Positions 1-54,509 of a DNA stretch of 54,509 nucleotides are shown piece by piece (positions within the stretch are counted from its first letter, which is position 1; every line of letters starts with the position of its first letter). The notes beneath the pieces are model-generated. The model ran no database searches. It saw only the letters and a program-made list of their open reading frames with translations, and was not told the origin of the DNA. The position numbers and the translations under genes are program-made. This stretch comes from a virus (lineage: Duplodnaviria; Caudoviricetes), in IMG/VR virus record IMGVR_UViG_3300025617_000962, positions 1 through 54,509 of that record, one strand, 5' to 3'.

Positions 1-1
1 A

Positions 2-532
2 GCAGGAACACACACCTTCTATCAAGGTTCACACTCATTCAGTGTCGAAGGAACAACAGAACTGTTGGGTAGACAAAAAAGTATTAGTAGTACTATCGCA
101 GGTAAAAATCTACAATCCGCAAACACATTCTATCCTATTGTGGCTATACGCTTGAAATCAACAGCACTCGACAGTGTTATTATCCCGGACGAGTACAGTG
201 CATCAACACTGGATAACACAAATATATTTGTTCGTGTTATGGAAAACGCAAACATCACTGGCGGCACTTGGGTAAGTTTTAGCGACGATAGTCCGGTGGA
301 GTATAACATTACCGCAACTGGATACAGCAACGGTTCTACGCTATCGACTAACTATATCAGTAGTACCAATATGGGTGCTGTGACTACATTCCCACAACGA
401 TCAATCACACAGTTAACTAGGGGAACCACAACCACACTGGGTGATACATCAGGTACATTCTTGATTGCTATTGCCGCAACTGGTTCTAACAAAGACGGTT
501 GGGCAAGCCTAGGTTGGATCGAAGTTAGATAA
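2..532 (+). CDS. 5'-truncated probable virion structural protein (Thr/Ser/Gly-rich)
   Basis: Frame is open from position 2 to the stop at 532; beta-rich composition typical of phage structural proteins. Confidence 0.55.
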   Translation, partial: AGTHTFYQGSHSFSVEGTTELLGRQKSISSTIAGKNLQSANTFYPIVAIRLKSTALDSVIIPDEYSASTLDNTNIFVRVMENANITGGTWVSFSDDSPVEYNITATGYSNGSTLSTNYISSTNMGAVTTFPQRSITQLTRGTTTTLGDTSGTFLIAIAATGSNKDGWASLGWIEVR

Positions 533-621
533 GATTAACCCCCACGCTATTTCTAACGCAGGGGCTGCTGTCTAATTACTTGTTATAAAGGGCTATGCCC
601 CGAATGTTCTTTGTTATTGTA

Positions 622-939
622 TTATTTATTTGTCTTGCCGTTTACAAATTCATAGAACTTGTCCGCAGCTTCCAATACAGCATCAACACCCGGTACATCT
701 GGCATTGTTACTGTGGTTACTACTTCATCACCTTCTTTGGCAACAGTAGTTTCAAACGCACCCATTTTAGCATGATAGTCCTGCCATGCTTGGTTTTGTG
801 CAAATTCCAAAACCTTTGTGCGAATTTCATAACCGTTTTTATTTGTTGATACTTTTGGCATTGCCTGCTTGAACATGTCTGCAATCTCTTGCGTTTGCTT
901 CAAGATAGTCTCGCCGTATGTTGTTTCCACTTTTGACAT
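622..939 (-). CDS. hypothetical phage protein
   Basis: ATG with AAGGAG SD; upstream TTGACA-N17-TACATT (1013-985) with an embedded TAAATA. Confidence 0.75.
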   Translation of the reverse strand: MSKVETTYGETILKQTQEIADMFKQAMPKVSTNKNGYEIRTKVLEFAQNQAWQDYHAKMGAFETTVAKEGDEVVTTVTMPDVPGVDAVLEAADKFYEFVNGKTNK

Positions 940-1009
940 TGTATTCTCCTTCGTGTCTGTATGTGTGTAGTTGGCTACATTATTAATGTAACAGGGTATT
1001 TATGTTTTG

Positions 1010-1135
1010 TCAAGCAGCGATTTGTGAAATTGACAAATACATAATTGAAAAAGTTACAACTCCAAATAGTGCAATTGAAACTTGTTCGCAGAAATATCCG
1101 TCACAGTCTTTAAACTTACTGAGTAAGCGGTTCAT
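1010..1135 (-). CDS. small single-TM membrane protein (41 aa)
   Basis: GGAG-N6-ATG at 1135; hydrophobic C-terminus; TAAATA at 1206-1201. Confidence 0.6.
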   Translation of the reverse strand: MNRLLSKFKDCDGYFCEQVSIALFGVVTFSIMYLSISQIAA

Positions 1136-1221
1136 ATTATTCTCCATGTGTGTGATTGTCTGTGGTGTTACTATAAGTAACTCTACTATAGTAACACCTA
1201 TATTTATCACAGTCAACTATT

Positions 1222-1809
1222 TCATGAAGATAATTGATCCGCCATGCTGTGGTTAACATCTGCATGTCCCTGCTCGTCTGCACGAACTGCTTTGACAACT
1301 TCTCTTAGTCTTGCATTGGGTATTAAATTATAATAGTCAATTGCAATCTGCGGAGCAGGAATGTTTTCAATTACTCCTGCATCAATTTGCTCTAAATATT
1401 GAGTATAACTGATCACAGCTTGATCTTCGAAGTATCCTACCATTCTATGTGCTGTACTTGGAAAGAAAACATATAGAATAAAATAGAAATGCCAAAACAC
1501 AAACTGAGCAAGCAAGATAATTAATCTTTCTAACCAGTTAGGCTTTGCTATCTCTATGAATATCATTAGATGCATACGTTCGTTTTCAGCTTCATCTAAC
1601 AGTGTTTTGATCCAGCCACGTTCATCTGGCTGCATCTTTCTTAGACTACGCAAGTGGTTCCACATGCCTGCTACCATGCCGGGAACCCCTGCTACAGTTT
1701 CTAATACGACTGCTCTATGTCCATAACGCTTGGCGAAGAATGTATCCGCAAACCAGCGAAAGCTCATAGTCAAGCCGTAGGCTACGTTATCTGATAGGTT
1801 AAACCCCAT
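1222..1809 (-). CDS. aox: alternative oxidase (ubiquinol oxidase, di-iron)
   Basis: Motifs LETVAGVPG, EAENERMHL, FEDQA..SY and RADEQGH, plus a hydrophobic segment. Confidence 0.92.
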   Translation of the reverse strand: MGFNLSDNVAYGLTMSFRWFADTFFAKRYGHRAVVLETVAGVPGMVAGMWNHLRSLRKMQPDERGWIKTLLDEAENERMHLMIFIEIAKPNWLERLIILLAQFVFWHFYFILYVFFPSTAHRMVGYFEDQAVISYTQYLEQIDAGVIENIPAPQIAIDYYNLIPNARLREVVKAVRADEQGHADVNHSMADQLSS

Positions 1810-1930
1810 ACATCTGATGCTTGTACTCTGAAATACGTTGTGCTTCTTTGTACAAACCTTTGCTACGCAATTGTTGAATTGCCATACAGTATGAACGGTA
1901 TTCCATTGCTTTGATAAAACGATTCCACAT
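1799..1930 (-). CDS. small protein (43 aa, MWNRFIKAMEYRSY...), not in the ORF track
   Basis: Translated by hand; TAATG coupling to the upstream ORF; overlaps the aox start. Confidence 0.6.
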   Translation of the reverse strand: MWNRFIKAMEYRSYCMAIQQLRSKGLYKEAQRISEYKHQMYGV

Positions 1931-2121
1931 TATTTTTTGTCTCCGTTTATCATCAGCCATTTAGCTTCTTCTGTGTAACCCATGCGATGTAGTTCAGCAG
2001 CAGCTCTTGCCCTGCCCAACGATTCCATAAAGTTATATGTGCCACGGCCAAATGCTTTGATTGCAGCCCAAATAGGGTTCACAGTGTAATTGATCATTGT
2101 TGCTGTGGTCATTACACCCAT
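1930..2121 (-). CDS. small hypothetical protein
   Basis: ORF overlaps and is coupled to its neighbours; ARAAAELHRMGY helix. Confidence 0.65.
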   Translation of the reverse strand: MGVMTTATMINYTVNPIWAAIKAFGRGTYNFMESLGRARAAAELHRMGYTEEAKWLMINGDKK

Positions 2122-2360
2122 CCCTTCAAGTTAGCGTTCTCGCGAACAGCACGAATATCAGCAGTACCGTGTGCAACTGAGTAGATGTCGCCGCGAGTGA
2201 GTCCCATATCGTTTAGTTCACGATCAGACAGTGCTGACAGTTGACGGATTGTATTTTTGATTTCTTTGCGTTGAATACGCTTTTCGTTTAGGTCAACGAA
2301 ATATTGTGCAACTTTTTTGAATAGGCTTGAGTTGCCGCCTGTTAGTGTGATTGAAGTCAT
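2112..2360 (-). CDS. DUF1127 (YjiS-like) small protein
   Basis: TIRQLSALSDRELNDMGLTRGDI matches the DUF1127 signature; AAGGAG SD. Confidence 0.85.
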   Translation of the reverse strand: MTSITLTGGNSSLFKKVAQYFVDLNEKRIQRKEIKNTIRQLSALSDRELNDMGLTRGDIYSVAHGTADIRAVRENANLKGWV

Positions 2361-2592
2361 TAACTTCTCCTTTTATGTGTATAAGTGTGTGTGCTTCTAA
2401 GGTTCGTCACGTACCCTGGTCTCTTCCAGCGTCACCTTTTTATGGCATAGGAAATGCCCTTCATTTTTTACAAGCTGAAGACGCTTGTCTTAACAATATT
2501 ATTTATTATACTATACTATAGTATGACACGAAAAACAACTGCATTCCGTGCATACCGTACATGTTATTTTTGCATGACTCGCATTAGTTTTT

Positions 2593-2772
2593 CTAAACTA
2601 TGTTGCGGCGATCTATTGCTCGCCCAGAGTTCATGCAATACATAACGTATGCTTGGTCTCCTGGCTGAAACTCTGTCTTCACATAAGTTTCCATTGATTT
2701 AATTTTTTCCGATCGTGTAGGTGAGACCGCAGTCATCATTACACGACCAATTGCTTTTGCTAAATTGATCAT
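2593..2772 (-). CDS. small hypothetical protein (59 aa, MINLAKAIGR...)
   Basis: Translated by hand; GGAG-N6-ATG; downstream of the late promoter at 2859-2866. Confidence 0.65.
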   Translation of the reverse strand: MINLAKAIGRVMMTAVSPTRSEKIKSMETYVKTEFQPGDQAYVMYCMNSGRAIDRRNIV

Positions 2773-2858
2773 TGTTTTCTCCGTTGTAATGATGCTTTAT
2801 AAGGCGAGCGCCCGTTGTGTTACCAACGACTCAGGTCGAGAACTTATCTTGCCAAAGC

Positions 2859-2870
2859 TATTTATAAATA
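2859..2870. promoter_or_regulatory. palindromic bidirectional T4-type late promoter TATTTATAAATA
   Basis: Perfect palindrome giving TATAAATA on both strands, between divergent genes. Confidence 0.6.
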
Positions 2871-2944
2871 TTAAAAAATAATGATTGACAACAGATACGC
2901 TTAGTGTTATATTGATGCTGAGTGTATTTTTTTTGGAGCAACAC

Positions 2945-3172
2945 ATGTCAGAAGAAAGGATCAACACTTCGTTCTACGGAGTGTTCAAAGGCAAACTTGA
3001 TAAACAAAAGCAAGATTTGAAGAAAGAACTAGAACGTGCTAAGTCAGACAGGCGCAAGGACTGGTTGAAAAAACAAATCAAAGAAGCAAAGAGCATGCGA
3101 GATCTGTTAAAGCAAATGGAAAAGCAGATGGGGCATCAAACTCAATGCCCCCACTGCGGCGGCGATCTTTAA
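2945..3172 (+). CDS. coiled-coil protein with C-terminal CPHCG knuckle
   Basis: GGAG SD before the ATG at 2945; TTGACA-N17-TATATT promoter at 2885-2913. Confidence 0.7.
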   Translation: MSEERINTSFYGVFKGKLDKQKQDLKKELERAKSDRRKDWLKKQIKEAKSMRDLLKQMEKQMGHQTQCPHCGGDL

Positions 3173-3177
3173 AATTA

Positions 3178-3939
3178 TTAGTCTTGCCACTTCTCTAGAT
3201 TAGCAATGTAGTTTGTCATTGAGTGATCTGAGAAGCTGTCAACGCCACCCTTTTTCAAACCCATCCATATGCCACGCCACTTGTCTTTGACACGCTGCCA
3301 TCCTGACATCTTGCGAACATCGCCATAAGCATTCATGTAGTGCTCGTTGCCATGATGTGTGTAGCCCATGATGCGTAACGGAACAGTTGTAACAATATCA
3401 TTGTTATTTTTCCAACGATGATGTGTCACTCCTAGGTGTACAACATAACCTTTCCACCCTACTCTTGGCGAACCGTATGTGTATAGTTCTTGTGGATCAG
3501 GAACTGCTTCTTCGTACATACAACGACTTGCCATGATAGTTGCCATAGCTGCTCCGAGACTGTGTCCACAGAACCATAGTGTTTGCTTAGGAGGTTTTGC
3601 AACCAAGTCCTCAAGTACCATAGGCCAAAGCTCGTCTACTTCTGCTTTGAACCCTTGATGCACACGGCTTACTGTTTCTGCAACCACAGGTATTGCCTTC
3701 AAATCTGCTGCAATATCGTTAAACTCTGTAGGTTGTGTACCGCGACATGCAATTACCATATCTTCTTTGTTTGCGAAACGATATGCTTGTGCGCCTTCTC
3801 TATTGTAAAATTCTACAGTTGTAAATCCTAGTGTTTTCACTTGCTTTTTTACTTCTTTAATGTTATCATTATACGAAACCTCAGCAAGTTTAGCGAACAA
3901 TAGGGAACGCTCTTTGAAACTTAAATTTATTATTGACAT
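3178..3939 (-). CDS. class 3 lipase (alpha/beta hydrolase)
   Basis: CRGT lid motif, VHQGF, GHSLGA nucleophile elbow, YGSPRVG, NNNDIV, DHSM. Confidence 0.88.
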   Translation of the reverse strand: MSIINLSFKERSLLFAKLAEVSYNDNIKEVKKQVKTLGFTTVEFYNREGAQAYRFANKEDMVIACRGTQPTEFNDIAADLKAIPVVAETVSRVHQGFKAEVDELWPMVLEDLVAKPPKQTLWFCGHSLGAAMATIMASRCMYEEAVPDPQELYTYGSPRVGWKGYVVHLGVTHHRWKNNNDIVTTVPLRIMGYTHHGNEHYMNAYGDVRKMSGWQRVKDKWRGIWMGLKKGGVDSFSDHSMTNYIANLEKWQD

Positions 3940-4007
3940 TTGTGCCCTCCAATGTTTGTAATATTTATATGTAACCTAAACTAAATACTGTATAGGAAAA
4001 TAAAGCT

Positions 4008-4271
4008 ATGAAAAAACGTACAAGAAGCATACTCGAAGAACTCAACAATGTGCATGGACGCAAAGACAGCGACCATCTCATAGACGCTACTGCCAATAAT
4101 ATTATTGAAAGTGCTATCAATCTATTGAGCAGAATACATTCAACATATGATGTTGACACTGCTGGTGAATTAGAGCGTCGCTTTATTAATAGTATCAAAA
4201 GTAATGATCCACGTAAGTTTAAACGTAGTATGACAAGAATAATTGAAGGCAAGAAAAATGACAATTCTTAA
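4008..4271 (+). CDS. hypothetical phage protein
   Basis: TAAATA at 3982-3987 and AGGA SD. Confidence 0.7.
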   Translation: MKKRTRSILEELNNVHGRKDSDHLIDATANNIIESAINLLSRIHSTYDVDTAGELERRFINSIKSNDPRKFKRSMTRIIEGKKNDNS

Positions 4272-5133
4272 AGAAGGCGGCAACGTTTTTAAAACAGAAC
4301 CTGAAAAGGAACTTATTGCATCAAGAATTGCTACAGCAGATGTACAGCCTACTATTGATTGGCTTAATAAAACCTTTGGCTTTAAGTTTACTCCAAAAGA
4401 ATTCTTAGGAACAACCGGTACAAAAACACATCCAGATGGAACATTTAAAAAGAATTCATCAGGTGACTTAGATCTTAATACTGATACTAGAGAGTTACCT
4501 AAAGAAGAAATAATTGCAAAACTTAGTGCGTGGTGTCAAAAGCAAGGTATCCCTGATTCAGAGATTATGAACAAGGGCAGAAAATTCGAAGCAGGTTGGA
4601 TTAAAGATGCCGGGTTACAGATACACTTTCGCACACCTATAAAAGGTAATCCTAAAAACGGTTTTGTACAAACAGACTTTATGCTTACAGACAATCCTGA
4701 TCTACAGCGTGGCGCCAAGCGTGGCGGCACTGAAAATTACACAGGTGCTGACAGAGCTGTATTACTTTCTAGTCTTGCAAGAGGTAGAGGATACAAATTT
4801 AGTCCAAACAAAGGTGTAGTTGATCCGAACAATGGAGATACTGTTGTTGCTGATAACTGGGACAAAATTGCAGAGATACTATTAGGTAAGGGTGCTAAGG
4901 AAGCCGATACACATACTGTTGAAAGTATGCTGGCAAAACTCAAAGGCGATCCAAACTATGATGAGCTTATTGCTCCGTGGAAAGAAGCAATGGAGAAACA
5001 AGGTAAAGAAGTACCAGAGTCTAAAACACCGACTGGTTATGCTACACTAGAAGACAAGCAACTTGCACGTATCAAAGAACTTAGTGGCAACATGGGAAAT
5101 GTTGTAATGTCAAGCGGAGCATTTAATAGATGA
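4258..5133 (+). CDS. putative Pol-beta-fold nucleotidyltransferase, possibly virion-packaged
   Basis: LGTTG...SSGDLDL and QTDFM motifs; N-terminal LKE-GGN; the ATG at 4258 is preferred over TTG 4243. Confidence 0.55.
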   Translation: MTILKEGGNVFKTEPEKELIASRIATADVQPTIDWLNKTFGFKFTPKEFLGTTGTKTHPDGTFKKNSSGDLDLNTDTRELPKEEIIAKLSAWCQKQGIPDSEIMNKGRKFEAGWIKDAGLQIHFRTPIKGNPKNGFVQTDFMLTDNPDLQRGAKRGGTENYTGADRAVLLSSLARGRGYKFSPNKGVVDPNNGDTVVADNWDKIAEILLGKGAKEADTHTVESMLAKLKGDPNYDELIAPWKEAMEKQGKEVPESKTPTGYATLEDKQLARIKELSGNMGNVVMSSGAFNR

Positions 5134-6242
5134 GATTTAACGAGTTCCGCACAGTCTTAACAGAAGCAATATTAACCGAAGAGTTCAAAGGTCGTGAATA
5201 CAATCACTTGGAAGACCTAGTTTTTATCAAAGGCTCTAAAGGTGCTCTTGAAGCAGCAGACATCTTAGAAAAGCTGGGCACCGATTCAGGCGATGTTGCT
5301 ATCAAGTGGGACGGCAATCCAACTATCTATTGGGGACGTGAACCAGACGGAACATTTGTACTCGTAGGTAAAAACGGTTGGGGCAAGAACAAATCAACAA
5401 GTTCACAAGACCTATCACGCTTTATACAAAACTCAGGCAAGGGTGTAGAAGAAGAGCCATGGCGCAAAGACTTTGGTGAAGAAATGGCAGAAGTGTTTGA
5501 GCTTATGAAGTCAGCAACACCCGCAAACTTCCGTGGTTATGTGTATGGTGACTTGCTGTACAGTCCACGCAAGCCGTTTACAGCAGTAGATGGCGCAGTA
5601 GAATTTGAGCCAAACAAGGTCAAGTATACAGTTGATACGAATGGCCCACTCGGCGAGCGCATAGCGAACTCAAAAGTGGGTGTAGTAGTTCACACAAAAC
5701 TTGAAGAGTTTGGTTCAAAGTCTGCTACTCCTTTTAAAGATGTAGAAGAACTTAATAGTCCAGACGTAGTAGTACTGGGGCAAACTTATGTTACACATCA
5801 ACCCAAAGTTGACACATCAGAAGTTAAAAGTATCAGAGCAACTGCTGAAAAAAATGCACAGTTGATTGACAATTTCCTTGCACCGGTTGCAGGATTAAGT
5901 GATATGAAGAATATCATTTACACATATATCAATCACATGACACGCACACAACAGCTAAAGAATATCGAAAATGGATTCTTTGATTGGCTCAGTGCATCTA
6001 AGGTAAGTAGTAACAAGCAAGCAAAGATACAAGCAATGCACGAAGCAAGTCCCAAGGCTCTGCCTGCTATCTTTGGGCTTGTAAAACAGATTATGTCTGC
6101 TAAGGATCACATCATAGATCAATTAGACGATGCTGACGCAGACGTTAAGGCAACAACAAAAGGCGAAAAGGGCGGCGAAGGTTACGTGGCTCTTGGATCA
6201 AAGACTAAACTAGTGCCACGTACAAGATGGCAACCAAATTAA
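5130..6242 (+). CDS. putative ligase/capping-superfamily nucleotidyltransferase, internal-head type
   Basis: KWDG (motif I), GDL (III), EGYV (IV), KLV (V), upstream HLED; MRFNEF...LTE leader. Confidence 0.6.
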   Translation: MRFNEFRTVLTEAILTEEFKGREYNHLEDLVFIKGSKGALEAADILEKLGTDSGDVAIKWDGNPTIYWGREPDGTFVLVGKNGWGKNKSTSSQDLSRFIQNSGKGVEEEPWRKDFGEEMAEVFELMKSATPANFRGYVYGDLLYSPRKPFTAVDGAVEFEPNKVKYTVDTNGPLGERIANSKVGVVVHTKLEEFGSKSATPFKDVEELNSPDVVVLGQTYVTHQPKVDTSEVKSIRATAEKNAQLIDNFLAPVAGLSDMKNIIYTYINHMTRTQQLKNIENGFFDWLSASKVSSNKQAKIQAMHEASPKALPAIFGLVKQIMSAKDHIIDQLDDADADVKATTKGEKGGEGYVALGSKTKLVPRTRWQPN

Positions 6243-6253
6243 GGAAGTAGACA

Positions 6254-6679
6254 ATGAAAATTAATGAAGTAACAGAAGCTGTGGTTGATCGTCGACCAGG
6301 TTATGCAACACAGGATAATCCTGTGACAAAAAAGTATGCGGCTATTGCTGACCATCTAGACAAATTTGCCAAGACCTTAAATATGAAAGATGACAAACAA
6401 CTAAAACTTTCTACGACTATTGAACAAGTTGGGCAAGAACTAACACTATTAAACACAGGCCAAAGCGCAAAGAGCTTTGCAGAAATTGCAAAAAGAGTTG
6501 GAGCTGATGAAAAGTTAGTTAAAACAATTATCGAAATGGGTGAAAAAATGTTTAACGCTAAAGGCGATCAGCGTCAAAGCGATGACGCAGGCGATGATAT
6601 TGATAGTGATGATTTCGGCGGACCGAGCGATGACGAGATTGCACGTCAAGCAGATGCAAGAGCAGCGAAGCGTAGATAA
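6254..6679 (+). CDS. probable internal head protein
   Basis: MKINEVTEA leader; SD present. Confidence 0.6.
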   Translation: MKINEVTEAVVDRRPGYATQDNPVTKKYAAIADHLDKFAKTLNMKDDKQLKLSTTIEQVGQELTLLNTGQSAKSFAEIAKRVGADEKLVKTIIEMGEKMFNAKGDQRQSDDAGDDIDSDDFGGPSDDEIARQADARAAKRR

Positions 6680-7620
6680 TGACTGAGAAGTATACCGCAG
6701 CACAGTGGGCAGAGATCGAAGGCGGCCATGAAGTTACGCCTGCACAAGAAGAATCTTATTCTTTCTTGAGAGATTTGCACGAGTCACGTATGACCAAGGA
6801 CAACGGCAATGCCAAGAAGTTGACCTACACTGACTGCGGTGAAAGAATGTATCTAACACTGTTGGCATTGGAAACAATGCGACAGTATCCGGACTTCAAA
6901 GCATATGTGCAACGCTACTGCAAAAAGACAGCAGGGTTTGAGCGATACAAAATGTATCGCATCATGGGCACTGACCTCTACAACTTCATCTACTTCCTTG
7001 TAGGGGACAGCAGCGCACAAGACAAACTCAAAGATCCAGACAGTGCAAAACGTATGCGAGCAGCTACAAAGCTACCTACAGCAGCAATTAATAGATACAT
7101 CAATGCAGTTGCACAAGGCAAAGAACCTTCACAAGTCAACAGTATGCTAATGGCAATTGAAAGTGCTATCAAGGTTACCAACAGCGATTACAAAGCAATA
7201 CGCAGGAACCTAACCAACTTTGCACGTTTAACCAAAGCAGAGAAACGTTTGGTGTCGACACGTCTTATCTTTGCTGTTCGTGCTAAACTACGCAGTTCAG
7301 ATATTATTGAAGATTTTGAGAAGTTTGCAGCAGTTAAGAACCTAGAAAAAGCAAGCGTAGTTGATCCAGAACCAACAGTATCTACACCAGACATCAGCAG
7401 CACACCTGCTGACCTTGCACTGTATAAATATCTAGTAGGCGACAAAAACCTAGCACTAACCAAGAAGTTCTTAGAGCAAGCTAAGGATGGTAAAGCAGCA
7501 AGTGCTAACATGGTACAAGCATATATGCCAGCTATTAAGATGATAGACGACATAGTAGCAGCAGGCCCTGCGTATGTACAACAGCTAAGAGCAGTACATA
7601 AGAGAGCCAAAAAAGGCTAA
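6679..7620 (+). CDS. hypothetical phage protein
   Basis: 313-aa ORF, TAATG-coupled to the previous gene. Confidence 0.75.
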   Translation: MTEKYTAAQWAEIEGGHEVTPAQEESYSFLRDLHESRMTKDNGNAKKLTYTDCGERMYLTLLALETMRQYPDFKAYVQRYCKKTAGFERYKMYRIMGTDLYNFIYFLVGDSSAQDKLKDPDSAKRMRAATKLPTAAINRYINAVAQGKEPSQVNSMLMAIESAIKVTNSDYKAIRRNLTNFARLTKAEKRLVSTRLIFAVRAKLRSSDIIEDFEKFAAVKNLEKASVVDPEPTVSTPDISSTPADLALYKYLVGDKNLALTKKFLEQAKDGKAASANMVQAYMPAIKMIDDIVAAGPAYVQQLRAVHKRAKKG

Positions 7621-7710
7621 AGTAAACACAAAAATAACGTAAAATGATAAATAATATTATACAAAACGCAAGAGAAGGCGTTTTGCCATTAGATCATAGG
7701 AGAATATAAA

Positions 7711-8019
7711 ATGGCTGAAGTAACAAACACAAACGGAACAGTAGCAGACGGTAACGGCTTAGGTCCAAAAACAGTAGTAATTAACATTGCAAAGACAAAC
7801 ATCACTAAAGCAGAGATGACAACAATGGTGCAAGCACTAGGTGCAGCTGGACACACTGTTGCAGGTGTAAAAGGCATGCTAGCAGACGAAACAGCAGACA
7901 ACGTACAAGTTGTTCTACAAGGTGGCGTAGACTACGTTGCAGATGCAACAGACGCACTAGGCGTAACTGGCGCAGCAACTACAATCATTGCTGGTCCATT
8001 CGACCAAAACCCTGCATAA
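7711..8019 (+). CDS. small late, probably structural protein
   Basis: TAAATA at 7648, AGGAG SD, strongly biased codons, downstream terminator. Confidence 0.7.
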   Translation: MAEVTNTNGTVADGNGLGPKTVVINIAKTNITKAEMTTMVQALGAAGHTVAGVKGMLADETADNVQVVLQGGVDYVADATDALGVTGAATTIIAGPFDQNPA

Positions 8020-8067
8020 GAATTCCTTTACCTTAGGAACCGTGATGTTATAACAGGCGTCACACTA

Positions 8068-8098
8068 AAGAGTCACTTTTTAAGTGGCTCTTTTTTTA
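8068..8098 (+). terminator. intrinsic terminator
   Basis: AGAGTCACTT-TTT-AAGTGGCTCT followed by a T-run. Confidence 0.75.
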
Positions 8099-8113
8099 TG
8101 ACTTAAATACTGT

Positions 8114-8509
8114 ATGAGATTTACAATACATACCCTAGTAGACATAACTGAGACAGGTGCTCGTCGAGGCGAAGACCCTAAACAATATCGACAACAACAA
8201 AACTTTCTAACAGTTATGCAGACTATTGGACTAAGAGTAAATCCAACGTATGTTGCAGCACCAGAAGTTGTTAAAGAAGTTCCGAGTAAACTAGGACTGG
8301 GTACATCATACAAATCTAAACAATCTGTTTGGAAATATGTGTTTGACATAGAGTATGAAGGCGCATTGGACGTAGATACACTAGTAAATGACTTTGATCT
8401 AATACCAATTATCACAGATCTAGACGAAACTGCAAAGTTTGAAAATGCACATTTCATTACCAATAATGATGCAATTAACAATATACTTTTTGAAATAGAT
8501 GATAAATAA
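8114..8509 (+). CDS. hypothetical late protein, probably leaderless
   Basis: ATG lies 4 nt after TAAATA. Confidence 0.7.
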   Translation: MRFTIHTLVDITETGARRGEDPKQYRQQQNFLTVMQTIGLRVNPTYVAAPEVVKEVPSKLGLGTSYKSKQSVWKYVFDIEYEGALDVDTLVNDFDLIPIITDLDETAKFENAHFITNNDAINNILFEIDDK

Positions 8510-8594
8510 AACTGTAGCGTAAAAATTACCAGGCATATTAAAACACATACTAAAGGCTAACCAAGAGTTTACTTTAACTATTAACGGAGTTTAT

Positions 8595-8837
8595 ATGTCT
8601 GAGATTAACACGACAACTGATTTAGAAAAGCAAAGTCTAGAAGCACACGTAGACCTATGCGCTCTGCGCTACAGCAACCTTGACAATCGTCTAAACACTG
8701 TTGAACGCACACTCCTTAACATCCACGAAGACATCAAAAAAGGTCAAAACTCAATGACCAAAGTGCTAGTTGGCACAGCAGGCACAGTTATTGCAGGATT
8801 GCTATCAACTGTTGTTGTCGTTTTAATGAAATTCTAA
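8595..8837 (+). CDS. coiled-coil protein with C-terminal TM helix (holin-like topology)
   Basis: Heptad region followed by VLVGTAGTVIAGLLSTVVVVLM; GGAG SD. Confidence 0.6.
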   Translation: MSEINTTTDLEKQSLEAHVDLCALRYSNLDNRLNTVERTLLNIHEDIKKGQNSMTKVLVGTAGTVIAGLLSTVVVVLMKF

Positions 8838-8859
8838 TCCGCTCACGATAAATAACTAT

Positions 8860-9156
8860 ATGTTATTACGTGAGTTTTTTATTGACCCCGAAGAAGATGT
8901 TCTAGAAGAAGGACAAACATGGGCACGTTCTGGAAAGAAAGTTGTGCGCAAGTTCCGTTGTAGTGGCGGTCCTCGCAAGAACCGTGTGGTTGCTAAGATG
9001 GCACAGTGCTTCGCAGCACCTGATATTAAAAAGCGTCAGACACTGAAGAAAACCAAAGCTAGACTGGGCGGAAGAATGATACGCAAAGCTAAAAAGACCA
9101 AGCGCATTAATCCAGCAAGTAAGCGTATTCAATCTTTAAACAAGAAGAGAAGATAA
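8860..9156 (+). CDS. highly basic small virion protein (paralog 1)
   Basis: MLLREF...LEE leader, then a K/R-rich body with RKFRC..G.RK.R.VA...C.AP. Confidence 0.7.
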   Translation: MLLREFFIDPEEDVLEEGQTWARSGKKVVRKFRCSGGPRKNRVVAKMAQCFAAPDIKKRQTLKKTKARLGGRMIRKAKKTKRINPASKRIQSLNKKRR

Positions 9157-9467
9157 TGCTATTACGTGAGCTTATAGAAGGCGTTACAACTATCTTTGGT
9201 AAAAGCGGAAACAAAACTGTTCGCAAGTATCGTTGTACTAGTGGCACACGCAAAGGACGTATTGTTGCAAAGCCTGCAACATGCAATGCTCCTAAGAATG
9301 TCAAAGCATCAAACACACTAAAGAAAACTAGACGTTCAAAAGGCAAGACGATAAGTATTAAGAGCACACGTACTAAACGTACAAATCCAGCAAGTCAAAA
9401 GCTGAGACGATTGAATACTGGACGTAGAAGAATTAAACCTAGAAATAGAAGAGGTGCAAGAATATGA
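9156..9467 (+). CDS. highly basic small virion protein (paralog 2)
   Basis: MLLRELIE leader; aligns by eye with paralog 1. Confidence 0.7.
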   Translation: MLLRELIEGVTTIFGKSGNKTVRKYRCTSGTRKGRIVAKPATCNAPKNVKASNTLKKTRRSKGKTISIKSTRTKRTNPASQKLRRLNTGRRRIKPRNRRGARI

Positions 9468-9697
9468 GAATAGATGAAATAACAACAGCTAAGATTGATA
9501 AAGTAAAACCTGGTGTAGAAGCTACTGTTGATAATGGCGACGGCACTAAAACTGTTGTTGATCTTAAAAAGAATCCTAATGCACTTGTTAAAGATCCTGC
9601 AACTAAAAAAATCAAACTAAACAAAAAGCCACAAGCTGGCAATGCAACCGATCCTGCTAAAACACCTAAACCTGGCGATAGTGTAGAAGTAGAATGA
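9464..9697 (+). CDS. hypothetical, probable head protein
   Basis: MRIDEI leader; ATGA overlap with the previous gene. Confidence 0.65.
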   Translation: MRIDEITTAKIDKVKPGVEATVDNGDGTKTVVDLKKNPNALVKDPATKKIKLNKKPQAGNATDPAKTPKPGDSVEVE

Positions 9698-9894
9698 GAA
9701 TTATAGACATAGTTGATGAGATATACATGACCAATGAAGAGAAAGCTCTTTTGGAAACCATTAACGATGTCCGCCCGCTAGGATCATTTCCTGAGCGTGA
9801 GCAAACCATTATCAATAATCTAATTCGTAAAAGTATAATAAGTAAAGTACAAACGCAAAGTGGAACGATAGTGGTGATACGGAATGACAACTGA
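9694..9894 (+). CDS. small protein, winged-helix-like
   Basis: MRIIDI leader; EREQTIINNLIRKSII helix followed by a beta hairpin. Confidence 0.55.
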   Translation: MRIIDIVDEIYMTNEEKALLETINDVRPLGSFPEREQTIINNLIRKSIISKVQTQSGTIVVIRNDN

Positions 9895-10306
9895 AAATCT
9901 ATTATATGACCTTGAAGAGATTGTTAACCAAGGACTTGAAGACAGTGCTATACCACATTCACGAGGTAATAGCATCAGAATCAAACATATTGTGGTTCGC
10001 AAAAGTCCTAAGGGCTATTTGATATACGATGCCAAAGAGAACCGTCAAGTAACTCGTACTGTTTTTAAAACTACAGCCGTTGCTATTGCTAAGAATCTAG
10101 CACAAGGCAACGATATCACTGAGCAACTTATAGAATACGATAAAATTATGTTAAAACACTATAATGATGCTATATTTTACAAAAATTCAATTAGAAAATG
10201 CAAAGACAGTATTGCAAGAGAAATAAGAGAAACTAGACTAGATATATCAATAGAAGAATCGAGACGAGTACGCAGTCAATTAGACCGATTTATTTTTTGT
10301 TTGTGA
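9884..10306 (+). CDS. hypothetical phage protein
   Basis: ORF overlaps the previous gene in the operon. Confidence 0.7.
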   Translation: MTTENLLYDLEEIVNQGLEDSAIPHSRGNSIRIKHIVVRKSPKGYLIYDAKENRQVTRTVFKTTAVAIAKNLAQGNDITEQLIEYDKIMLKHYNDAIFYKNSIRKCKDSIAREIRETRLDISIEESRRVRSQLDRFIFCL

Positions 10307-10344
10307 TAAATATATTATAGAACACCTATCAACAGGAAGATAAA

Positions 10345-11094
10345 ATGCAAATTAGAGAATTTTCAAAGCCAGTTACGGCAGCAAAACTAAATGAAAGCCT
10401 AGCACAACGCTTTGGTTCAAAGATTAACATTGACGAGTTTACTACTGAGCAACTACAAGATGCTCGTAATAAATTGCGTACAAAAGTATTCAACGTAGAA
10501 ACAACTGAAAGTTTCGACGCAGTACAAAACACAGAATATTCTAAAAACAAAATGTTTTTGGATGTTCTTAATGCTGCACTCAACGAGCGTGATGATGTAA
10601 CAGTTGCAATTGACGAAGCTATTGAGCAAGTTAATGAAGGTGAAGAAGACAAAGCAGAGCTAGTAATGGCAGCCAAGGACATGGTTGATCGTGTTACTGG
10701 TTGGATGGAAGACACTGCTGAAATGCAAACTGAATCAATGCTAGAACTTGCAGATGCTATCCGCGACGAAATGGGCAGTGAGCAAGCAGAAGCATTTACT
10801 GCAAGTGTTAAACCTGCACTGGAAGCAATGTACGGCGTAATGGAAACAACACGTCAAACACTAACACAAGGTGTTGGCATGCTAACAGGCGAAGCCGAGC
10901 CAATGGATACAATGGGTGCTGAAGAGCCAGACATGGATATGGAGCCAACTGTTGATGGCGATGCAGACATAGATATGGATATGGAAGAGCCGGCAGCAGA
11001 TGATGACTTTGGTGCAGCAGACGCAGCAGCAGGCGGAGAAGAACTAGGCGGACGTGAAAAGCGTGAGTCAGTAGACCATTCAAAAAAAAAGTAA
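10345..11094 (+). CDS. acidic prohead core/scaffold-like protein
   Basis: TAAATA at 10307; MQIREF leader; several (L/V)NE sites; acidic tail. Confidence 0.6.
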   Translation: MQIREFSKPVTAAKLNESLAQRFGSKINIDEFTTEQLQDARNKLRTKVFNVETTESFDAVQNTEYSKNKMFLDVLNAALNERDDVTVAIDEAIEQVNEGEEDKAELVMAAKDMVDRVTGWMEDTAEMQTESMLELADAIRDEMGSEQAEAFTASVKPALEAMYGVMETTRQTLTQGVGMLTGEAEPMDTMGAEEPDMDMEPTVDGDADIDMDMEEPAADDDFGAADAAAGGEELGGREKRESVDHSKKK

Positions 11095-11417
11095 ATGAAG
11101 CTGTAGATAGTGCTACTATCTACGCTTTATTAAGACAACAAAAAGCAGCCGGAGTGGCTGCTTTATCAATGAACAAGCTAGACAAATACATGCGCAATCA
11201 AGGCAAAGGAAACTTTGACTATGAAAGCTTTAAAGCAATGTATGACGCTGATCCTAGACTACAACAGCTGGTTACTAACTTTGATCAAGACAAGATTGAA
11301 TTCAAACAAAGTGAAGTAGACGATGTTGCTGGTGCAGTTCCAGGCAATCCAGGACGTCCAAGCGATCCTGTAGGTAACATGGCTAAGAACGCTACAGACT
11401 TAGGCGACGAACTTTAA
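11091..11417 (+). CDS. hypothetical protein, likely expressed as a -1 frameshift extension of 10345..11094
   Basis: Frame is open through the A9G tract; no good SD at GTG 11154 or ATG 11169. Confidence 0.55.
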   Translation, partial: VNEAVDSATIYALLRQQKAAGVAALSMNKLDKYMRNQGKGNFDYESFKAMYDADPRLQQLVTNFDQDKIEFKQSEVDDVAGAVPGNPGRPSDPVGNMAKNATDLGDEL

Positions 11418-11424
11418 ATAACGG

Positions 11425-11475
11425 TTGACAAGGCTCCTATTTGGTGTTATTATATACACTAATAGGAGCTTTTTT
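11425..11475 (+). promoter_or_regulatory. sigma70-type promoter overlapping a hairpin/T-run that contains the SD
   Basis: TTGACA-N17-TATTAT; GCTCCTATT pairs with AATAGGAGC, followed by T6. Confidence 0.7.
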
Positions 11476-11829
11476 ATGACTGAACGATCGCAAGAAGACA
11501 TAGTTAAAAACATTACAGAAGTAATGGAACAGTATGTAACCCCAGCAGTAGCACAGCACGGGGGCGAAGTTAACTTTGTTAGCTTTGAAAACGGTGTTGT
11601 ATTGGTAGAACTAAGTGGAGCATGTAGCGGCTGCGCAGGCAGCACAATGACTCTTCAACATGGTATCCGACAAATGCTTTCATCAATGGTGCCTGAAGTA
11701 TTAGATATTGAAGGTATAGACGATCCGATGTCAACAGTTGACCCATATTTTATGCATGATCCTTTTGGCATGCAACATATCAATTTAGAAGATTATGACA
11801 CAGACTTGCCAGAGGAACCTGAAGATTGA
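11476..11829 (+). CDS. NifU-C/NfuA-like Fe-S cluster carrier
   Basis: PAVAQHGGEV...LSGACSGC motif. Confidence 0.85.
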   Translation: MTERSQEDIVKNITEVMEQYVTPAVAQHGGEVNFVSFENGVVLVELSGACSGCAGSTMTLQHGIRQMLSSMVPEVLDIEGIDDPMSTVDPYFMHDPFGMQHINLEDYDTDLPEEPED

Positions 11830-12506
11830 GTTTAATTATAGAAAAATACAAGTACGAAAAACTAAAGCGTGTTGAAGTAGACGGCAAGCGCCGTTATGCA
11901 GCACCTGGTGGTCCTCCAGTAGCAAGTGTTACAACTATTCTTAGTGGTACTAAGGATATGAGCCATCTTATTGCTTGGAAGAAGCGTGTAGGCGAAGCTA
12001 AAGCACAAGAGATTGTAACTGAAGCAAGTGGCGTTGGTACACGCATGCACAAATATTTAGAAGACTATATTGAATTCGGCGAATGGCCTACTGCTGGTAG
12101 CAATCCTTATGCACAGCAAGCACACTCAATGGCAACAGTTATACGTGACGAAGCTATGGTACATGTTGATGAAATCTGGGGAAGTGAAGTTCCGCTTTAT
12201 GTTCCTGGTATCTTTGCAGGCACTACTGACCTTGTAGGGCAATACAAAGGCAATCCGTGCATCATGGATTTTAAGCAGACGAACAAGCCCAAGAAGCCTG
12301 AGTGGGTAGAAGACTATTATCTACAGCTAACAGCATATGCTCTAGGTCACAACGAAGTACACGGTACAGACATCCGTGAAGGACATATCTTTATGTGCAG
12401 TCGTGCAGGAGAGTATCAGCAGTTTGATCTATGGCCTGATGAGTTTGCAGAGTGGGAACAAGAGTGGTGGAACCGCTGCCGCCAGTATTATGAGAAGCAC
12501 GGATAA
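11826..12506 (+). CDS. PD-(D/E)XK exonuclease
   Basis: SVTTIL, GTRMH, AGTTD, DFK and QLTAY motifs. Confidence 0.85.
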   Translation: MSLIIEKYKYEKLKRVEVDGKRRYAAPGGPPVASVTTILSGTKDMSHLIAWKKRVGEAKAQEIVTEASGVGTRMHKYLEDYIEFGEWPTAGSNPYAQQAHSMATVIRDEAMVHVDEIWGSEVPLYVPGIFAGTTDLVGQYKGNPCIMDFKQTNKPKKPEWVEDYYLQLTAYALGHNEVHGTDIREGHIFMCSRAGEYQQFDLWPDEFAEWEQEWWNRCRQYYEKHG

Positions 12507-12536
12507 ATACTACTACAATAACGTAGGAGTATTAGT

Positions 12537-14147
12537 ATGGCCGTAGTTTCCATCAGCAGAATTCAAGTTCGTAGAGGACAAAAGAACACCGGTAGCGGAC
12601 TGCCGCAGTTAGCAAGTGGTGAGTTTGGGTGGGCTGTTGACACGCAAGAATTGTTTATTGGTAATGGAAGCGTAGCAGAAGGTGCACCTTATGTAGGTAA
12701 TACGAAACTACTAAGTGAAACCGATAATTTATTTGAGTTTGCAAATACATATGAATACAAAAGCGGCAATAGCATACAAACAGGAGATTCGGTTAATAAT
12801 CCTGTATTAAGAACACTGCAAGCTAGACTAGATGATAGAGTTAGTGTACGGTCATTTGGCGCCAATGGCGACGGAACAAACCAAACAGAAGCTCTACAAC
12901 GTGCCATTGACCAATTGTATCTAAACGCATCGAACAAAGGACAACCTCTGTCCAGAGTCGAACTTATTTTAGAACCTGGAGAGTACACAGTTACTAACAC
13001 AATTTACTTGCCGCCGTTTACTACCATTAGAGGTTCTGGTGCTGATAAAACAATTATTAATGCTGGAGCTCATGCAGTTTTTAAAACAGTAAACGAAACA
13101 AGTACACCAGGTGTATATATAAATGATGCAACTAGTACAACACTTAATCAGCCTAGAAATATTAATATTTCTAATCTAACTATTAATACTACACTAGGCC
13201 CTGCTTTAGATTTACAAAGTTGTAAAGACAGTACCTTTAAAGATATAATTTTATCAGGTAATTATTCGTTAGGCGATACTATTGACGGGAACAGTGTCGG
13301 AATAAAACTAACATCATTGAGCACAGCAGTTAGTTCAAATAATAATCTATTTGATAATATACAAGTAAAGCAATTCTCTAATGCTGTTTATTCAGATAAT
13401 GATATAACTGGTAATTTATGGACAAAAAGTACATTTGATACACTCTATCAAGGAATTGCGTTTGGTATTGGAACAATATTAGGTACAAGTGGCATGTTAA
13501 CTGGTCCGTTAAACAATGTTATAGATAAATGTAAATTTGATAATGTGTATGCGAGTGCAATTCGTATTGACAACGGTACAGACAATGCTAGTAAAAATAA
13601 TCAATATTATAGTGTAGGCAATAATGGCGGCACATCATCACTCAATCAGCATCCAGTTATAAAATTTGTTAGTAATAGAAATTCTAGTACAAATGATTGG
13701 TTTAAACGCAGCGAAGAACTTGGGTATGGCGAAGAATATAAAAATGGTGTAAGGTATCAACCAGAAGTAGAAGGGCCTGCTATTACAGATTTCAATACAA
13801 CTCATAAACTTACTATTGGACAATCAGGAGAGTACTCTAAATTATTTAGACTTCCAGCAGAAGTCTCCAAAGGTTATGAAATTGATTATATCTATAAAAG
13901 TGACTCTGTTGATGCAACTCGACATGGCACATTAACTTTGGTTGTTGACCCAGTTGGCGACACATTTAACCTTTCAGATAATTTTGATTTCACAGGCGAT
14001 AGCTTGTATGCAGAAAATTTAAAATTTACAGCAAATAATTACGACGAAGATGGCGATAATTCTATTGACACAACAGCTATCATGATGTTAAACTTAACTA
14101 GTAGTGATAGTGCTACATTATTTTACAATGTGAGAACTAAGTCGTAA
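12537..14147 (+). CDS. tail fibre/spike protein with beta-helix (pectate-lyase-like) domain
   Basis: N-terminal RIQVRRG...LASGEFG; VSVRSFGANGDG..QTEALQRAID; late promoter at 12504. Confidence 0.75.
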   Translation: MAVVSISRIQVRRGQKNTGSGLPQLASGEFGWAVDTQELFIGNGSVAEGAPYVGNTKLLSETDNLFEFANTYEYKSGNSIQTGDSVNNPVLRTLQARLDDRVSVRSFGANGDGTNQTEALQRAIDQLYLNASNKGQPLSRVELILEPGEYTVTNTIYLPPFTTIRGSGADKTIINAGAHAVFKTVNETSTPGVYINDATSTTLNQPRNINISNLTINTTLGPALDLQSCKDSTFKDIILSGNYSLGDTIDGNSVGIKLTSLSTAVSSNNNLFDNIQVKQFSNAVYSDNDITGNLWTKSTFDTLYQGIAFGIGTILGTSGMLTGPLNNVIDKCKFDNVYASAIRIDNGTDNASKNNQYYSVGNNGGTSSLNQHPVIKFVSNRNSSTNDWFKRSEELGYGEEYKNGVRYQPEVEGPAITDFNTTHKLTIGQSGEYSKLFRLPAEVSKGYEIDYIYKSDSVDATRHGTLTLVVDPVGDTFNLSDNFDFTGDSLYAENLKFTANNYDEDGDNSIDTTAIMMLNLTSSDSATLFYNVRTKS

Positions 14148-14150
14148 TAG

Positions 14151-14576
14151 ATGTTTGATAAACCATATGAACAACGATTGTCACTCTGGCGGCAGTTTCG
14201 TACTGAGCTCGAGACCTCAGATAATCCGATACAGGAAGTAATCGACTTCTATAGTCAAGCTCCTGCATGTACAATCGCGGCAGATCCTTTTACTCCTAGC
14301 ACTTGGCCAGATCCCTGGGAATTATTAGAGGAAAATAATTATTGTTCCTTTGTAAAGATTCTTGCAATTTGTTACACCTTACAGTTAACTGATGTTTTAT
14401 CCCAAGCATCTTATGAGATACATATTACACGAGACAATAAAAAGTCAGCAACATATTATCTACTTTATGTTGATGATCAAGTAATCGGATTCAACGGAGA
14501 GACACATGTACATAAGTCAGAACTGCCTAATACATTACATTCTGAACTTGTACACTCTCTACAACCACAACAATAA
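14151..14576 (+). CDS. hypothetical phage protein
   Basis: 141-aa ORF with a WPDPWEL motif. Confidence 0.7.
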   Translation: MFDKPYEQRLSLWRQFRTELETSDNPIQEVIDFYSQAPACTIAADPFTPSTWPDPWELLEENNYCSFVKILAICYTLQLTDVLSQASYEIHITRDNKKSATYYLLYVDDQVIGFNGETHVHKSELPNTLHSELVHSLQPQQ

Positions 14577-14605
14577 ATACCTAACAAATTAAAAGAGGAA
14601 CACGA

Positions 14606-16912
14606 ATGTCAAATGGAACAATGATCGTCAAGCGTGACGGTACAAAAGAACACCTCAACATTGATAAAATTCACAAAGTAGTAGAACATGCATGTGAAGG
14701 TTTAGCAGGTGTTAGTAGTAGTCAAATTGAAATGAATGCAAATATTCAATTCTATGACGGTATGAGTACAAATGAAATCCAAGAAATATTAGTACGTAGC
14801 GCAAATGATCTTATTTCATTAGATGCACCAAATTATCAATTTGCAGCAGCAAGACTGCTGAGTTATGGTGTTAACAAGATGGTGTTCGGCGAGTACAACG
14901 CAATTACACTGCAACACAATATTGATAAAAATATCGAACGTGGTGTATATGATGCAGAAATTTTAGAAAAATATACAGCTGAAGAGATTGCCACATTAGA
15001 CGGTTATATCCGTCACAAGCGTGATGAAAACTTTACCTATGCAGGACTACGTCAAGTGGTTGACAAATACCTTGTACAGGATCGTTCATCAGGCGAAATC
15101 TTCGAGACTCCCCAGTTCATGTACATGATGATTGCAGCAACACTATTTGCTAACTATCCATCAGAAACACGTATGCACTATGTAAGGAGATATTATGATG
15201 CGACCTCACTTTTTAAAGTCAATATCCCAACGCCAGTCATGGCAGGAGTCAGAACGCCTGTGCGACAGTTTGCTAGTTGCGTCCTTGTTGATAGTGACGA
15301 CACCCTTGATAGTATCTTCGCTAGTGATATGTCGATTGGTAGATACACTGCACAGCGAGCGGGTATCGGCATCAATGCGGGACGCATCAGAGGCGTCAAC
15401 AGCAGAATCAGAGGCGGAGAAGTAGCACACACAGGTATTGTTCCGTTTCTTAAGAAGTTTGAAAGCACAGTACGTTGCTGTACACAGAATGGTGTACGTG
15501 GCGGCAGTGCTACTGTACACTTCCCGTTTTGGCATCAAGAAATTGAAGACATCCTTGTGCTAAAGAACAACAAAGGCACAGAAGACAACCGTGTGCGCAA
15601 ATTGGACTATTCAATCCAGCTAAACAAAACAATGTATGAAAGACTACTAACTGGCGGCGATATCACTCTTTTCTCACCACATGATGTTCCGGGTCTATAC
15701 GATGCATACTTTGGCGATCCAGCAGTGTTCCAAGAGCTTTATGAAAAGTACGAACGTGCTACAAGCATCAAGAAAAAGTCTGTGCCAGCAATGGAATTGT
15801 TTTCAGCACTAATCAAAGAACGTGCAGAAACAGGACGTATGTATATCATGAATGTTGATCATGCTAACACACACAGTAGCTTCAAAGACACTGTATACAT
15901 GAGCAACTTGTGTCAAGAGATTACACTACCAACTAAGCCACTTAATCATATTGATGATGAAGAAGGTGAAATTGCTCTGTGTATTCTAAGTGCTATTAAC
16001 GTAGGATTAATTAAAAACATTGATGACTTAGAAGATCTATGTGATCTTGCTGTTCGTGCGTTAGAAGAAATTATTGATTATCAGCGTTACCCAATTGCAG
16101 CAGCAGAACGTTCAACCAAAGCTCGTCGTAGTTTAGGTGTAGGATATATTGGACTTGCGCATTACCTTGCTAAGAATCACGTACAATATGATAACCCACA
16201 AGCATGGAAACTTGTACATGACCTAACAGAAGCTTTCCAATATTACTTGCTCAAAGCATCAAACAATCTTGCTAAAGAGCGTGGTGCATGCGAGTACTTC
16301 AATCGTACTAAATACTCAGACGGTATCCTTCCAATTGATACATATAAAACGGATGTTGATACTATTGTAGCAAATGAGTTAAATTATGATTGGGATAGTT
16401 TACGCAGCGACATCAAGGAACACGGCCTCAGGCACTCAACGTTGTCCGCACAAATGCCATCGGAGAGCAGTTCCGTTGTGTCGAACGCAACAAACGGAAT
16501 CGAACCACCTAGAGGTTACTTGTCCGTTAAGAAGTCAAAGAAAGGGCCTCTTAAACAGATTGTTCCACAATATCAGAGCCTTAAGGCGCACTACACCTTG
16601 TTGTGGGACATGCCTAGCAACGAAGGTTATATCAACGTAGTTGCAGTAATGCAGAAGTTCTTTGATCAAGGTATCTCAGGCAACTGGAGTTACAACCCAA
16701 CACACTTCCCAGATAACGAAGTGCCAATGAGTAAGATGATTAATGACTTGTTGACAACTTACAAAATGGGTTGGAAAACATCTTACTACCAAAACACTTA
16801 TGATTATAAGACTGATCCAAGTGAATTAGAAGATGACAAGCCGGAACAAGCATTAGCACCAAGCACGGTCGATATGAGTGACGAAGAAGCTTGTGACAGT
16901 TGCGCAATTTAA
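14606..16912 (+). CDS. nrdA: ribonucleotide reductase class Ia alpha subunit
   Basis: ATP cone (VKRDG), FASCVL, SNLCQEI and a C-terminal CDSC. Confidence 0.97.
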   Translation: MSNGTMIVKRDGTKEHLNIDKIHKVVEHACEGLAGVSSSQIEMNANIQFYDGMSTNEIQEILVRSANDLISLDAPNYQFAAARLLSYGVNKMVFGEYNAITLQHNIDKNIERGVYDAEILEKYTAEEIATLDGYIRHKRDENFTYAGLRQVVDKYLVQDRSSGEIFETPQFMYMMIAATLFANYPSETRMHYVRRYYDATSLFKVNIPTPVMAGVRTPVRQFASCVLVDSDDTLDSIFASDMSIGRYTAQRAGIGINAGRIRGVNSRIRGGEVAHTGIVPFLKKFESTVRCCTQNGVRGGSATVHFPFWHQEIEDILVLKNNKGTEDNRVRKLDYSIQLNKTMYERLLTGGDITLFSPHDVPGLYDAYFGDPAVFQELYEKYERATSIKKKSVPAMELFSALIKERAETGRMYIMNVDHANTHSSFKDTVYMSNLCQEITLPTKPLNHIDDEEGEIALCILSAINVGLIKNIDDLEDLCDLAVRALEEIIDYQRYPIAAAERSTKARRSLGVGYIGLAHYLAKNHVQYDNPQAWKLVHDLTEAFQYYLLKASNNLAKERGACEYFNRTKYSDGILPIDTYKTDVDTIVANELNYDWDSLRSDIKEHGLRHSTLSAQMPSESSSVVSNATNGIEPPRGYLSVKKSKKGPLKQIVPQYQSLKAHYTLLWDMPSNEGYINVVAVMQKFFDQGISGNWSYNPTHFPDNEVPMSKMINDLLTTYKMGWKTSYYQNTYDYKTDPSELEDDKPEQALAPSTVDMSDEEACDSCAI
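15195..15425 (+). CDS. candidate nested gene in the +1 frame of nrdA (76 aa, one hydrophobic segment)
   Basis: TAAGGAG-N5-ATG is formed by AGG AGA Arg codons of nrdA. Confidence 0.5.
   Translation: MMRPHFLKSISQRQSWQESERLCDSLLVASLLIVTTPLIVSSLVICRLVDTLHSERVSASMRDASEASTAESEAEK
16386..16640 (+). CDS. candidate nested Cys-rich gene in the +1 frame of nrdA (84 aa)
   Basis: Open frame with CPHKC, CP and CCGTC; atypical nrdA codons across the overlap; weak SD. Confidence 0.35.
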   Translation: MIGIVYAATSRNTASGTQRCPHKCHRRAVPLCRTQQTESNHLEVTCPLRSQRKGLLNRLFHNIRALRRTTPCCGTCLATKVIST

Positions 16913-16976
16913 AAATAGCGGTTGACTTTAATAGTTAACCGTTATATACTATATAAACAGATACAGAGGAAGTACA

Positions 16977-18080
16977 ATGGCAAAGACCGTATTCAATAAA
17001 GAAAAAGTAGACTTTACTAAACAAGACATGTTTTTTGGTGAAGATCAAAACACACAGCGTTACGACACGTTTAAGTTTCCTGTGTTCGATAAACTTAACC
17101 AAACCATGTTAGGTTACTTTTGGCGTCCAGAAGAAGTGAGTCTGCAGAAAGATCGTGCTGACTTTGCCAACTTCCGTCCAGAGCAGAAGCATATTTTTAC
17201 TGCCAATTTGAAATATCAAACACTACTTGACAGTGTCCAAGGACGTGGTCCATGCCTAGCGTTTTTGCCGCATGTTTCACTTCCTGAACTAGAAGGGTGT
17301 ATTGTTACTTGGGACTTCTTTGAAACAATCCACTCGCGTAGCTACACACATATTATGAAGAACGTGTATGCTGACCCTGCAGAAGTGTTTGACACTATTC
17401 TAGATGATGAAAAGATTATTGCTCGTGCAACAAGTGTTACCAAGCACTATGATGCATTTACAGAAGCAGCAGACGCTTACACACACCGCGGCGAAGGCAG
17501 CATGCGTGATGTTAAAAAGAAACTGTATCTTGCAATGATGACTGTAAACATTCTTGAAGGCTTGCGTTTTTATGTAAGTTTTGCATGTACGTTTGGCTTT
17601 GGCGAACTGAAGCTAATGGAAGGATCAGCTAAGATTATTTCATTGATTGCTCGTGATGAAGCACAGCACTTGGCTCTCAGCACACACATATTGAAGTTGT
17701 GGGCACAAGGCAAAGACGATCCAGAAATGGCAAGTATTGCTAAAGAGTGTGAAGAAGAAGTGTACGAGCTATGGCGTGAATGCGTAGCAGAAGAAAAAGA
17801 TTGGGCAGAGTATTTGTTCAAAGACGGTTCGATGATTGGTCTTAATACTCAATTGCTTAACCAATATGTAGAGTACATTGCTAACCGTCGATTGAAAGCA
17901 CTTGGATTGCAGTCAATCTTCGATGCCCCAGTAAACACCAATCCACTACCGTGGACACAGCACTGGTTGTCAAGTTCAGGCTTGCAGGTGGCGCCGCAGG
18001 AAACAGAGGTCGAGTCCTATGTGATCGGTGGTATCAAACAAGATGTATCAACTGATAGTTTAAAAGGATTTAGTCTATGA
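16977..18080 (+). CDS. nrdB: ribonucleotide reductase beta subunit
   Basis: FWRPEE, DSVQGR, ETIHSRSY, EGLRFY, RDEAQH, PQETE. Confidence 0.97.
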   Translation: MAKTVFNKEKVDFTKQDMFFGEDQNTQRYDTFKFPVFDKLNQTMLGYFWRPEEVSLQKDRADFANFRPEQKHIFTANLKYQTLLDSVQGRGPCLAFLPHVSLPELEGCIVTWDFFETIHSRSYTHIMKNVYADPAEVFDTILDDEKIIARATSVTKHYDAFTEAADAYTHRGEGSMRDVKKKLYLAMMTVNILEGLRFYVSFACTFGFGELKLMEGSAKIISLIARDEAQHLALSTHILKLWAQGKDDPEMASIAKECEEEVYELWRECVAEEKDWAEYLFKDGSMIGLNTQLLNQYVEYIANRRLKALGLQSIFDAPVNTNPLPWTQHWLSSSGLQVAPQETEVESYVIGGIKQDVSTDSLKGFSL

Positions 18081-18328
18081 TACAGATTTGGGGTAAAGCA
18101 CAGTGTCCGCATTGTGATGCAGCAAAAAGATTTTGTGAGCAAAACGAATATAACTTTGAGTATCGTCAGCTTGATGTTGACTTTACTCGCGAAGAAGTTC
18201 TTGAACACTTTCCAGGTGCGAGAACATTTCCACAGATTGTAGTCAACGGTACAAAGATCGGCGGCTGGGATAAACTTAAAACATACATCGAAGAAACTAA
18301 TTACAACGGCACAGGATATACTTTATGA
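18077..18328 (+). CDS. glutaredoxin
   Basis: CPHC, TFPQI and IGG motifs. Confidence 0.92.
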   Translation: MIQIWGKAQCPHCDAAKRFCEQNEYNFEYRQLDVDFTREEVLEHFPGARTFPQIVVNGTKIGGWDKLKTYIEETNYNGTGYTL

Positions 18329-18615
18329 TTATCGAAACACCTTACAAGGCACAAGACACTGTTACACTAAAAACAACAGCAGGCGAAGAAATTATCGGAC
18401 GTTTTGTAGAAGAAGATGATAAAACTATCACACTGCAAAAGCCGATGGCTATCATGGCTACACAACAAGGAATTGGACTAGGGCCATTTACCTTTACAAT
18501 TAATCCAGATGCAAAAGTTGCAATTAACAAAGGCGCACTACTTCTAGTACACAAGACTGATGGCGAAATGGCAAAGCAATATGTGTCTAGTACCAGTAGT
18601 ATACAAATGGCATAA
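18325..18615 (+). CDS. Sm-like fold protein
   Basis: VTLKTTAGEEIIGR...ITLQKP resembles the Sm1 motif. Confidence 0.55.
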   Translation: MIIETPYKAQDTVTLKTTAGEEIIGRFVEEDDKTITLQKPMAIMATQQGIGLGPFTFTINPDAKVAINKGALLLVHKTDGEMAKQYVSSTSSIQMA

Positions 18616-18659
18616 AACCTCGGATAAATATATTATATTATAATATACGAGGAAGATAA

Positions 18660-19745
18660 ATGTCAATAGCTGGCGCAAATATATTTGAAGAATCAACAAC
18701 AGAAGGTGTAGGTCAAACTACAGTAAATCATACTGATGTTGATACTCATCCAGGTGGCTCGCATCAAGATCATATTCATATTGACCATGACCTAGCGCAT
18801 CAAGCATGTCTAGCAGAAATAGCAAGTTTGTTTGAAGACATTCAAGCAGACTTGCGCATTATTACAGACAGAGGCGATACTAGAGCTAAGGGTATTTACA
18901 CACGTCAAGCAGATACAATTGTACCAAATGCTGCTAATATTGCAGCCGCAGCCGCACAGTACGTTAACTTGAAAGACTCGGGTATGTTGGATATGATTAA
19001 TGCTGAAATCGGCAATCCAACTAACCTAGGCAATACTAGTACTGCTAACTATAATGCAATACGCAACTCAAGCAACACTACAGGCGGCTTTAGGGGTGGC
19101 AGTGCTGCTACTGCACAAAGTCCGGGTTACGGCGGCGGCGCCACTACAGCTATTGTAGGCGAAGATGGTAATACATATTACGAAGGCACTGTTCCGTTTG
19201 ATCAAGTTACTACTGCGTCCGGCACAGGCGAAGGCAATGTTACCTATGGTAACCAAGGCGGCAAACGAAACTTGCCAATACAATCAGAACTTATGAATAT
19301 ACTTAAAACTGCTGCTGCGGCAGCAGGAGTAAATGTTCTTATAACCAGTGGCGGACAAGTTCCTAAAAGCGAAGGCGGCGTTGACGGACGTAACAGAACT
19401 GGGTCAAACAGACACGACAAAGGCTATGCAGCTGATGTTAGATTAACTGATGGTGACGGCACTAGACTGTATACATCAAATCCAGAACAGTTAGCAGTTA
19501 TGTTAAAGTTTGCAGAAGAATGTAAAAACGCAGGAGCAACTGCTATAGGAATGGGCAATGGCTACATGAGCAACGGTAATGTACACGTAGACATTGCGTG
19601 GAAAGGTCAACAAGCTGGCGTAATCAGCGGCATACTTTCAAATAGATACTGGGGTGGTGGTTCAAGTGCAGGATTAAAAACCAAAACTGATAATGCTCCG
19701 CAGTATCTATCATCACTAATGGCACCAAGGGATAACACAGCATAA
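18660..19745 (+). CDS. virion protein with C-terminal peptidase M15-like domain
   Basis: ITSG...SNRHDKGYAAD...HVDI zinc ligands; late promoter at 18625. Confidence 0.7.
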   Translation: MSIAGANIFEESTTEGVGQTTVNHTDVDTHPGGSHQDHIHIDHDLAHQACLAEIASLFEDIQADLRIITDRGDTRAKGIYTRQADTIVPNAANIAAAAAQYVNLKDSGMLDMINAEIGNPTNLGNTSTANYNAIRNSSNTTGGFRGGSAATAQSPGYGGGATTAIVGEDGNTYYEGTVPFDQVTTASGTGEGNVTYGNQGGKRNLPIQSELMNILKTAAAAAGVNVLITSGGQVPKSEGGVDGRNRTGSNRHDKGYAADVRLTDGDGTRLYTSNPEQLAVMLKFAEECKNAGATAIGMGNGYMSNGNVHVDIAWKGQQAGVISGILSNRYWGGGSSAGLKTKTDNAPQYLSSLMAPRDNTA

Positions 19746-20647
19746 TGGCAGGCAACGGCACATCAGCACCATATAAGCATATAGATATGACTCCGGAATA
19801 CAACCGGATCATTACAGCACTAACAGGAATACGCGACGATATTAGATTGTTACGCACCCTACAAGAAGATCCAGAGTCAGGCATTGTAACCAACGGAGTA
19901 ATGAACGACTTTGCACGAGCAGCACTAGCAGTTAGTATGAGTACAGCCGGCAGTAATACAGCATCAGCAGTTGCTAGTGCAATTCAAAATAAGACAGTTG
20001 CTCTTAATGGCAGTGGTGTTGCCGAACCCACTGGCGATAGTGCATCTAATCTAGCAGCAGAAAGAGCAGAAATACTTGGAGCACTAGGCGTACAAGAAGA
20101 TCCTAAAGATTTAAAAACACTAATAAGAATAAGCGGACTATACTATTGGGAAGCCGCAGGTACAGCTGGACCTGACGATGGTCTGCGTGGCTCAACTACA
20201 CAAGTAACTCCGTTTGCTCAAGGAGAGTTACTAGGTTTTGACAACGAAGTCACTGGCCAAATAACAGCAGGAGAACCAGCTGGACCGCCTAACGCAATTC
20301 CAAATCCAAGCAAGCCACGCAAACGTTGGCCGTTTGCAAGACCTCCTGGAGAAACTGCATCACAAATAGCAAGTCCTACAGCAGACTTAGTCGATCCTGC
20401 AACAGGCGATGTTTTACCAAAATCTGTAGAAGATCAACAGGCTGAAGCCAAGTCAGCTGATACTCCGCCACCCGCAGCTACATATGGTATTCCTAGTGAC
20501 TTCCCAGATATTACACTTGCACCAGGCGAACAAGTTTCTTCCACTGCAAAAGACGCAGACGGAAATTATGTTTCGTATGTGGTAACAAGCACAGGTGTTG
20601 ATGAAGACGGATATTCCTTTACTTCGACACGTAGAATTGAGTTATAG
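19745..20647 (+). CDS. hypothetical, probable baseplate-associated protein
   Basis: TAATG-coupled; N-terminal motif shared with the 18660 protein. Confidence 0.65.
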   Translation: MAGNGTSAPYKHIDMTPEYNRIITALTGIRDDIRLLRTLQEDPESGIVTNGVMNDFARAALAVSMSTAGSNTASAVASAIQNKTVALNGSGVAEPTGDSASNLAAERAEILGALGVQEDPKDLKTLIRISGLYYWEAAGTAGPDDGLRGSTTQVTPFAQGELLGFDNEVTGQITAGEPAGPPNAIPNPSKPRKRWPFARPPGETASQIASPTADLVDPATGDVLPKSVEDQQAEAKSADTPPPAATYGIPSDFPDITLAPGEQVSSTAKDADGNYVSYVVTSTGVDEDGYSFTSTRRIEL

Positions 20648-20656
20648 GAGAATTAG

Positions 20657-21409
20657 ATGCCAAGAGTACACAGAGTAGGCGACACTGACAGCGACGGCGA
20701 TGGAGCAGTTGGCGGATCAGAAAACGTTTTTGCAAACGGCGGACCAACACTTGGCGGGGCTGTCGCAGATGCACTCGGTCTTGAAGATACTGTAGGTATT
20801 GACGATGCACAGGCAAGATCTATTCTGTCAGGAAGAGCAGCTGAATTAGCAGCTGGACAGGATCCTGACACTATGGAGGCACTAGAATCCTTCGGCGGCG
20901 GCACACCAGGCGGTTCAAGTCCAGTAACAGGTGCAGAAGGTGCAGTTGGCGCGCCTGGCAGCGATTCGGCAACAGGAGAAGATGCTACAGAGGATTCAGA
21001 TATACCTCGTCCAACTTCGGAATGGATCAATGTTCAGCCTCATGTAAATCCAAGAGTGTTACCTCAAGTATGGACAAATGCAGAAAATCTTGCAAAATCA
21101 TTAGGTCGTGTTATTACATTAAACAGTGCTTATCGTTCTCCTGCATACAACTCTAGTGTAGGCGGAGCAAAAAAGAGTATGCATACACAGCGCAAAGCAA
21201 TCGACATACAATGGGGAACATCTAGCATACAAGGGCGTGTAGACATGATACAGAAAGCAATTGATGCAGGATTTACGGGCATAGGTTGCTACAATAGTTT
21301 TATGCACGTTGACATCGGCGGCAAACGTCAATGGGGTCCAAACGGTAGTAGAACAAGTCAATATGCACAATATAAATCTGTACTACAATCAAACGGATAT
21401 ACAATGTAA
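20657..21409 (+). CDS. PAAR-like spike-tip protein fused to peptidase M15A
   Basis: N-terminal PRVHRVGD...GSENVFANG; C-terminal SAYRSP..N...SMH...AID...HVD. Confidence 0.7.
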   Translation: MPRVHRVGDTDSDGDGAVGGSENVFANGGPTLGGAVADALGLEDTVGIDDAQARSILSGRAAELAAGQDPDTMEALESFGGGTPGGSSPVTGAEGAVGAPGSDSATGEDATEDSDIPRPTSEWINVQPHVNPRVLPQVWTNAENLAKSLGRVITLNSAYRSPAYNSSVGGAKKSMHTQRKAIDIQWGTSSIQGRVDMIQKAIDAGFTGIGCYNSFMHVDIGGKRQWGPNGSRTSQYAQYKSVLQSNGYTM

Positions 21410-21412
21410 TTA

Positions 21413-22105
21413 ATGATGACGCATAGAATGAAAACGTTATACACAGTAGGATGTAGTTTTACAAAATTTGATCAAAACGTGCCAGAAAACAAATTGTGGC
21501 CAAGTTTGCTGGCAGGAAAGCTAAATTACAGTGTAATTAATGAAGGTAAACAAGGCGGATCCAATCAAAGATCATTTAGAAAAATACAAAATTTTATTTC
21601 AAACACCACAATTCCATTCGAAGATTTATTGGTGTTGATACAAGTAACATCTCCTTTTAGATTTGAATTTCCGGATTCAGTAGACTGGACAAGAGTGGTT
21701 ATGAACAACTTAAACCAACGTGCAACCCTCCCTGTCATACCTAGTATAGGAGAAAAAAATACCAAACAAATAACAGAAATAGGTATGGATAAATTGCGTA
21801 GTAACCTAGTAAATTATACAGAAGAAGCTGAATATTTACAATATATACGTCAATTATCACAACTTTCTTTTTTACTAGAAAAAAATAAAATCAACTATAA
21901 ACTAATTTCATTTATTATGCCTACTTCTTTTAAACAAAATGAGACGTTTCTCAATAAAAATTTTAATTGGCTGTGTAAAGAAGATATTTGGCTATCTAAT
22001 ATTAACAACATGTTTTCTAATGCAGACGATAACAATGGTCATCCTGATAAAATTGGAAATCAGCAAATTGCAGATTATATGTATCTTAAATTAAAAAATA
22101 CTTGA
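21413..22105 (+). CDS. SGNH-hydrolase-like protein
   Basis: GCSFT, G.SN and GHP motifs; more AT-rich than its neighbours. Confidence 0.6.
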   Translation: MMTHRMKTLYTVGCSFTKFDQNVPENKLWPSLLAGKLNYSVINEGKQGGSNQRSFRKIQNFISNTTIPFEDLLVLIQVTSPFRFEFPDSVDWTRVVMNNLNQRATLPVIPSIGEKNTKQITEIGMDKLRSNLVNYTEEAEYLQYIRQLSQLSFLLEKNKINYKLISFIMPTSFKQNETFLNKNFNWLCKEDIWLSNINNMFSNADDNNGHPDKIGNQQIADYMYLKLKNT

Positions 22106-22163
22106 CATAACTTAATTCTTATGCTATATTAGTAATATAATAAGGCAAACAAAGAGGCAAGTT

Positions 22164-22751
22164 ATGAAAGAAAAATGTATTTTAACAGATTGTGATGGCG
22201 TTTTATTCGATTGGGAATATGCGTTTGATCAATGGATGAAGCGACACGGGTACGTAAAAAACAAAACTCGTCAGTATTCAATTGCAGCAATGTATGATAT
22301 GGACAATGACGAAGCATTTCGTCTAATACGCATGTTCAACGAAAGTGCGTGGATTCGCAAACTTCCGCCATTGCGTGATGCTATCCATTATGTTAAAAAA
22401 CTTCATGCAGAACATGGTTATGTATTTCATGCTATTACTAGTTTGAGCAACGATGATTACTCTCAGCACTTGCGTACAAAGAACTTGCGTGAAATGTTTG
22501 GAGACAGCGTATTTGAAAAATACATTTATCTAGACACTGGTGCAGACAAAGACGAAGTGCTTGAACAGTATCGCGACACTGGATGCTACTGGATTGAAGA
22601 CAAACCAGAAAATGCTAGTGTCGGTCGTGCTGTTGGACTAAACAGTATACTAGTTGATCACGAGCACAATCGTGATTACTCGGGTAAAGCAGTTCGAGTA
22701 AAGAACTGGAAAGAAATTTATGAACATATTACAGGAGAAAAATATGAGTGA
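22164..22751 (+). CDS. HAD-family phosphatase/nucleotidase (T4 gp30.2-like)
   Basis: DCDGV and WIEDK motifs; promoter TTGACA at 22102. Confidence 0.8.
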   Translation: MKEKCILTDCDGVLFDWEYAFDQWMKRHGYVKNKTRQYSIAAMYDMDNDEAFRLIRMFNESAWIRKLPPLRDAIHYVKKLHAEHGYVFHAITSLSNDDYSQHLRTKNLREMFGDSVFEKYIYLDTGADKDEVLEQYRDTGCYWIEDKPENASVGRAVGLNSILVDHEHNRDYSGKAVRVKNWKEIYEHITGEKYE

Positions 22752-22929
22752 TAAAACACAACATGAACAAATTGTAGAAGCATTTAATGCTTACCTAGCT
22801 GAACACGAAGCTTGGGAAACCAAAAACGTTAAAGCAGCGGCAACACGAGCACGTGGTGCATTAGGTGACCTTGGCAAACTGACAAAGTCTCGCCGTGCAG
22901 AGATTCAAGAACGCAAGAACAATATGTAA
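22744..22929 (+). CDS. histone H1-like Hc1-family small protein
   Basis: KAAATRARGALGDLGKLTKSRR; AGGAG SD. Confidence 0.65.
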   Translation: MSDKTQHEQIVEAFNAYLAEHEAWETKNVKAAATRARGALGDLGKLTKSRRAEIQERKNNM

Positions 22930-23099
22930 TGTGGACAGTCTGGGCTAAAGCCTTAGGGAGTAAGGCCTTTGACGAAGATAAAAAGGCTGACAAAGTCGCT
23001 TTGATTAGAACTGTTATAGTTTTGTTTGAAGTACTTGTTGGTCTTTTTATTATACTAAACGCAATTGCAAATCACGGATGGGGACTGATAGGACTATGA
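22929..23099 (+). CDS. small membrane protein (56 aa, MWTVWAKALGSKA...)
   Basis: Translated by hand; TAATG-coupled; one TM segment. Confidence 0.65.
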   Translation: MWTVWAKALGSKAFDEDKKADKVALIRTVIVLFEVLVGLFIILNAIANHGWGLIGL

Positions 23100-23260
23100 A
23101 TCCAACACCACGCGAAACAGATGACGAATCAAAAAAAGCAGTAGAAGAATTTCTAGCCAAAGGCGGCAAGATTCAACAGTGCGAGCCATTTGCACGAACA
23201 GAAAACCTAGAAGTCAAAGGCGGCTTTTACGGACGCAAGCCAAAGAAGAAAGAAGAATGA
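23096..23260 (+). CDS. SutA-like small protein (possible RNAP binder)
   Basis: VEEFLAKGGKIQ motif. Confidence 0.5.
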   Translation: MNPTPRETDDESKKAVEEFLAKGGKIQQCEPFARTENLEVKGGFYGRKPKKKEE

Positions 23261-23562
23261 ACGTAAGTGAAGGCGATAAAGCCGTAATAGTATTTTCAAT
23301 CAATCCAAGTAACGTAGGCAGAATTGTTAATGTAGCAGAATATATTGGCAAGTTTGAAAAGGACGAACAGTTTGAAGCACATGGAATGACCTGCACCTGC
23401 CTCGTTCACGATCACTACTGGTGGATTGAAGCAGAGGATCTAAACATACAGTTAGGCCCATCGCCTAAAGCATACATTGCTGACAGTTGGCTACGCAAAC
23501 TTGTAGACCCTAACAAAAAAGTAACAACCAAAGCAGAAAAAGAACTTGACATGTTTGGCTAA
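23257..23562 (+). CDS. hypothetical protein
   Basis: ATGA-coupled start at 23257. Confidence 0.65.
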   Translation: MNVSEGDKAVIVFSINPSNVGRIVNVAEYIGKFEKDEQFEAHGMTCTCLVHDHYWWIEAEDLNIQLGPSPKAYIADSWLRKLVDPNKKVTTKAEKELDMFG

Positions 23563-23576
23563 ACGTGCTATAAATA
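23546..23576 (+). promoter_or_regulatory. dual sigma70/late promoter for tmRNA
   Basis: TTGACA-N17-TATAAATA. Confidence 0.7.
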
Positions 23577-23581
23577 TACTT

Positions 23582-23853
23582 GTAATGTTGAAGCAATTTG
23601 ACGACTGAACTGGACCGCGGGGCAGTACCGCGCATCTCCACCAAATTTACTCTGTAGAGTAAAAACTGATAATTTACTTTGTAGAGTAAATTTGATGGGG
23701 ATGAACTAGGATCGACAGGCAGGATAGATGCGTGGAGTTACCGGGATGTAAGCGCCGTTACCGCGAACAAACTTTATAATTGCAAACGCAAATATAGCAT
23801 TAGCAGCCTAAGGGCAGCTACGGGGTAGCTAGACCCTGTTACCAAACATAGCA
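23582..23853 (+). ncRNA. ssrA: circularly permuted two-piece tmRNA, tag (A)ANANIALAA
   Basis: Acceptor piece GCGGGGCAGTACCGC...TCTCCACCA ends at 23643; coding piece starts GGGGATGAA..GGATCGAC at 23697; tag ORF 23782-23811. Outer ends are approximate. Confidence 0.92.
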
Positions 23854-23881
23854 AGAAAGCACCTTCGGGTGCTTTCTTTTT
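23854..23881 (+). terminator. intrinsic terminator
   Basis: AGAAAGCACC-TTCG-GGTGCTTTCT followed by a T-run. Confidence 0.85.
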
Positions 23882-23971
23882 CACTGCTACATTATAGCGC
23901 ACTTAATATTATTGACTTCTTGGCATAACCATGCTAAATTAATATACACACAGAGACAAAAGGATTTTGTT

Positions 23972-24334
23972 ATGAACACCACACCAAAGCCCATTGGATG
24001 GGTAACTACTATTTCAACACTAGCTGCTATTCCCAAAGACATGTGGGACAGCGTAATGACAGTTGAAAAATCACCACTACGCAACTTAGACCCTATGGTA
24101 GCACATATGATCTTCCAGAGTCTATTCTTTATCTGGAGCGGCTTGTTTGCTGTGATGATTGGCAGCTATATAGCGTTTGGCATTAGTGCAGTATTTCATA
24201 TGGTATTAATCAGTGGAGTTACAATCACAGCAATGACATTCCGTCAAGCAGAAAACAATCCAGAATCAATCAACCGACTTATCAAATCCGGTCAGAAATA
24301 CAACGGCCGAGCAGCAAATGGAGAACATGTATAA
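23972..24334 (+). CDS. membrane protein
   Basis: Two hydrophobic segments; promoter TTGACT at 23912. Confidence 0.7.
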   Translation: MNTTPKPIGWVTTISTLAAIPKDMWDSVMTVEKSPLRNLDPMVAHMIFQSLFFIWSGLFAVMIGSYIAFGISAVFHMVLISGVTITAMTFRQAENNPESINRLIKSGQKYNGRAANGEHV

Positions 24335-24486
24335 TGTTTAAAGGACTAGCACTATCATTTTTCGTTATAATTCTGATGTTTACAGTAGTACCCATTGGCA
24401 TAACTATACTCACCTTGGGTGTAGATGAATATGCTAGTAACTGCAAGCAAGCAATTCATATGCCATGTTTTGGTTTAAGCGAATGA
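24334..24486 (+). CDS. small membrane protein (50 aa)
   Basis: Translated by hand; TAATG/ATGA coupling on both sides. Confidence 0.6.
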   Translation: MFKGLALSFFVIILMFTVVPIGITILTLGVDEYASNCKQAIHMPCFGLSE

Positions 24487-24704
24487 AACCAAACAACAAC
24501 TTTGAACTTACAGTAAGAGACATTGAGGTTATAGAATCAGCACTAAGAGCAAAGGCTGGACGCAGAGGTTTGGCTATTGCTCAAGGCGAAGTATCAGAAC
24601 AATCTCGTGCTGAAATGCATGAGATACAAGAACTACTGGGCAGAATACACAATCAAAAGAATTGGTACAAGCCCAAAGACGACCGCTTTCAAGGTGGCGG
24701 ATAA
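24483..24704 (+). CDS. small hypothetical protein
   Basis: FELTVRDIEVIESALR...LLGRIHNQK; resembles small alphaproteobacterial hypotheticals (from recall). Confidence 0.65.
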   Translation: MKPNNNFELTVRDIEVIESALRAKAGRRGLAIAQGEVSEQSRAEMHEIQELLGRIHNQKNWYKPKDDRFQGGG

Positions 24705-24726
24705 CCATATACGAAAGGAACATAAT

Positions 24727-25164
24727 ATGGCAAGACTACTAACGACTATTGGACTATTAATGGCAATGGCAACAAGTGCCTTTGCAGAAGATGTTACACT
24801 AGAAATGTGGAACAAAGACCCAGACGACAAAAAACGCAAAATGGTTTTCTCGCAAGAGATTGTAACCATTGATGTGGGTGAAAGTGTAACTTGGTTAGCA
24901 ACAGACAAAGGTCACAATGTACAAATGATTGATGGACCAGACGGTGTTAAACTTCCGGGTAAATCAAAAGTATCAAAAGATATAACACTGTCATTTGACA
25001 CACCAGGTGTGTATGTATATGTGTGTACACCACACGCAACAATGGGTATGATTGGTATTGTTGTTGTAGGTGAACTTACACAAGAAGGTGTCGATGCTAT
25101 CAAAGACGCTAAAGTGCGTGGCAAGTCAAAGAAAAAACTAAAAGAACTATTGGCTAATCTGTAA
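24727..25164 (+). CDS. pseudoazurin (periplasmic type-1 copper protein)
   Basis: Signal peptide, GHNV and CTPHATMGM copper ligands. Confidence 0.88.
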   Translation: MARLLTTIGLLMAMATSAFAEDVTLEMWNKDPDDKKRKMVFSQEIVTIDVGESVTWLATDKGHNVQMIDGPDGVKLPGKSKVSKDITLSFDTPGVYVYVCTPHATMGMIGIVVVGELTQEGVDAIKDAKVRGKSKKKLKELLANL

Positions 25165-25337
25165 TTAGACTGTTGCAATGGTGCAACACTAATGATAATA
25201 ATATGTCAACAGTTGCTAAATTCGCTCTTAACAGTCGACAAATAGCAAGCAGAACATATAATTAATAGTATGAAAGGGCAAGTTGTGAGCTTGCCCTTTT
25301 TTACGACACTACAATAAAAATAAGAAAGGTTTTTATA

Positions 25338-26135
25338 ATGCGTAATGTATTTATTACAACAGTAGCCGCTTTGGCTATGACAGCATCAGCAGCACTATCT
25401 GAGGATGCAACAACAATGACATATGGTCCAGTAATTTCAGGTGAAGTTGCACTAGACTTTGCTGAAACAGCAGCAGGCGATATGGCAGGCACAATGGGTA
25501 TCGACTTAGGTGTTGATATGCAAGGTCTTGCAACAGTTGACCTAGACTTCGAAGTTAACGAAGCAGGCAACGGATCACTAGCAGACTGGACAGTTGGTAC
25601 AACTGTAGGCGCACTAGGCGTAGCGTTCGGCACAGACAATGGTGTAATGCCAGGTGCAGAAGGTGAGCAAACACTTGCAGCACCAGCAATGACAGAGTCA
25701 TTAGCAGTAACAACTGGTGCAGCAACAGTAGCACTAGGCTTCACAGACTGGAACACAGACATCACAGACATCAGCAATGTACAAGGTGCATACACATTAA
25801 ACATGGGTGCAATGGATATCACAGCAGCAGCAGACTATAACTTGGACAGTGAAAACACTGTACTAGGTGCAGGCGTTGGTGGCATTGAACTAGCAGGCGT
25901 AGGTCTAGGCGGTGCAATGACATATGATGTAGACGCAGAAACACTTGGCTTTGAAACTGTAGCAACAGCATACGGTATCACAGCATACCTAAACGGTGAT
26001 GACGCAGACATGCTACAAAACATCGGTGGTGAGTACGAAACAGCAGTAGGTGGTGCAACATTTACAGCAGGTGCTAACTACAACGTTGACACAGAAGAGT
26101 TTGCTCCTACAGCAGGACTAGCATTTAACTTCTAA
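25338..26135 (+). CDS. porin-like outer-membrane beta-barrel protein
   Basis: Signal peptide, alternating beta pattern, acidic, C-terminal LAFNF. Confidence 0.75.
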   Translation: MRNVFITTVAALAMTASAALSEDATTMTYGPVISGEVALDFAETAAGDMAGTMGIDLGVDMQGLATVDLDFEVNEAGNGSLADWTVGTTVGALGVAFGTDNGVMPGAEGEQTLAAPAMTESLAVTTGAATVALGFTDWNTDITDISNVQGAYTLNMGAMDITAAADYNLDSENTVLGAGVGGIELAGVGLGGAMTYDVDAETLGFETVATAYGITAYLNGDDADMLQNIGGEYETAVGGATFTAGANYNVDTEEFAPTAGLAFNF

Positions 26136-26161
26136 GTTAAACTAACGTAAATTACGGCAAC

Positions 26162-26187
26162 AAGGGCGGTGGCAACATCGCCCTTTA
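26162..26187 (+). terminator. intrinsic terminator
   Basis: AAGGGCGGTG-GCAA-CATCGCCCTT. Confidence 0.7.
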
Positions 26188-26230
26188 TTCTTGATAAATA
26201 AACATAGTACATAACTAAGAGGGATGTTTT

Positions 26231-26704
26231 ATGTGGGTAGTTGACGTAGAAAACATCACCAAGGGCATAGGGGTAGTAACTGCTACATTTGCATTGATTG
26301 GTGGGGGTTACACTTTATGGGATAAGTTAGAGAGTAAAGATATCTTAACATGGGCTCCAGAACATTTTGAAATCACAGACGGTCCTGTAGACAGCACCTT
26401 TGATGTTATTGTTGCGAGAGAAAAGCATAGAGATGATTGTAAGGTTGAGGGCTTTAGGCTTGAAGTCAAAGACAGCAAGTATATGGTCCACTTGGCAACA
26501 CCAGGTCTGACTAAGTTTAGCGGACCTGCAAGTGACAAAGTAGATAAGTTTGGGTTTACATTTACTATTGATAAAGAACACAGAGATGTGATAAAGCCAG
26601 GTGAAGCAACATTATTAGCACACATAGATTATCAATGTCCAGAGGGGGCAGTGGTTGTTAACTATCCAGATCATGAGAATTTGAAGTTTAACATAACAGA
26701 ATAA
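26231..26704 (+). CDS. membrane-anchored hypothetical protein
   Basis: N-terminal TM segment; late promoter at 26195. Confidence 0.7.
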   Translation: MWVVDVENITKGIGVVTATFALIGGGYTLWDKLESKDILTWAPEHFEITDGPVDSTFDVIVAREKHRDDCKVEGFRLEVKDSKYMVHLATPGLTKFSGPASDKVDKFGFTFTIDKEHRDVIKPGEATLLAHIDYQCPEGAVVVNYPDHENLKFNITE

Positions 26705-26726
26705 TGCATTATAACGGAGGGCTAAA

Positions 26727-27206
26727 ATGCAAACACAAAACGAATATGACGTAGTATTACTTAAATGCGTAGACGGAGATACTGTTGATGTAGACATCGA
26801 CCTAGGCTTTGGCGTATGGCTAAAAGACGAGCGTGTACGCATTATGGGTATTGACACACCAGAGTCACGCACCAGTGACAAAGTGGAAAAAGTATTTGGT
26901 ACAGCAGCTAAAAATAGATTGAAAGAACTATTGGAAAATGGCGGCAAACTAATCACTACAGAAAACAAACATGGCGAAGATATGAAAGGCAAGTTTGGAC
27001 GTATCCTAGGAGACTTCCGTGCTCCAGATGGCAAACTGGTCACAGACATAATGATTGAAGAAGGGCATTGTGTAGCATACTTTGGCGGGTCAAAAGAAGA
27101 AATTCAAACCAAGCACATGGCCAACAGAATGAAACTACTTCGTGAAGGTGTTGTAAGTCAAGCGGACTATGACGAAGCCGTTGCGCTAATGGAAGGCAAG
27201 GACTAA
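26727..27206 (+). CDS. thermonuclease (SNase-like)
   Basis: VDGDT, RVRIMGIDTPE and GKFGRILG motifs. Confidence 0.88.
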   Translation: MQTQNEYDVVLLKCVDGDTVDVDIDLGFGVWLKDERVRIMGIDTPESRTSDKVEKVFGTAAKNRLKELLENGGKLITTENKHGEDMKGKFGRILGDFRAPDGKLVTDIMIEEGHCVAYFGGSKEEIQTKHMANRMKLLREGVVSQADYDEAVALMEGKD

Positions 27207-27340
27207 TGACTGACGGTGAGTTGGTTATATTCTTGCAAGAGATGTCAAGAAAAGAAGAAGCAGAAAAGAATCTTAGAGCAGCACAAAATCTAAGAATATC
27301 TGCTGAAAGGTTAGCTGAACTAACTAGAGAAGAAAAATAA
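27206..27340 (+). CDS. small hypothetical protein (44 aa)
   Basis: TAATG-coupled; translated by hand. Confidence 0.5.
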   Translation: MTDGELVIFLQEMSRKEEAEKNLRAAQNLRISAERLAELTREEK

Positions 27341-27344
27341 CCAC

Positions 27345-27372
27345 AAAAGGATCCGCAAGGGTCCTTTTTTTT
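27345..27372 (+). terminator. intrinsic terminator
   Basis: AAAAGGATCC-GCAA-GGGTCCTTTT followed by a T-run. Confidence 0.8.
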
Positions 27373-27406
27373 ATAACTACATTATAAACCAAAAGGAGAC
27401 GCTGTA

Positions 27407-29191
27407 ATGAGTCATGAACAAGATAAAGCTAATGCTGAAGCAAAAAAACAGCAGCAGCAGAATGAAAAGAATGCCAAGTCAAACCAAAAGCACCAAGCTG
27501 AAATTGACAAGCAAAATGCTGACGCTGCTAAAGCTAACGCAGACAAAGAAGCAGAAGCTGCAAAGCAAAAGCAAGCACAAGCTGAAGCAGACGCTGATAA
27601 AGCACAAGCTGATTTAGACGCAGCTCATGCAGCAGAAAAAGAAGCAGCTGATAATTACGATGCAGCACAAGCTGAAGTACAAAAGTCAGCAGACATGGTA
27701 CAGCAAGTATCTAAGCCGCAGTACAATATTGAAGTAGTAGATGAAGTTGCAGTTCAAACTTCAGGTTCTGTGGGAAACGACAACGCAGGAGCAAGTGGTA
27801 GTGCAGGCGCACATGCAGGTTACGAAGCAGGTGCAAGTGCAGGCTATGAAGTAACAGACACAAGTGTTGCAGCAGGCGCAGAAGTGCATGCAAAAGTAGA
27901 AGCAGGCGCAGAAGCAAGCGGCGAAGCACATGCTAAACAAGAGATTGTACCTGGTGTAGATGCAGTAGCAGACGCAAGTGGTTCAGCAGAAGCACACGCA
28001 AGTGCAGAAGCAGAAGCACACGTTGAAGGTAGTGCAGGATGGGACGGCAGTGATGCAACAGCAGCAGTAAATGCAGGAGCAAGTGCAAGAGCAGAAGCTG
28101 GTGCAAGTGGATCAGTAGATGCAAGTGCGGGACTTGAAACACCGTTAGGAGATGTAAAAGTAGATGCAGGCGCTGAAGGTCAAGCAAACGTACACGCAGA
28201 AGCATATGCAGAAGCAGGCGCACATGCAAGTGTAGGCGAGCATGGTGTAGATGTAGGCGCAGGAGCAATTGCTGGTGCAGGAGTAGGCGCTGATGCAAGC
28301 GGTTCAGCACACTTGGGTGGTGCAGAAGTAAGCGGCAGCGCAGGAGCAAGTATTGGCGCACAAGTTGGCGCACAAGGTTCAGCACATGCAACATACGAAG
28401 ATGACACAATTTCGTTTGGCATTGACGGTGAGGCAGCATTATTAGTTGGATTAGACGTTGATGTAAATGTAGATGTTGACATTGGTCCGCTAATTGACGG
28501 TGCAAATGCAATGATGCATGCAGGCAAGAGCATGGAAGAAGCCTGTGATTATATCACTGGTGAAATTGACAAAGCACAAGAAGATGCAATTAAAGTTGCA
28601 GACGATGCACTTAAAGTTGCAAACCAAACAGCAAAAGTTGCTAACGATGCATATAACGAAACTAAAAAAGCAACAAAGGCAGCAGAAGATGCAGTTAACG
28701 ATTGTGCCAATGCAGTAACAGATGCAGCCAACCAAGTTGCCAACTGGACTGTATCGAGTGCAAATGCATTGGCAAATTCACAGGCAGCACAGCAGACTAT
28801 TAATGCCTGCAACAGTGCTATCAAAGCTTGTGACAGTGCTATCAACGAATGCAACAAAGCAATCAACAGTGCAGAAAAAGCAATCACAGATGCAGCCAAC
28901 GCAGCAGCAAAGGCAGCAGAAGATGCAGCTAATGCAACTGCAAAAGCAGGCAAGGATGCTTGGAAAGCAACCAAGAAGTTTTTCTCAGACGTGCGTCTAA
29001 AAGAGAATGTTGAATTTGTAGGCACAGTGGCAGGTATCAACACATACACCTACAACTACTTGGGATCAAGCGTAGAACACACGGGTGTTATGGCACAAGA
29101 ACTACTGGATACAGATTATGCAGCAGCAGTAAGTGTACATACAAATGGCTACTATCAAGTAGATTATAACAAGTTGCCAAAGCTACACTAA
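27407..29191 (+). CDS. Ala/Gly-rich fibrous protein with C-terminal peptidase S74 autocleaving chaperone
   Basis: SDVRLKENV...GVMAQEL...YYQVDY; flanking coiled coils. Confidence 0.75.
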   Translation: MSHEQDKANAEAKKQQQQNEKNAKSNQKHQAEIDKQNADAAKANADKEAEAAKQKQAQAEADADKAQADLDAAHAAEKEAADNYDAAQAEVQKSADMVQQVSKPQYNIEVVDEVAVQTSGSVGNDNAGASGSAGAHAGYEAGASAGYEVTDTSVAAGAEVHAKVEAGAEASGEAHAKQEIVPGVDAVADASGSAEAHASAEAEAHVEGSAGWDGSDATAAVNAGASARAEAGASGSVDASAGLETPLGDVKVDAGAEGQANVHAEAYAEAGAHASVGEHGVDVGAGAIAGAGVGADASGSAHLGGAEVSGSAGASIGAQVGAQGSAHATYEDDTISFGIDGEAALLVGLDVDVNVDVDIGPLIDGANAMMHAGKSMEEACDYITGEIDKAQEDAIKVADDALKVANQTAKVANDAYNETKKATKAAEDAVNDCANAVTDAANQVANWTVSSANALANSQAAQQTINACNSAIKACDSAINECNKAINSAEKAITDAANAAAKAAEDAANATAKAGKDAWKATKKFFSDVRLKENVEFVGTVAGINTYTYNYLGSSVEHTGVMAQELLDTDYAAAVSVHTNGYYQVDYNKLPKLH

Positions 29192-29202
29192 GGAAATAAA
29201 CT

Positions 29203-29493
29203 ATGGCTAAACCAGTCCAAGTCAGTGAAGACACAGAATTACAAATAAGTTTAAAAACTGCTGGAGCAATCCTGTTTGCTGTTGTCTCTGCTGCTGGACT
29301 GGTTTTCCATGTTGAAAGTAATATGGATGATGTGCAAGGTGAACTTGAAAAACACACCATGCATATTCAAACACTTGCACAAAAAATCAACAGTCCACAA
29401 GTACAAGAAGCACATACAGAATTGGCATTATTAAAGCTAAGAGTGCAACAGCTTGAACAAGAATTACAAGAACTTAGATTGCAAAGGCAATAA
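29203..29493 (+). CDS. single-TM coiled-coil protein
   Basis: TM segment AGAILFAVVSAAGLVF followed by heptads. Confidence 0.65.
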   Translation: MAKPVQVSEDTELQISLKTAGAILFAVVSAAGLVFHVESNMDDVQGELEKHTMHIQTLAQKINSPQVQEAHTELALLKLRVQQLEQELQELRLQRQ

Positions 29494-29496
29494 CAG

Positions 29497-30072
29497 ATGC
29501 AAGTAGAAACACTCTACAAATGCGAATACATCACTGGTAAATTTGAAACAATAGACATACAATCTATTACTGATATGGTACTTGAAAAGTATCATGCAAA
29601 CAAAACTATGTCTAAACATGCAGCAAGTATACGCAATGAAGACATACGCATAGAATTTAATTCAGAAATACAAAAGTTAGCAAAAGAATTGTGCGCCGCG
29701 TGGCATGAATATTCTGGCAATGAAATAGAACTATGCTGGAACAGTAGCATGACAGACACTGATCCTAACACAGCAGCATGGGCAGTAGTACACAGTCGTA
29801 GCGAAATGACCAATTTACACAGCCATGAAAGCTCAGAGAACTATTCTGAAGGCGCACATGTAAGTGCAGCATTTTGGGTACAGTGTCCCAAAGACAGCGG
29901 CAACTTTGTATTTCAATACAAGCCAAATCCTTACATAGTTGAACAGCACGATATAGAACCGCAACAAGGACATTATGCTATGTTTGACAGTACTATGCCG
30001 CATTTTGTAACAAAGAACTGCACAGATGAGCTACGTATAGTAATCAGCATGAATTTTAAGTTAAAAGGTTGA
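29497..30072 (+). CDS. 2OG-Fe(II) oxygenase
   Basis: HSH...H.V...RIVISMN. Confidence 0.8.
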   Translation: MQVETLYKCEYITGKFETIDIQSITDMVLEKYHANKTMSKHAASIRNEDIRIEFNSEIQKLAKELCAAWHEYSGNEIELCWNSSMTDTDPNTAAWAVVHSRSEMTNLHSHESSENYSEGAHVSAAFWVQCPKDSGNFVFQYKPNPYIVEQHDIEPQQGHYAMFDSTMPHFVTKNCTDELRIVISMNFKLKG

Positions 30073-30127
30073 CAGCTCACTAAACTCCTGCTATACTGTA
30101 TAGACAGTAACAAAGCAGGAGTTTTTT
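30069..30127 (+). promoter_or_regulatory. sigma70-type promoter overlapping an SD-sequestering hairpin/T-run
   Basis: TTGACA-N17-TATACT; AAACTCCTGCT pairs with AGCAGGAGTTT. Confidence 0.7.
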
Positions 30128-30577
30128 ATGACTATGTCATTAGTAAGAGGCATGAGCACTCTTAATACTAAAAAACCTAAAGCAAAGAAACTAAACAAGA
30201 AAGACATGGATCGTCTTCAACTTGAATGGCGTCAGTACAACAAGCGTATGCGCCGCAATAACAATCATAGCCTACAGTTTAACGAGTTTGATGATTATGT
30301 TGCATACACCCGTGGGCAGTATAAACCTAAACGCAAGGAAGATAAGGAGTTTAAACCCTATGCGCAAACCCAACCGAATGTCCGCGACACAACGACATAT
30401 CGAAGCCTCAAAACGTCAAACGAAATCCCAGGCTACGCCCCCAAAAAAGAAGTCCAAACCTACTCAGGAGAAAGACAACTCCTCGGAATAGCGACGATGC
30501 ACAAATCAAATATGGTTCCTATCTTTGCAGATAACAAAGAAGAAGCCAAAGAAATTGCGCAGATGCGCCGCAACTAA
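30128..30577 (+). CDS. conserved-type T4-like hypothetical protein
   Basis: C-terminal GIATMHKSNMVP. Confidence 0.75.
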   Translation: MTMSLVRGMSTLNTKKPKAKKLNKKDMDRLQLEWRQYNKRMRRNNNHSLQFNEFDDYVAYTRGQYKPKRKEDKEFKPYAQTQPNVRDTTTYRSLKTSNEIPGYAPKKEVQTYSGERQLLGIATMHKSNMVPIFADNKEEAKEIAQMRRN

Positions 30578-30591
30578 TCAAAGGCAACACA

Positions 30592-31110
30592 ATGAAAAAT
30601 TATATTGAGGCAGTACTCAAAGGCATTCTTATTGGCAGCATTGCAGTGTTTATTGCAAGCACAGCACAAGCAAAAGGGTTGTTCACAGCAGACGATGATC
30701 CGCAAGCATGGTGCTTGGCACAGAACATCTACTACGAAGCTCGCGGCAGTAGTTTAGCGGACGCAGCAGCAGTATCTGATGTAGTTATCAATCGTGTACA
30801 AGACACACGTTATCCTAATACAATTTGCGCAGTAGTACAGCAAGGTAAGAAAACATCTTCTGGTGCTATGAAACGCAATGCGTGTCAGTTCTCGTGGTAC
30901 TGCGATGGCAAGAGCGACTGGCCCACAGACACAGACAGCTGGGTTAAGGCACAAGAACTTGCACTGTCTATGATACTTTATGGTAAATATCGTGGCATTA
31001 CAGAAGGTGCAACACACTATCATGCACACTATGTAAATCCTCGCTGGGCACGTAGCTTCGATTTAACAGGCACAATCGGCGATCATAAGTTTTATCGTTG
31101 GAATCAGTAA
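30592..31110 (+). CDS. SleB/Hydrolase_2 cell wall hydrolase
   Basis: CLAQNIYYEARG, CQFSWYCDG, GATHYHA, IGDHKFY. Confidence 0.9.
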   Translation: MKNYIEAVLKGILIGSIAVFIASTAQAKGLFTADDDPQAWCLAQNIYYEARGSSLADAAAVSDVVINRVQDTRYPNTICAVVQQGKKTSSGAMKRNACQFSWYCDGKSDWPTDTDSWVKAQELALSMILYGKYRGITEGATHYHAHYVNPRWARSFDLTGTIGDHKFYRWNQ

Positions 31111-31152
31111 TAATAGTGCTTAATATACCAGACAGAATGGGTTAAATAATAT

Positions 31153-33456
31153 ATGATATTTGGAATACTTACTCTTATCACTGCTCTATGTATCAGTGCA
31201 GTGGCAATATATTACTCTGTCGCAGGATTGGTAGCAATCTTTGCGGCAGCAGCTCTACCCATTATGATTATGGGCGGCACATTAGAAATAGCAAAACTTG
31301 TAACCGCAGTGTGGTTACACAAGTACTGGAAGCAAGCTACATGGTGGCTTAAAACGTATCTAAGCGTGGCTGTAGTGGTGCTTATGTTTATTACAAGCAT
31401 GGGCATCTTTGGCTTTCTAAGCAAAGCACACATTGAACAAACAAGTGCCAGTGAAGAAAGTGTAGCAAGAGTAGAAAGTATTACAGATGAAATTGCTAGA
31501 CAGAACGCTATTGTTACTCGTGCAAACACACGCATTGCACAGTTGGAAAACAGTGAAACAGGCGCTGACGCAACTATACAAGCACAAATTGACAAAGAGC
31601 AAACTCGTATTGATCGTGCATTTGAACGTATCCAACCTGCTATACAACAGCAGAATCAAATTATTTCAGATGCAAGAACAGATGATGCAACACGCACAAA
31701 GCCATATGAAGATCAACTTGCTAGTATACAAGCAGAAGTGCTAAGACTAGAGTCTAGTGCAAAAGAATACGAAACAAGTATCACAGAACTTGACACAGAC
31801 AACAGTGCAGTAGAACCATTGCTTGCACAGATTGCCAGTCTTGAAGAAGAAATCATTCGTGTAACCAATCAAATCAATAGTGGCGAGCAACAACAGGTTA
31901 GAGCAGGACAAGCAATTATAGGCGTGTCAAGTGATGGCTTGTTTGGCGGCAACACTAGAACAGCACTAGCAGCTTGGGTAAGTGGACAGCGTGAGCGCAT
32001 CACACAAATACAAGGTGAAGTAGCACAGGTGCGCAAGGATGCAACAGCTACAGTTGATGCAGAGCGTATACGTTTAGCAGATGTAGTCAAAGACATTCGC
32101 ACAGTACAAATTCCTGCACTCAAAGATCGCGAGCTTGCAATGCTTGCTAAGATTGACGAAGTGCGTCAAACAGAGTCCCCTGTTATTAAAACAGCAAGAG
32201 ATGAAATACAGAGACTACGTGAAAGTGCAGAGTCACAAGTAGCACAGTCACAAACACTAATTGAACGTCTACGCAGTCAACTGGGCGATGTAGGCAATGC
32301 ACAAGAACTTGAAGCAGACATAGACGAACAACAAAATCGTATTAGAACTGCTAACACAGAAATTGACACACTCACAGAAGAAAAGATTAAACTAGAAGCA
32401 GAATATCGCAAACTAGAAGCAGAAGTAGGACCTATCAAATACATTGCTGAATTCGTATATGGCGAAGCAGCAGATGGCAACATGCTGGAAGAAGCTGTGC
32501 GTTGGGTAATAATTATTATTATCTTTGTGTTTGATCCACTCGCAGTCCTATTATTAATAGCCGCACAGTATACTTTTGAGTTCCGCAAGAAAGAACTTGA
32601 AGATGATGACGGTGAACGTCTTCGGCTCGAGAGAGCTGAATACGAACGAGCAAGAGCACAAGCAATAGTTGACAATCCTGGAGTTACATTTGATAATCCT
32701 CTACCTGAGGATAGTAGCAATACAGATGTCAGTGCGACTGCCGAACAAAAGGAAGAAGTAGATGACGTCATTAATAGACCTGATGATGGGAAACAAGATC
32801 AAGACACCGCCGACGGAAGTGGAACAGACGCAAGAGATAGTTCCAGCAAAGCCAGCGATGACATCAGAACAGTTGAAAGAGATGATCAACCATCTGGAGC
32901 CGGACACGATGGAGGAGACGATCCCGACAGAGTGGAACAACCCGGAAGAGGAGAGTTAGATGAATACATACAGTCATATATTACAGCAGATAGCACTACA
33001 GCAGATGATGCTAGCAGAGACATTGTATCAGAAACAGATACTGCCGTGGCAGATGCAGATGATACAGAATTGGAACCAACAGAAATACAAGCTGATGAGC
33101 CTCCAAAAAAAGTAGGCGTTATTCCTGATACCAAGAACAGAATGTTCTACCCAGAAGAGCTCCAAAAACCTAAAAAAAAAGTAGAGTCAGAGTTACCGGA
33201 AGAATTAAATCCAAATAGCAAATACTATAGTAAACAGGAGCAAGACGATTCTTGGGTGACTGCCCGGGCAGATTGGGAAGCTAGAAATCCAACTGAAGAC
33301 AGAGCAGCGTGGCGACATGCTTTTGAATCTGGAGAAATAAACTCACTTCCATGGGAAACAGCAGTAATTGATGATAACTACAATACACAAGAAGGTTATC
33401 GGCAAAATGCAGAGCAAAGCGACAATACATTGTTTAACAAACTATCTAACAAATAG
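31153..33456 (+). CDS. membrane-anchored long coiled-coil protein with acidic tail
   Basis: N-terminal TM segments; DGLFGGNTRTAL peptidoglycan-binding-like motif; FVFDPLA TM. Confidence 0.75.
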   Translation: MIFGILTLITALCISAVAIYYSVAGLVAIFAAAALPIMIMGGTLEIAKLVTAVWLHKYWKQATWWLKTYLSVAVVVLMFITSMGIFGFLSKAHIEQTSASEESVARVESITDEIARQNAIVTRANTRIAQLENSETGADATIQAQIDKEQTRIDRAFERIQPAIQQQNQIISDARTDDATRTKPYEDQLASIQAEVLRLESSAKEYETSITELDTDNSAVEPLLAQIASLEEEIIRVTNQINSGEQQQVRAGQAIIGVSSDGLFGGNTRTALAAWVSGQRERITQIQGEVAQVRKDATATVDAERIRLADVVKDIRTVQIPALKDRELAMLAKIDEVRQTESPVIKTARDEIQRLRESAESQVAQSQTLIERLRSQLGDVGNAQELEADIDEQQNRIRTANTEIDTLTEEKIKLEAEYRKLEAEVGPIKYIAEFVYGEAADGNMLEEAVRWVIIIIIFVFDPLAVLLLIAAQYTFEFRKKELEDDDGERLRLERAEYERARAQAIVDNPGVTFDNPLPEDSSNTDVSATAEQKEEVDDVINRPDDGKQDQDTADGSGTDARDSSSKASDDIRTVERDDQPSGAGHDGGDDPDRVEQPGRGELDEYIQSYITADSTTADDASRDIVSETDTAVADADDTELEPTEIQADEPPKKVGVIPDTKNRMFYPEELQKPKKKVESELPEELNPNSKYYSKQEQDDSWVTARADWEARNPTEDRAAWRHAFESGEINSLPWETAVIDDNYNTQEGYRQNAEQSDNTLFNKLSNK

Positions 33457-33463
33457 GTCCTAA

Positions 33464-33862
33464 GTGAACAAAATTAATATAGTCACTGCACCAGATATGC
33501 TATTCAACGACAGTCTTCAACTGTTGTTGGTGTATCCTAGCAAGCAGATACAAGATGAACTCCAAAACAACTTTTTAACTAACATAGAAGTAGATGTTAA
33601 TATATACGTTTATGATAAACCTGTGTATGATAAAAAAGAAGTTGAATGGCTGTTAAATGTCTTTAAACAGTGTGACACAACAATAGTAGATATAGATAAT
33701 ACATCACCCTGGGCCAGAGACCTTTTAAGCTATATGATAGCTAAAAACAAGACATATTGGTTGACAAACAGCCAAGATTCAGTATATAATAGTTTAAGTA
33801 ATAATAAAGTTTATAACTTAGATTTTTTGTCTAATATAGGAGATAATTTTGAGACAGAATAA
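33464..33862 (+). CDS. hypothetical phage protein
   Basis: GTG-start ORF in the operon. Confidence 0.7.
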
Positions 33863-34091
33863 TAATCAAGAACGTCGAGGACTGAGTGTCGAAGTGCGCA
33901 ACAACGATGTTAATTTTGCACTACGCAAATTTAAAAAGAAAGTTGCAGAAGACGGTATTTTACAAGAGCTTCGAAATAGAGAATTTTACGAAAAACCTAG
34001 TGTTAAACGTGCAAAGGCAAAAAAAGCTGGACGAGCTCGTTGGCTTAAAAAGCAAGCTAAAGACGATATCAACACAACCCGTAATTTTTAA
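33849..34091 (+). CDS. rpsU: ribosomal protein bS21
   Basis: ALRKFKKKV...[15 protein letters not shown]; AGGAG SD; promoter TTGACA at 33761. Confidence 0.9.
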
Positions 34092-34100
34092 GAGGCTGTA

Positions 34101-35234
34101 ATGCGCATTGATAATGAAGTTCGATTGGATTACAAAGACGTACTAATTCGTCCCAAGCGTAGTACTCTTAAAAGTCGCTCTCAAGTGCGACTTGAGCGTA
34201 AGTTCACATTTCGCAACTATGAGCCGCCGTTTCCACAAAATATCAAAGATGATCACTATGAAGGTATTCCTATTATGGCTGCTAACATGGATGGCGTTGG
34301 TACGTTTGAAATGGCAGACACACTAGGCGCTCAAGGCATCTTTACTTGTCTAGTTAAAACATACACTGCGGAAGAACTTATTGATTATTTCTACGGTGAC
34401 GGACTCAATCGCACAGACTATGTAGCTATGAGCATTGGCACAAGCGAAGCAGACTTTGAAAAGTTGTGTGCTGTGTCTGAGAAGTGCGAAGACAATCTAA
34501 AATACGTGTGTATGGATATTGCAAATGGATATTCAGAACACTTTGCAGATCGAGTACGTGAAGTGCGCAAACGCTTCCCACACATTGTAATCATCGCAGG
34601 TAATGTTGTTACAGGCGAAATGACGGAGGAACTTATTCTTGCTGGAGCCGATATTGTTAAAGTGGGTATTGGCCCTGGTAGTGTTTGTACTACTCGTATT
34701 CAAACTGGGGTGGGATATCCGCAACTGTCAGCAGTTATCGAGTGTGCAGACGCGGCGCACGGTCTTGGCGGACATATCATTGCTGATGGTGGTTGCACTT
34801 GTCCTGGGGACGTGGCTAAAGCCTTTGCAGCTGGCGCTGACTTTGTAATGCTAGGCGGTATGCTAGCAGGACACGACGAAGGCGGTGGCAAAGTAATTAC
34901 AAAAAGTTACCTAACAAACGAATTAAGCGAAAAATCAGGATACACTGAACAATATGTAGAAACAAAAGAGTTTGTGCAGTTCTACGGTATGAGTAGTGAT
35001 GCCGCAAACACAAAGCATTTTGGCGGATTGAAAGATTATCGTTCGTCAGAAGGTAGAGAAGTACTTGTTCCCTATCGCGGAGCAGTGGCTACTACCGTAC
35101 AAGACTTGCTCGGAGGTATTCGATCAACTTGTACATACGCAGGCGCTATGAAGCTCAAGCAACTTAGCAAATGCACAACCTTTGTTCGTTGTACACAGCA
35201 ATTTAATGCTGTTTATGCGAATAATAATAAATAA
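34101..35234 (+). CDS. guaC: GMP reductase
   Basis: [44 protein letters not shown]. Confidence 0.95.
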
Positions 35235-35238
35235 AGAC

Positions 35239-35287
35239 GGAACGCCAGACGGGTTCCAAACAATCTTGCTTAACAAGGAGAAATAGA

Positions 35288-35290
<3 letters not shown>
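35239..35290 (+). promoter_or_regulatory. ROSE-like RNA thermometer leader of groES
   Basis: 5' hairpin, then TCTTGCTT pairing with the AAGGAGA SD. Confidence 0.6.
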
Positions 35291-37211
<1,921 letters not shown>

Positions 37212-37227
37212 TACCTCAATGATAAAT

Positions 37228-37288
37228 AAAAGTGCAACGCCGAAAGGGTTGCACTTTTTAATCTTGCTTTATAAGGAGAAAACAAATG
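37228..37288 (+). promoter_or_regulatory. ROSE-like RNA thermometer leader of the sHsp gene
   Basis: Same architecture as the groES leader. Confidence 0.7.
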
Positions 37289-37756
37289 ACAAGACTAACA
37301 ACTCTAGACCTACCTTCATTCCACAGATCAACTGTAGGATTTGACAGACTATTTAACGAACTGGACAGACAGTTTACTAACAGTCAATCACAAGGTTACC
37401 CACCATACAACATTGCACAGATCAACGAAGACGAGTTTATGATTACACTTGCTGTCGCTGGCCTCGGCATGGATAACTTGGACATTACCAAAGACGGTAA
37501 CATCCTACGTGTAGAAGGTACTTCGCCTAAGGGTGGAGAACATGTAAACTATTTGCACAAAGGAATTGCAGAGCGCAACTTCCGTAGAGAGTTTACACTT
37601 GCTGATCACGTTGAAGTTGAAAGCGCAGGCCTTGAGCATGGCATGCTGAACATTCATCTCAAGCGTGAAGTTCCAGAAGAATTGCAGCCCAAGAAGATTG
37701 CAATCAAAGACTGGAACGGACACGTTCAAGAAGCAATTGACACTGACAGCGAGTAA
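37286..37756 (+). CDS. ibpA: small heat-shock protein (IbpA/Hsp20)
   Basis: GFDRLF, YPPYNI, YLHKGIAERNF, GMLNI. Confidence 0.93.
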   Translation: MTRLTTLDLPSFHRSTVGFDRLFNELDRQFTNSQSQGYPPYNIAQINEDEFMITLAVAGLGMDNLDITKDGNILRVEGTSPKGGEHVNYLHKGIAERNFRREFTLADHVEVESAGLEHGMLNIHLKREVPEELQPKKIAIKDWNGHVQEAIDTDSE

Positions 37757-37763
37757 GCAGTCT

Positions 37764-37795
37764 TTGGGGAAGTGTAACAGCTTCCCCAATTTATT
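37764..37795 (+). terminator. hairpin, probable terminator
   Basis: TTGGGGAAG...CTTCCCCAA followed by a T-rich tail. Confidence 0.6.
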
Positions 37796-37808
37796 TTAGG
37801 AGATAAGA

Positions 37809-38117
37809 ATGAGTACAGATACAGACGTCATAATTGACGAAAAGATCAAACAAACAGTTAAAGAGCCGAGTAATTATAATGTTATTATGCTCAATGATGA
37901 CACTACTCCTGTAGAATGGGTTATCGGTGTACTTAAACAAATTTTTAAACACACTGATGTAAATGCAGAATCTTTAACAATGAGTATTCATAATGAAGGA
38001 TCGGCTGTTGTTGGTACGTATAAGTACGAGATAGCAGAGCAAAAAAGTAACGAAGCAATTAATGCCAGTCGTAATCACGGATTTTCCTTACAAGTGAAAG
38101 TAGAAGAATCGGAATGA
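37809..38117 (+). CDS. clpS: N-end-rule adaptor ClpS
   Basis: YNVIMLNDDTTPVEWV...IHNEGSAVVG..EIAEQK. Confidence 0.9.
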   Translation: MSTDTDVIIDEKIKQTVKEPSNYNVIMLNDDTTPVEWVIGVLKQIFKHTDVNAESLTMSIHNEGSAVVGTYKYEIAEQKSNEAINASRNHGFSLQVKVEESE

Positions 38118-38671
38118 GTAATTTAAAAGACCTTACATGGGAACATCATAAAAATGCAGAAAGACAATCATTTGTAAAAGAAATGTTCGCCAAAGAGCCA
38201 CAGATAAGTGTAGAACGTTACGCATGTTATCTTTTCAATCAACATCCACAATACAACATGCTAGAAATGCTGTCAATGATGCATGGACTGTTTGATGGAA
38301 TGCCCGAACTGCGCAGAGCACCTAGCATACATGAAGACTATCAAGAACTGTGGGGCGAAGCAAATGCTAATCAACCTCCATTGATGCCTGTTGTAAAAGA
38401 TTACATGGATCATTTGATGAGTATCAAAGACGATGCAGACAAGCTGATGGCACATGTGTACGTAAGACACATGGGAGACCTAAGCGGCGGACAAATGATT
38501 GCTAAACGTGTTCCCGGAGAAGGCCGCATGTATAAGTTTGATCGAGATCATGATGAACTCAAAGAGCTAGTACGTGCAAGACTAGATGATAGTATGGCAG
38601 ACGAAGCAAAGTTGTGTTTTGACTTTGCAACTAAGATGTTTCAGCAATTGGGAGAAATTAAAAATGATTAG
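38114..38671 (+). CDS. heme oxygenase (HemO/Ho1-like)
   Basis: LKDLTWEHHKNAE and AHVYVRHMGDLSGGQ. Confidence 0.9.
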   Translation: MSNLKDLTWEHHKNAERQSFVKEMFAKEPQISVERYACYLFNQHPQYNMLEMLSMMHGLFDGMPELRRAPSIHEDYQELWGEANANQPPLMPVVKDYMDHLMSIKDDADKLMAHVYVRHMGDLSGGQMIAKRVPGEGRMYKFDRDHDELKELVRARLDDSMADEAKLCFDFATKMFQQLGEIKND

Positions 38672-39461
38672 AATTGGTGCAGCACAAATTCCCGTAACTT
38701 CTAGTATGACTCAAAATGTCGAGCACATTAAAACTGCACTCGATTGGGCAGGAAAAAACCAAGTAAATTACTTGTTAACTCCCGAAGGATCATTAAGTGG
38801 ATATCTTAACACCTACAGAGATCTCGAAACTAGCAATATCGAAAGTTTATTACAAGATGTAGTATCTTATGCAACAAGCAAATCAGTATGTCTAGCATTA
38901 GGAACAGAAATTATTAAAGAAGTAGATTTTGGAAAAGTTAAACGCAGTCAAATTCAATACTACGATGATACTGGATTTTCTATTGGCGAGTATAATAAAC
39001 AAATGACAATACCAGGCGAACATTCATACCCTGGTAGCGGTCCTGAAATTATAAAAGCTGAAGGACTTCAAACAACCGGATCCTATAAATTTAATATTGG
39101 ATCTTTGATATGTAATGACATGTGGGGCCAGCGGGACGACACACAAATTTTAATTAGAGATTTATTTTATTATACCAACTCTAATGTTGATGTAATATTT
39201 CATGCCAGTAACGGATTTCGTGGTCAAGAAGCTGGAGACGAAGAAGCAAATAAAAATTTAAGAAAGTTTTCAGATATGCATCTTTGGATGGCATCAAGAT
39301 ATAGAATTCCTATAGTAACAGTTGACAATTGTTATAAAATGGACGGCGAGTTTTATGACGGTCCTACTAGTAGTACCAGTGGAATAATACACAATGGCGA
39401 ATGGTTAGTAAAAGCAAAGCCAAACGGCATTGATTATTTTTATTACGATTTTAACTTTTAG
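38664..39461 (+). CDS. carbon-nitrogen hydrolase (nitrilase superfamily), paralog 1
   Basis: TPEG / YNK / LICND give the E-K-C triad. Confidence 0.8.
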   Translation: MIRIGAAQIPVTSSMTQNVEHIKTALDWAGKNQVNYLLTPEGSLSGYLNTYRDLETSNIESLLQDVVSYATSKSVCLALGTEIIKEVDFGKVKRSQIQYYDDTGFSIGEYNKQMTIPGEHSYPGSGPEIIKAEGLQTTGSYKFNIGSLICNDMWGQRDDTQILIRDLFYYTNSNVDVIFHASNGFRGQEAGDEEANKNLRKFSDMHLWMASRYRIPIVTVDNCYKMDGEFYDGPTSSTSGIIHNGEWLVKAKPNGIDYFYYDFNF

Positions 39462-39470
39462 GAAATTATT

Positions 39471-40157
39471 ATGAGTGTTATTTGGGATAGACTGATAGAG
39501 TGTAAAGATGAAATTATCAACATATTTGAAGAAAATGCGTCAGAGTTTGAAGAACCAGGTCTTGCCCATTTTAATAACGATTTGTGGATTAATCGCGTTT
39601 GGCGCAATGATCATGTTAGGCGGGCTCACATTGATGTTGTAGACGCTCGTGACACAAAAGGCTTATGGATGATGCATGTGTGTGTATTTCCTGTACTCAA
39701 CAACGACGGTCCTATCTACGGTTTTGATGTTATTGCTGGCAAGAACAAAATGACAGGTGCTTTTCACGACTTTAGTGCTAGTGCTACATTTGATCATCCA
39801 ATGATTGAAGGCTATAAGGAAGCAGTAGCAGACTTTATCCCCAAGAAGCAACGACAACTACCTGAATGGGCTACTAATATTTTTACAGACAAAATGCTGG
39901 CAGCTGGCAATGTAAACAGTGAAGAAGAAGCAGTTGCCATTATTGAACTTGCACAAGACAATCTCCGTGCATACTTTGATGAGATAGGCGAGTTTACAGG
40001 GTTCGGCGATAGGAGTTTAGTAACCGCAGCACAAAACTATTACTGTCATAATCAGCAACAGAATCCGCACACACCTCGTACTATGAAAAGTTTAGGACTT
40101 AACGAAGAAGACGTTGACCGTTTCTGTACAGATATGTTGTTTCCTAAAATTGCATAA
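39471..40157 (+). CDS. ferredoxin-dependent bilin reductase (PcyX/PcyA-like)
   Basis: RRAHIDV, MMHVCVFP, YGFDVI, HDFS, LPEWA..IF, QQQNPHT; close to the heme oxygenase. Confidence 0.85.
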   Translation: MSVIWDRLIECKDEIINIFEENASEFEEPGLAHFNNDLWINRVWRNDHVRRAHIDVVDARDTKGLWMMHVCVFPVLNNDGPIYGFDVIAGKNKMTGAFHDFSASATFDHPMIEGYKEAVADFIPKKQRQLPEWATNIFTDKMLAAGNVNSEEEAVAIIELAQDNLRAYFDEIGEFTGFGDRSLVTAAQNYYCHNQQQNPHTPRTMKSLGLNEEDVDRFCTDMLFPKIA

Positions 40158-40185
40158 ATATTAAAAAGAAATAGGAAACAGTAAC

Positions 40186-41868
40186 ATGCGTTTTTCAGAT
40201 ATTAAAATTGTAGAATCAAAAGTTAAAGCAAGAACAAGTCTAAGTGAAGCTGCCTTAATGAGCGGAAAGAAATGGTTATCATCAACAGAAGAAAAAAATG
40301 GCATTAATCCTATCAAATATATAAATGCTTCAGCAAAAAGTATTAGGAACTCCAAGTATTTTGCTTATGTTGACCCTGCTGTAAAGGGCAAAGAAGCATT
40401 AGCAGACCCCAAAAATGAAAAGAGTGGTTTGGTAGACAAGATTACTGTTAACGGTGAGGAAATGTCTACTGATGATTGGGAAAAATATGCGTTAGCAAAT
40501 TATCCAGAATTTATAGCAGCTACCAAGTTTTTTATCGACGGTGACGAAGTTCCGCTGAATAGATTGAAAAAGAATGAAGCAGTAAAAGGTTCACTTGTAC
40601 CTAATCTTGGAGATATTGCTGAAGCAGTTCTCGGCGCTGCAATTTCTGCAAAATTTGCAAGAGGCGGCAGAACTGTTACGAAAAACGATGTCATACGAAT
40701 ACTAAAAGACGTAGTAGCAGCAGGCATTGCTGAAGGCACAACTGACTATCAAACTGTTGGTGTTATTGATGATGAATTTAAATTTACTCTAACACTTAAT
40801 AGTGCATCGATGAAGCCATTAAAAATATGGATCGATGATGAGGATCCAATGGGCTCTGTAGAAGATCTTCGACTTTTCACAGAGTTTGAAGTTAAAAAGG
40901 AAACATTGGACAGCATGCAAAGGCAAGTGGCAGATGCTGTCGAATATGCAAACAAAAATAAAAGAGCAGCTACCGCAGTTGATAAAGCCAAACTAGAATT
41001 AGAAGGCAAAAACGAAATACGTATTATCTCAGACGGAGGCGATGCTGCTAACCAAAATAGTACTAAAGTTGATTTGAAACTTGAGTACGACGATCAACCA
41101 CAAAGACTACTAAGTTTAAAAGCTGGAACTGTAAAACAGTTTGGCCAAATAAGCGGCGGAGAGTGGGAAACTGCAAGCGACTTCTTTGAGAGTATCTTTA
41201 AGTTTAGACTTCCTGATTCTATGAAACAAAAGTTTGGATTTAAAAGTAGTAATGAAGAAGATTACAAAGAACACAACTACAGCAAAGGACCATTTGCTAA
41301 ACTGTATTCAGAAATGACCAAACAAGTACAAGAATACACAGCAGGCGACGATGCTAGTAAAGAATATAAGCTTGTACAACATGTATATGATGCCATTAAC
41401 TTCCATGCTACAAGAGGAGAAGAAGGAGTAACAATGGTTATTCTTTCACCCAGTAAAAAAATTGCTTACAAAGAACTAGCATTTGATGCTAGATTACTAG
41501 CAGCATTAGAACTTTATGATCTAAGGGTAACAAACGATGTCGGTCTTTCAACTCACAGAATTAGTGTTATCGGTGAGCTAAAAGGCAAAGAAGCAGTTAA
41601 AGCTCTTGGCAAAGACGGCGCTGAAAAACTAGACGGCAAAGCAGTATTGGTACAACTGAGTTCAAGAACCAGTGCTGCTGCGATTCGTAATGTAGTTGAA
41701 ATGGGCGAACTTTTAAAAGAACTTGCTAATGTTGAAAAACTAGATGCAACCCAAGCAGAAAAGAACAAAGCAGCATCTGCAAAACCAGCAGAACCAACTG
41801 CCGATGCTCCAGAAGCACCAGTAGATCAAACCAAAGCACAGCCTAACGATCCTAACGCTACTGTTTAA
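40186..41868 (+). CDS. probable internal head/ejected protein
   Basis: TAAATA at 40155; MRFSDIKIVE...LSE leader; KVD...SLK may be a PD-(D/E)XK-like site. Confidence 0.6.
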   Translation: MRFSDIKIVESKVKARTSLSEAALMSGKKWLSSTEEKNGINPIKYINASAKSIRNSKYFAYVDPAVKGKEALADPKNEKSGLVDKITVNGEEMSTDDWEKYALANYPEFIAATKFFIDGDEVPLNRLKKNEAVKGSLVPNLGDIAEAVLGAAISAKFARGGRTVTKNDVIRILKDVVAAGIAEGTTDYQTVGVIDDEFKFTLTLNSASMKPLKIWIDDEDPMGSVEDLRLFTEFEVKKETLDSMQRQVADAVEYANKNKRAATAVDKAKLELEGKNEIRIISDGGDAANQNSTKVDLKLEYDDQPQRLLSLKAGTVKQFGQISGGEWETASDFFESIFKFRLPDSMKQKFGFKSSNEEDYKEHNYSKGPFAKLYSEMTKQVQEYTAGDDASKEYKLVQHVYDAINFHATRGEEGVTMVILSPSKKIAYKELAFDARLLAALELYDLRVTNDVGLSTHRISVIGELKGKEAVKALGKDGAEKLDGKAVLVQLSSRTSAAAIRNVVEMGELLKELANVEKLDATQAEKNKAASAKPAEPTADAPEAPVDQTKAQPNDPNATV

Positions 41869-41957
41869 TCATTATACTGCTACTTAATCTATACCCCATT
41901 AACTAATAAATATACTAGTAGAGCGTGAGGGCGCACTATTATATCTAGGGGGCTAGA

Positions 41958-43118
41958 ATGAAGAAACTTCTCTTAACAACAATTACGACTATGGTTTTAG
42001 CAACATCAGCTGTGGCACAAACTACTGTGGATGGAGTTACGTATGATAGTTCTAGTTACGTGGGCACAGACAGTAACACTACAACTAACAGTACTGTAAA
42101 CTCAACAAATACAAACACCAACAATACTACTATTGATAGTACAAACACCAATACAAACACCAATACCAGTACAATAAACAGCACTGGTACAAATACCAAT
42201 ACGAATACAAACACTAATACTAATACTAATACTAACGATACTACATATACTGGTACAACTACCAGTACCAATACAAACACTAACAACAATATTTTAAGTG
42301 GCGGTACAAACAATACAAATACCAACACAAATACTAATACCAGTACAATTGATAGTACAAGTACTAACACAAATATTAATACAAACAACAATATTTTAAG
42401 TGGTGGTACAAACAATACTAATACCAACACAAATGTTAATACTAGTACGATTGATCAGACTACTAACAATACTAACAACAGCACTATTAACAGTACAAAT
42501 GATAGTACGATCAATCAAACGACTAATAGTACTATAGATCAAAATATTAATCAAAATGTAAACAGTAATGTGACTAGTAACAACACAAATACTAATACAA
42601 ACAACAATACTAATAATACAACTGTAGACAGTACATCAGAAAATACAAACAATAATAACAACAATAACAACAACACTAGCGATATTACACAGAGAGTTAT
42701 TTCTCCACCGCCAACTGCTATTGCTCCAACAGTGCAAATGGGCGGCAATGACACATGTACTGTAACATACTCAGCGGCTGTACAAACACAGATACTTGGT
42801 GCAAGTGGCGGCGGACACGTTCGTGACTTGAACTGTGAGCGATTAAAGAACTCCAAAACACTCTACAACATGGGTATGAAAGTTGCGGCTGTGAGTTTGA
42901 TGTGTCAAGATTCAAGTGTATATCGTGCTATGGAAATGGCAGGAACACCTTGTCCGTTTGACGGCTCAATTGGCGCAGAAGCTAAAGCACAATGGGAAGC
43001 AAATCCAGAAATGCAGCCTACTAATATAGAGCAGGAGACAAGACGCAATGATAAAGCTGAAGGTGCTATCCAAGGCATACTTGCTGCTGGCTTGCTTACT
43101 TTGCTTCTCGGCATATAA
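41958..43118 (+). CDS. secreted Asn/Thr-repeat protein with Cys-containing C-domain and TM anchor
   Basis: Signal peptide; (TN)n tract; PPPTAIAP...CERLK...AGTPCP. Confidence 0.75.
   Translation: MKKLLLTTITTMVLATSAVAQTTVDGVTYDSSSYVGTDSNTTTNSTVNSTNTNTNNTTIDSTNTNTNTNTSTINSTGTNTNTNTNTNTNTNTNDTTYTGTTTSTNTNTNNNILSGGTNNTNTNTNTNTSTIDSTSTNTNINTNNNILSGGTNNTNTNTNVNTSTIDQTTNNTNNSTINSTNDSTINQTTNSTIDQNINQNVNSNVTSNNTNTNTNNNTNNTTVDSTSENTNNNNNNNNNTSDITQRVISPPPTAIAPTVQMGGNDTCTVTYSAAVQTQILGASGGGHVRDLNCERLKNSKTLYNMGMKVAAVSLMCQDSSVYRAMEMAGTPCPFDGSIGAEAKAQWEANPEMQPTNIEQETRRNDKAEGAIQGILAAGLLTLLLGI
42070..42680 (+). repeat. low-complexity Asn/Thr coding repeats, including two NNNILSGGTNNTNTNT copies
   Basis: Visible in both DNA and protein. 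Confidence 0.85.
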
Positions 43119-45348
43119 TCTAGCCCACGCAGCAGGCGATTACAACAATCACACCTGGAACAACGATGTAGATTATTACAAGGACTCTATTGACGAAAGT
43201 GGTATCTACGAAGGCTCTACTCTAACAGATTGGCATTGGAGTATTGCTGGCGATCCAAATAATGGCGACACTACTGATGATGGTTTCTGTTTTATGTATG
43301 ACGGAGGAAACTACGGAGGTGACCCGTTTGCTGTAATAAACGCTATTCAGCCTAGTCAGTGTGCATTCTATGACGTTCCAGAATATCAAAATATTGAATA
43401 CTATGATTTCTTTGATCTAAATCTAATTACAAACCCAGATCCTGCACCTGTGGGAATATATCAAGAACAGCAGGCATATGTAGGTGTATCAGATGACGAA
43501 ACCAACATATTTGGCGATGGCGCAGAATATTGGTCAGGGTGTTACTCTACAGGAGACGGTTCTACTTGGGCTGACAACCAAGGCGCAGGTGGTGGCGAAT
43601 GTCCTATAATCAACAACGACAGTGATCAAATCAACTTTGGATATGTGCAACAAACTCTATCTCAAATCTCAGCCATCGACACTGCACTTAAAAATGCAGG
43701 ATTAGAAACCACAGGCTATACATATAGCTGGAGAGTAAAAAACGCAGATGCTAATTTTGAAGATACAAACGGCGCACAGGCACAAGATACACTTAGTGTT
43801 ACGTTGTCTATTAAAGACAACGGCGGCAATACAGTTTATGAAAAAACCTATGACTATTCCTATCACATTGACACATGGACTACTATGTCAGGAGAGGAAA
43901 ATTTTGCTCAACCTTTTGATTTAAGCACTCTTGAAGCTATTCAGTTAGATGTTACAGCGCAAGACGTAGGAGGATGGGAAGGCTGGTATGGTCCTGAATT
44001 TGATGATCCTAATGTGGTTATCAAATATAGACCTATTATAGAAGACAACACTGAACAATTATTGTTTGAACAGATGTGTATGAATGATTCCCTATATGAT
44101 GTAAACTGTCCTGGATACCAAACAGCTATGATTGATCAAATGAACCAAGTTACAAATATGGCGTCAGCTGAAGAAAATATTTTTGGAGAAGATCCTGCAA
44201 TTACAGGCACAACTGAACAAATTGCTGAAGCAACTGGTGCTATTGTAGATGACGGTTCAGACAACGGAATGCCAGATCCTGTAGAAGAAGCCGTAGCTGA
44301 AGCAACACCAGATCCTGTACAAGAAGCAGTAGCAGAAGCAACACCTGATCCTGTACAAGAAGCAACAGAACAAACAACAGAAACAGCAGTAGCAGAAGCC
44401 GCAGGCGAAACCAAGTCAGCAGGCTCAGGATTAAACGCAACACAGCTAAGTGCGTTGAACGCAGCTAACAATGTAGCCAACAGTGCTGTATCGTCGAGCA
44501 CAGCAGTAGCACAAGCAAGCGCAGGCATTGGCTTGTCCGAGTCTGGCGGTGTTAGCAGCACACTAACAAGTGTAGATCCTACGGGCAGCACAAGCGCAGA
44601 CGGTGGTGTTAACGGCGGAAGTAACTTTGAGTTTGGATCTAGCGCAGATGGCAGCAGTACATCTGTTGCCGATGCTACGCAGTCAACAGGAACATCTACA
44701 ACACAAAGCTTTGGTAACACACAACAAGCAGGATCAACACAAAGCTTTGGTAATAGTGGATCAGACAATGGCCAATCACAAGATAGTTCAACAGGATCAA
44801 ACAACGGTTCGCAGTCAAATGATTCGTTTGGCTCTACTGACTTCGCAAGCACAGGACAAACTACACAAGACAGCAATCCATTAGCAAGTGGCGGAGCAGT
44901 AGAAACTACTGACATCACAGGCGAACAAGACCTTGCTATATCAAATGAAGCACTAACACAATTGGCAATGCTAAACGATCCTACTAATCCTATCAATCAA
45001 ATAATAAATGATATAACAACAAATTTGATTACGCAGGCAGTAGCAGACGCAGAAGAAACAGCAGAGGAAAGTGCTGAAGCATCAGTTGAATCGCAAAACG
45101 CACAAGAAGATGCACTGGTAGCAGAAGCACTTGCTGGTTCAGACGACGAGGAAGCACAAGCAGCACTGTTGGGTTACAATCCAAACTTTAGAGCATATCA
45201 GCAACCGCAGATGGCGGACGGGGATATATACAATGACCAGGGTGTATATGAAAATCAAAAAACATATGATAATCCAGGAGCAGGGTTGTTTAACGGTGCA
45301 AGTGATGCAACTCACAGAGCAATGGTAAGAAGTCAATATGAAAAATAA
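43048..45348 (+). CDS. large secreted acidic protein with a possible lectin-like domain
   Basis: Signal peptide; WEGWYGPEF; C..D.LYDVNCPGY; PDPV(E/Q)EA repeats. Confidence 0.7.
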   Translation: MIKLKVLSKAYLLLACLLCFSAYNLAHAAGDYNNHTWNNDVDYYKDSIDESGIYEGSTLTDWHWSIAGDPNNGDTTDDGFCFMYDGGNYGGDPFAVINAIQPSQCAFYDVPEYQNIEYYDFFDLNLITNPDPAPVGIYQEQQAYVGVSDDETNIFGDGAEYWSGCYSTGDGSTWADNQGAGGGECPIINNDSDQINFGYVQQTLSQISAIDTALKNAGLETTGYTYSWRVKNADANFEDTNGAQAQDTLSVTLSIKDNGGNTVYEKTYDYSYHIDTWTTMSGEENFAQPFDLSTLEAIQLDVTAQDVGGWEGWYGPEFDDPNVVIKYRPIIEDNTEQLLFEQMCMNDSLYDVNCPGYQTAMIDQMNQVTNMASAEENIFGEDPAITGTTEQIAEATGAIVDDGSDNGMPDPVEEAVAEATPDPVQEAVAEATPDPVQEATEQTTETAVAEAAGETKSAGSGLNATQLSALNAANNVANSAVSSSTAVAQASAGIGLSESGGVSSTLTSVDPTGSTSADGGVNGGSNFEFGSSADGSSTSVADATQSTGTSTTQSFGNTQQAGSTQSFGNSGSDNGQSQDSSTGSNNGSQSNDSFGSTDFASTGQTTQDSNPLASGGAVETTDITGEQDLAISNEALTQLAMLNDPTNPINQIINDITTNLITQAVADAEETAEESAEASVESQNAQEDALVAEALAGSDDEEAQAALLGYNPNFRAYQQPQMADGDIYNDQGVYENQKTYDNPGAGLFNGASDATHRAMVRSQYEK
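44272..44364 (+). repeat. 36-nt tandem coding repeat (PDPVQEAVAEAT, about 2.5 copies)
   Basis: Three GATCCTGTA starts spaced 36 nt apart. Confidence 0.8.
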
Positions 45349-45514
45349 CGACAAAAAATCACCTGTAGTGTATTGGACCAGCGAATGGGTTGATACTGGA
45401 GAAGTTGAAGTTAGACACTTTAAAGATAAAACACGCAAAGAAGTTAACAAAAGAGTTCTCAAAGGAGAGTTAAATACAAACTACAAGGGGTATAACAAAA
45501 AATGGATCCATTAA
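45338..45514 (+). CDS. small hypothetical protein (58 aa)
   Basis: Translated by hand; fills the gap and overlaps both neighbours. Confidence 0.4.
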   Translation: MKNNDKKSPVVYWTSEWVDTGEVEVRHFKDKTRKEVNKRVLKGELNTNYKGYNKKWIH

Positions 45515-45879
45515 GTATAGGATTGGCACTAAGTTTACATGCAGGCTTTGATGATGCAAACTTTAACAAGTATCATCCGTTTGTTGAGTATACTACGCAA
45601 AATGAATACAGCGTAGGTGTAATGTACAACAGTGAAAACAATCTAAGTCTTTATGCTAAAAAAGGCTGGACATTTTATGACAATAGTTTTATTGAACTTG
45701 GTTGGGCAACCGGGTACGAAGCTATAGAAGAAGAGTACGATATACCAGCAACACCGTTTGTACGTTTAGGTTATGAAGTTACAGACAGTGTAACGATATG
45801 GGCAATGCCAGGTGGACAAATACAACCAGATGGTACATTTGAAAGAGGAATAGTAATAGGAACTGAAAAGCGTTTCTAA
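45502..45879 (+). CDS. small outer-membrane beta-barrel-like protein
   Basis: Aromatic alternating strands (YNSE..SLY, GWATGY, RLGY); C-terminal Phe. Confidence 0.5.
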   Translation: MDPLSIGLALSLHAGFDDANFNKYHPFVEYTTQNEYSVGVMYNSENNLSLYAKKGWTFYDNSFIELGWATGYEAIEEEYDIPATPFVRLGYEVTDSVTIWAMPGGQIQPDGTFERGIVIGTEKRF

Positions 45880-45891
45880 GGAAGGGTAAAA

Positions 45892-46317
45892 ATGAGGGCG
45901 TTATTAATAGCATTACTAATAGTGTGGGCACCATTAGTAGCAACAGCAGACACTGGATACAATGAAGGAGTTAAAAACTGCTTACAACATTTTGGGTATC
46001 AGTGGGATGCACCTGTTGAAGAAAGAATAAACAACTTTGACTGGAATCAAGCATCAGTATGCACTAATGCAGTGAAAAGAAAGATTGTTGCTGAGAAACA
46101 TGCAGAACTACAAGACTTCTTAAAGCACAATCCAAGATATCGTTATCCTGGGCAAAGTAATAATCGCTGTTGGGGCAAACCAAGAGAAAATGCGTTTGAA
46201 AGTTCATACATCAAACGTACCAAGAATGGTTTTGAAGCAGGTGTAAACTACAAAGACACTATTCCTGCAGGTTGTTATGAGACAGGATCATGGGATAATC
46301 GCGATGTTAAAGATTAG
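45892..46317 (+). CDS. secreted hypothetical protein
   Basis: Signal peptide ending VATA-D; four Cys. Confidence 0.7.
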   Translation: MRALLIALLIVWAPLVATADTGYNEGVKNCLQHFGYQWDAPVEERINNFDWNQASVCTNAVKRKIVAEKHAELQDFLKHNPRYRYPGQSNNRCWGKPRENAFESSYIKRTKNGFEAGVNYKDTIPAGCYETGSWDNRDVKD

Positions 46318-46471
46318 TTTAATATCAGCAACAGGAGTACTATGTTTGTTATGGGCAATTGCAACACCAGCAAGCAAATCATACTGGAAAAATGTAGGAT
46401 TTGAGATGGATAGAACACTCAATCCAAACAAGTATGAAGTAGAAAATATAAAAGGAGAGGGCAATGGCTGA
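46304..46471 (+). CDS. small membrane protein
   Basis: Hydrophobic N-terminus; overlaps both neighbours. Confidence 0.5.
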   Translation: MLKISLISATGVLCLLWAIATPASKSYWKNVGFEMDRTLNPNKYEVENIKGEGNG

Positions 46472-47096
46472 CAAAGACTTAGGCGAAAGCTTAGAAAATA
46501 TGGAAGAAGGTATCGAGAACCTAAAGAACAAAGAGTTTCGCGTCCTCGGTATAAAAGTATCGTTTATGAGTGTTACAGCACTTGTAACTGTTATAGGTAC
46601 TGTAGTAGGTTCACTATACGGTGGATTTGTGATGTATCAAAAGATCGAAGAAGCAATAGCGTTTGTTGATCAACAGCAAGAGTATCAAGAACTAATGGCA
46701 AGTTACGATGAAAGAATGACTATTATCGAAACTAAACTGACAGAAGCAGTTGATTATACTCGTGACATCAAAGACGGACTACGTGATGACATTCTAAAAA
46801 CTGAAGCAGCAGTAGACAGAATGGAAGACAAAGTTGATGAGTCAGAAGCAAGAGTTAAAGCTGCACAAGCAAGTATTGAAGCAACACTTGAAGGCATACG
46901 CAACGAAATGAATCAAGTTGAGAAGGATGTAGCACAAAGCATACGTGAAGTTGAAAGTCTAAACAGAGAAACTGAAAAAGATGTGCGTGATACTATGCGA
47001 GCAACTGAAGGTCGTATTGACGAAGACATGCGTCAACTGGATACAGATATTAGAGAGTTGCTACAGGAAGCACTTGATAATCCTTTGAACAACTAA
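46464..47096 (+). CDS. single-TM long coiled-coil protein
   Basis: TM segment followed by heptad repeats; ends ALDNPL. Confidence 0.75.
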   Translation: MADKDLGESLENMEEGIENLKNKEFRVLGIKVSFMSVTALVTVIGTVVGSLYGGFVMYQKIEEAIAFVDQQQEYQELMASYDERMTIIETKLTEAVDYTRDIKDGLRDDILKTEAAVDRMEDKVDESEARVKAAQASIEATLEGIRNEMNQVEKDVAQSIREVESLNRETEKDVRDTMRATEGRIDEDMRQLDTDIRELLQEALDNPLNN

Positions 47097-47105
47097 AGGA
47101 GCAAT

Positions 47106-47624
47106 ATGAAAAAATATGTTTTAGTTATGACATCATTTCTGTTGACAGCTTGTGCCGAATTAGACGATGCATTTGCAGATTCAATTTTTAATAAATCGCT
47201 AGAAACTAATAGTGTAATAACAGCACAACCTTATATTGGATTAGAAGAACGTATACACAGGCAAGAACTCAAAGAACTATTAGACGTAGATCCTGTGCGT
47301 ACAGAATGGTGTGCAGCATTTGTAAATGCTGTGTTAGAACTAGACGGCATACCAGGAAGTGATAGTATAAGTGATGTGCCTCTTATGGCACGTAGTTTCC
47401 TTAAATGGGGCATCAAAGTAGAACCTGCAGATATACAACGTGGCGATGTTGTTGTATTTCCAAGAGGTAATCAAGGTTGGCAAGGACACGTTGGATTCTT
47501 CGTTGACTCACAAATAGTTAATGGTAAAGAAATTTGGATTATTTTAGGAGGCAATCAAAGTAATGAAGTGCGTTATGATTTCTATTCACCTAATAGAGCA
47601 CTAGGCATTCGTAGAAATAATTAA
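47106..47624 (+). CDS. lipoprotein with NlpC/P60-CHAP-like (TIGR02594-type) amidase domain
   Basis: Lipobox LTAC; WCAAFV; GHVGF; LGGNQ. Confidence 0.85.
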   Translation: MKKYVLVMTSFLLTACAELDDAFADSIFNKSLETNSVITAQPYIGLEERIHRQELKELLDVDPVRTEWCAAFVNAVLELDGIPGSDSISDVPLMARSFLKWGIKVEPADIQRGDVVVFPRGNQGWQGHVGFFVDSQIVNGKEIWIILGGNQSNEVRYDFYSPNRALGIRRNN

Positions 47625-47687
47625 AAAAAGGTTGACATTTACTGTAGATCGTGTATACTAGTATGATACTACAAGGAGACACACAGT

Positions 47688-48239
47688 ATGATTGAAGGCT
47701 TTAAAGCACCTTGCGTGGTGTTCAAAACTCGTGTTCGCGATGAAAGTATCGGCGGACCTAACCCATTTCGTTGGGAAGACGTAACAAGCGATAATATTTT
47801 AAAAGGCAAGCGTGTAGCAGTATTCAGCCTACCAGGGGCATTTACTCCAACTTGCTCAACCTATCAACTTCCAGGCTTTGAAGAAAACTATGCTCGTATC
47901 AAAGAAGCAGGCGTTGACGAAGTATATTGTATTTCAGTCAATGACGCATTTGTAATGAACGCATGGGCTAAACAGCAGGACATTCAAAACGTAAAAGTAA
48001 TTCCAGATGGTTCAGGCAACTTTACTCGCTTTATGGGCATGTTGATTGGTAAGAACCATTTGGGCTTTGGATTGCGTTCATGGCGCTACATGGCAGTGTT
48101 CAATGATGGTGTTGTAGAGAAGTGGTGGCAGGAACCTGGCATCAACAACGAAGGCACTGACGAAGATCCATACGGTGAAACAACACCTGAGAATATGGTT
48201 GACTATCTTGAAAGTAAACTAGAAATTAGTATCGATTAA
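47688..48239 (+). CDS. peroxiredoxin (Prx5 type)
   Basis: PGAFTPTCS, SVNDAFVM, RSWRY; promoter TTGACA at 47632. Confidence 0.93.
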   Translation: MIEGFKAPCVVFKTRVRDESIGGPNPFRWEDVTSDNILKGKRVAVFSLPGAFTPTCSTYQLPGFEENYARIKEAGVDEVYCISVNDAFVMNAWAKQQDIQNVKVIPDGSGNFTRFMGMLIGKNHLGFGLRSWRYMAVFNDGVVEKWWQEPGINNEGTDEDPYGETTPENMVDYLESKLEISID

Positions 48240-48340
48240 AGGTTGACAAATGGATTCCAGTCTGTTAGTATAATATTATGATTGAATATAAACTATATGG
48301 CTGGACTTCTCTTGCCAATACCGCAAGGAGTGTTTCTTAA

Positions 48341-49228
48341 ATGTCCAAAATAAGAGTTGCAGGAGCACAACTTCCATGCTCTGATAATCTTGATAAAAAT
48401 ATTGCAGACATTAAAGATGCAATTGTATGGGCTAGTAAAAATAAAGTAGATTACTTATTAACACCCGAAGGCAGTCTGTCTGGATATTTTCCAGACTTTG
48501 ACACTCGTTCTGGCAGATCAATACAAGATGTGTATGCTGCTGAAAATGATGTAGTGCAGCATGCTACCAAACATCAAGTAGGGCTGTGTCTTGGAACGAT
48601 GTGGGGAGAAGAAGACAATAAATTTGTAGAAGGATATCGAAGAGAGAATCAAATCAGATTCTATTCAAAAGCTGGTGAATTTTTAGGAAGCACAAACAAA
48701 ACTCTTACAATTCCAGAATACGACCAAACTGTAATTTCTGAAGACATTAAACTAATAGATATCGAAACTAATGGAAATATTTTTTCAGCATCAGGTTTAA
48801 TTTGCAATGATTTTTGGGGAGGGCCTTTAAGTAATAAAAAGTCACTACCAATTTATGTTAAAGAAGATCTGAATGCACAGATTATATTTCATGCCACTAA
48901 TGGATTCAAAGGAGAACTTCCTAACTATGATGAAATTACTAATGCTTGGCACGAAGGTAATTTAAGGATGATGAGTTACATACTTAAAATACCTATTATT
49001 ACTGTCGATAGCTGTTATAAAATGAACGGTGAAGCATATACCGGCAGTACTAGCAGTCAAAGCGGAATTTTATTGTATGGAATGTGGAAAGTTAAAGCAC
49101 CTAGGCAAGGCATACAATATTTTTATTACGATTTTGATTATCAAGAATTGATAAATTCTAATCTAAATAAAAATCCAGATCAAGAACAATTAGATTTAAA
49201 TCCCTTTATTGGAGGAACAACAGCATGA
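48341..49228 (+). CDS. carbon-nitrogen hydrolase, paralog 2
   Basis: YLLTPEGSLSGY, NK and LICNDFWG. Confidence 0.8.
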   Translation: MSKIRVAGAQLPCSDNLDKNIADIKDAIVWASKNKVDYLLTPEGSLSGYFPDFDTRSGRSIQDVYAAENDVVQHATKHQVGLCLGTMWGEEDNKFVEGYRRENQIRFYSKAGEFLGSTNKTLTIPEYDQTVISEDIKLIDIETNGNIFSASGLICNDFWGGPLSNKKSLPIYVKEDLNAQIIFHATNGFKGELPNYDEITNAWHEGNLRMMSYILKIPIITVDSCYKMNGEAYTGSTSSQSGILLYGMWKVKAPRQGIQYFYYDFDYQELINSNLNKNPDQEQLDLNPFIGGTTA

Positions 49229-49947
49229 CTACTTCAGAAGAAAAACAAGAACTAATTGAAACGCTCAAAGGACCACGCTACTATCGTATTCTACTAAATG
49301 GGTACGGTGGTGAAAGTGCTTACATGAGTATTAGCAAAGAAGCACATGACTTTTGGAACGCACATTGCGAAGAACACGGAGACAATGATCTTGTAGAGTA
49401 TATGATTGCAGACCATGTTGAGGATTGTGACTTTGACGAGCTTGACAGTGTACCAGTAGAAGCACAGTTTCTAAACGATCCAGACGACGACGACTATAAG
49501 CGTCCTTGGTACGAATCACACACAGAGTTTGAACACTCGATGGGAGTTGAACTAGGAAGTGCATATCTTGTAGTAGATGAAGTTAGCAGCGATGACTACA
49601 ATGCGGAAGTTGTAGCCGAAGTAATTGACAGAGAAGACCTACAAGAGTATCTAAACGGTATCGAAGAAGAAACTGACTATGCTGTTGAACTTATTGAAAT
49701 GGGCTGTTGCGAAGAACCAGAAGTAGAATACATTGCACAGTTGTACTCGAGCGAGAAAGGTACATTCTTTGACGGACGCATCGAAACTATCGGTGAGTTT
49801 GACCCTAAGAAACTAAAGATCTATACTACAGAATATCTAAACGGTGAAGACACTGTTACAGAAGTACACTACGACGGTGTTGAAGTTGAAAACGACGGTG
49901 GCGATACTAACGGAAAAGGTTATTCTGCGTCAGTTTGGGCGAATTAA
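49225..49947 (+). CDS. acidic hypothetical protein
   Basis: ATGA-coupled; GYGGE and SEKGTFF. Confidence 0.75.
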   Translation: MTTSEEKQELIETLKGPRYYRILLNGYGGESAYMSISKEAHDFWNAHCEEHGDNDLVEYMIADHVEDCDFDELDSVPVEAQFLNDPDDDDYKRPWYESHTEFEHSMGVELGSAYLVVDEVSSDDYNAEVVAEVIDREDLQEYLNGIEEETDYAVELIEMGCCEEPEVEYIAQLYSSEKGTFFDGRIETIGEFDPKKLKIYTTEYLNGEDTVTEVHYDGVEVENDGGDTNGKGYSASVWAN

Positions 49948-50332
49948 CAGTTATCTCTATGAACTCACTTAGAAATACAAAGTGTTTGGCTAGTACAGGG
50001 AACAGTTCTTCGTTCATTCCACTAGCCATGTCATATGATGTAGAGCCAATATCTTGATAGTACCTGCGATTAATACCGTGACGTGCTTTGAGCTTAGGAA
50101 ATGCTCCGCTTACGAACAAGCAAGTATCGCCCAGTTGTTTGGCTTGTCTAGCATCTTTGATAGAGAGGAACATTTCAGCAAATGTTGAGTCAGGCGGAAT
50201 ATCATTACGATCTACGAACTCACTCAGTAGCATCACAATATAAGCCTCTATATGATGCGGTAGTTCCATGCCTGACTTGGCTTGTGAATCTTTTACAACA
50301 TCATAGAAGGCGGTGGTATAAGCATCCTTCAT
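49907..50332 (-). CDS. hypothetical late protein, probably leaderless
   Basis: ATG lies 5 nt after a minus-strand TAAATA (50343-50338); LGDTCLF..G..P...YY..IG..SY. Confidence 0.7.
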   Translation of the reverse strand: MKDAYTTAFYDVVKDSQAKSGMELPHHIEAYIVMLLSEFVDRNDIPPDSTFAEMFLSIKDARQAKQLGDTCLFVSGAFPKLKARHGINRRYYQDIGSTSYDMASGMNEELFPVLAKHFVFLSEFIEITVNSPKLTQNNLFR

Positions 50333-50356
50333 ATAAGTATTTAGCAAGGAAATAAT

Positions 50357-50629
50357 ATGAATACTATGAATACTATGGATAAAATGAAAATGACACCGTT
50401 AGAAATTTCAGAGTATAAGATGCGGTGGAAGCCAGGATTTCAGGTTGACGTACACAGTGATTTGGATGTACAATGTAAAGCATGGTGTAGAGGAAATCTA
50501 AACCGTTGGGAGTGGAGCATGGACACGTATACAGATGTGTACAGTCACAGTTTCTACTTTGAAGAAGAACAGACGGCAGCAGAGTTTACTCGCAAGTTTG
50601 AAGATTGGGTAGACAAAGGTAAAGGCTAA
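50357..50629 (+). CDS. hypothetical protein
   Basis: AAGGA SD. Confidence 0.7.
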   Translation: MNTMNTMDKMKMTPLEISEYKMRWKPGFQVDVHSDLDVQCKAWCRGNLNRWEWSMDTYTDVYSHSFYFEEEQTAAEFTRKFEDWVDKGKG

Positions 50630-51123
50630 TGGTAGATATTAACGATATGGCAGACGAACACAAAAAACGTGAAAAGGCATTGGACGCTCTTGCAGAGATT
50701 GGGCAAGAGATGGAAAAGTCTCGCAAAGCATACGAAGCTGAAAATGATGCTTGGTGGAATGGACTCTCTGAGAAAGAACGTGAAGATGCGTTCTACGCTG
50801 TGTGCAAGCGTATCTGGAAAGCGGACGGCATCGACAACGGCTCATATCGTTATGGCTTGTACGATGTGTTTGGCTTTGACCCGGGCATGTATAAAGCAGG
50901 CATGGACTGTGGTTATATGGCTATTCACAATGCTATCTTCGACGGCGAAGAACTACAGCGCATGAAAGGTGTGACTCGTTTCGAAGTTATTGACGACTCT
51001 GGCCGAGCATATGTAAAGTACTTGCACAGAGATCAAGGCGAAAAGATCAAGTACGATCTACAAGATGATGATAGAACACTAAAAGTGTTTATTGACAAAC
51101 AACGTTGGAAAGAAGACTTATGA
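50629..51123 (+). CDS. hypothetical protein
   Basis: TAATG-coupled. Confidence 0.7.
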   Translation: MVDINDMADEHKKREKALDALAEIGQEMEKSRKAYEAENDAWWNGLSEKEREDAFYAVCKRIWKADGIDNGSYRYGLYDVFGFDPGMYKAGMDCGYMAIHNAIFDGEELQRMKGVTRFEVIDDSGRAYVKYLHRDQGEKIKYDLQDDDRTLKVFIDKQRWKEDL

Positions 51124-51518
51124 AAGTTGGATTAAGCCTTAGTCGCTGTATGCGAGATATTGTAGAAGCACGAGTAGACTATGATGATGTACTAGTAATT
51201 ATTGCTCGCACAGACTTTGATCCGCACAATGATGCACACTGGAATGCAATCTGGGACGGATACCGCTACGGTGGAATGAGCAACCCTGAATGGGCAGGAG
51301 CAGAACCTAATGCAACAGACGAAGAAGCAAGCGAAATTTATCGCAACGTAGCTATTCGATTGTACGACGGTGGTAAGTTTCATCAGCCACGACAGTTCGG
51401 TGCTCATCCTGCTCGCTTGCCTTACTACTGGCTAGAGTGTGTTGTGCCTGAAGAAGAACATAATCCTGCACAACAGAAAGCATGGGATAACTACAAGTTA
51501 ATTACGGACCTAGCATAA
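51120..51518 (+). CDS. hypothetical protein
   Basis: ATGA-coupled; GKFHQPR motif. Confidence 0.7.
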   Translation: MKVGLSLSRCMRDIVEARVDYDDVLVIIARTDFDPHNDAHWNAIWDGYRYGGMSNPEWAGAEPNATDEEASEIYRNVAIRLYDGGKFHQPRQFGAHPARLPYYWLECVVPEEEHNPAQQKAWDNYKLITDLA

Positions 51519-51730
51519 TGACATTACCAATTGAACGTACAAACGCAGTATTAAATGTAGAACGATTCCTAATGGACTTACGGGATCCTAAGAAGTATCC
51601 ACGAGTACCAAGCGAAGTGAGAAAGCAGGCAAGTAGCCTACTCAAGCACTATCCTCGCAAGTTTGATATGGTGGATCCTGCGGAAAGTTTTGAACCTATT
51701 ACAGAATGGTCATATGAAAAGGAAGAATAA
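51518..51730 (+). CDS. small hypothetical protein
   Basis: MTLPIERT...PRVP..VR..A..LLKHYP. Confidence 0.7.
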   Translation: MTLPIERTNAVLNVERFLMDLRDPKKYPRVPSEVRKQASSLLKHYPRKFDMVDPAESFEPITEWSYEKEE

Positions 51731-52869
51731 TGGATCAAAGAATTAATAACATTCTTGCAAAAGAAACAGATAGACAACATCAAACAGTAGAACTTATTGC
51801 TAGTGAAAACTTTGCAAGCGAAGCAGTTATGCAATTGGCTGGTTCAGTGTTTACTAACAAGTATGCAGAAGGATATCCTGGCAAGCGTTACTACAACGGT
51901 TGCGAACATATGGACGAAATTGAAACACTTGCAATTGACACACTGAAAGATCTGTACGGCTGTGAGTTTGCTAATGTGCAACCACACTGTGGTGCTAATG
52001 CCAACACAGCAATCTATCTTGCTTTCCTAAATCCAGGCGATAAAATACTAGGCATGGACCTAGCAAGTGGCGGACACCTGTCGCATGGAGCCCCTGTAAA
52101 TATTTCTGGCAAAGTGTATGAAGCACATCACTATGGTGTAGATGAAGCAGGTTGGCTGGACTATGATGCTATTGCTCGTCAAGCATTTGAAGTACAGCCT
52201 AAAATTATTGTTGCAGGTGCAAGTGCGTATCCACGTGAAATTGACTGGGCAAAGTTCCGTGCTATTGCTGACACTGTAGGAGCATATCTATTGGTTGACA
52301 TGGCACACTACTCAGGATTGATTGCAGGCGGAGCGTATCCAAGCCCAGTACCGTATGCAGACTTTGTTACCAGTACCACGCACAAAACACTACGTGGCCC
52401 GCGCGGCGGCATTATCTTATGGAACAATCCAGACTACACTCGTAAGATCAACAGTGCTATCTTTCCAGGTACACAAGGCGGCCCGTTGATGAATATTATT
52501 GCCGCTAAAGCACAGGCGTTTGTAGAAGCTAATACAAGCGAGTTTAAGCAGTACAGCGCAGACGTAGTACGCAACGCTAAGGCTATGTGTGACGTGCTTA
52601 GACAGCGCGGTATGACGGTGCAAACAGGTGGTACTAACTCGCATATTATTCTTGTTAACCTAAGTGACAGCAAGCACAGTGGACGCGAAGCAGCTGACTT
52701 ATTGGAAGCAAACGGCATCACTGTAAACAAGAATGGTATTCCTAATGATCCACGCAGTTTTGTAGAGACCAGTGGTATTCGTTTGGGAACAGCAGCAGAA
52801 ACTACTCGTGGACACGATGAAATGTGGTTCCGCAAACTAGCACATAAGATAGCAGATATTTTGGAGTAA
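51730..52869 (+). CDS. glyA: serine hydroxymethyltransferase
   Basis: LIASEN, NKYAEGYPGKRYY, GGHLSHG, TTHKTLRGPRGG. Confidence 0.96.
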   Translation: MDQRINNILAKETDRQHQTVELIASENFASEAVMQLAGSVFTNKYAEGYPGKRYYNGCEHMDEIETLAIDTLKDLYGCEFANVQPHCGANANTAIYLAFLNPGDKILGMDLASGGHLSHGAPVNISGKVYEAHHYGVDEAGWLDYDAIARQAFEVQPKIIVAGASAYPREIDWAKFRAIADTVGAYLLVDMAHYSGLIAGGAYPSPVPYADFVTSTTHKTLRGPRGGIILWNNPDYTRKINSAIFPGTQGGPLMNIIAAKAQAFVEANTSEFKQYSADVVRNAKAMCDVLRQRGMTVQTGGTNSHIILVNLSDSKHSGREAADLLEANGITVNKNGIPNDPRSFVETSGIRLGTAAETTRGHDEMWFRKLAHKIADILE

Positions 52870-52872
52870 ACA

Positions 52873-53061
52873 ATGTACGCTGTAATGGTTTGTCTTGACG
52901 GCAAGGATGATTGGATTTATATTACTAAACAAACAGATCATTGTTGGGACTTACAGCCTGAGCTGTTTGAAGATGCACATGAAGCAATGGAGTTTGCAAA
53001 GACATTCCAGCTGCCTGACAAACCTGAAATGGTAATGGTTGTAGATTATTATGACGAGTAA
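52873..53061 (+). CDS. small hypothetical protein
   Basis: GGAG SD. Confidence 0.6.
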   Translation: MYAVMVCLDGKDDWIYITKQTDHCWDLQPELFEDAHEAMEFAKTFQLPDKPEMVMVVDYYDE

Positions 53062-53218
53062 GTATAAAGTTGCACAAGTTAAATTTAATGGTGGCCGCGG
53101 GGCCTTGCTCTGTGACGGATGTAGTGTTATAATAGCTTATGGATTTGAGCATGAAGACCGCAAGCACTACTGTCCAATGTGTATGAGCGGCAAGTGTACA
53201 ACGAGGAACAAGAAATGA
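53051..53218 (+). CDS. small zinc-finger-like protein (55 aa)
   Basis: Translated by hand; CDGC...CPMC; ATGA-coupled to the next gene. Confidence 0.6.
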   Translation: MTSKYKVAQVKFNGGRGALLCDGCSVIIAYGFEHEDRKHYCPMCMSGKCTTRNKK

Positions 53219-53934
53219 AAGTAAAAATTGGACCGTACGAAAATTGGTTTGGCCCATATCAGCTCGCTGAAAAACTTTGCTTCTGGGCAAAGAAAGAAAA
53301 GGACGAATATGGCATTCCTCGTAAGCCAGACTGGGTACATAAGTTTGGTGAATGGCTTGCTCACGGTAGCGTAGAGCCCGATCCTGAAGTAGGTGACGTC
53401 CGCAGCTGGGATCGTGAGCGTCATCACACTCTGCTAAGTCGTTTCCTAAACTGGATTCACAGCAAACAAGAACGTACAATCAAAGTACACATTGATCGCT
53501 GGGACACATGGAGCATGGATAATACACTTGCACACATTATCCTGCCTATGCTTGTACAGCTGAAAGCTACCAAGCACGGTGCTCCTTATGTTGATTTGAA
53601 AGATGTTCCTAAAGAACTGCACGGTAAGAAACTTACCAAGAAGCAGAAAGATAACGGCGAAGTAGATGACAAACACTTTGAACGCTGGGACTGGGTGTTG
53701 GACGAAATGATCTTTGCGTTTGAAACTAAAGTAGATGACGGACGCTGGGAAGAACAGTTTGAAACTGGTGAAAGCGATATACAGTGGAAGAAACTGGAAG
53801 ATGGCATGAGTGAAATGGTTCGTGGACCTAATGATACCAAAGAGTATGATTGGGAAGGTAGAAAGAAATATCAAGAACGTATAAGTAACGGTTTCCGTTT
53901 GTTCGGAAAATATTTTGAAAATCTCTGGGATTAG
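53215..53934 (+). CDS. hypothetical phage protein
   Basis: GAGG SD; WDTWSMD.TLA.II.P.L...KHG.P motif. Confidence 0.75.
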   Translation: MKVKIGPYENWFGPYQLAEKLCFWAKKEKDEYGIPRKPDWVHKFGEWLAHGSVEPDPEVGDVRSWDRERHHTLLSRFLNWIHSKQERTIKVHIDRWDTWSMDNTLAHIILPMLVQLKATKHGAPYVDLKDVPKELHGKKLTKKQKDNGEVDDKHFERWDWVLDEMIFAFETKVDDGRWEEQFETGESDIQWKKLEDGMSEMVRGPNDTKEYDWEGRKKYQERISNGFRLFGKYFENLWD

Positions 53935-53936
53935 AA

Positions 53937-54317
53937 ATGAGCGAAGAACAAGCAAGAGAAGAATATCAAGAAGAAAGTTCAGCAAGCAGAGCTACCAAGC
54001 TCGCAATGGAACTGTCTAAAGAACGCAAACGACTCAAACAAGAACTTGCCGAACTGCAAACAGAAGTAGAGGATCTAACGCCTACTACGCCTACTGGTAC
54101 AGTTGACTGGTATGTTAAGTGGGTTGCAATGATACTTGCTGTGTTCGGAGTATTCTCTATTAGCGCAGGCTTTACAGTCTACGGACAAGTTGCATATATT
54201 CTCAGCTCAATAGGCTGGGTGTATGTAGGCATGGCTTGGAGCGATCGTGCAATTATGATCGGCTCGAGCATCTCAGGCACAGCAGTTGCTATGAATTTAG
54301 TAACAACATTAGTATAA
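53937..54317 (+). CDS. membrane protein with N-terminal coiled coil
   Basis: Three hydrophobic segments. Confidence 0.7.
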   Translation: MSEEQAREEYQEESSASRATKLAMELSKERKRLKQELAELQTEVEDLTPTTPTGTVDWYVKWVAMILAVFGVFSISAGFTVYGQVAYILSSIGWVYVGMAWSDRAIMIGSSISGTAVAMNLVTTLV

Positions 54318-54380
54318 AAACAGTATATTTCTTAGGCACACATTAGCATAACTACATAGCTAAGGCACACTCACAGGCAA

Positions 54381-54509
54381 AACAGAACTCCGTTTGATCG
54401 AGGTCGCTCGATTCGTCAAGAACCAGCCGAGGTAATGCTCGTCGCCGGTGGTGTGGCGTGTTCACCCCTTTGCGAAAGCAAACATCTCCTAAACACTATA
54501 ACACTAGGA
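54381..54509. ncRNA. GC-rich multi-hairpin non-coding element of unknown class
   Basis: Several perfect stems in an ORF-free region; may continue past the window end. Confidence 0.35.

Follow-up and report, generated by a model that had tools for sequence, protein, structure and literature searches.

The ribonucleotide reductase gene nrdA of the phage record IMGVR_UViG_3300025617_000962 (Duplodnaviria; Caudoviricetes) raises the question of whether part of it codes for a second protein. In the window, by which we mean the whole 54,509-nucleotide stretch of DNA analysed, the sequence GTA AGG AGA TAT TAT GAT G at 15182-15200 codes for V-R-R-Y-Y-D of NrdA and at the same time contains a Shine-Dalgarno (SD) sequence followed by ATG in the +1 frame. 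An earlier note on the window had put forward a 76-aa nested-gene candidate here, preceded by the internal SD in TAAGGAG-ATATT-ATG, and this ORF is present in the sequence as described. The features referred to below are as follows.

14606-16912, plus strand: nrdA, class Ia ribonucleotide reductase large subunit, 768 aa, frame 0, with the Pfam domains ATP-cone, Ribonuc_red_lgN and Ribonuc_red_lgC.
15183-15189, plus strand: putative internal SD, TAAGGAG, formed by the nrdA codons gTA AGG AGa, recognised from the sequence and its conservation in the clade.
15195-15200, plus strand: two adjoining +1-frame starts, ATG ATG (from tAT Gat and gAT Gcg), 5 and 8 nt past the SD.
15195-15425, plus strand: ORF1, 76 aa, +1 frame of nrdA (nrdA codons 197-273), with the stop TAG at 15423-15425.
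15270-15332, plus strand: hydrophobic, transmembrane-like part of ORF1 (residues L26-C46), overlapping the FASC/VLVD region of NrdA.
16386-16640, plus strand: ORF2, +1 frame of nrdA, 84 aa here and 65 aa in most relatives, basic, with four conserved Cys.

ORF1, whose sequence includes LLVASLLIVTTPLIVSSLVIC, lies entirely inside nrdA on the same strand at an offset of +1, which is the arrangement of an embedded phage gene. By sequence, the SD and the ATG pair in front of it (15195 after a 5-nt spacer, the second at 15198) are start signals of its own, and the TAA within TAAGGAG is also the stop that ends the +1 frame upstream. The arginine codons of this nrdA are CGT (21), AGA (9), CGC (3), AGG (2) and CGA (2); AGG is therefore rare here, in line with the remark of the earlier note that the gene mostly uses CGT, and it makes up just 9% of the arginine codons in the family.

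Judged from the window alone, the length of ORF1 and its SD motif are within chance. Nested same-strand ATG-ORFs of at least 76 aa occur five times in the 61 plus-strand gene calls, and ORF1 ranks fifth. TAAGGAG occurs six times on both strands (4.76 expected), including upstream of the window's GroEL and Hsp20 genes; the real genes of the phage use AGGAG-type SDs with a spacing of 4-9 nt. Five out-of-frame internal AGGAG-N4-9-ATG sites were found on the plus strand, among which that of ORF1 has the longest ORF. Synonymous-codon resampling gave a probability of about 0.003-0.01 that the +1 frame is open over the ORF1 stretch alone. Significance well beyond chance comes from the comparison with relatives.

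We compared 81 related nrdA genes, namely that of the window and 80 IMG/VR relatives whose NrdA is 72-89% identical to that of the window at the amino acid level; identity to the NrdA of cultured cyanomyophages is at most 72%. Over codons 193-270, 0.56 stops per gene were observed in the +1 frame where 3.97 were expected, counts that come from related genes and are not independent events. The ratio of 0.14 is the minimum of nrdA; elsewhere it is near 1.0, and the whole gene has 48.8 +1 stops against 51.6 expected. Stops are not depleted in the +2, -1 and -2 frames over the ORF1 stretch. Of 18 lineages that differ from one another by 0.5 or more in 4-fold p-distance, 15 have no stop in codons 194-263, with a probability of being open of 0.001-0.07 each. 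In the ORF1 stretch, the codons ATA, GTA and YTA are used at 1-9% when the next codon starts with A or G, which would create a +1 stop, compared with 16-20% when it starts with C or T; this contrast is absent in the rest of nrdA. All the above indicate that selection keeps the +1 frame open to a degree that NrdA and its codon usage do not explain.

The earlier note had proposed to check its nested gene candidate by asking whether related phage nrdA genes conserve AGG-AGA and keep the +1 frame open, and both are the case. In 74-75 of the 81 genes, the +1 frame runs for 60 codons or more without a stop. In the 56-gene clade holding the window, hereafter the SD clade, the codons of the motif are GTA in 53, AGG in 55 and AGA in 51 genes, whereas the Tyr codons beside them run about 50:50. 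The codon pair that supplies the start is TAC+GAT in 26 genes, TAT+GAT in 15, TAT+GAC in 14 and TAT+AAT in one; TAC+GAC, which would leave no ATG, occurs in 0/56 (6.5 expected; Fisher p = 2.7e-5). In 80 of the 81 genes an ATG is present after the last +1 stop and before codon 205, compared with 52.2 expected. The 16 basal genes code for Lys-Lys with AAA AAA, a run of six A, and keep the ORF without an SD, as do the cyanophages; the SD is thus not essential to the ORF. It is a derived feature of one clade, with a single evolutionary gain.

A longer version of ORF1, mostly 115-125 aa, is found in 86 of 86 cyanomyophage nrdA genes and in the pelagiphage Mosig, and the long form occurs in the cultured phages syn9, P-RSM1, S-RIM2 and Mosig. 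The 76-aa ORF of the window is the short form of this widespread cyanomyophage ORF. The 86 cyanophage genes have 0.00-0.01 stops per 60 codons where about 2 are expected, and 27 separated cyanophage lineages have one stop in total, where the median expectation is 2.9 for each lineage. Length is nearly fixed at about 121 aa in the cyanophages and is the same in Mosig, which has its 121-aa ORF despite an nrdA of 34% GC with 39 +1 stops. Matches to the 121-aa syn9 ORF were obtained in 458 GenBank phage records, and all 458 cover at least 80% of it; each of the 40 listed falls within nrdA or in an unannotated record, and no feature is annotated for ORF1 among these 40. The ORF is absent at the same place in the nrdA of T4-like and KVP40-like phages, RaK2 and Synechococcus B23, where +1 stops are many. 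Since these outgroup genes are full of +1 stops, the NrdA protein sequence does not force an open frame.

How the +1 frame would be entered can be read in two ways. A programmed +1 frameshift at AGG-AGA, or at AAA-AAA in the Lys-Lys relatives, would fuse NrdA residues 1 to about 195 (ATP-cone and N-domain) to a hydrophobic tail. In E. coli, +1 shifts can be promoted by AGG/AGA codons in tandem and by SD-like sequences, and here a rare AGG-AGA pair goes together with an SD-like stimulator. The +1 frame opens exactly at the site, the TAA in gTA Agg being the last upstream stop in 95% of the genes, and the run of six A stands at the same place in the basal relatives. Frameshifting would also account for an open frame without an SD. 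However, it needs no ATG, yet at least one ATG is kept in 80/81 genes and in 86/86 cyanophage genes (64.4 expected), and the one pair without ATG is missing from the SD clade. In the cyanophages the ATG moves while the position of the upstream stop varies, and those with GTC AGA AGA or GTC CGA CGA still have the ORF. Neither an in-frame stop nor a known slippery site of the CUU-UGA type is present. We give frameshifting a small chance, and initiation at the conserved start codon is the reading we continue with.

The predicted product of ORF1 is hydrophobic in its central part. The family-mean 19-aa hydropathy is 2.1 at this segment, which is the maximum of the whole +1 frame (gene-wide -0.18 +/- 0.56), and it is at least 1.6 in 69/81 genes. 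The nrdA third positions under the helix have A at 0.06 against 0.25 expected, and T at 0.59 against 0.45 expected, the latter being the maximum of the gene. The earlier caveat that +1 frames are intrinsically rich in hydrophobic codons was tested: the peak of ORF1 is the gene-wide maximum, and the third-position bias that holds it goes beyond the expectation from codon usage. AlphaFold2 predicted one continuous long helix with a mean pLDDT of 85.6. The charge bias flanking the helix is N +2 / C -2 in the clade of the window and N -1 / C +4 in the cyanophages; it is opposite between the two clades, and a topology based on charge is inconsistent. In the clade of the window, 4-fold divergence is 0.59 inside ORF1 versus 0.53 outside. 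The +1 amino acid sequence is not conserved there, and selection acts only on openness and hydrophobicity, which might also be the outcome of a requirement for translation only.

This last point leads to the reading in which translation as such is what counts and the peptide is functionless; ribosome loading at the SD might then protect or unfold the long nrdA mRNA or tune NrdA synthesis. It would fit the +1 residues of the window's clade, which evolve about as fast as free synonymous sites, and a protein atlas search that yielded nothing protein-like. The bias of the third positions for a hydrophobic helix, however, falls at the same place in both clades; in the cyanophages the helix sequence itself is constrained, with a 4-fold divergence of 0.29 in the hydrophobic part versus 0.57 outside, and the length of the ORF is nearly fixed there and in Mosig. 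We regard a functionless peptide as quite improbable and prefer a translated ORF1 with a product under selection.

One subclade nested in these relatives differs from the rest. An SD-like motif is found in 0/9 of its genes, and +1 stops occur in 7/9, with two to three each, near expectation, in the three genes tabulated. A at third positions under the helix is 0.23 there against 0.26 expected, so the bias is gone. The SD, the open frame and the third-position bias have decayed together in this one subclade, which serves as a natural control.

It is very improbable, in our view, that the motif is a nucleotide-level signal for nrdA itself (an SD-like folding pause, an RNA structure or a local codon bias) with the open +1 frame as a by-product. 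The position of the SD would suit a pause: it is in the all-alpha N domain (Pfam residues 142-218), and the barrel domain begins some 30 residues later, at 223. The -0 antisense frame over ORF1 is mildly depleted of stops as well (1.5 per gene against 3.1 expected), because NTA codons are avoided; it nevertheless retains 1.5 stops per gene, and GTA and ATA are not antisense stops. The avoidance of stops tracks the first base of the next codon, which is explained only by +1 reading. The local fold is weaker than that of shuffles (z = +0.97), and the 4-fold sites of the ORF body show no conservation, which leaves no structure to be preserved. The SD, moreover, decays together with the ORF. An RNA element at ORF1 was rejected, with no Rfam match, a fold no better than shuffles and an ordinary consensus fold. 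Two antisense ORFs on the minus strand, 15193-15468 and 15206-15538, were rejected too, with -2 frame stops as expected and the -0 frame still at 1.5 per gene, and candidate internal promoters and terminators matched the consensus at chance level. A chance ORF behind a chance SD-like motif is strongly disfavoured and hardly credible, for although nested ORFs of this length and TAAGGAG occur at chance rate in the window alone, the comparative results on stops, helix bias, SD, start codon and GenBank matches all speak against it, among relatives that are far from clonal (4-fold divergence 0.53-0.57).

Further downstream in nrdA, the second +1-frame ORF, ORF2, is open in 69/81 genes and its +1 translation is conserved. 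The strongest synonymous constraint of nrdA falls in ORF2, where 4-fold divergence is 0.36 versus 0.53 outside. Matches to ORF2 were found in 396 phage records; the phage P-HM2 was found solely in this search. AlphaFold2 gave no confident fold for ORF2 (pLDDT 44.5). The region has the lowest alifold energy of nrdA, though a weak one at -13.7, and an RNA element at ORF2 retains some residual probability. ORF2 was gained and lost together with ORF1.

Searches of Pfam, PHROGs and a protein atlas gave no match to ORF1 or ORF2, and the atlas held no look-alike of ORF1, which obtained a recognition score of 1077 (known families typically 2300). A word-based protein search for free-standing homologues of ORF1 returned 64 matches, all unnamed or "hypothetical"; 62 of the 64 matching clusters have no more than two members, and several are chimeras that carry RNR Pfam domains. 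An HMM search of 1.84 billion representatives gave 137 matches, and the 14 inspected resemble +1 translations of nrdA, two of them with frame-0 NrdA stretches. Close relatives (at least 90% alike) are present as contigs in marine DNA and RNA libraries, four of them metatranscriptome-labelled and with small shares; among the library matches listed, one RNA-library contig lacks the second ATG and keeps the first. Among the papers listed by a full-text literature search, none dealt with an ORF nested in nrdA.

We believe that 15195-15425 is likely a genuine overprinted +1 protein-coding gene in nrdA, probably translated from the internal SD. The 30S subunit would bind the internal UAAGGAG (15183-15189) on the nrdA mRNA and initiate at AUG 15195 or AUG 15198, 5 or 8 nt past the SD. 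The resulting product of 75-76 aa would have a short polar N-terminus, a central hydrophobic helix at about L26-C46 and an acidic tail, and is most likely a small single-pass inner-membrane protein. We infer from sequence both the initiation at the internal SD and the entry of the product into the membrane. Internal initiation must compete with ribosomes elongating nrdA. In the clade of the window, two Lys-to-Arg changes in NrdA (AAR AAA to AGG AGA) made a canonical SD, a gain that fits a host that uses SDs. As both ORFs decayed in the same subclade, our best guess is that their products work jointly, in or close to the membrane, and that some lineages could dispense with this role.

A broader reading is possible, and we put it forward tentatively, at somewhat less than an even chance. 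The nrdA of marine T4-like phages, comprising the cyanomyophages, at least one pelagimyophage and this uncultured jumbo-phage clade, would be triple-coding, with ORF1 as a single-helix membrane protein and ORF2 as a basic four-Cys peptide. The two would have arisen once at the base of the group, been kept through its radiation and decayed in the same subclade, and would make up a two-part module, so far unrecognised, that belongs to the cyanomyophage core and is missing from every annotation. The AGG-AGA pair would then record a host switch in which two residue changes in NrdA gave the hidden gene an SD for an SD-dependent host.

Phage annotation pipelines systematically drop embedded genes, and nrdA is one of the marine viral marker and auxiliary genes in widest use; metagenome protein catalogues contain unnamed copies of ORF1. 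Should the gene prove real, the core gene set of cyanomyophages gains a small membrane protein and perhaps a further peptide. The synonymous sites of nrdA would then not be neutral, with consequences for phylogenies built on nrdA and for dN/dS analyses, and the locus would offer a clean natural series for gene birth by overprinting, in which the ORF is gained, acquires an SD, is shortened from 121 to 76 aa and is lost. As the long form occurs in cultured phages, the hypothesis is directly testable by standard phage-host work.

Several known systems resemble ORF1 in part. Rz1 of phage lambda is a complete small +1 gene in Rz, on the same strand, with its own internal ribosome-binding site and an envelope product. 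This product is an outer-membrane lipoprotein, rich in proline and carrying a lipobox, that works with Rz as a spanin pair. ORF1 is likewise a small +1 frame in a larger phage gene on the same strand with a putative internal SD and a probable envelope product, but its hydrophobic helix is central and its host gene is an enzyme of nucleotide metabolism. The 76-aa ORF1 has no lipobox, with L-V-I and not [ASG] before its only late Cys, and an Rz1-type o-spanin was rejected on this ground and on that of the host gene.

The gene E of phiX174 (inside D) and L of MS2 are overprinted +1 genes for single-helix membrane proteins of 75-91 aa in essential genes, and each is the only lysis gene of its tiny ssDNA or ssRNA phage. 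ORF1 shares with them the +1 frame, a similar size, a single predicted helix and a hydrophobicity that comes from T-rich second codon positions. The phage of the window, in contrast, is a large dsDNA phage with its own endolysin-like genes, and the helix of ORF1 is central, not N-terminal. With regard to holins and single-gene lysis proteins, ORF1 has one hydrophobic helix and no PHROG or Pfam match, and it lies in nrdA, not next to these endolysin-like genes (20657-21409 and 30592-31110).

In prfB-type +1 frameshifting, an SD-like sequence in the coding region stands just upstream of the productive +1 frame. The SD of ORF1 is similarly placed just upstream of where the +1 frame opens, but the site has neither an in-frame stop nor a CUU-type slippery codon, and a start codon is conserved instead. 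In E. coli, the small protein GndA, which is below 50 aa by the definition given in the abstract, is nested on the same strand in gnd and was found by experiment (PMC11230408). While GndA is bacterial and ORF1 is viral, 76-121 aa long and so far a candidate from comparative sequence analysis, ORF1 too lies in an alternative frame of a gene for a housekeeping metabolic enzyme.

The nucleotides GTA AGG AGA TAT TAT GAT G at 15182-15200 encode V-R-R-Y-Y-D of the nrdA product in frame 0 and, one base on, yield TAAGGAG, a 5-nt spacer and ATG ATG. The description of this site in the earlier note is borne out: TAAGGAG-ATATT-ATG is present in the V-R-R-Y-Y-D codons, a 76-aa +1 ORF follows the internal SD, and nrdA prefers CGT for Arg (CGT 21, AGA 9, CGC 3, AGG 2, CGA 2). 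The gene, this ORF (ORF1) and a second +1-frame ORF (ORF2) lie as follows.

14606-16912, plus strand: nrdA, class Ia ribonucleotide reductase large subunit (ATP-cone, Ribonuc_red_lgN, Ribonuc_red_lgC)
15195-15425, plus strand: ORF1, 76 open +1 codons after ATG ATG, with TAG at 15423-15425
16386-16640, plus strand: ORF2, +1 frame of nrdA, 84 aa here and 65 aa in most relatives

By window data alone, ORF1 is not beyond chance. The 61 plus-strand gene calls contain five nested same-strand ATG-ORFs of at least 76 aa, and TAAGGAG occurs six times in the window versus 4.76 expected. Five out-of-frame internal AGGAG-N4-9-ATG sites are found in the window, the ORF1 site having the longest ORF, and the RNA near the ORF1 start folds no more tightly than its shuffled versions (z = +0.97).

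Similar arrangements are seen elsewhere on the plus strand. Another out-of-frame AGGAG-N6-ATG, followed by a 51-aa +1 ORF, lies at 32949-33115 within the ORF 31153-33456, and three longer nested +1 ORFs, of 92, 85 and 78 aa, have no SD (28722-29000, 31487-31744 and 44648-44884, respectively). At 41424-41436, within the ORF 40186-41868, AGGAG is followed 5 nt on by an in-frame ATG, which may be an internal start for a C-terminal product of 144 aa. Canonical in-frame AGGAG-N6-7-ATG sites occur at 11476 and 22744, and the mechanical starts of the respective ORFs, 11425-11829 (TTG 11425) and 22720-22929 (ATG 22720), are probably wrong.

The 54.5-kb window (40.6% GC; IMG/VR completeness estimate 15%) carries nrdAB, exonuclease, GroEL, Hsp20, peroxiredoxin, 2OG-Fe(II) oxygenase and endolysin-like genes, with AGGAG-type SD motifs 4-9 nt before real genes. 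We take its source to be a jumbo phage that infects an SD-using marine heterotroph. GroEL shares 68% identity with enterobacterial GroL and 60% with the GroEL of a 349-kb Vibrio phage. A phage-atypical, stress/chaperone-type cluster at 34101-48239 (dehydrogenase, GroEL, Hsp20, a ferredoxin-oxidoreductase-like protein, peroxiredoxin) is in keeping with a jumbo phage whose host is a marine gammaproteobacterium. By tblastn, none of 50,697 phage records matched the 766-aa protein encoded at 43048-45348. Among cultured phages, identity to the window's NrdA does not exceed 72%, and cyanomyophages come closest.

The evidence for ORF1 comes from relatives. We codon-aligned the best 80 IMG/VR loci (NrdA identity 72-89%) with the window, giving 81 rows whose median 4-fold divergence outside the regions of interest is 0.53, so that synonymous sites are near saturation. 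The number of stops expected was obtained by fixing the protein sequence of each row and drawing synonymous codons at the frequencies of the gene concerned. Over the whole gene, +1 stops number 48.8 versus 51.6 expected, whereas codons 193-270 have 0.56 versus 3.97 per gene, a ratio of 0.14 that is the minimum in nrdA. Depletion there is absent from the +2, -1 and -2 frames and mild in the -0 frame (1.5 versus 3.1). An open +1 frame in related nrdA genes, which the earlier note had named as a check, is found: in 74-75 of 81 rows, codons 200-250 lie in an open stretch of 60 codons or more. Codons 600-650 (69/81) are the one other place with such a stretch in most rows, and elsewhere at most 18 rows have one. 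When lineages are required to differ by a 4-fold distance of 0.5 or more, 18 remain, of which 15 are stop-free over codons 194-263, each with a probability of being open of 0.001-0.07, and the remaining three (loci L045, L051 and L054) have 2-3 stops.

A maximum-likelihood tree divides the 81 rows into 16 basal Lys-Lys (AAR AAA) rows and a 65-row clade that includes the window. Removal of a 9-row loss subclade leaves 56 rows, to which the counts for the SD clade refer. The SD codons are nearly fixed in these 56 rows: GTA in 53, AGG in 55 and AGA in 51, so the conservation of AGG-AGA that the earlier note had looked to is found. Family usage is 39% of Val for GTA, and 9% and 33% of Arg for AGG and AGA; the flanking Tyr codons split 33:23, 24:32 and 30:26. 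A +1 ATG preceded at 4-10 nt by an SD-like motif occurs in 55/56 rows of the SD clade, in 0/9 of the loss subclade and in 0/16 basal rows. The two ATGs require TAT at Tyr197 and GAT at Asp198, and the codon pairs found are TAC+GAT (26), TAT+GAT (15), TAT+GAC (14) and TAT+AAT (1); TAC+GAC occurs in 0/56, where 6.5 would be expected (Fisher p = 2.7e-5). In the interval from the last +1 stop to codon 205, 80/81 rows have an ATG versus 52.2 expected, and the next two nrdA codons after the ATG ATG site are likewise unusually fixed (GCG 64/81, ACC 63/81). Natural variants at least 90% alike were found in contigs from DNA and RNA libraries of marine origin (sequencing runs X15, X1 and X2). Tyr196 TAT to TAC is very frequent among them, and one RNA-library contig of X15 has GAC TCG for GAT GCG, which removes the second ATG and leaves the first intact; no change within 15183-15189 occurs among the matches listed.

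Synonymous constraint in nrdA is strongest over ORF2, where 4-fold divergence is 0.36 versus 0.53 outside and the rare codons TCC, GGG, TCG, GTG and CGG are fixed. The span (nrdA codons 592-658) is open in 69/81 rows, and its well-conserved +1 translation starts M-I-G and is basic, with near-invariant C20, H22, C24, C32, C46, P47 and L48, four of them Cys. It matches 396 GenBank phage records, 385 over at least 80% of the query; AlphaFold2 gave no confident fold (pLDDT 44.5). An RNA element keeps a small share of probability here: no other part of nrdA has a lower consensus folding energy, though the fold is weak (-13.7). ORF2 is broken in the loss subclade and absent from the outgroup nrdA genes (T4-like QL01, KVP40-like phi-pp2, RaK2 and Synechococcus phage B23; 43-55% identity) and from Pelagibacter phage Mosig. 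Since Mosig has ORF1 without an ORF2-like frame, the two nested ORFs are not always together. Our guess that they act together comes from the decay of both in one subclade.

The predicted ORF1 product is a small protein with one hydrophobic helix. The family mean of +1 hydropathy (19 residues) peaks at 2.1 over nrdA codons 218-243, the maximum of a gene that averages -0.18 +/- 0.56, and reaches at least 1.6 there in 69/81 rows; in nine control segments, 1-36% of rows do so. The peak arises from a bias at nrdA third positions, which the +1 frame reads as second positions: in this segment the share of A is 0.06 versus 0.25 expected and that of T is 0.59 versus 0.45, the largest T excess in nrdA, while the tail (codons 244-272) has normal A. 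The hydrophobicity thus exceeds what +1 frames, intrinsically hydrophobic as the earlier note cautioned, give by themselves. AlphaFold2 (149-row alignment) predicts one continuous helix (mean pLDDT 85.6). Four-fold divergence within ORF1 is 0.59 versus 0.53 outside (81 rows) and so is not reduced, which means that the +1 residues vary freely; the translations agree. The charge bias flanking the helix differs inconsistently between clades. Pfam, PHROG and a protein atlas gave no match, and protein-catalogue searches demonstrated no standalone homologue.

The loss subclade (L044, L045, L046, L047, L049, L051, L052, L053, L054) is a natural knockout series, monophyletic and nested within the SD clade (support 94). 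The SD is absent from all nine rows and ORF1 is broken in seven; the three broken rows for which stops were tabulated have 2-3 each, about as many as expected. The share of A over codons 218-243 in the seven is 0.23 versus 0.26 expected, and ORF2 is lost, with a 45-aa remnant in two rows. Because the signals vanish jointly where ORF1 is lost, neither the protein sequence of NrdA nor codon bias in the region explains them. Ile, Val and Leu NTA codons in the ORF1 region make up 1-9% when the next codon begins with A or G, which would give +1 TAA or TAG, versus 16-20% when it begins with C or T, a contrast not found in the remainder of nrdA. Antisense ORFs do not account for this avoidance, as GTA and ATA are not antisense stops; it points to the +1 frame.

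The +1 frame is also open at the ORF1 site, for 116-127 aa, in all six cultured cyanomyophages compared (syn9, P-RSM1, ACG-2014d, MED4-213, S-SCSM1 and Sf-CH1a; ~70% NrdA identity), with an ATG a few codons upstream of the ORF1 start in the window. Together with 80 IMG/VR loci found via syn9 NrdA they form 86 rows, in which windows starting at codons 195-240 have 0.00-0.01 stops versus ~2 expected per 60 codons. The 27 lineages separated by at least 0.5 have one stop altogether versus a median of 2.9 expected per lineage. An ATG, variable in position, is present in 86/86 rows versus 64.4 expected, and the helix sequence is constrained (4-fold divergence 0.29 versus 0.57 outside). The syn9 ORF matches 458 GenBank phage records by tblastn, all over at least 80% of the query (first word of organism: Synechococcus 363, Cyanophage 61, Prochlorococcus 24, Marine 7, Pelagibacter 3); among the matches listed (40 of 458), it lies under nrdA or in an annotation-less record and no separate feature is named. 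Mosig (L172, nrdA 1415-3736) has a 121-aa ORF1 with AAGGA upstream, in a 34% GC gene with 39 +1 stops outside ORF1. With both IMG/VR sets pooled, ORF1 is intact (ATG and at least 40 aa) in 153/160 loci, and the outgroup genes have many +1 stops at its site. On the tree, the distribution of ORF1 calls for one gain at the base of a 167-row group and one main loss, a direction that we infer with a midpoint root and long outgroup branches. SD-like motifs precede nrdA itself in relatives of every clade; ORF1 in the 16 SD-less basal rows would start in some other way.

We propose that nrdA contains an overprinted gene, of which ORF1 of the window is the short form. The early TAG of ORF1 comes from GTA GCA, and 62% of the 81 rows have a stop at the same codon. 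A change of Lys-Lys AAR AAA, as in syn9 and the basal rows, to Arg-Arg AGG AGA would have created UAAGGAG in the window's clade, and GTA before AGG AGA, by giving TAA, would have severed the older upstream start. Initiation would then occur at the two ATGs, 5 and 8 nt past the SD. Judged by the comparison of relatives, the feature is real, and the nested gene proposed for nrdA is most likely a genuine overlapping gene. At the level of listings and abstracts, we found no literature on an ORF nested in nrdA. ORF1 belongs with the embedded genes of phages, and the cultured cyanophages allow direct testing.

Follow-up and report, generated by a model that had tools for sequence, protein, structure and literature searches.

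Probable overprinted genes in the +1 frames of phage nrdA and guaC

We consider it probable that two small reading frames inside the phage gene nrdA (15195-15425 and 16386-16640, the latter with a core to 16583) and one inside guaC (34639-34848) are genuine overprinted genes, that the other nested frames in the same DNA are products of chance, and that no genome-wide layer of such genes exists among those that could be tested. The three are likely to be real unannotated genes because they stand open, with start signals of their own, in hundreds of related marine phages. Alignments of these relatives show that stop codons are selected against in a manner specific to frame and region, that starts are maintained, that host codons change in compensating pairs, and that minority lineages have lost these features jointly.

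Nested reading frames in the window

The window, by which we mean the whole 54.5-kb IMG/VR virus record analysed here, has a CheckV completeness of about 15%, and is thus a fragment of a large phage. The features discussed below are the following.

14606..16912, + strand, nrdA, class Ia ribonucleotide reductase large subunit (Pfam), host of two nested ORFs
15183..15189, + strand, SD-like TAAGGAG, formed by host codons GTA AGG AGA, 5 nt upstream of the tandem ATGs of ORF-1
15195..15425, + strand, nested ORF-1, ATG start, 76 aa, +1 frame of nrdA
16386..16640, + strand, nested ORF-2, ATG start, 84 aa, +1 frame of nrdA
30360..30491, + strand, ORF with ATG start, 43 aa, +1 frame of gene 30128-30577
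31487..31744, + strand, a seventh +1 ORF, absent from the original list, 85 aa, in gene 31153-33456
32762..32959, + strand, ORF of 65 aa, +1 frame of gene 31153-33456
32960..33115, + strand, ORF of 51 aa, +1 frame of gene 31153-33456, adjoining the preceding one
34101..35234, + strand, guaC, GMP reductase (Pfam IMPDH/GMPR domain, 1.7e-69), host of one nested ORF
34625..34629, + strand, SD-like GGAGG, 9 nt upstream of the TTG at 34639
34639..34848, + strand, nested guaC ORF, TTG start, 69 aa, +1 frame of guaC

The nrdA product matches Ribonuc_red_lgC (8e-133), Ribonuc_red_lgN and the ATP-cone in Pfam, and its relatives share 72-89% amino acid identity in IMG/VR and about 70% in cyanophages. The six ORFs of the original prediction are all present, and all lie in the +1 frame of their host gene; the ATG at 30360 is internal to a longer TTG-started ORF of 89 aa (30222-30491). 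An SD was also predicted before most starts, and with a spacer of 4-12 nt an SD-like motif indeed precedes five of the six, the exception being 16386. By the same measure, such a motif stands before 2.9% of the start codons that occur internally in the +1 frame (42 of 1456) and before 23 of the 52 real genes of the window, although the rate of five in six is preselected, the ORFs having been chosen partly for their SD motifs. The atypical host codons reported over the overlaps are real and are kept in relatives: Arg AGG, with a usage of 4% in the window, nevertheless accounts for 53 of 56 Arg codons at the SD column of ORF-1, GCG is retained for 62 of 70 Ala, and TCC, TCG, GGG, GTG and TTG are kept across nrdA 16436-16565.

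The length of an ORF within the window is no evidence in itself, since the counts barely exceed those of codon-shuffled controls (300 shuffles of 60 ORF-called genes of at least 100 aa, from a greedy longest-ORF caller that includes a few spurious minus-strand ORFs). Against this null, which the original prediction had named as a control, the excess is marginal: 36 +1 ORFs of at least 40 aa were observed vs 30-31 expected, 12 of at least 60 aa vs 7.4-8.8, and 6 of at least 80 aa vs 1.7-2.8 (P 0.013-0.02). Of the alternative frames in the window, +1 is the most open and +2 almost closed (2 ORFs vs 4-5 expected), so that finding all six ORFs in +1 is as expected.

Stop codons in relatives

We scanned 28 genes in five alternative frames, using up to 45 homologs of each and leaving out the window itself, and defined a cold run as a stretch with an observed/expected stop ratio below 0.2 and at least two expected stops per homolog. 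Gene-wide ratios lay between 0.63 and 1.26 everywhere. Cold runs occurred in three places only, all in +1, namely nrdA 15191-15422, nrdA from 16382 to 16580 or 16631, and guaC 34641-34845; a further scan with another homolog sample recovered the same three, and in the scan described here 26 of the 28 genes had no cold run in any frame. The relatives have little shared history, as judged from a median difference at four-fold sites of 0.49-0.56 vs a saturation level of 0.65-0.68. Further sequences fetched with other queries, 83 cyanophage-like nrdA genes (64-73% identical to the window) and 59 new guaC genes, served as replication sets. Other homologs carry stops: 1-5 in the two nrdA segments of enterobacteria, Vibrio and RaK2, with one T4-like phage as an exception that has none in the second segment, and 2-4 in the guaC segment of Salmonella and of other phages. 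The host protein thus does not force the +1 frame to be open.

In ORF-1, 12 stops were observed vs 229 expected over 15198-15365 (71 of 77 sequences stop-free), and 0 vs 127 in the cyanophage-like set (83 of 83). At least one of the tandem ATGs at 15195 and 15198 is retained in 78/78 sequences; the double loss through TAC-GAC was seen in 0 of 77 vs about 8.7 expected, other Tyr-Asp columns having 9-15%, although on independent pairs this test reaches only p ~0.06. In the cyanophage-like set 27 of 83 sequences lack both ATGs and use one at 15180 instead. An ATG-started ORF-1 of at least 50 codons is present in 72/78 of the close set and 84/84 of the cyanophage-like set. The TAAGGAG motif is found in 50 of 78 close-set sequences and is not conserved in the 83 cyanophage-like sequences, where ORF-1 starts further upstream and reaches about 121 aa. 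This stretch contains the most hydrophobic 19-aa windows of the entire nrdA +1 translation in both sets, and AF2 models the peptide as a single long helix (pLDDT 88.7). The hydrophobic helix followed by an acidic tail suggests that the product is likely a small membrane protein.

ORF-2 is 65 aa in most relatives and 84 aa in the window, where the usual stop at 16581-16583 has been lost. Stops numbered 31 vs 286 expected over 16388-16577 (66/77 stop-free) and 12 vs 163 in the cyanophage-like set (75/83), and the ATG is retained in 69 of 77 sequences vs 41.5 expected, and in 73 of 83. ORF-2 encodes a basic peptide in which four Cys, at +1 codons 16443, 16455, 16479 and 16521, are conserved. The G-ending Leu and Val codons that generate these Cys are kept at 451 of 456 positions in intact frames (n=154) vs 12 of 59 in broken ones (n=24), and the ATG in 145/154 vs 6/24; in their NrdA residues the two groups do not differ. 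No SD-like motif precedes this start at a spacer of 4-12 nt, conservation of the +1 peptide is no better than that of the +2 translation of the same stretch (z <2), and AF2 gives no confident fold (pLDDT 45). The product may be a four-Cys metal binder.

The guaC ORF had 2 stops vs 152 expected over 34644-34809 (46/47 stop-free), and 12 vs 206 in the new set (53/59). Relatives use ATG or GTG at 34642 in place of the TTG at 34639; a start codon (ATG, GTG or TTG) at one of the two positions is found in 46/50 and 56/59 sequences, and GAGG or GGAG within 34620-34634 in 46/50 and 52/59. The start is present in 98 of 99 intact frames vs 3 of 7 broken ones. Two hydrophobic segments make this product, too, a likely small membrane protein. 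Pfam and PHROGs searches with the nested peptides gave no match.

Among cultured phages, tblastn matched the ORF-1 peptide with at least 80% query coverage in 467 of 467 matching records and the ORF-2 peptide in 385 of 396, all of them under nrdA of Synechococcus, Prochlorococcus or Pelagibacter phages. Both ORFs are thus found in about 390-470 cultured cyanophage genomes; in P-HM2 they begin with ATG and are 121 and 65 aa long.

Codon pairs and alternative explanations

Within the cold runs, neighbouring host codons switch together so that no +1 stop arises. Outside the runs, A-ending Leu or Val is equally at home before AGR Arg (0.60-0.63) and CGN Arg (0.56-0.59). Inside them, in Fisher tests that count related sequences as independent, A-ending Leu occurs in 2/44 cases before AGR vs 98/119 before CGN, A-ending Val in 0/49 vs 23/95, and, at guaC column 34725, A-ending Leu in 0/15 before AGY Ser vs 19/33 before TCN Ser. 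Among 14 phylogenetically independent pairs at column 16427, 12.8 changes were stop-avoiding and 0 were in the opposite direction (p ~2e-4). Avoidance of Ile ATA before purines was dropped as evidence, being general in this phage family.

These switches bear on the possibility that the open frames are a by-product of host-frame codon preferences, for example for T- or C-ending Leu, Ile and Val and accurate decoding, which would remove +1 stops from the best-conserved segments of NrdA and GuaC with no +1 translation at all. The three segments do have 89-97% host amino acid identity, and the Ile ATA case demonstrates that general codon-context effects exist. The depletion of Val GTA also at columns where no +1 stop is possible, together with a regional scarcity of A at four-fold third positions (A3) in ORF-1 and the guaC ORF, indicates that some regional codon effect is at work. 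Selection for hydrophobic +1 residues would give the same regional effect. Host-frame synonymous divergence is near normal, with observed/expected ratios of 1.07 for ORF-1, 0.88 for ORF-2 (core 0.75-0.82) and 1.00 for the guaC ORF; the synonymous-site constraint foreseen in the original prediction is accordingly weak. However, a codon preference does not account for A-ending Leu and Val that are common before CGN and TCN and absent before AGR and AGY only inside the runs, through repeated independent switches, nor for the maintained start codons, nor for minor G-ending codons that are lost along with the ATG in broken frames. Moreover, ORF-2 avoids stops although A3 is not low there, and the highly conserved nrdB and GroEL genes have no cold run and, like other conserved nrdA columns outside the runs, use TTA, CTA and GTA freely. 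We therefore regard this explanation as unlikely. Beyond stops, starts, Cys and hydrophobic character, the nested sequences are loosely constrained.

Ribosomes could instead shift to +1 while translating nrdA or guaC, yielding truncated enzymes with alternative tails, which would also sit well with loosely constrained +1 products. SD-like elements and tandem AGG codons stimulate frameshifting in E. coli, in prfB and at tandem AGG codons, and an SD-like element with the tandem rare Arg codons AGG AGA lies just upstream of ORF-1. Most sequences, however, have a +1 stop a few codons upstream of the start (host column 15182 in 71/78 for ORF-1, 16379 in 61/78 for ORF-2), a shift would not need the maintained start codons, and no slippery site was noticed on reading through the sequences by eye. 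Frameshifting is thus a decidedly improbable source of the open frames.

The broadest claim of the original prediction, that the six ORFs belong, with many others, to a systematic layer of hidden +1 genes in this lineage, we find very hard to credit, and for the tested genes it is largely refuted. It could draw on the SD-like motifs at five of six starts, on the slight excess of long ORFs over shuffles and on 34 further genes with too few relatives for the scan, but only 2 of the 28 testable genes carry such ORFs. The narrower claim of nested +1 genes with their own SD is strongly supported by stop avoidance and starts for nrdA 15195, nrdA 16386 (there without the SD) and guaC 34639, and fails for 30222/30360. 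The latter, despite the TAAGGAG before its ATG at 30360, was judged chance: 2 of 35 homologs have the frame open, neither scan shows a cold run there, and the shorter ORF of 43 aa combines a start with an open frame in 3 of 32 vs 0.6 expected, in the closest relatives only. The ORF at 31487-31744, open in 0 of 67 homologs, was likewise judged chance. The region 32762-33115 is the variable, acidic C-terminal half of its gene, low in complexity and with 17% T, and the sequence around the SD-like motifs of 32762 and 32960 is purine-rich and acidic. Over 32762-32959 the alignment comprises just 5 homologs; in one scan 32833-32956 was cold in +1 and 32890-32956 in +2 as well, which disappeared with the other homolog sample, and five relatives keep the ATG and open frame at 32960. 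Both ORFs are likely a by-product of composition.

Finally, an RNA-level element (a structure, or a site bound by a protein or an sRNA) is extremely unlikely to constrain these nucleotides, despite the conserved rare-codon clusters at 15182-15220 and 16436-16565, as the constraint is frame-specific with the same trinucleotides allowed in +2, most other synonymous sites vary freely, and neither nrdA nor guaC contains an Rfam match.

Proposed expression and known systems

If the three ORFs are overprinted genes, ribosomes most likely initiate at start codons internal to the nrdA and guaC messages, those of ORF-1 and the guaC ORF being preceded by an SD-like motif, and then continue in +1 for about 57-120 codons. 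Two of the predicted products, from ORF-1 and guaC, would be small, hydrophobic and probably inserted into membranes, and the third is the basic four-Cys peptide of ORF-2; we infer translation, membrane insertion and metal binding from the sequences. The remaining ORFs (30222/30360, 31487, 32762, 32960) would be chance products of an intrinsically open +1 frame.

In phage lambda, the i-spanin gene Rz contains the o-spanin gene Rz1 in its +1 frame. The ORFs described here are similarly small, fully contained in a larger phage gene of the same orientation, in +1 and with their own start signals, and like Rz1 the products of ORF-1 and guaC are predicted to be membrane-associated. Unlike Rz, the host genes encode enzymes of cellular origin, ribonucleotide reductase large subunit and GMP reductase, rather than a functional partner, with no known functional link between enzyme and nested product; no lipoprotein signal is evident in the nested ORFs, and the sequences are unrelated. 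The single-gene lysis proteins phiX174 E (inside D) and MS2 L are also encoded out of frame, and as overprinted +1 ORFs for short, loosely constrained peptides with a hydrophobic helix the present ORFs resemble them. However, phiX174 and MS2 have tiny genomes under size pressure, whereas the present genome is very large (54.5 kb being about 15%), and this phage has its own cell-wall hydrolases; a lysis role for the nested ORFs is not needed.

Retapamulin ribosome profiling has revealed out-of-frame internal start sites in bacterial genes. These sites and the long overlapping genes reported from Pseudomonas aeruginosa (PMC8850804) combine ribosome-profiling support with narrow conservation, whereas the nested ORFs described here, predicted from sequence, occur in hundreds of phage genomes. 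In all of them the case rests on start signals and purifying selection, and the ORFs are of a kind that annotation pipelines discard.

Nested reading frames in a large marine phage fragment

CheckV puts the completeness of the 54.5-kb record (GC about 40%) at about 15%, so the phage it comes from is very large, and Pfam identifies in the record several further enzymes besides the following genes:

14606-16912, nrdA
16977-18080, nrdB
24577-25164, plastocyanin/azurin-like copper protein
29497-30072, 2OG-Fe(II) oxygenase
34101-35234, guaC
35586-37211, GroEL-type chaperonin

A copper protein, a 2OG-Fe(II) oxygenase, a chaperonin, nrdAB and guaC are usual company in large marine phages. The cultured-phage collection contained no close DNA-level relative of the window; the top nrdAB matches, about 67% identical in nucleotides, were to pelagiphage HTVC008M and T4-like cyanophages.

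The original prediction was that six ORFs, most with their own internal SD motif, lie in the +1 frame of genes in this window. All six are present in that frame, and we found a seventh at 31487; for every one of them the start minus the host start equals 3k+1, as it does for the copies in cyanophage P-HM2.

15195-15425, ORF-1, in nrdA
16386-16640, ORF-2, in nrdA
30222-30491, TTG ORF with the internal ATG 30360, in gene 30128-30577
31487-31744, the seventh ORF, in gene 31153-33456
32762 and 32960, starts of two ORFs, in gene 31153-33456
34639-34848, guaC ORF, in guaC

An SD-like motif precedes five of the six predicted starts, the exception being 16386; the same kind of motif precedes 42 of 1456 internal +1 start codons and 23 of 52 real genes. 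As a null for length we shuffled codon order and synonymous codons 300 times each in 60 ORF-called genes, a list taken from a greedy caller that contains a few spurious minus-strand ORFs. The window holds 36 +1 ORFs of at least 40 aa (30-31 expected), 12 of at least 60 aa (7-9 expected) and 6 of at least 80 aa (1.7-2.8 expected). Since shuffled controls yield nearly as many +1 ORFs, and the +2 frame is nearly closed in the window genes, neither ORF length, which we discarded as evidence, nor a common +1 frame says much.

Three of the frames are kept open in diverged relatives

It is the comparison with relatives that separates the candidates; on its evidence, ORF-1, ORF-2 and the guaC ORF are best read as nested, overprinted candidate genes that are conserved in a very wide range of marine phages. 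IMG/VR supplied 80 nrdA loci and 80 loci around gene 31153 that take in gene 30128 and guaC as well; from these we built codon alignments of 78 (nrdA), 40 (gene 30128), 69 (gene 31153) and 52 (guaC) distinct sequences. Four-fold sites in these differ by a median of 0.49-0.56, near their saturation at 0.65-0.68, so that shared ancestry accounts for little of what follows. A second nrdA set, collected with a cyanophage NrdA query, comprises 83 sequences that are 64-73% identical to the window, and a second guaC set comprises 59 sequences, none of them in the first.

In a first pass, ORF-1 was open in 48/77 homologs, with 0.6 expected from synonymous resampling, and the guaC ORF in 18/47, with 0.4 expected, while ORF-2 appeared as a 65-codon ORF with a conserved ATG in 60/77 homologs and in an 84-codon form in 6 more. 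Counted over the core segments, +1 stops fall far below expectation for all three, the second frame being kept open by selection in diverged relatives.

Table. Observed/expected +1 stops in the core segments, with stop-free sequences in parentheses
nrdA 15198-15365 (segment 1): first set 12/229 (71/77); second set 0/127 (83/83)
nrdA 16388-16577 (segment 2): first set 31/286 (66/77); second set 12/163 (75/83)
guaC 34644-34809: first set 2/152 (46/47); second set 12/206 (53/59)

Two further measures place these numbers in context. As matched columns we took those in which Leu, Ile or Val precedes a purine and the window is itself free of a stop. Stop-making codons fill 30-33% of homolog cells there outside the candidates but 5-6% within ORF-1 and within the guaC ORF; for nrdA 16386-16640, where the usual stop column 16580 is counted too, the value is 19%. 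Of the 33 alternative-frame ORFs of at least 50 codons found in the four host genes, antisense included, ORF-1, ORF-2 and the guaC ORF have the lowest ratios of observed to expected stops (0.14, 0.31 and 0.33), the remaining 30 lying between 0.50 and 1.45. In the nrdA, guaC and gene 31153 alignments, Ile ATA is strongly avoided before a purine and common before a pyrimidine (3/36 versus 12/16 at column 32185; 0/24 versus 13/18 at column 31726), an effect present well outside the nested ORFs, and because this avoidance is family-wide we discarded Ile columns from the at-risk-column evidence.

The depletion is also sharply localized. In 15-codon windows along nrdA the gene-wide stop ratio is 0.95 in the first set and 1.09 in the second, and windows with at least about 0.3 expected stops per homolog mostly fall between 0.5 and 1.8; sharp cold regions occur at 15191-15370 and 16406-16540, where the ratio is 0.05-0.18 in the first set and, both regions recurring, 0.00-0.14 in the second. 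In the latter, all 83 sequences are without a +1 stop over the whole of 15195-15425, and the cold region reaches about 15505. The guaC cold region, 34641-34775, likewise recurs in the second guaC set (0.04-0.07).

We then asked how widespread such cold runs are, meaning stretches where homologs carry far fewer alternative-frame stops than expected, in blind scans whose counts excluded the window itself. The first, over 13 genes in the +1 and +2 frames, returned the three sites and, within the acidic portion of gene 31153, one short run that was cold in both frames alike; a second scan, of 28 genes in five alternative frames with more loci, returned the three sites only. The proposal of a systematic layer of hidden genes in this lineage thus finds no support among the 28 testable genes, a further 34 window genes having too few relatives for the scan.

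Nor did the other +1 ORFs fare as well as the three. The frames at 30222/30360 and 31487 are interrupted in most relatives: 31487 is open in 0/67 homologs, 30222 in 2/35, and 30360 (43 aa) is open with its start in 3/32, closest relatives only. For 32762 just 5 homologs could be aligned, and 32960 has its ATG and an open frame in 5 relatives, with an aligned host identity of 3-24% among the homologs listed. The stretch that holds both is acidic and purine-rich (17% T); few stops and many SD-like strings are to be expected in it, relatives are not reliably alignable there, and we regard the two ORFs as unsupported, not refuted.

Start codons and predicted products

Start codons are maintained for all three ORFs; an SD-like motif is conserved for the guaC ORF, partly and in the close set only for ORF-1, and is absent before ORF-2.

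ORF-1 begins at a tandem pair of +1 ATGs, and in the 78 close-set sequences, window included, the pair reads (ACG,ATG) in 28, (ATG,ATG) in 24, (ATG,ACG) in 17, (ATG,ACT) in 7, and (ATA,ATG) and (ATG,ATT) in one each, so that both are lost in none. The corresponding host pair TAC-GAC occurs in 0/77 homologs versus about 8.7 expected; elsewhere, three Tyr-Asp columns have it at 9-15%. Changes mapped on the tree number 15 and 9 for the two ATGs, and independent pairs give 0 changes in the same direction and 5.3 in opposite directions (p about 0.06). The motif TAAGGAG, which employs the rare AGG codon, is found in 50/78 close-set sequences. The sequences of the cyanophage-like set lack the upstream stop; 38 of them use an ATG at 15180, and 84/84 have an ATG ORF of at least 50 codons.

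In both sets the ORF-1 region contains the most hydrophobic windows of the entire nrdA +1 translation, the top two or three having a mean Kyte-Doolittle value of 1.65-2.12 versus a gene median near 0. AF2 models the peptide as a single long helix (pLDDT 88.7), which would be compatible with a membrane helix and is weak evidence by itself. The peptides are poorly conserved (36% mean column identity), with W16 the sole invariant column, L32 the sole nearly invariant one, and no conserved Cys in the alignment.

The ATG of ORF-2 is kept in 69/77 sequences of the first set and 73/83 of the second, with no SD-like motif before it. The window has CTT where 64/78 sequences have CTA or TTA before A, and because the usual stop is thereby lost its ORF-2 extends 19 codons beyond that of most relatives (16580-16640). 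The peptide is basic and contains four Cys that are invariant in 45 aligned peptides; one is forced by host Met-Pro codons, and the other three need minor G-ending host Leu or Val codons. In a pool of 178 nrdA sequences, made up of the two sets and 18 MAG-binned copies, these G-ending codons are present in 451/456 cases in the 154 sequences with an intact ORF-2 versus 12/59 in the 24 with a broken one, and the ATG in 145/154 versus 6/24 (Fisher P of 2e-49 and 2e-13, ignoring the relatedness of the sequences), while the NrdA host residues are identical in the two groups. With its four Cys as ligands, the ORF-2 peptide may be a small zinc-binding protein; AF2 on 45 ORF-2 sequences gave no fold (pLDDT 45), and searches of the nested peptides against Pfam and PHROGs gave nothing below E = 0.01.

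The guaC ORF starts in one of three configurations, a TTG at 34639 or an ATG or GTG at 34642 right after a stop, and a start is present in 46/50 sequences of the first set and 56/59 of the second, with an upstream GAGG or GGAG in 46/50 and 52/59. The start accompanies 98/99 intact frames versus 3/7 broken ones. The peptide has two hydrophobic segments.

Alternative explanations for the open frames

The most serious alternative is that a regional codon bias in the host frame removes the +1 stops as a by-product. Val GTA is indeed depleted in the three segments even where no +1 stop could result, and A at four-fold sites is regionally low in nrdA 15236-15330 and guaC 34641-34800. As the whole explanation we nevertheless reject it, because of paired codon switches, the maintenance of starts and the joint loss of ORF-2 features. 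Outside the segments, A-ending Leu/Val codons make up 0.60-0.63 before AGR Arg and 0.56-0.59 before CGN Arg; inside, A-ending Leu is found in 2/44 cases before AGR versus 98/119 before CGN, and A-ending Val in 0/49 versus 23/95. The five tabulated dicodon columns hold many different allowed pairs and zero forbidden ones. Using a tree of the remaining nrdA sequence to count independent pairs, we obtained 12.8 stop-avoiding switches and 0 opposite ones from 14 pairs at column 16427 (p about 2e-4), and 5.9 versus 0.3 at column 15248.

A second coding frame might also be expected to slow synonymous change. Pairwise synonymous difference shows no strong dip in any of the seven candidates and stays near the gene average (1.07, 0.88, 0.97, 0.94, 1.00, 0.84 and 1.00), the host-frame observed/expected values being 1.07 for ORF-1, 0.88 for ORF-2 (core 0.75-0.82) and 1.00 for the guaC ORF; with divergence near saturation, this measure is insensitive to a restricted codon alphabet. 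In the ORF-2 region, conservation of the +1 peptide is not above that of the +2 translation of the same stretch.

Nor are the open frames a property of the enzymes: Klebsiella RaK2 and Miro, a T4-like coliphage, KVP40 and Cba120 have 1-5 +1 stops in the two nrdA segments, with the exception of the T4-like coliphage, which has none in segment 2, and Salmonella guaC and three other phage guaC genes have 2-4 in theirs. Phylogenetic inertia is rejected on account of the near-saturated four-fold sites and of the stops at matched control columns. A programmed +1 frameshift site would not account for the maintained internal starts or for the +1 stop just upstream in most sequences, and Rfam has no match in nrdA or guaC. 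Finally, an Rz1-type o-spanin, which sits in an i-spanin gene and has a lipoprotein signal with a lipobox Cys, does not match ORFs that sit in nrdA and guaC, ORF-1 having no conserved Cys.

Distribution and significance of the overprinted candidates

By tblastn, the ORF-2 peptide matched 396 records, 385 of them at 80% or more of its length, and the 121-aa form of ORF-1 matched 467, all at 80% or more, a coverage that is suggestive rather than strict because tblastn can pass through a stop. All matches lie under nrdA of Synechococcus, Prochlorococcus, 'marine' or Pelagibacter phages. P-HM2 has the two nrdA ORFs in the +1 frame as plain ATG ORFs, 121 and 65 aa long, with their ATGs at positions 701 and 1901 of the locus analysed; the nested nrdA ORFs are missing from the annotation in all four annotated records examined, and titles and abstracts in the literature mentioned no nested gene within a phage nrdA or guaC.

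A scan of bacterial and archaeal genomes returned phage-type nrdA (64-89% identity) on MAG contigs labelled as many unrelated phyla, among them Crocinitomicaceae, Rickettsiales, Verrucomicrobiales, Euryarchaeota and Planctomycetota. Most likely the bins have picked up phage DNA, and we did not accept these contigs as a true cellular comparison; of the 18 full-length copies, segment 1 is without stops in 14 and segment 2 in 11.

Judging from these sequence comparisons, we lean towards the view that nrdA holds two unannotated overprinted genes in practically every T4-like cyanophage, in some pelagiphages and in a large uncultured group of big marine phages, and that guaC holds a third in the uncultured group; they would encode a four-cysteine peptide and two small membrane peptides, produced alongside nucleotide-supply enzymes. 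Nested out-of-frame genes are textbook examples in tiny phages; to our knowledge they are hardly known in large ones, and not in metabolic genes borrowed from cells. If the view is correct, these genes occupy the catalytic cores of enzymes that came from cells and are among the ocean's most widespread unrecognised phage genes, and overprinting after viral capture can reach even the best-conserved segments of a cellular enzyme. If they are translated, standard annotation misses genes in hundreds of cyanophage genomes, laboratory models like P-HM2, P-SSM4 and Syn19 among them, the extreme conservation seen in these segments of nrdA and guaC is partly due to double coding, and the use of nrdA as a marker, as well as estimates of selection on it, must allow for a second frame. 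The cold-run stop scan with the reference excluded offers a cheap search for such genes elsewhere.

Further features of the window

Two long antisense ORFs lie in genes with too few relatives for the cold-run scan:

27933-28511 (-), 192 aa, inside the tail-fibre-like gene 27407-29191
44136-44996 (-), 286 aa, inside gene 43048-45348, longer than nearly all shuffles in its frame

A 386-aa ORF at 41958-43118 (+) shares 71 nt with the start of the 766-aa ORF 43048-45348 (+), and because of this overlap the greedy caller dropped it and retained short antisense ORFs instead. The gap separating ORFs 23179-23562 and 23912-24334 is occupied by a phage-encoded two-piece (permuted) tmRNA at 23532-23902 (+), which scores 104.8 bits with Rfam tmRNA_permuted and 90.5 bits with beta_tmRNA, and for which ARAGORN gives the tag peptide ANANIALAA.
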